Positions 1 through 20,000 of a stretch of 20,000 bases of DNA are shown here, piece by piece (positions within the stretch are counted from its first letter, which is position 1; each line of letters begins with the position of its first letter). The position numbers and the translations under genes are program-made. Below the pieces are notes generated by a model. That model did not search any database, was not told the origin of the DNA, and was given only the letters and a program-made list of their open reading frames with translations. This DNA is from an uncultured virus (IMG/VR IMGVR_UViG_3300018478_000073) (taxonomy: Duplodnaviria; Heunggongvirae; Uroviricota; Caudoviricetes), in the IMG/VR virus record IMGVR_UViG_3300018478_000073; one strand, 5' to 3'.

Positions 1-62
1 TTGTATTTATAGCAGTAAGTGTTATTTGCGTATTAATTGGTGCAAAATTATGGTTGGACTAA
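1..62 (+). CDS. 3' end of an upstream gene (partial), hydrophobic C-terminus
   Basis: Frame from nt 3 reads VFIAVSVICVLIGAKLWLD then TAA TAA; TM-like segment on the same strand as all other genes. Confidence 0.45.
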   Translation, partial: VFIAVSVICVLIGAKLWLD

Positions 63-89
63 TAAATTAGTAAAAGTATTAAGAACCTA

Positions 90-118
90 TTGACAAGTAT
101 TGAGATATATGTTATAAT
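90..118 (+). promoter_or_regulatory. Consensus sigmaA/sigma70 promoter with extended -10
   Basis: TTGACA (90-95), 17-bp spacer, TG-n-TATAAT (113-118); SD AAGGAGG upstream of ATG 151. Confidence 0.9.
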
Positions 119-150
119 AGTTATATAGAGTACTAAAGGAGGTTCTTAGT

Positions 151-501
151 ATGATTCAAGTCGATAGAAAATTAGTGAATGTTGAGACAGGCGAGATAGT
201 AGGGTACAGATACACAAATGGTATCTATTCTGCGGTTGTAAGCGAGTCTAAGGCTGTAGAGTTAGGCTTAGAAGATGCTGAAATATTAAGGTATTTATCA
301 ATTGATTGTGTACTTAACGTATTTATGTATAATGGGAAATATTTTATCGAGGATAATGCAACAGGTAGTGCGGAGTTACCAGACGGTATATATGGAACTA
401 CTGTAAGCATCTCAGATAATCAGTTTAATTTATATAACGGTTGTGATATAGATAACGAGTTAGCAATCAAGAGAATGTTAAGTGGCAAGGAGTTATTGTG
501 A
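151..501 (+). CDS. Hypothetical protein, probably monocistronic
   Basis: 116-aa ORF with strong SD, own promoter and downstream terminator; no recognised family. Confidence 0.8.
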   Translation: MIQVDRKLVNVETGEIVGYRYTNGIYSAVVSESKAVELGLEDAEILRYLSIDCVLNVFMYNGKYFIEDNATGSAELPDGIYGTTVSISDNQFNLYNGCDIDNELAIKRMLSGKELL

Positions 502-543
502 GTGTCTTAGTTCTTAGCTGTGCAGATAAGAAACCACACAAAC

Positions 544-580
544 ATATCTAGGGGGTATTTTTATTCCTCTAGATATTTTT
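544..580 (+). terminator. Intrinsic terminator
   Basis: Stem ATATCTAGGGGG / TCCTCTAGATAT (with G-U pairs) followed by a T-run, just after ORF 151-501. Confidence 0.7.
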
Positions 581-633
581 GTATAAAGATTTCCTAGGAT
601 GCAGTATATTATTACTGAAAGTTGGTGATTAAA

Positions 634-1785
634 ATGTATATAAGGGACAATATACATGGAGATATAGAGTTCAGTCCATCAGAAATTAAGGTTATACAAA
701 GTAAGTATTTCCAGCGTCTAAGAAATATTAAGCAGTTAGCTTTTGCGGATTTTGTATTTCCATCTGCTACGCACACAAGGTTTATACATTCACTTGGAGC
801 AGTAAAATGCGTAACTGATATGTACAATGCAGTATGCAAGAATAATCCGTCATTTTATAGAGATGGTGATTTACCTCTTTTAAGAATGATAGCATTAGTA
901 CATGATATGTGTCATGCACCATTCAGTCATGCAAGCGAGGAGCTTAGTACGATAGAGCATGAGGAGAGGTTAACTCAAGCATTAGAGTTACTCAAGGATG
1001 ATATTGTAATACCTAACGCATATGGTATCAGGTCATGGGAGTTAGTAGACCAAGTGTATCAGGGGTATGGCACAACATACTTAAGAGACAAGCACTTGAT
1101 GACATTACACAATTTCATGGATGGTTTTATAGATGCTGATAAGCTAGATTATCTGGAGAGAGATGCTTTGAATTGTGGTGTAAAGTATGGTACTTTTGAT
1201 AGGTTAGATTTAGTATCAAGTTTAACAGTACACAATGACAACATAGCAATCACATCAGAGGGGGTATCAGCCTTAGAGAGTTTTATACTTGCAAGGTATT
1301 ATATGTTTAAAGAGGTGTATTTCCATCCAGAAGAGCGTATGATGCGTAATCTGTACTGTGAGGAGATGAAAGGTTTATTAAAGGAGGGGGTATTCCCAGA
1401 AGAACCAAAGAAGTTTTTAGCATTAGATGACACAAAGTTCATTCACAGGTTAAAGTGTGTGAAAAGCAATCCATATGTTTTGGTGCTAGATGTTAATTTT
1501 GATTTAGAGTTAAAGAATTACATAGACAGGTATTTATCTGACTATTTAATATGTGATTGCCCTAGAAAGACCTTATTTAGGGCTAGTGACACAGACCAGA
1601 ATATAGATGTAGTAGATACTGTAACAGGTAACGTAAGTTTATGTACAGACTATTCACCGATATTAAAAGGTATAGAGTTCACGAGTATACATAAGTTAAG
1701 ATATTATACAGAACGTGATATTGAGAAAGAAATGCAAAGAGAAATAGGAAAGGTGGTCAAGAGATTTTATGAGAACAAGAGATGA
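634..1785 (+). CDS. HD-domain phosphohydrolase, dNTP triphosphohydrolase family (YwfO/SAMHD1-like)
   Basis: Motifs IRDNIHG, FQRLRNIKQL, FPSATHTRFIHSLG, HDMCHAPFSH, DADKLDYLERD; start placed at ATG 634 after GGTGA (ORF track starts at TTG 622). Confidence 0.92.
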   Translation: MYIRDNIHGDIEFSPSEIKVIQSKYFQRLRNIKQLAFADFVFPSATHTRFIHSLGAVKCVTDMYNAVCKNNPSFYRDGDLPLLRMIALVHDMCHAPFSHASEELSTIEHEERLTQALELLKDDIVIPNAYGIRSWELVDQVYQGYGTTYLRDKHLMTLHNFMDGFIDADKLDYLERDALNCGVKYGTFDRLDLVSSLTVHNDNIAITSEGVSALESFILARYYMFKEVYFHPEERMMRNLYCEEMKGLLKEGVFPEEPKKFLALDDTKFIHRLKCVKSNPYVLVLDVNFDLELKNYIDRYLSDYLICDCPRKTLFRASDTDQNIDVVDTVTGNVSLCTDYSPILKGIEFTSIHKLRYYTERDIEKEMQREIGKVVKRFYENKR

Positions 1786-2281
1786 TAAGTCATTTTGTAA
1801 TCTGCTTGCATGTCAGAGTAATGTAGGGATAAAGAAGTTACCTTATCTGGCGTATTTGATGCAGATATCTGGTTTTGACCTAAGATATCATTATAGTATT
1901 AGACTAGACACTATAAAAAGCCACGGTTTAATAAGTTCTTTAGGAGATTTAGTATCGATGGGGTATGCGACACAGGGGTATGAACTAACGGAGGCAGGAG
2001 AGCAGGAGCTTAGTACTTATTGTATTACGAATGAAGAGGATACTTTATGTGATAAGATTATGTTTTATGTTAGTGAGTTAAGTCATTCTCAGTTATATTT
2101 AATTTGTGTAACCGATATGATGTTGCAGGATTCTCTAAGAAGAGGTGGCTACAAATCACTCCAGAATGATAGAGAAAACATTGAGGATACAGTAAAGGGG
2201 TTATGTAGTGCCTATACACCAGATGATTTTAATACAGCCGTAGGTATTTTAAGAGAGTTAAGAAAAGGAGGAGATTTATAA
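1769..2281 (+). CDS. YwgA-like winged-helix protein, probable partner of the HD hydrolase
   Basis: GIKKLPYLAYL...YELTEAGEQEL resembles B. subtilis YwgA (GRKKLQK..Y ... Y.LTEAG); overlaps the HD gene, as in ywfO-ywgA synteny. Confidence 0.6.
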   Translation: MRTRDDKSFCNLLACQSNVGIKKLPYLAYLMQISGFDLRYHYSIRLDTIKSHGLISSLGDLVSMGYATQGYELTEAGEQELSTYCITNEEDTLCDKIMFYVSELSHSQLYLICVTDMMLQDSLRRGGYKSLQNDRENIEDTVKGLCSAYTPDDFNTAVGILRELRKGGDL

Positions 2282-2644
2282 ATGCGAAAAAAGGTATTGA
2301 TTTGCGTAGCTTCAGCAGTTCTGCTTGTGGGGGTATTTAGTGCAACATATGAAGTGAGGGTGCATCAGTTAAACGTTGAGGATAAGAAGCAGTCTATGAA
2401 TACTGAGTATGTTGAGGAAATCGATAAATTAAAAATAGAGGAAATCAATGTAGTAAAAGACGATAAGGAGTATACAGACATTAAGGACTTAAATGGTGTT
2501 GAGGCAGGTACTACTGTTGATTGTCACATTAAGTTAGCTAGTGGTGAGGAAAAGGACGTAGAGGGGTATATTTCTTATGGAGACCATACAGATGCTGTTT
2601 ACAATGGTGCTGTTGTAAAGATTACACTAGAAAGGAACAAGTAA
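2282..2644 (+). CDS. Hypothetical exported or membrane-anchored protein
   Basis: MRKK plus hydrophobic N-terminal segment; SD AGGAGG. Confidence 0.75.
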   Translation: MRKKVLICVASAVLLVGVFSATYEVRVHQLNVEDKKQSMNTEYVEEIDKLKIEEINVVKDDKEYTDIKDLNGVEAGTTVDCHIKLASGEEKDVEGYISYGDHTDAVYNGAVVKITLERNK

Positions 2645-2657
2645 GGGGGTAGTTAGT

Positions 2658-2870
2658 ATGCCAGAGGTTGGTGATATTATTCGATGCATTAGTGGCAGAA
2701 AAATTGGTGAAAGACTATTTATTGAGGACATAGTAATTAAGGAAAGTAAGAAGTACTATCAATGCAGTATTATATGCACTGGTTTATTCGATACCGTTTC
2801 GCCAGTATCTAATAAAGTTGAAGTATCTGATGCTGATTTTAGAGAATTTTGTATAGTAGAGGAGAGGTAG
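2658..2870 (+). CDS. Small hypothetical protein, possible KOW/SH3-like fold
   Basis: EVGDIIRCISGRKIG fits the KOW pattern GD.V.V..G...G; SD-like GGGGG at 2645. Confidence 0.6.
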   Translation: MPEVGDIIRCISGRKIGERLFIEDIVIKESKKYYQCSIICTGLFDTVSPVSNKVEVSDADFREFCIVEER

Positions 2871-2872
2871 CA

Positions 2873-3784
2873 ATGTTAGTACAGGAATTTGTCGAAAGAC
2901 AGTTAGACGGGTTTCCAGAACCGTTTTATGACAGTTTGCCAACGGTTTGTTTAGAGGATGGGTGTGGTTATCCTACGGAGATGTTAGAGTCATTAACTCA
3001 GTTAAGATGTAGCAACCCAAGATGTCCATCAAAGGTAGTCCAGAGAATGTCTGCAATGGTAAACAGACTTGGGGTAAAAGACTTTGGTGAGGAGAGAATA
3101 AGAGCATTTGTTAGTGAATGGGGTATTGCGAACCCACTGATATTATTTGCCTACGAGCCATCTGATGGTCAGTTAGCCAGTAATATTTCAATGGACTTAA
3201 GTACAAAAATTTACAATCAGATTAAGGATAAAAAGGACTTTACGTTATCAGAGTATGTAAGAATTGCAAATCTCCCTTACATTCAAACAAGTGCAGGGTA
3301 TATATTTGACAAGTTCGATGATATCAGGGAGGCATACAGGGCAATAGAAGAAGGGGGTATTGATTACATACAAAAATGCTTAGGGGTAAAGAAAGTAAGT
3401 GAGCCATCTTTAATGTCTATCAAGGTATATACATCTTTAATGACATATAAGCATGACTTAATCGATTTAGTAGACCAAGTACACATTATAGAAAGAAACA
3501 AGGGAGACATGTTAAACTACAAGGTATGTGTATCTGGTGATGTGGATTGTGGTTTCAAGACTAAGGCAGAGTTTTATAGAGAAGTTAACTCATTAAGTGA
3601 TAAGCTACATGTAGACTTCTTAGGTTCAGCCACGAAAGAGATTAAGTATCTTGTCTGGGCAGGTAACAGGATTACTAATAAGGTAGTATCTGTACAAAAA
3701 CGTATTGCAAATGGTGAAGATATTAAGATATTAAATGCAAATGAGTTTATTGCAGAAATGAAAGAGAAGTTGGAGGTAGTATAG
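2873..3784 (+). CDS. NAD-dependent DNA ligase C-terminal-only protein (Zn finger, HhH, BRCT); no adenylation or OB domain
   Basis: LPTVC...C...LRCSNPRCP Zn finger, LGVKDFGEE HhH, C-terminal BRCT (VCVSG...SATKEIKYLV...IKILNANEF); ATG 2873 follows GAGGT. Confidence 0.8.
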   Translation: MLVQEFVERQLDGFPEPFYDSLPTVCLEDGCGYPTEMLESLTQLRCSNPRCPSKVVQRMSAMVNRLGVKDFGEERIRAFVSEWGIANPLILFAYEPSDGQLASNISMDLSTKIYNQIKDKKDFTLSEYVRIANLPYIQTSAGYIFDKFDDIREAYRAIEEGGIDYIQKCLGVKKVSEPSLMSIKVYTSLMTYKHDLIDLVDQVHIIERNKGDMLNYKVCVSGDVDCGFKTKAEFYREVNSLSDKLHVDFLGSATKEIKYLVWAGNRITNKVVSVQKRIANGEDIKILNANEFIAEMKEKLEVV

Positions 3785-3787
3785 GTT

Positions 3788-4288
3788 ATGCAGGTATCAA
3801 TGAAGGCAATAAGAAGATTAGGGTTTATAAAGATTATGAACGACTCATTTTGTATGGATTACATCCAACAGTTAAATACTGAAAATCTTAATATTGACTG
3901 TAAACCATGGAGCTTTTTAACACATTACTTCGAATGTGGTAGCCTGTACAAAGGTATGGGTGATATAGTTACACATGAGAAGTTAGTAACTAATGATACA
4001 AAGTCAAAAAGGGTATTTAAGAACTTGTGGTTAAACATCTGGAAAGACTTCGGAGATGCCCTTTCACTGGATGCGTCAATGGTAACCTTATTAAGTGAGT
4101 TTGGTATAAGATTAGCATTTATCGAGCCAGATGATAAGGTTATAAGTAGTGTAACACATTTTTATGATACAGTAATTAGGTGGTATTTATATACATCTGA
4201 TTCATTTAGAGGTGACTCTATTGAGGATGTATTAAACGTATTGATAAACGGAAGTATAGAGGAGTTGGTACACTATGATATGGATTGA
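3788..4288 (+). CDS. Hypothetical protein
   Basis: 166-aa ORF tightly packed in the operon with GGAGG upstream. Confidence 0.7.
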   Translation: MQVSMKAIRRLGFIKIMNDSFCMDYIQQLNTENLNIDCKPWSFLTHYFECGSLYKGMGDIVTHEKLVTNDTKSKRVFKNLWLNIWKDFGDALSLDASMVTLLSEFGIRLAFIEPDDKVISSVTHFYDTVIRWYLYTSDSFRGDSIEDVLNVLINGSIEELVHYDMD

Positions 4289-4541
4289 TTCTATTCTATT
4301 AGTAGTGGGGGTATTAAGCATTATATTTCCATATAATATAGGATTATCTAGTAATAATATCTATATCTTTTATGTAAGTTCTATATCTAGGAACTTTGTT
4401 TTTGTTTGGTGCATAATGTTTATTTTTCTTGTCATAATACATCTTATTCAGATACGTAAGAAGCAGGAACTTCTAGATAAGCGTACAGATATACTATTGA
4501 TAGTAGTATTTATTATAACAATATTACTATCTATACTTTAA
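4275..4541 (+). CDS. Small membrane protein (about 3 TM helices)
   Basis: Three hydrophobic segments; overlaps previous stop; SD GAGGAG. Confidence 0.7.
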   Translation: MIWIDSILLVVGVLSIIFPYNIGLSSNNIYIFYVSSISRNFVFVWCIMFIFLVIIHLIQIRKKQELLDKRTDILLIVVFIITILLSIL

Positions 4542-4560
4542 TAAATTTTAGGAGGGTACT

Positions 4561-6429
4561 ATGAAGGTAGCAAAGCAGGCGGTTGCGTATTACTGTTTAA
4601 GAACAGGTAAGGACTGGTCAGAGTTTTTTAACAAACTGGATAAGGCTATTGCAACACCTATGGTTGTAGCTGAGACAGCAGAGGATGATGAAATCTGGCT
4701 GATTAAAAAATTAGTTGAAGTTATTGAGAAGCGTATGACTATAACCGAATTAAAGGCTAATAAGGATGAGGTAAAGAGTGAGTTCGACTTAGATGGAAGA
4801 AAGCAGGCAGGTGAGTTCTTCACGCCGTTAGTATGGTGCAAAGAAGCAAGGGGGTATTTCAATAAATACATTCCTAACTGGAAAGACTACACGGTATGGG
4901 ATATGGCTTGCGGTACTGGTAATCTAATGTTAGAACAGGCAAAAGAGGTAGATAAATTATTTTTATCAACATTGCAGGATACTGATGTACAGTCAGTAGG
5001 TGCTATGGACGAGTATAAGAATGCAACAGTATTTCAGTTAGATTTTCTTGACGGTTTAGACTATGATATAATGAATACAGATTTTCTTGACAAACTTCCG
5101 TATGATTTAAAGGATGCAATAATAAACGATAAACCTCTGATTTTGTATTCAAACCCACCGTATAAGAGTGGTGTAGCAAAGGTAACAGAGGTTGGAAGAT
5201 ACATGTGCAGTATTGGCTTAAACAAGTCAGCCTATGATTTATTCTATCAGTTTTGTTGGAGAATGATGCATTTTGTTGAGTTATTCAACCTAAGAAATAC
5301 ATATTGTTGCTTTTTCGGACCTCTGACATTTTTCTCTGGAAGTAATGCACAGGTATTATTCAAAGAGTTTCAGAAGTGTTTCAGTTTTGTTGATGGTATG
5401 TGTATTTCAGCTCAGGACTTCTCAGGTACATCACAAAGTATTGAATGGGGTATTGGATGTAGTCTGTGGAAAGCAAGAGGTGGATATGTTAACGATGCTA
5501 AGCCAGACCAGGTATTATTGACAAAGAAGATGTTAGCACCAGACGGAAGTGTGGTAACAGGTGAAAAGACACTATATGCAGCACCAAGGCAGAGAATGGA
5601 TGAGTGGTTGCAACCAAAGGATGTATTTTCTTACATTGAGGCACCTCTGGCAACGTCAGCACTAACATTCAGAGGAAGTGAAGAGGGGGTATTAGTAGCA
5701 CCGCAAACTGGAAAGATTGCGGTAGGAGCATTAGGAACTTTAATGTTAGATAGTACATTGGCTAGAGGTAATTCATACTCTGCAATATTATCAGTACCAA
5801 CATCAATAAACTTCGTAAACATTACAAAGGAGAATTTCTGGAGATGTGTAGCAAGCTTTGCATATCGTAATATAGTAAATGCAGGTTGGGCAGACACAAG
5901 AAAGTGGCTATCAGCACCAGACGAAACTGTTGATGGATATGATACATGGGTTAAGAATTGCTTGCCTATCTTTTTATTCGAGTTAAAGAGTATGCAGTCT
6001 GGAATAAGAGGTGTTAAATGGCAAGGAGAAACTATTGATGTGACAAATAAGTTATTCCCAGTATCGGAGGCTGAAGTAAGAGAGTACTGCCACGATGAAG
6101 ATATTCTTAAAGACCTTGATAAGTATGGATTGCATAATGATTTTATACTTGAATGTATCGAGGAGTCAAAGAGCGTATGGTTGCCAGAGGTAGCGGACTT
6201 ATTCAACTGGTGCAAACAGTATATTTTAAATTCTTACGATAAGAGAAAGGATTTGGGTTATGCAGGGCGTACAAAATCATGTGACGCAGGTCTTGCACAG
6301 TTAAGGTCTGGTATTTTTACAACAGAGGATAATCAAGAGTTATTCAAGAAGTTGGGGGTAGCTAGAAATGCCTTAAATAAGGATTTAGGTAGGTTTGGAT
6401 TCTTAAGTGAGGTAGACAGCAATAATTAG
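4561..6429 (+). CDS. N6-adenine DNA methyltransferase (gamma class, Type IIG-like) with probable C-terminal specificity region and no evident nuclease
   Basis: Motif X GEFFTP, motif I VWDMACGTGNL, motif IV NPPY; SD AGGAGG. Confidence 0.88.
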   Translation: MKVAKQAVAYYCLRTGKDWSEFFNKLDKAIATPMVVAETAEDDEIWLIKKLVEVIEKRMTITELKANKDEVKSEFDLDGRKQAGEFFTPLVWCKEARGYFNKYIPNWKDYTVWDMACGTGNLMLEQAKEVDKLFLSTLQDTDVQSVGAMDEYKNATVFQLDFLDGLDYDIMNTDFLDKLPYDLKDAIINDKPLILYSNPPYKSGVAKVTEVGRYMCSIGLNKSAYDLFYQFCWRMMHFVELFNLRNTYCCFFGPLTFFSGSNAQVLFKEFQKCFSFVDGMCISAQDFSGTSQSIEWGIGCSLWKARGGYVNDAKPDQVLLTKKMLAPDGSVVTGEKTLYAAPRQRMDEWLQPKDVFSYIEAPLATSALTFRGSEEGVLVAPQTGKIAVGALGTLMLDSTLARGNSYSAILSVPTSINFVNITKENFWRCVASFAYRNIVNAGWADTRKWLSAPDETVDGYDTWVKNCLPIFLFELKSMQSGIRGVKWQGETIDVTNKLFPVSEAEVREYCHDEDILKDLDKYGLHNDFILECIEESKSVWLPEVADLFNWCKQYILNSYDKRKDLGYAGRTKSCDAGLAQLRSGIFTTEDNQELFKKLGVARNALNKDLGRFGFLSEVDSNN

Positions 6430-6461
6430 ATAATTTTACAAACATACGATAAGAGTACTAC

Positions 6462-6550
6462 ATTATATAATATATAAAATACAGAATATCTTGCTAAACA
6501 TACTGATAAAGTATTGCTTTAGCATGATACTTCTGTTTTATTTATATAAT
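6462..6550. repeat. Long imperfect inverted repeat (about 42-bp arms) in an intergenic region
   Basis: ATTATATAA...ACAGAATATCTTGCTAAACATACT, loop GATAA, AGTATTGCTTTAGCATGATACTTCTGT...TTATATAAT. Confidence 0.8.
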
Positions 6551-6696
6551 AGAAAATAAAAAATTTAATGTATTTTCATAAAGTGTATTTCCTATCGATA
6601 GTTTGTTAGTTGTTGTGGTTTTATTTACGTGGGTAGTAACAATTTCACATGTAACTATATGACATACACTGTTTAAGAGAAAGGAGAAAAAGTCAT

Positions 6697-7323
6697 ATGT
6701 TTAAAAAAGTGTACATGAATAGCATGTTTAAGTGCCTAAGAAAAATTACAAAGAATACCAAGAGGTATGGTATTACGGAGGGTACGATTCTGAATATGCT
6801 GTTAGCACAGCATCACCTAGAGGGGGTAGAGGATAAGACGGAAAGTCAGAAGAAAGACTTAAGTTTATTCAGTAAGTTTGTTGAGGAAAATATTGATAAG
6901 GTAACTGATTACAAGAAAAAATTTAATCTTATTGATAGAGTGCAGTTAGTATTAAAAAGAGCAGTTCCGATTGCGTGTATTCACTTTTTAAGATTAACAT
7001 TGATTGGTCAGGGTATCATATTACCATTCTATGTCAATGCTTTGTTGTTAGGTATTCTTGCATACCTGTACATAACTGCCTTACTGGGGGTACTATTTAC
7101 ATTAGTACCAGATGTAGTGGACTTGCCTTTGCAGTTACCATGTATGGACAAGGGGGTAAAAATCAAGTCTATGAATATGTTAGGTTTGTGCAATAAGGAT
7201 TACTACATTGAAAAGGCAGAGTCATTAGGTGATGATGATTTGTTGTCAGCATTAAGAGATAGTGGTAAGACAGACTTAGTAAGATACCTTGCATACATTA
7301 AATTAAGCGAGATGGAGGATTAA
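6697..7323 (+). CDS. Hypothetical membrane protein (about 2 TM helices)
   Basis: SD AAGGAG; central hydrophobic hairpin. Confidence 0.75.
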   Translation: MFKKVYMNSMFKCLRKITKNTKRYGITEGTILNMLLAQHHLEGVEDKTESQKKDLSLFSKFVEENIDKVTDYKKKFNLIDRVQLVLKRAVPIACIHFLRLTLIGQGIILPFYVNALLLGILAYLYITALLGVLFTLVPDVVDLPLQLPCMDKGVKIKSMNMLGLCNKDYYIEKAESLGDDDLLSALRDSGKTDLVRYLAYIKLSEMED

Positions 7324-7326
7324 GTT

Positions 7327-7821
7327 GTGTATCTTACGTTCAATGAGAATGACCTTATTTCATTAGTGAGGTATGGTGAGTGCAAGTCATTTGTGAGTAC
7401 TGGGTACTTGAAGTTATGTTGTTATCTTGTAAGAGATGAAAGTCTTATAAGTGAGGAGAATAAGAACTATGTAAATTCTGTATTAAACAGTAAGTCATTA
7501 AAGGTTGTAAAAGATGAGGCGTACTTCGCAAGTGTACGGGATATGGTTAAAAGATATATCTTTTTTAGTATTTTGTTTTTAGTTTTGGTGTTATCTTTAC
7601 TTAAGGTAACTACGTGTGGTGTTTTATGGTTACAGGCGTTAGGTTATATTTGCTTGGCAATGTCTGCATTTGTATCATTTAGGTACGTATATAATCTGCT
7701 AGTTATGCACAGTGTTCCAGTAGTATTAGGGGGTAGGTTTGCTACAGCTCTATGTAAGAAAATATTATTTAGGGATACATTGCTCACTATCTTAGAATTG
7801 ACAATGATAAGGGAAAATTAG
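7327..7821 (+). CDS. Hypothetical membrane protein (about 2 TM helices)
   Basis: GTG start after GGAGG; two hydrophobic segments. Confidence 0.7.
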   Translation: MYLTFNENDLISLVRYGECKSFVSTGYLKLCCYLVRDESLISEENKNYVNSVLNSKSLKVVKDEAYFASVRDMVKRYIFFSILFLVLVLSLLKVTTCGVLWLQALGYICLAMSAFVSFRYVYNLLVMHSVPVVLGGRFATALCKKILFRDTLLTILELTMIREN

Positions 7822-7822
7822 T

Positions 7823-8833
7823 ATGCTTAGAGATATTGATAAAAGGGATTTTGAGGTAGTAATACTTCAATCTCCCTCTGAAAAGTTAAAGATGTATGTT
7901 AGGGATAAGTATAAGAGCAAGTACAAGATTACACAGGATTCTCTAATAGAGGTAAATACAACAAAAGATATCAAGAAAGTAAAAGAGGTATTAGGTTTAA
8001 TGCCACCATTTTCTGACTGTTGGTTGGTTACAGTAAATTTAGAGAAGGTATCCTTAAAAGATTTATCTGGTATTATTAATCAAAGTTCTACTTGTGTGTT
8101 TTTATGCACTTCTGAGAAGTACAGAACATTCAAAGATTTTAAGGAAAGGGTAAAGAAGTTAAACAGTTGCTTAGACTTATACATAACATACTTAAGGAGA
8201 CCAGATTTTGTATACTTGTATGACGCATTAGTACCAGAAGAAAATAGGATGAGCAAGGCATTGTTTGACTATTTTGTTCAGAGCTACTCAGGAGATATTG
8301 AGTCAGTATTTGACCTTTTCATAGCAATGAATGGGGGTACTAAGATAGAAAAACGCAAGGATATTGCGGATATATGTGGTATAGGTGGCTTGACTATTGA
8401 GTCATTTATTTTTAGCCTTTTGAAAGATGCTCCAACAACTGAGAAAGGCTTAAAGAAAGTAATGCAAAATAGGATAAAAGCTGGTCTAGAGTTAAGTGAG
8501 GTATACAATTTTGATACCTTATATAACTTTATGAGTAATAGCTTAAATAATTTAGTGCAGATAAAGCTACTAAAAGATACAGGTGTTATATATAAGACAA
8601 TAAGAAATTTACCAGATGGCTACGAGCAGTCTAAGTTAGCAAGGTATCAAAAGTATATGTACAGTTTAAGTGAGATACCTCTGTCTAGGTTTTTAAGACT
8701 TGCAGATTGTATGGGTAAAAACCGTTGGAGAAGTAATAGCGACTTTTTAAATTTTGTATACAGGTACTATTTACGATATTTAACTGACGGAACTGTAAAT
8801 TTAAAAGAGGTGAAGAAAAATGTTGTTAGTTAA
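7823..8833 (+). CDS. DNA polymerase III delta subunit-like (HolA-like) clamp-loader protein
   Basis: 336 aa, typical of HolA; MPPFSDCWLVTV matches the HolA P.FS..RLV.V pattern; no Walker A; helical C-terminal collar-like region. Confidence 0.6.
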   Translation: MLRDIDKRDFEVVILQSPSEKLKMYVRDKYKSKYKITQDSLIEVNTTKDIKKVKEVLGLMPPFSDCWLVTVNLEKVSLKDLSGIINQSSTCVFLCTSEKYRTFKDFKERVKKLNSCLDLYITYLRRPDFVYLYDALVPEENRMSKALFDYFVQSYSGDIESVFDLFIAMNGGTKIEKRKDIADICGIGGLTIESFIFSLLKDAPTTEKGLKKVMQNRIKAGLELSEVYNFDTLYNFMSNSLNNLVQIKLLKDTGVIYKTIRNLPDGYEQSKLARYQKYMYSLSEIPLSRFLRLADCMGKNRWRSNSDFLNFVYRYYLRYLTDGTVNLKEVKKNVVS

Positions 8834-9479
8834 GACAGGGTATGAGACAGCTAAGAGATTTGAGTTCTCTGGTGTAAAAACTAAATTTGGCACAAAGAAA
8901 CACGCAGTTTTATTTAAGGTATACTGCGATGATACAGATGTAAAAGAGTGTATTGATTTATACAGGTCAAGTAAGAATGTGATTATGTTAGAGTATCAGG
9001 GTACATTATCTACGTTAGGTATGCAGGATTTGTCTAATGTCTACATTACAAGGGTATACGATTTTGGCACGAATATATCAGAGGATGATGTCAAGGGGGT
9101 AGTTGAAGAGCTTATTGATGGTTTGGTAGGAGTCATAAGATTGCCACAAGAGTATAGTGATATGAGATTCATTTACAATATGTCACAAAAGTATAGTAAT
9201 ATCAGATTCTGTGGTGGAAGTATATTTTGTATCGATGGTTGCAATGTTGGTTGCTGTGGAAGAGATATCTTGGATAAGGATAATGTAAAGTATGATGACA
9301 CTGAGTATTTCCACGAGGGGTGTTGCTGTGCATTAGAAACAGTTCCAGACACTGAGGTAATCTTGGAAGAGGGAGTAGTCAAGAAGTCACAGAGTAGTTC
9401 AGGTAAAACATCTGGCGGTAAGAAGAAGGTTGCACTATTTAAAAACTTGTTATATAGTGGGGGTACTCATGAATTATAA
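8820..9479 (+). CDS. Cysteine-rich hypothetical protein
   Basis: FCGG..FCIDGCNVGCCG and EGCCC clusters; SD GAGGTG. Confidence 0.75.
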   Translation: MLLVKTGYETAKRFEFSGVKTKFGTKKHAVLFKVYCDDTDVKECIDLYRSSKNVIMLEYQGTLSTLGMQDLSNVYITRVYDFGTNISEDDVKGVVEELIDGLVGVIRLPQEYSDMRFIYNMSQKYSNIRFCGGSIFCIDGCNVGCCGRDILDKDNVKYDDTEYFHEGCCCALETVPDTEVILEEGVVKKSQSSSGKTSGGKKKVALFKNLLYSGGTHEL

Positions 9480-9876
9480 TATAACTGGTAATCAGGTATT
9501 AATACTTGTTTGTTGTATAATAGGTATTTTACTTGCATTAAGTTTTTTAAAAAAGGTACTAAGGCTTATAGTAGTGGGGGTACTAGTAGTATTAATGTTA
9601 GTCATGTTTTTCATGTCTGAAAATGCATCAAGTATTGATTTGAGCAAGGTCAACATAGGTAAATATGAGAGCCTTGCATCCAATTCAAGTAGTATTAAGA
9701 TAGAGAATGGTACGCTTAAGATTAAGATACAAGATACTTTGGTAGATGTGTGTGCAATTACGAATATCAAAATATTGTCTGATGAACACTGTAGGTTATC
9801 AATAGATGGTGCTAGTTACGAAATCCACGATAGTGATATTGTAAGTTTGCTAAAGTCTTTGAGAAGCTACAGTTAA
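9469..9876 (+). CDS. Hypothetical membrane protein (N-terminal TM helices)
   Basis: ATG 9469 preferred because GGGGG at 9459 can act as SD; two N-terminal hydrophobic segments. Confidence 0.7.
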   Translation: MNYNITGNQVLILVCCIIGILLALSFLKKVLRLIVVGVLVVLMLVMFFMSENASSIDLSKVNIGKYESLASNSSSIKIENGTLKIKIQDTLVDVCAITNIKILSDEHCRLSIDGASYEIHDSDIVSLLKSLRSYS

Positions 9877-9923
9877 TATATGACAACTTTTATGAAGAAA
9901 TTTGTAAAAATGTCAGAAATCGC

Positions 9924-9952
9924 TTGCTTTTTTTGTAAAAGTGTGTTATAAT
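9924..9952 (+). promoter_or_regulatory. sigmaA-type promoter with extended -10, upstream of the sigma-like/polymerase operon
   Basis: TTGCTT (9924-9929), 17-bp spacer, TG-n-TATAAT (9947-9952); shares TGTTATAATAGT with the promoter at 90-118. Confidence 0.8.
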
Positions 9953-10015
9953 AGTAGCATAAACGTAAAACACATGATTAGGGATGGAAAAATATGGAAA
10001 GGGCGGTAAGCGAGT

Positions 10016-10603
10016 ATGAGTTTGTTGAAGAGTTTCAGTTTCGGCAGTAGTATGGGGGTAGATGAATTACCTATTGAGGTAATCAATTTATTTTCCGACT
10101 GTGTGGGTAAGGAGAAAGAACTTAATTATGCTAGTGAGATTGTCTATTCTGCATTAAATGGTAGAATTGATTACAATAGACCGTTTAATATTGATGCATA
10201 TGAGAATGCAATTAAAAAGTACAGTTCACTTGCACAGTATTCACGTAAGAAGAAGGAGAAATTCATTGATTTCACGGCTAATTCAGACGACAGTTATTCC
10301 GAATGCGTAAGGGCAGGGGGTATTCCAGAAGAGAAGTTAGATGTAAGTGGTGTAAAGGATGCTTATCTAGAGTTTGATGATAATGATGAGTTAATGCATG
10401 CAGTAGCTAATATTAAAAAATTGAATACAGAGTTTATTATTGTTGAAGAATTAGACATTATTGAGTCAATAAGATTAGCACTTAGGGGTATACCACAGGC
10501 TGTTGAAGACTTAAAACATCTTTGCGACTTTTATCCTAAGGTATCTGAGTACATAAAAACTATTTTAAGCTCTGGTTTCGAGTTTGAGGAGATTTTTGCT
10601 TAG
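10016..10603 (+). CDS. Hypothetical acidic helical protein
   Basis: 195-aa ORF, first gene after the promoter. Confidence 0.75.
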   Translation: MSLLKSFSFGSSMGVDELPIEVINLFSDCVGKEKELNYASEIVYSALNGRIDYNRPFNIDAYENAIKKYSSLAQYSRKKKEKFIDFTANSDDSYSECVRAGGIPEEKLDVSGVKDAYLEFDDNDELMHAVANIKKLNTEFIIVEELDIIESIRLALRGIPQAVEDLKHLCDFYPKVSEYIKTILSSGFEFEEIFA

Positions 10604-10621
10604 GTACGGAGGGTTTATGGA

Positions 10622-11710
10622 ATGAGGAGTTTTGGTTTTGACACTAGAGAGGAATATGGTAATCGGTTTGGTGAAATCTGGAGTGAGATAGAAAAGAACA
10701 GGTTATATTTTAAAAAATTTTGTGGCGATAGAGCGGATGAGGCTATGCAAAAAGCTCTTCATCATGCGGTATATCACTATAATGCAGAAAAGGGTGGTCT
10801 CAAGGTATATCTAAAGTCTTTAGCAAAGACGATTAATTCAACACCTAATAAAAGGACTGTATGTGTAGATTTTCTTGAGAATACTGTAACAGATAGTTAT
10901 ACTGGTGATAGTATCGGAGAGACAAATACCTATGGTGCATACAGAGCTTCTGATTTCAGTGAGGAGATTATAGAGGATTTGTACCTAGACTCTGATAAGA
11001 CAGATGAAATTGCTGATTTAGCTTTAGTAAGTATGAATATGTTTTTACATTTGTGTGAGTCACTAAAGACAGGCAGTATGGCTAGTATCTATTGCCCAGA
11101 CTCTTTTATAAGGTCTTGTATGATACTTGCAAGAAAGTGCAGGAGTTTTAATGAAGATTGCCTGAGAATATATGAAGAGTATGGTAATGACATGAAATTG
11201 TTCATAAGAAGTACCAATGTAAATCCAGATGACAAGTGGGTAGAGGCAGATTTCACTTATATCAATAAGCGTATTTCCAAAAGGGTACGGCTAACAGACG
11301 AAGAGGGGGTATCTGTTAAGGATGCGGATATCGAACCGTTTTACATAAGAGGTAACTACAAGGGTAAAAAGGTTGTTAAAGTAAGGTATAAGGATATTTA
11401 CGAAGAATTATTGGACATGCTTGATAGTCCAGTAAGTAATGCAATTAAGTTCTGCATTGGAGATAGGTTCATAGTAAAAACACTAGGGGGTAGTTTATCC
11501 GTTGCGAATCCTAAGTTATACAATATGTATGACTTAGTTGAAAAGGAGATATTAACAAACCTGCTAAAAGATACAGATAATAGTCAGTTATTAAATATAG
11601 GTTCTGAATGTATGTATTTTCTATGTAACGACACATACAATCTGGAGATACCAGAAAGAGAAATACGAGGAATTAGTCTTAATTTTGTTGCGGAGGAAGT
11701 TTTAGTATGA
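10622..11710 (+). CDS. Hypothetical protein with sigma70 region-2-like N-terminus
   Basis: ADEAMQKALHHAVYHYNAEKGGLKVYLKSLAK fits the region-2 pattern (D..Q....A...YD..KG.F..Y); SD GGAGG. Confidence 0.55.
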   Translation: MRSFGFDTREEYGNRFGEIWSEIEKNRLYFKKFCGDRADEAMQKALHHAVYHYNAEKGGLKVYLKSLAKTINSTPNKRTVCVDFLENTVTDSYTGDSIGETNTYGAYRASDFSEEIIEDLYLDSDKTDEIADLALVSMNMFLHLCESLKTGSMASIYCPDSFIRSCMILARKCRSFNEDCLRIYEEYGNDMKLFIRSTNVNPDDKWVEADFTYINKRISKRVRLTDEEGVSVKDADIEPFYIRGNYKGKKVVKVRYKDIYEELLDMLDSPVSNAIKFCIGDRFIVKTLGGSLSVANPKLYNMYDLVEKEILTNLLKDTDNSQLLNIGSECMYFLCNDTYNLEIPEREIRGISLNFVAEEVLV

Positions 11711-12114
11711 GAGTAAGTATTGCAGTTAAGGGTGATATCATTTCTATCTATTCAGATGACTTAGGTATAAAGAGAGTAGAAAAAATCAGAGATAAGGAGT
11801 TAGTTGGAAAAAGGTTTTACGGTGTAATGTACGCAGTAAGACGTACAGTTTCCTTACTAAGGTCAAAATTGGAGGATTTAAGAACTGATGATATTATTAC
11901 ATTCGAGGTAAGTAATGGAATCCTTGTAAAGTGGATATTGGAGGAGGCATCAAATAGGGATTACGAGGAGTACTTTACTGAGATGATGAATGAATTAAAT
12001 ATGCTCCCTATGAGATACACATTTAACTGCATAGATAATGTAAAGGCATCTATGTATTTAGATGAGTCCAATATAGAAAAAGTTAGCTTAGGTAGTTTGG
12101 AGGATATGTTGTAA
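11707..12114 (+). CDS. Hypothetical protein, possible degenerate RNase H-like fold
   Basis: IITFEVSNGILVKWI resembles the RNase HI V.I..DS.LVV..I segment without the catalytic Asp; overlaps both neighbours. Confidence 0.5.
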   Translation: MRVSIAVKGDIISIYSDDLGIKRVEKIRDKELVGKRFYGVMYAVRRTVSLLRSKLEDLRTDDIITFEVSNGILVKWILEEASNRDYEEYFTEMMNELNMLPMRYTFNCIDNVKASMYLDESNIEKVSLGSLEDML

Positions 12115-15100
12115 TGTTAAGAGGTAAAATAAAGTATAAAGGTTATTCTTATGATGTTTATGGTAATGATACGATAAGCTCAATGAACTTAAGATTAGAG
12201 TCAGCAGTGTTTGACTCTATTTTATTTATGGCGGATGAGAATCTTGTGGAACATGGAAATGAGCTTTGGGAGCGAGGGTTAAAGATAGGCGTATCTAAGG
12301 TAGATATCGAAACAGGAAATTACATAGATTCTGTAACAGGTAAGTTGGTTAAGTATCCAGTTAATGTTGATTTCTTTTGCAGATTAGGTGCGGTATTAAG
12401 GTATGCAAAGGCACATTGTTATACAAAAAATATAAATGGGTTTACAGGGTTACAGTTAGCTTCTGGAGAATTCTCACCAGAGTCTGAGACAGAGTATATT
12501 ATCCCATTTGAGGACAGGTCTGATGGTGAGGAACTTGCTAGAGTAAAAATCCGATTAGGGGGTATCGTGAGTATTCAGTTGAAAACTGAAGATATCGAGG
12601 TAGACCTAAAGGAAGACCCATTTTCTCGTAATAACCTTATGCCTACATTTAAGAATGGTGTATCAAAGGGGTTTGCTTTTATCGAGGAGTACTTAGGTTT
12701 TAAGATTAAACAACAGGAGGTATTTCACAGCAATCAGTTAAACGGTATGTACAGTAGTATTGCTGAGGTAGCTGAGGCGCATCCAGAGAAAGAGTTTTCA
12801 TGGTTACTTGATAAGAACTATAAAATCGTAACAGATGAAATGTTGGATGAGGTATGTGATTACATATATGGTTTTGATGGCTACGTGTATTATGATACTG
12901 AGACTACAGGGTTAAATATTAACTTCCGCTCGAGAACTGGACAAGCTGACCAATGCGTAGGTGTCATCTTATCAGTAATTGATGGTGAGTCATTTTTCTT
13001 TCCAATGCAGATGAAGTCAATTAAGAATTTGTGTGGTGGTGACCATTTTTACTTTATGGAACATTACATGAGACGTATTCTTGAGCAGAAGCAGTTAGTA
13101 GCGCACAATGCACCATTCGACTGGAAGGTATCGCATATTTACGACATTAACGCAAATTTTGTACATGATACATTGGCATTATTTAAGTTAACACTAGGTC
13201 AGGAGACATTTGATTTACCTGTTAATTTGAAGTATTTAGCATCAGTATACTTAAGAAGAGATTCTTTGGAGTTAGACGACCTTGTAGTTGATGATTCATG
13301 GGGAGAATCGGATATTAAGTTCTGGGACTTACCAGAGGAGCTTGTAAGGTATTATGCCTGTGCAGATACTGATAATACGAGAGGTCTCTTAATGTATGCG
13401 GAGCAGTCAAATTTATTAATAAGGTTTAATGCAACGAAGGTATATGAGATAGAGTTGGCATTTGGGTTTGCAGTAGCATACCAAGAGTTCTACGGTCACT
13501 TATTTGATATAAACAAGGTAGCAACTCTCCGTGAAGAAATTCAGAGAAACATTGATACACTTTACTCAAGTATGAAGAATATTATAGGTCACGACTTCAA
13601 CCCAAATTCTTCACCTCAGTTGATTAAGATTCTTTATACAGAATTGGGTATTCCAGTTCAGATTAGCAGGAAAACAAATAGACCAACAACTGATAAAGAG
13701 ACTTTAAAGCATCTAGCTGAGTTAACTAATATCGAAGGTGATACGATGTATCCTTTCTGTAAGTTACTGCTTGATTACCGAGTAGAGGAGGGGGTACGTA
13801 AGATTATAGACAAGTTCCCAGAACTTTCAACTCAGGATGGTTATTTGTTTAGTGGTGTAAAACAGTACGGAACAACTACAGGTAGGGTATCAATTAAAGA
13901 GCCTAACTATCAGAGTTATAACAATCCAGTTAAGAAGAATATTATACCGAGACCTGGGTTTTATATGTTTGATACAGACTATTCCTCTGTAGAATATCGA
14001 GTTTTGGGTAATATGAGTGGAAATAAAATGATTAAGGAGAACTTTTACGACCCAGACTTTGATTATCATGCATATCAGGCATCACGTATGTACAGGATAC
14101 CTTACTCAAGTGTTACGAGTCCGTTAAGAAAAGCAGCCAAAGGTATTAACTTCGGATTACCATATGGTATGGGAGATGAATCTTTGGGGGTACGAATCTT
14201 TGGAGAGAAGTCCGATGAAAATACAAGAAAAGCGTCAGCATTGAGAAGAAGTTATTTTAAAGGTCAGGAAGATATCCAGACTTTCTTCGAGGTAGCAAGA
14301 GAAGGTGGAGCAAAGAATGGTTACACAGAGACGTACTTTGGGCGAAGAAGATACTATGATAAGACAAAGTTTACAATTAATGGTATCAAAAGGCAGGCAG
14401 GAAATCATGTAATACAGGGTACAGCAGCTGATATTTACAAGTTAGCAGTTGGTAGGGTATTTAAGAGAATATGCAAAGAGGGTTGGCTTGGTAAGGTGTT
14501 ACTGACTGGGTTTATTCACGATGAGTTATTAGGTGAGGTTTCTTGTGAAATAGACCCGATGGTATGGTTAAAGACTTTACGTGAAGAGTTTGAGGTAAAA
14601 ATTGTAGATGACAATGGAAATCCTTGGTGTCCACTGTATATGGGGTTTGGATGGGGTAGAAATTGGTATGAAGCAAAGTCTACTGAAATTCCTATCAAGT
14701 TACAGTGGGAATTTGTTGAGAAGTATGGAGAATCAGGCTTTCCAGACTGGGATGCAGATATAGATAAGTTCTGTGATGCAGTACCCGATATGATTAGGGT
14801 ATTTGAGATTAAAGATTGTGCAAAACAGCTATTATCGGAAGAGGCACAGGGTAAGGAGATTAAGCCAGCCTTAAACTCTGCGATTCTGGGGGTATTAAAG
14901 GAAGATGCTAAGCATTACAAAGATTGTATTAATGACAGGTCTTTACTTGATACATACCATATTAAAGGATTTATGCACGATAGCGAAGGGGGTATTTTAG
15001 ATGAGATACCAAAGACTACGGATACGCAGTTAGCTATTGATTACTTTTGTATGCTACACGAAGTAGACAGAAGTAAAATAGATGTAAAAAGTATTGAGGA

Positions 15101-15458
15101 TGCAGATATAGCCACCCAAGATAGTGACTCTGAATTAGAGATTGATTCAGAAAACAGGGAAGAGTTAAGTATAGAACAAATTAAGATGTTAGCTGTTGAG
15201 AACACAATTAAAACGTTGGGGGTATATGTAGACACTGATGCAAAGCAGGTGAAATGTCTTTTATTACCTAATAACTGGTTAGGTCTTGTCAAGAATTGCA
15301 CACAGAGTTATGGGACAAGTAGTAGTGCATACAGACTTTACTTTGTTGATATGGATAGTAAGAAATTATTTGAAACGCAGACAGAAGTAGCATCTGAAAA
15401 CATGAATGCACTTCAGAATATTTACATCAAGTATATGAGCATGATGAGAAGTAACTAG
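12114..15458 (+). CDS. polA: Family A DNA polymerase with 3'-5' exonuclease and long N- and C-terminal extensions
   Basis: ExoI DTETTGL, ExoII HNAPFD, ExoIII YACAD; TTTGRVS..EPNYQ; motif A DYSSVEYR; motif B RKAAKGINFGLPYG; NHVIQGTAADI; motif C HDE. Confidence 0.95.
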   Translation: MLRGKIKYKGYSYDVYGNDTISSMNLRLESAVFDSILFMADENLVEHGNELWERGLKIGVSKVDIETGNYIDSVTGKLVKYPVNVDFFCRLGAVLRYAKAHCYTKNINGFTGLQLASGEFSPESETEYIIPFEDRSDGEELARVKIRLGGIVSIQLKTEDIEVDLKEDPFSRNNLMPTFKNGVSKGFAFIEEYLGFKIKQQEVFHSNQLNGMYSSIAEVAEAHPEKEFSWLLDKNYKIVTDEMLDEVCDYIYGFDGYVYYDTETTGLNINFRSRTGQADQCVGVILSVIDGESFFFPMQMKSIKNLCGGDHFYFMEHYMRRILEQKQLVAHNAPFDWKVSHIYDINANFVHDTLALFKLTLGQETFDLPVNLKYLASVYLRRDSLELDDLVVDDSWGESDIKFWDLPEELVRYYACADTDNTRGLLMYAEQSNLLIRFNATKVYEIELAFGFAVAYQEFYGHLFDINKVATLREEIQRNIDTLYSSMKNIIGHDFNPNSSPQLIKILYTELGIPVQISRKTNRPTTDKETLKHLAELTNIEGDTMYPFCKLLLDYRVEEGVRKIIDKFPELSTQDGYLFSGVKQYGTTTGRVSIKEPNYQSYNNPVKKNIIPRPGFYMFDTDYSSVEYRVLGNMSGNKMIKENFYDPDFDYHAYQASRMYRIPYSSVTSPLRKAAKGINFGLPYGMGDESLGVRIFGEKSDENTRKASALRRSYFKGQEDIQTFFEVAREGGAKNGYTETYFGRRRYYDKTKFTINGIKRQAGNHVIQGTAADIYKLAVGRVFKRICKEGWLGKVLLTGFIHDELLGEVSCEIDPMVWLKTLREEFEVKIVDDNGNPWCPLYMGFGWGRNWYEAKSTEIPIKLQWEFVEKYGESGFPDWDADIDKFCDAVPDMIRVFEIKDCAKQLLSEEAQGKEIKPALNSAILGVLKEDAKHYKDCINDRSLLDTYHIKGFMHDSEGGILDEIPKTTDTQLAIDYFCMLHEVDRSKIDVKSIEDADIATQDSDSELEIDSENREELSIEQIKMLAVENTIKTLGVYVDTDAKQVKCLLLPNNWLGLVKNCTQSYGTSSSAYRLYFVDMDSKKLFETQTEVASENMNALQNIYIKYMSMMRSN

Positions 15459-15476
15459 AAAGGGAGGAACTGATGT

Positions 15477-15848
15477 ATGACATTAGGTTATGAAGTAGAG
15501 GAGGAAAAAAGGTCATTTGAGCAAAAGGGTATAACTGGTTCTGTAACGAGGTATGTAAGTGGAAGTTTAGACTTCCCTTGCTTTATAGTTAAAGCACCGT
15601 TCGAGCAATATAAAATTAGAGTATTAAGTACAATGTTTCAAAAGGTAGATTCTTACAGTGAGTACGAGTCAAACCTTGCAATTAATTTGTACTTTGAGAG
15701 TACTGATGGAAGACTAGCAGGACTTGGAAAGATTTACCCAAGACAAGTTAATTCATTCTTAAAACTCTTCAGTACAAATAAGGTTTCAGGATTCTATGAA
15801 GATGGAACAGAGCTACAAGGAGATTATTTATATGTGCTAGGAGGTTGA
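15477..15848 (+). CDS. Hypothetical protein downstream of polA
   Basis: SD GGAGG; 123-aa ORF. Confidence 0.75.
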   Translation: MTLGYEVEEEKRSFEQKGITGSVTRYVSGSLDFPCFIVKAPFEQYKIRVLSTMFQKVDSYSEYESNLAINLYFESTDGRLAGLGKIYPRQVNSFLKLFSTNKVSGFYEDGTELQGDYLYVLGG

Positions 15849-15854
15849 TTATAT

Positions 15855-16376
15855 TTGAGGGTATGTGAGTTAAAAAGTATATTTGGTTTGGATATTAAGT
15901 TAGCCAAGCAGGGTGCGAGAAAGTATAAGTTAACAACATATATGTGTATGCTACTTGATGCATTGATAGTTATTACTTGTGCTATGAGTTTGTTTAAGGT
16001 TGGCAACGCAGTATTGTTTTTAGAGATATCGACTGTCGTAGCAATAGGTATTAACATGTTAGCCTTTGCTATTGTAGGTGGAGATAATAGGGAGGCATAC
16101 ATAGCGTACAGTAAATTGCGCAATAAGGGGGTATCAGAAAAGAGGTACTCGTTAGATGAGAAGGCACTTTACTCTGTATTATTTTGTTCAGGGTATAAAA
16201 GAATAAAGAAAAACTCTACAGCAGATGTTTATAAGGAAGCAATAAATAGTGCTTGTATGCAGAGTTTAAAGTACTCAAGAAGAATTTTAAAAAATTTATC
16301 AAAGTATGAGTCAGAGAATGGTAATATGACAATTTTTACATGTAAGGGGTATTATATTGATATTAAGGAGGATTAA
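15855..16376 (+). CDS. Hypothetical membrane protein (about 2 TM helices)
   Basis: TTG start after GGAGGT; two hydrophobic segments; basic C-terminal region. Confidence 0.7.
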   Translation: MRVCELKSIFGLDIKLAKQGARKYKLTTYMCMLLDALIVITCAMSLFKVGNAVLFLEISTVVAIGINMLAFAIVGGDNREAYIAYSKLRNKGVSEKRYSLDEKALYSVLFCSGYKRIKKNSTADVYKEAINSACMQSLKYSRRILKNLSKYESENGNMTIFTCKGYYIDIKED

Positions 16377-16378
16377 TA

Positions 16379-17323
16379 ATGAGTAATATTATTTCAGAGC
16401 AGGATTTAAAGAATAAGTACAATGGAGATTGTATTTCTGGTGTAATCTTAATGGGAGAGGTAGTTAGAGGTACAACAAAAAATGGAAAGCCGTTCTATTC
16501 TGGTACTCTCACCTCAGGAGAACAGGTGTCATACAAGGTATGGGATTCCACATTAGCTTTTGAGACATTAAGACAGGCAGATTTAAGTGGACATGTTGTA
16601 GATATCGAGGGTACGTGGAATGAGTATCAAGGTACATGGAGCATTATAATTAACAGAATTGTAGATTTAGGAGATGGCACTTCATCAGGTGTGGGGGTAT
16701 CTGATTTCTTAAAGAGTAGATATGACATTCCGTCATACTGGGCAGGTTTGCTAGCATTAATGAAACAGAATCTAACTGATAACGGGTACAAGGTAGCAGA
16801 TAAGATTTTGTTCAGTAATCCAGATGTAGCAGAACAGTTTAAGTATGCTTTTGCTGCTAAGAGTCATCATGATAACTGCAAAGGTGGTTTACTTGCACAT
16901 ACATACAAAATTTGTTATTTAGCGAATGTGTTTGTTAACTTATATCCAAGTATGGTAGATAAGGATTTATTATACTTAGGTTGTCTTTTACATGATATTG
17001 GAAAAGTAAGAGAAATGGATATGGGGGTATATCAGGAGGTATCAAAGGTAACACACAGGTTCTTAGGTATCGAGATGCTTGATAAGGACTTAATCGTATC
17101 TATTTACGGCGAGAGTTTCTATTATGAGCTTGTAAGTATTCTTCTTCAGCATCACGGAGAGTATGCAGACCCATGTAAGACAGTTTCTTCTTACATTGTT
17201 CATTTGATTGATTGTATAGAGTCAAGATTCATGGGATTGGTACAGAACATGGAGTTATCAGATAACTGTGGAAAAGTTAATGTAGATGGAAGTTATCTGA
17301 GTTACCCAACATTACAGGAGTAA
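16379..17323 (+). CDS. yhaM: YhaM/Cbf1-like 3'-5' exonuclease (OB fold plus HD domain)
   Basis: N-terminal OB fold (TKNGKPF...KVWD...V.IEG...EYQG), AAKSHH...GGLLAHT, LLHDIGK, HHGE. Confidence 0.88.
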   Translation: MSNIISEQDLKNKYNGDCISGVILMGEVVRGTTKNGKPFYSGTLTSGEQVSYKVWDSTLAFETLRQADLSGHVVDIEGTWNEYQGTWSIIINRIVDLGDGTSSGVGVSDFLKSRYDIPSYWAGLLALMKQNLTDNGYKVADKILFSNPDVAEQFKYAFAAKSHHDNCKGGLLAHTYKICYLANVFVNLYPSMVDKDLLYLGCLLHDIGKVREMDMGVYQEVSKVTHRFLGIEMLDKDLIVSIYGESFYYELVSILLQHHGEYADPCKTVSSYIVHLIDCIESRFMGLVQNMELSDNCGKVNVDGSYLSYPTLQE

Positions 17324-17396
17324 TAATAAAGAAATACATTCAAAATCTGGAGGTTTGTATTAATTCCGCATAAGAGCTGGTAGGGGGTATTAGATT

Positions 17397-18248
17397 TTGA
17401 AGCATAAGAAATTATACATAGCACTTGTCGTTGTAGTTTCATTAGTAATTGTAGCATTTATAATAAGAGGTATAAATAAGAGCAGAGACTCTGACTCGAA
17501 TAATGTACAGGACACACAGCTGTCACAGCAAGTAGAGGGTACTGATGAAGATGAACCTACGGAGAATACTCAGTCAGAGTATCAGTCGAGTTTGAGCCTA
17601 AAGGCAAAGGAAGAGCAGAAAGAGCGTGACGAGGCACAAAGAAGATTAAATGAGAAGCGTGATGCTGATAAGAAAGCTGAGGATAAGAGAAAAGCTGAAG
17701 AGTATGCTAAGAGTGCCAAGGCAAAATATGGTGACTCTGTAAAGGTATGGAGTAGTGATGGAGTTCCAAGCAAAATGGAGGATGGTAAGTCCATTAAAGA
17801 CTTCTATAAGAGTATGAGGTTAAGTGATGTCGGCAGTAACTGGGGTAGTGCCTTGACAGATAAGGATAAGTTAACTGATAGTTTTTACATGGTTGGTGTA
17901 GACCAGAATCCAGATGATTACGTAAGTGGCGTAGACATGCAGAGCTTCGGTTGGTTAATAGAGAATATCGGAGGATTACCGAGTGATACTGCAATAAAGT
18001 TCACAGACCTTAATATCGTTGGAAGTCTTTCAGATGACCACGTAGCGGTGTTAGCATGTTACGACTGGTACAGTATATGGGGTATGAAGGATACACTTTT
18101 AGTATTTGAGGATATATCAGGAACATTGAATCCAAAGGATTTTACAGAGGGTAAGATTTTTTCTGCTATAGCCTATGCGCATAATATTAAGGTTGTACAG
18201 TATGGTGGGTACAATATAGTGTGCGTACAATATAACACATTTAGTTAA
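17397..18248 (+). CDS. Membrane-anchored extracytoplasmic protein with charged coiled-coil linker
   Basis: TTG start; MKHKK plus TM helix, then low-complexity and E/K/A-rich segments, then a globular C-terminal domain. Confidence 0.8.
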   Translation: MKHKKLYIALVVVVSLVIVAFIIRGINKSRDSDSNNVQDTQLSQQVEGTDEDEPTENTQSEYQSSLSLKAKEEQKERDEAQRRLNEKRDADKKAEDKRKAEEYAKSAKAKYGDSVKVWSSDGVPSKMEDGKSIKDFYKSMRLSDVGSNWGSALTDKDKLTDSFYMVGVDQNPDDYVSGVDMQSFGWLIENIGGLPSDTAIKFTDLNIVGSLSDDHVAVLACYDWYSIWGMKDTLLVFEDISGTLNPKDFTEGKIFSAIAYAHNIKVVQYGGYNIVCVQYNTFS

Positions 18249-18272
18249 GGAGGTGAGTAAAACCTCCTTTTT
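18247..18272 (+). terminator. Intrinsic terminator-like hairpin
   Basis: AAGGAGGT / ACCTCCTT stem, 7-nt loop, T-run. Confidence 0.7.
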
Positions 18273-18289
18273 ATATAGGGGGTAGTATT

Positions 18290-19588
18290 ATGAAGAGATG
18301 GATAACATGTTTATTAGTATGTTTAGTGTTATCTTTAAACATATTAGGTACAGTATATGCAGAGCCAAAACCACCAACAACGTCAGAAGGAAATTCTAGT
18401 GGTGGGGGTAGTAGTGAAAAGGAAGATTCATCAGGTGGAAAGTTAAGTAAGGAGGAGCAACAAGCCTTACTTGATAAGATAAATGGCAGTATGAGTAGAA
18501 GCGCAAGTTTAGATAATCTGCTATCAATATATTCCGCATTAAAGTCAAGTGGTATTGATGATGAGCATTGTTCAGCGATGTTAGTAAATGGAATGAGGGA
18601 GTCATCACTAGTACCAGATGCAGGACAAGACGGTGGTGGTGCAATAGGAATATGGCAGTGGGACGGTGGAAGAAGGAATACTCTATCTCAGTTTTCACAG
18701 GAAATGGGAGATACTGCTTACAATATTAAGGGGTACTCAGTAGGAGGTGTTGCAACACAGGTAGCCTTTATGTTAAAGGAACTGAAGGGTGGACAATGGA
18801 TAGAAAATTCACCAAAGGGTTTATATGGAAGTGTAAACTGGGGTACTGCAAGCAGTGGTTCTAATGGTTTCGATTTCAACTCGACAATGACTATAGATGA
18901 GTGGTATGCAAACAAGGATACAGGAGTTTTATCCATTTACTTCACAGCTTGTTTTGAGAGATGTGCGTATGGTATTGACATTTACAATGAAGGAGCTATG
19001 CAGTCAAAAGATATGTACAAGCTATTGACAGGTAGTGAAGTGACTGGGAGTACTAATGAGGAGTTAGATAAAGAGTTAGGTACAGCTCTAGTTAAGTCAG
19101 GTTTATGGTCAGAGGAGCAGTTTGTAAGTTGGAAAGAAATGACAGATTGTGTGTTAGAATTTTCTGATATATCGGAGATGAAGCAAGCTGATATAGCAAA
19201 TGTAGAGTTATGGAAGAAAGATATACAACATAATAATCAAGATACATTTCTAGTAAGATTAGGAAGAAAAACATGTATGCTGTTAGGGATACTATTTGAG
19301 GTATGGATGTTATTCATATATTTGTCCTATTGGTTTGATAGGATAAACAATTTTATTGAGGTAGACCTATTAAAAGTTATGACATTTGGAAGATTACGGA
19401 TATCACCTACAGAGGATGAATGTACATTTAGGGTTATGGATAAAGGTTCGGAGGTAAGGACAGTTAATCACAAGACTATACTTTGTATATGTATAGTAGG
19501 CTTATTCTTTGGAGCTTTCATAATAAGTGGGGGTATGTTCGAGTTGCTAAACAAGCTAGTCACAAAAGTTTTATCCTTTATAGGGTAA
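18290..19588 (+). CDS. Secreted cell-wall hydrolase with phage-tail-lysozyme (Phage_lysozyme2-type) domain and C-terminal TM helices
   Basis: Signal peptide ending VYA; AMLVNGMRESSL.P...Q.GG.AIGIWQWDGGRR..L...Q..FM.KEL...F...FER; two C-terminal hydrophobic segments. Confidence 0.82.
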   Translation: MKRWITCLLVCLVLSLNILGTVYAEPKPPTTSEGNSSGGGSSEKEDSSGGKLSKEEQQALLDKINGSMSRSASLDNLLSIYSALKSSGIDDEHCSAMLVNGMRESSLVPDAGQDGGGAIGIWQWDGGRRNTLSQFSQEMGDTAYNIKGYSVGGVATQVAFMLKELKGGQWIENSPKGLYGSVNWGTASSGSNGFDFNSTMTIDEWYANKDTGVLSIYFTACFERCAYGIDIYNEGAMQSKDMYKLLTGSEVTGSTNEELDKELGTALVKSGLWSEEQFVSWKEMTDCVLEFSDISEMKQADIANVELWKKDIQHNNQDTFLVRLGRKTCMLLGILFEVWMLFIYLSYWFDRINNFIEVDLLKVMTFGRLRISPTEDECTFRVMDKGSEVRTVNHKTILCICIVGLFFGAFIISGGMFELLNKLVTKVLSFIG

Positions 19589-19605
19589 GACATAATTACT
19601 ATAAG

Positions 19606-19652
19606 CAGTGTTTTATGAATACTATTAAAGATATAGTATTTGTAAGATACTG
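19606..19652 (+). other. 20-bp intergenic RNA hairpin
   Basis: CAGTGTTTTATGAATACTAT pairs fully with ATAGTATTTGTAAGATACTG if four G-U pairs are allowed. Confidence 0.7.
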
Positions 19653-19711
19653 GTTAATCATTGCGAAATCTATCGTTAGTACAATTTAGTAAGGAAATGG
19701 AGGTATTGTTT

Positions 19712-20000
19712 TTGAAGTTACAAAAAATCAAAAGATTGTTTGCATTTACTCTAGCAGTGTCGATGGTTACACCGACAGTAGCATATGCAGATAGTGGAGT
19801 CACAGAAAACAAGGGGGTAGTTGATTCTGAGAGTACAGATGGTGGTAATGAAGATGTACCAGAGGTAAGTCCAGATGAACCAGAGGTAAATCCAGATGTA
19901 CCAGGGGTAAATCCAGACGAACCAGAGGTAAAGCCAGATGTACCAGAAGTAAATCCAGATGTTCCAGACAAACCAACAGAGCCAGAGGTAGAACCAGAGA
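19712..20000 (+). CDS. Secreted or surface protein with Pro/Asp/Glu-rich repeats (partial, runs off the window; missing from the ORF track)
   Basis: SD GGAGGT at 19699, TTG 19712; MKLQKIKRLFAFTLAVSMVTPTVAYA signal peptide, then DSGV...DVPEVSPDEPEVNP...; no stop before 20000. Confidence 0.85.
   Translation, partial: MKLQKIKRLFAFTLAVSMVTPTVAYADSGVTENKGVVDSESTDGGNEDVPEVSPDEPEVNPDVPGVNPDEPEVKPDVPEVNPDVPDKPTEPEVEPE
19853..19966 (+). repeat. 21-bp coding tandem repeat, about 5.4 copies, encoding D(V/E)PEVNP
   Basis: Units of GATG(T/A)ACCAGAGGTAAATCCA starting at 19853, 19874, 19895, 19916, 19937 and a partial unit at 19958. Confidence 0.9.

Follow-up and report, generated by a model that had tools for sequence, protein, structure and literature searches.

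Why does a stretch of DNA repeat one short word on a single strand, about every 550 bases, and why do its relatives, among them plasmid pXO16 of Bacillus thuringiensis, carry the same word in altered spellings? The stretch, called the window here, is 20,000 nt long. A sequence-only reading had listed 36 copies of GGGGGTA on the + strand and none of TACCCCC, and our count agreed with it at exactly those coordinates (Table 1), giving a mean interval of ~550 bp. All 36 G5 runs in the window are followed by TA and preceded by A (21 copies) or T (15), never by C or G, and none extends to six, as the reading had also held; the base 3' of GGGGGTA is T in 19 copies, G in 10, C in 6 and A in 1. G runs on the - strand reach no more than three. 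The frames it had quoted for the copies at 1260, 4850 and 8333 are correct, although usage is uneven (xxG-GGG-GTA 21, GGG-GGT-Axx 10, xGG-GGG-TAx 1, intergenic 4), and the four copies that it placed at Shine-Dalgarno positions (2645, 9459, 17383 and 18278) do lie there.

Table 1. Copies of the word and annotated genes in the window
Feature	Positions	Strand	Context or evidence
GGGGGTA	551..557	+	intergenic
GGGGGTA	1260..1266	+	gene 622-1785, GAG GGG GTA
GGGGGTA	1386..1392	+	gene 622-1785, xxG GGG GTA
GGGGGTA	2329..2335	+	gene 2282-2644, xxG GGG GTA
GGGGGTA	2645..2651	+	intergenic; 6 nt 5' of ATG 2658 (70-aa ORF), Shine-Dalgarno position
GGGGGTA	3353..3359	+	gene 2849-3784, GGG GGT Axx
GGGGGTA	4307..4313	+	gene 4275-4541, xxG GGG GTA
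GGGGGTA	4850..4856	+	gene 4561-6429, AGG GGG TAT
GGGGGTA	5685..5691	+	gene 4561-6429; shared with L012 and L013
GGGGGTA	6354..6360	+	gene 4561-6429
GGGGGTA	6822..6828	+	gene 6697-7323
GGGGGTA	7086..7092	+	gene 6697-7323
GGGGGTA	7152..7158	+	gene 6697-7323
GGGGGTA	7729..7735	+	gene 7327-7821, GGG GGT Axx
GGGGGTA	8333..8339	+	gene 7823-8833, GGG GGT ACT; L012 copy displaced 2 nt
GGGGGTA	9095..9101	+	gene 8820-9479; shared with L013
GGGGGTA	9459..9465	+	3' end of gene 8820-9479; Shine-Dalgarno position of ATG 9469
GGGGGTA	9576..9582	+	gene 9469-9876
GGGGGTA	10054..10060	+	gene 10016-10603
GGGGGTA	10316..10322	+	gene 10016-10603; shared with L013
GGGGGTA	11305..11311	+	gene 10622-11710; L012 copy displaced 1 nt
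GGGGGTA	11486..11492	+	gene 10622-11710; shared with L012
GGGGGTA	12558..12564	+	polA; Gly-Gly-Ile vs Gly-Asn-Ile in L012/L013, an amino-acid change creating the site
GGGGGTA	13790..13796	+	polA; shared with L012 and L013
GGGGGTA	14186..14192	+	polA; shared with L013
GGGGGTA	14888..14894	+	polA; shared with L012 and L013
GGGGGTA	14988..14994	+	polA; Gly-Gly-Ile vs Gly-Asn-Ile in relatives
GGGGGTA	15218..15224	+	polA
GGGGGTA	16127..16133	+	gene 15855-16376
GGGGGTA	16693..16699	+	gene 16379-17323
GGGGGTA	17023..17029	+	gene 16379-17323
GGGGGTA	17383..17389	+	intergenic; Shine-Dalgarno position of TTG 17397
GGGGGTA	18278..18284	+	intergenic; Shine-Dalgarno position of ATG 18290
GGGGGTA	18404..18410	+	gene 18290-19588
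GGGGGTA	19529..19535	+	gene 18290-19588
GGGGGTA	19813..19819	+	open frame 19661-19999
NAD-dependent DNA ligase, C-terminal part	2849..3784	+	phrog_3869 E 2.7e-13, profile positions 391-655
N6-adenine DNA methyltransferase-like protein	4561..6429	+	PF02384 E 1.6e-4; NPPY motif in translation
DNA polymerase III delta-like clamp-loader subunit	7823..8833	+	structure look-alikes TM 0.67-0.70, Bacillota delta-subunit clusters
Family A DNA polymerase (polA), 1114 aa	12114..15458	+	PF00476 E 2e-63; 39% identity to pXO16 DNA polymerase over 99% of length
HD-domain protein	16379..17323	+	PF01966 E 4e-9; downstream of polA, in all relatives

It is hardly conceivable that the word simply results from base composition, codon usage or errors in assembly. 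The window has a GC skew of +0.33, with the word on its G-rich coding strand, and so strong a skew by itself makes the reverse complement rare (~0.05 TACCCCC expected from the base counts). The forward count, however, far exceeds the 1.5 to 8.4 copies expected under the null models. Dinucleotide-preserving shuffles of the window (n = 200) gave a mean of 1.62 (sd 1.21, highest 6) and a second-order Markov model 2.2, while a third-order model, which itself partly takes up the motif, gave 8.4. Codon-order shuffling yielded 1.5 +/- 1.2, and shuffling synonymous codons within genes 3.3 +/- 1.8 (maximum 10 in 1000 runs) versus 32 observed in coding sequence, an enrichment of ~10-fold, in line with the sequence-only reading that protein sequence does not explain the word. 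Over half of the sites where the word could be spelled synonymously are used: 21/40 x-Gly-Val, 10/15 Gly-Gly-(A-start codon) and 1/4 (xGG)-Gly-Tyr contexts. In clades with another spelling, the orthologous proteins are encoded without GGGGGTA. An assembly or polishing artefact of the homopolymer is excluded by L012 and L013, independent assemblies of relatives from other studies with 38 and 21 copies, mostly at other positions, and by the finished plasmid pXO16, which has the same word one G shorter. The enrichment of GGGGGTA is real and acts at the nucleic-acid level. Of the window's copies, 5 fall in its small non-coding fraction (1,285 bp; 3.89 per kb) and 31 in coding sequence (18,715 bp; 1.66 per kb). 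In three large relatives the word is as dense in coding as in non-coding DNA, with 0.77 per kb in the former vs 0.98 in the latter for one, 1.09 vs 1.11 for the second and 1.00 vs 0.94 for the third.

Judged by its genes, the window represents the replication module of an element related to pXO16, the conjugative plasmid (350 kb) carried by Bacillus thuringiensis israelensis. The marker linking the two is polA, and homology to pXO16 extends to the clamp-loader-like gene (37% identity to pXO16 109079-110044), the ligase part (40%) and the methyltransferase-like gene (30% over 606 aa), which is conserved in the family. The window belongs to a giant pXO16-like plasmid; such elements span 130 to 400 kb, have their own replisome and keep all genes on one strand. 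In the window, in relatives G001, G405 and G406 and in pXO16, that strand is the one that bears the word, and real minus-strand genes were found in none of the relatives examined.

The word is a property of this family. Of 44 loci in the family, 42 have as their top 7-mer a polar word built from G(2-5)TA and a flank, and in 42/44 the top 7-mer holds GGTA or GTATC; TA is present in every spelling, the invariant core is G-T-A, and the spellings track the polymerase tree. In pXO16, GGGGTA occurs 657 times forward versus 5 times reverse, around the whole circle. A G directly precedes the word at 7 of those 657 sites. GC skew is likewise positive around the whole of G001 and pXO16, and none of the circles examined, pXO16 included, showed a flip in polarity. 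Three plasmids resident in the same B. thuringiensis strain as pXO16 are at background (forward/reverse 55/54, 15/21 and 19/15). Because of this, the signal is specific to the element rather than a host Chi or KOPS site, which upholds the element-specific orientation signal suggested by the sequence-only reading; the data weigh against host Chi/KOPS and in favor of an element-encoded reader.

Individual sites come and go, but their density and regular spacing persist. L012 shares 4 of 24 aligned window sites and L013 shares 6 of 18, and in this alignment some copies arise through amino-acid changes. In 11/11 loci tested, spacing is more even than random (CV 0.43-0.81 vs ~0.97). The window itself gives p = 0.0008, with a widest gap of 1232 vs 2231 expected; among 657 gaps in pXO16, 31 are <100 bp (112 expected) and 13 are >1500 bp (37 expected). 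Since a word of 7 to 8 letters would occur here by chance only about once per 10 kb, selection would have written it in. Mean spacing across loci is 0.4-0.9 kb, matching the size range of Okazaki fragments.

We tentatively read (A/T)GGGGGTA(T/G) as a signal on one DNA strand that is recognized by a protein of the element itself. Among the options for that reader a primase fits best, and our leading proposal, held with less than even confidence, is that on the lagging-strand template the word provides start sites for a split primase of the DnaG type that the family itself encodes. Put simply, it may mark where the element's replication machinery begins new DNA pieces. GC skew and gene orientation suggest the direction of replication: by the usual rule, the G-rich coding strand that carries the word would be the lagging-strand template. 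A DnaB-like helicase would move 5' to 3' on this + strand, which would remain single-stranded as template. A separate zinc-ribbon subunit would read the 3' part of the word (T-A and the next base), and the TOPRIM subunit would use ATP to begin opposite T, so that the A stays uncopied as a "cryptic" base. The G run would then be copied into a short, stable pppA-C(n) primer, to be extended by the family A polymerase. Selection would place the word evenly, about every 0.5 kb, where coding permits and in some cases by accepting an amino-acid substitution.

Profile and PDB matches show that the family encodes such a split primase. Its zinc ribbon matches PF01807 (E 1e-12) and PDB 1D0Q (E 1.5e-6), and its catalytic TOPRIM protein matches Toprim_2 (E 1.5e-5) and PDB 5VAZ (E 8.5e-4), with the TOPRIM catalytic E and DxD invariant across 9 lineages. 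Both proteins are present in G001, G405, G406 and pXO16. Other replication genes of the family encode a DnaB-like helicase, RNase H, a 5'-3' exonuclease and ligase, and G001 has a polymerase III delta' clamp-loader protein, alongside the delta-like gene of the window. No primase gene lies in the window's 20 kb; tblastn found the catalytic subunit in 22 of 58 sequences searched, none from the window's clade, and a search for the zinc-ribbon pattern met it in none of the polA loci. In the DnaG of S. aureus and E. coli, specificity is set by two residues of the zinc ribbon; in the family these read I-F, R-Y/H-Y or L-Y by spelling class, which is weak evidence, as these three readable classes are confounded with phylogeny. 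Against a primase, a simple priming model gives no ready account of the exact G-run length or of the G/T preference after TA.

Every relative has all of its genes on one strand, and any role linked to transcription or exerted on RNA would therefore yield the same polarity. The word could aid expression of the 130-350 kb one-way gene array by recruiting or pausing RNA polymerase, as ops does with RfaH, or by binding ribosomes or an RNA-binding protein, although we consider this unlikely. The non-template strand and each mRNA contain it, all genes of the window and of the four relatives named above lie on the strand that carries it, and four window copies occupy Shine-Dalgarno positions. By our own comparison, the subset GGGGGTAG is one base off the ops core GGCGGTAG (as given in PMC5995543), and IncX plasmids are reported to combine an ops-like site with a plasmid-encoded RfaH (from an excerpt of PMC11880322). 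However, ops occurs once per operon leader, while 32 of the 36 copies here are within genes; a six-frame search of G001 and Pfam scans found no NusG-family domain; and the spellings GGGTATT and GGTATCGC resemble neither ops nor a Shine-Dalgarno sequence. Plasmids in the same host share its RNA polymerase and ribosomes yet lack the word, and most window genes have GGAGG-type ribosome sites. An equally unlikely role is in conjugative transfer, with the word, in duplex DNA or on the single strand being transferred, guiding an FtsK/SpoIIIE-like ATPase or other transfer protein of the element. Like KOPS and SRS, the words read by FtsK and SpoIIIE, it is a G-rich polar 7-8-mer, and G001 encodes an FtsK/SpoIIIE-family protein (PF01580 E 3.8e-14; phrog_1358 E 5e-35). 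Yet a search of G001 for an FtsK gamma domain was negative, polarity is constant all round the circles, and the density of the word exceeds that of chromosomal KOPS by a factor of 10-20. In favor of a transfer role, transfer of pXO16 is unusual: the excerpts of PMC9673590 and PMC6199540 describe single-stranded DNA moving in ~4 minutes, with no relaxase or oriT identified there. On the other side, the former also has pXO16 mobilizing DNA without the word, both plasmid and chromosomal, so on this account its pump does not need it.

Somewhat less probable still is a strand-specific mark or cut site of an element-encoded enzyme, such as the methyltransferase-like protein acting on the A of GTA, or a nickase, serving as a self-label or for nick-primed synthesis. 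The methyltransferase-like gene adjoins the polymerase and is conserved through to pXO16, TA is common to all spellings, G001 has HNH nucleases, and phage T5 and others carry one-strand nicks at specific words. A modification target, however, needs neither 20-fold enrichment nor even spacing, and an alignment of the methyltransferase-like proteins shows no conspicuous hypervariable target-recognition segment that distinguishes the spelling classes. We give little credence to a Chi-like site that would shield element DNA by restraining a helicase-nuclease, whether host AddAB or one of the element. Chi sites too are G-rich, 7-8 nt long, widely distributed and part of the leading-strand sequence, and G001 has UvrD-type helicase and SbcCD-like proteins. 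Nevertheless, co-resident plasmids facing the same host nuclease are unenriched and unskewed, no enrichment is seen in 401 genomes sampled from the class to which an Oscillospiraceae MAG belongs, the word is absent from the Firmicute Chi sequences listed in the sequence-only reading, and no AddAB/RecBCD-type nuclease-helicase was recognized in G001, where an exonuclease V match was weak (E 3.6e-4).

The preferred reading, start sites for a primase, can be set beside known systems. The DnaG and T7 primases known so far recognize trinucleotides, whereas the word here has seven or eight. The full T7 primase site is GGGTC, and T7's own sites are neither polar nor strongly enriched (GGGTC 39/55, TGGTC 79/62, GTGTC 43/42), unlike the word. 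As described in the portion of PMC2978363 consulted, DnaG and T7 primases start at the middle base of their trinucleotide, the 3' base being cryptic; Firmicute DnaG trinucleotides are CTA and TTA; a single mutation in the T7 zinc domain, H33A, shifts recognition from GTC to GTA/GTG; and the zinc domain is able to act in trans.

GGGGGTA occurs 36 times on the + strand of the 20-kb window and not once on the − strand, as the sequence-only reading had counted. By comparison, 200 dinucleotide-preserving shuffles of the window gave 1.62 ± 1.21 copies, with a maximum of 6. That reading had also described every G5 run as exactly five Gs with A or T before it and TA after it, a description that holds without exception: TA follows 36/36 G5 runs, longer G runs are absent, and the 5′ base is A in 21 copies and T in 15, never C or G. 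On the 3′ side we found T in 19 copies, G in 10, C in 6 and A in 1, while the G-T-A core is invariant (36/36). A clear preference was absent at the other 25 flanking positions examined, indicating that the copies are not pieces of a longer repeat. The window has a G+C content of 35.6% and a GC skew of +0.33 overall (+0.25 to +0.37 in each 2-kb bin), with all credible genes on the + strand. Single-strand folding of 87-nt windows did not reveal a hairpin at the word (−5.4 versus −5.0 kcal/mol for random windows); the word is somewhat more often unpaired than random positions (0.67 versus 0.55), as would be expected of any strand poor in C.

Neither protein coding nor composition accounts for the word. 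Thirty-two of the 36 copies are genic, read as xxG-GGG-GTA (21), GGG-GGT-Axx (10) or xGG-GGG-TAx (1), and four are intergenic. Synonymous-codon shuffling within each gene left 3.3 ± 1.8 copies (maximum 10 in 1000 runs) compared with the 32 observed, and shuffling of codon order left 1.5. The earlier argument from the use of all three frames, that protein sequence is not the cause, thus stands up to the codon-shuffled null proposed as its check. Among the contexts able to spell the word, 21 of 40, 10 of 15 and 1 of 4 do so, and GGG is otherwise rare among the window's glycine codons (70/397). Several sites owe the word entirely to an amino-acid substitution: at positions 12558 and 14988, for example, the window encodes Gly-Gly-Ile where its closest relatives encode Gly-Asn-Ile. 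Just 4 of the 36 copies, matching the approximately four first noticed, lie at Shine-Dalgarno spacing (5–10 nt before a start codon) and double as ribosome-binding sites; the remaining window genes have GGAGG-type sites.

The window encodes a family A DNA polymerase, two HD proteins, an N6-adenine methyltransferase-like protein, the C-terminal part of an NAD-dependent ligase, a lysozyme-domain membrane protein and, recognised through structural look-alikes, a polymerase III delta-like clamp-loader subunit. Searches of phage and plasmid collections gave no near-identical DNA, and a single-protein scan of viral contigs was likewise empty. A protein search of the plasmid collection identified a cultured relative, pAM65-52-2-350K (349,600 bp, NZ_CP013277.1), whose polymerase is 39% identical to that of the window over 99% of its length. 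Nine window proteins have matches in this plasmid, and seven of them keep their order around the polymerase. Passages of PMC6199540 identify pAM65-52-2-350K as pXO16 of Bacillus thuringiensis serovar israelensis and describe its coding sequences as lying in a single orientation. As in the window, the pXO16 genes occupy the G-rich strand and the skew is positive. By its replication module, its one-strand genes and its G-rich strand, the window element belongs to the pXO16-like giant plasmids; it possibly comes from a bovine gut metagenome. The Inocle elements of oral streptococci were set aside, as their architecture differs in having two replichores (in the portion of PMC12340149 available).

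The available sections of two reviews (PMC6199540 and PMC9673590) describe pXO16 as moving single-stranded DNA through a distant relative of type IV secretion, with a transfer time of approximately 3.5–4 minutes, and as mobilising oriT-less plasmids and chromosomal DNA; those sections state that no relaxase or oriT has been identified.

A metagenome scan yielded 55 related loci, and contigs bearing polymerase homologues measure 200–400 kb. Scans of viral contigs added three large IMG/VR relatives, G001 (179,785 bp, with terminal repeats), G405 (128,669 bp) and G406 (140,467 bp). The viral collection files G001, the record behind locus L067, as complete with terminal repeats and the other two as proviruses. 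In G001, all 163 ORFs of at least 100 aa lie on one strand, skew is positive throughout, and none of 107 proteins scanned against PHROGs belongs to a head, tail or terminase family. Its replication set comprises the polymerase, a DnaB-like helicase, clamp loader, gyrase, ligase, RNase H, a 5′–3′ exonuclease and a UvrD-type helicase; it also carries ParM-like and ParB-like partition genes, an ArdC-like anti-restriction gene, an FtsK/SpoIIIE ATPase, a CHAP hydrolase and LPXTG adhesins. With partition, anti-restriction, FtsK-like, CHAP and LPXTG adhesin genes in G405 and G406 too, these three elements look like pXO16-type plasmids more than phages.

Several further features of these genomes deserve mention. 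The ligase adenylation domain of G001 is a separate 424-aa protein (L074:16684-17955) and window 2849-3784 holds the C-terminal half only, so that the NAD-dependent ligase, too, seems to be split in the pXO16 family. The methyltransferase-like protein carries an intein-like insertion of approximately 170 residues, Cys first, in the window's two closest relatives, L012 (1640-4024) and L013 (3036-5420); the window orthologue (4561-6429) does not. Intein/LAGLIDADG domains (PF14890, PF14528) also occur in many polymerase homologues (for example, P0042 and P0046-P0048). A 219-aa window protein (8820-9479) with a dense cysteine cluster (CGGSIFCIDGCNVGCCG ... HEGCCC) has no family match and is kept as far as pXO16, at 29% identity. 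Window 19661-19999, which runs off the end, begins a secreted protein with short proline- and acid-rich repeats (PDVPEVNPDEPEV...), and its antisense frame is a Ser/Gly/Thr-rich shadow ORF. For the gene at 10622-11710, an atlas look-up yielded nothing usable.

The polar word extends across the family, with lineage-specific spellings. In 42 of 44 loci (the window plus 43 loci of ≥9 kb from relatives, twelve shorter loci being excluded), the top over-represented 7-mer is a polar word holding GGTA or GTATC; the exceptions are L027 and L037. The lineage spellings occur 0 to 2 times on the reverse strand, and, with GGTA fixed at its centre, the word keeps a total length of seven to eight letters. 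G-run length is lineage-specific: TA follows every G5 run in the window, 30/38 G4 runs in L015 and 123/166 G3 runs in L022. Pooled across the 44 loci, forward copies of GGGTA number 3103, against 1401 expected, and reverse copies 239, against 320 expected. On a polymerase tree of these loci (FastTree, 587 columns, 44 rows, loci <9 kb excluded), the spellings cluster as clades, with a GnTATC spelling in two distant ones. L027, the sister of L030, is nested among GGGGTAG lineages and has just 7 GGGGTA, together with a weaker polar GAGGGT (17 forward, 0 reverse); its word may be in the course of changing.

Spellings of the polar word across the family, and positions of the two split-primase genes
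Feature	Element or clade	Position	Forward copies	Reverse copies
GGGGGTA	window, L012, L013			
GGGGTAG	L015 clade			
GGG(G)TATC	two clades			
GGGTATT	L022, L026, L032			
GGGGTAC(T)	L039, L063			
GGTATCGC	L041 clade			
GGGGTATC	G001		64	1
GGGGTAT	G405		141	1
GGGTATT	G406		139	7
AGGGGTA	pXO16		460	2
GGGGTA	pXO16		657	5
zinc-ribbon gene	G001	110549-111097		
zinc-ribbon gene	pXO16	33667-34269		
TOPRIM gene	G001	136009-136794		
TOPRIM gene	pXO16	162101-162886		

The pXO16 spelling, [A/T]GGGGTA[G/T], has four Gs where the window has five; its logo is A/T (460/167; C 23, G 7), GGGG, T, A and G/T (307/247; A 83, C 20). A polarity switch is absent anywhere on G001 (mapped with GGGGTATC) or pXO16 (mapped with AGGGGTA, binned). 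The whole-replicon mapping suggested at the outset, when run on these relatives, upheld the strict polarity. In the unrelated IMG/VR element L068, whose polymerase is only 23% identical, GGCGTTA is enriched on both strands (20 and 11 copies), unlike the strictly polar word of the pXO16 family.

The word is kept by density, and its positions turn over. Aligned window sites are common to L012 at 4/24 and to L013 at 6/18, and some neighbouring copies in relatives are displaced by one or two bases. Mean gaps are 550 bp in the window, 624 bp in L012, 642 bp in L013 and, close to the window's value, 531 bp in pXO16. Spacing was under-dispersed in all 11 loci tested (CV 0.43–0.81 versus ~0.97 for random placement, p <0.0002 to 0.06); in the window (p = 0.0008), the largest gap is 1232 bp where 2231 bp was expected. 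Likewise, pXO16 has 31 gaps of <100 bp and 13 of >1500 bp, compared with 112 and 37 expected. Coding and non-coding DNA have equal word density in G001, G405 and G406. Even spacing, together with this density in all DNA, suggests that the function needs a site at least every 1–2 kb, on one strand, anywhere.

The word is a signal of the element, not of its host. Three plasmids of 360, 235 and 128 kb that reside with pXO16 in the same B. thuringiensis strain contain GGGGTA at forward/reverse counts of 55/54, 15/21 and 19/15, no higher than the reversed-word control, compared with 657/5 in pXO16. This contrast bears out the proposal of the sequence-only reading that the motif is an element-specific orientation signal. 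A count of AGGGGGTA in 401 genomes, sampled from the class to which an Oscillospiraceae MAG belongs, points the same way: it reaches at most 147 copies per genome, or approximately 0.08 per kb versus 1.05 per kb in the window, and mostly falls short of the control, with none of the genomes enriched. As Chi and KOPS sites mark every replicon of a cell and the co-resident plasmids are at background, a host Chi or KOPS is an unlikely identity for the word, and its reader should be encoded by the element. A RecBCD/AddAB-type enzyme was not recognised in G001.

An element-encoded reader could act in several ways. The word might be a KOPS-like guide for the element's own FtsK-like ATPase, and G001 does encode an FtsK/SpoIIIE ATPase; this seems rather unlikely: a six-frame search of G001 lacked the FtsK gamma domain (PF09397), polarity flips nowhere on the circles, and pXO16 moves DNA without the word, according to the part of PMC9673590 available. 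The word might also be marked by methylation or nicking, with the conserved methyltransferase-like protein or an HNH nuclease as candidate enzyme, which again seems rather unlikely; a comparison of methyltransferase target domains showed no clear hypervariable block.

Because no relative examined has a real minus-strand gene (the few minus-strand ORFs are antisense shadows of plus-strand genes that are annotated or longer), there is also room for a transcription-linked or RNA-level role, which we consider rather unlikely. One precedent would be the ops element read by RfaH, whose sequence, GGCGGTAG in the accessible text of PMC5995543, is one base from GGGGGTAG. However, ops is a single leader element while the word has 36 copies, 32 of them in genes; the other lineage spellings do not resemble ops, and a NusG paralogue (PF02357) was not found in G001.

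The best-supported mechanism, we infer, is that the word is a primase start site on the lagging-strand template. Its strict polarity implies either single-stranded DNA as the form in which it is read or a process that runs in one direction; in the window, G001 and pXO16 it sits on the strand that is rich in G and bears the genes. Such a strand would, as a general rule, have the leading-strand sequence and so be the template of the lagging strand, the track of a DnaB-type helicase and primase. The only family-invariant letters are G-T-A, with Gs 5′ of them. The T of the word would template pppA, the A would be a cryptic base, and the G run would template a C-rich, stable short primer, as T7 extended sites such as GGGTC give ACCC-type primers, a parallel already drawn in the sequence-only reading. 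In the available portion of PMC2978363, DnaG and T7-type primases start at the middle base of a trinucleotide and leave its 3′ base uncopied, Firmicute DnaG start trinucleotides are CTA and TTA, and one change in the T7 zinc domain converts GTC to GTA or GTG. In sequence alone, the G-T-A core is compatible with this scheme: its middle base is a pyrimidine able to template a purine start, and its 3′ base could be the one left uncopied.

The family also encodes candidate machinery, in the form of a split DnaG-type primase alongside the DnaB-like helicase. One part is a free DnaG-type zinc ribbon (PF01807, E 1e-12; PDB 1D0Q, E 1.5e-6), and the other is a free DNAG_N/TOPRIM catalytic protein, annotated in pXO16 as 'toprim domain-containing protein', whose catalytic E and DxD are invariant in nine lineages. 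Both parts were found in G001, G405, G406 and pXO16; the distance between the two genes ranges from 25 kb in G001 to 128 kb in pXO16. A primase zinc ribbon can act in trans, and the specificity of DnaG in S. aureus and E. coli is fixed by the residue pair that precedes H-C-F-G-C (both from the same portion of PMC2978363). This pair is I-F in pXO16 and L-Y in G406, while members of the G001/G405 clade have R-Y or H-Y, so that differences in the zinc ribbon appear to track the three spelling classes, a suggestive correspondence only.

Several observations weigh against the primase reading. The window's 20 kb holds no primase gene, and the CHC2 zinc-ribbon pattern is absent from all polymerase-centred loci; the word-based protein search for the zinc ribbon reached the close G001 clade only. 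Known primases recognise three bases, the exact G-run length and flank preferences are left without explanation, and the sites of T7 itself are neither polar nor much enriched in its genome (GGGTC 39/55, TGGTC 79/62, GTGTC 43/42). By chance alone, a seven- to eight-letter start word would be far too rare, which would explain its presence every ~0.5 kb. The same sites could also serve complementary-strand synthesis after single-strand transfer, provided that it is the G-rich strand that moves. A broader proposal, which we put forward tentatively and regard as on balance doubtful, is a private 'priming code': each lineage would write its own 7- to 8-letter start word every ~0.5 kb into the strand that is single-stranded in both one-way replication and conjugative transfer, for a split primase whose free zinc-ribbon specificity subunit co-evolves with it. 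Such a code would allow efficient, host-independent copying, also at once in a new recipient, and would turn the spelling into an identity tag by which the replicons of competing lineages are kept apart.

A description of the word was not found in literature searches on the word itself, huge-phage GC skew, megaplasmids and over-represented primase sites, a scope outside which the primary pXO16 sequence paper lies. The available sections of the open pXO16 reviews PMC9673590 and PMC6199540 do not mention it; Makart et al. 2015, listed in the former under the title 'almost 350 kb of terra incognita', might. The plasmid pXO16, described as poorly understood, is one of a large family of elements from gut and environmental sources, a number of them filed as viruses; the family as a whole carries a dense, evenly spaced, one-strand word that is a property of the element and not of the host. 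The word offers a testable handle on how one-way replicons of 130–400 kb copy or move their DNA, and a simple sequence signature by which to find and sort such elements in metagenomes. As pXO16 is cultured and genetically tractable, the mechanism is directly testable. If the primase reading is true, these replisomes would exemplify the use of a start word that is both long and evolvable, from which orthogonal replication systems might be developed.

Polar over-represented oligomers (Chi, KOPS/SRS) and primase trinucleotides are known kinds of signal; the word differs in being private to a giant one-way plasmid family, at approximately 2 per kb, evenly spaced and with a spelling that shifts around a fixed GGTA. 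It resembles the Chi sites of RecBCD/AddAB as a short G-rich polar word, on what would be the leading-strand sequence, whose density is conserved and whose positions are not, but Chi belongs to the host and marks all replicons, whereas the word is missing from co-resident plasmids and never flips. With the KOPS/SRS sites of FtsK/SpoIIIE it shares the form of a G-rich polar 7- to 8-mer able to orient a motor; it differs in having no origin/terminus polarity switch and no gamma domain found in G001, and in being far denser and not host-wide. Like ops and plasmid ops-like sites, it lies on the non-template strand and has a near-match in sequence, but ops occurs once per operon leader while the word is dispersed. 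The sso/ssi priming signals of rolling-circle and conjugative plasmids are similarly orientation-specific, lying on the displaced or transferred strand, where they start complementary-strand synthesis; they are single structured elements of 100–300 nt, in contrast to a short unstructured word repeated hundreds of times. An sso is mentioned for pTX14 plasmids in the available text of PMC6199540. The likeness to DnaG and T7 primase sites comprises a three-base core with a central T and, for the word by inference, templating of the first ATP by that T, an uncopied 3′ base, a C-rich primer templated by the 5′ G run, a place on the lagging-strand template and a zinc-ribbon reader. It departs from them in having seven to nine informative positions rather than three to five, and in being 15–25 fold enriched, strictly polar, evenly spaced and lineage-specific, whereas T7 sites are none of these.
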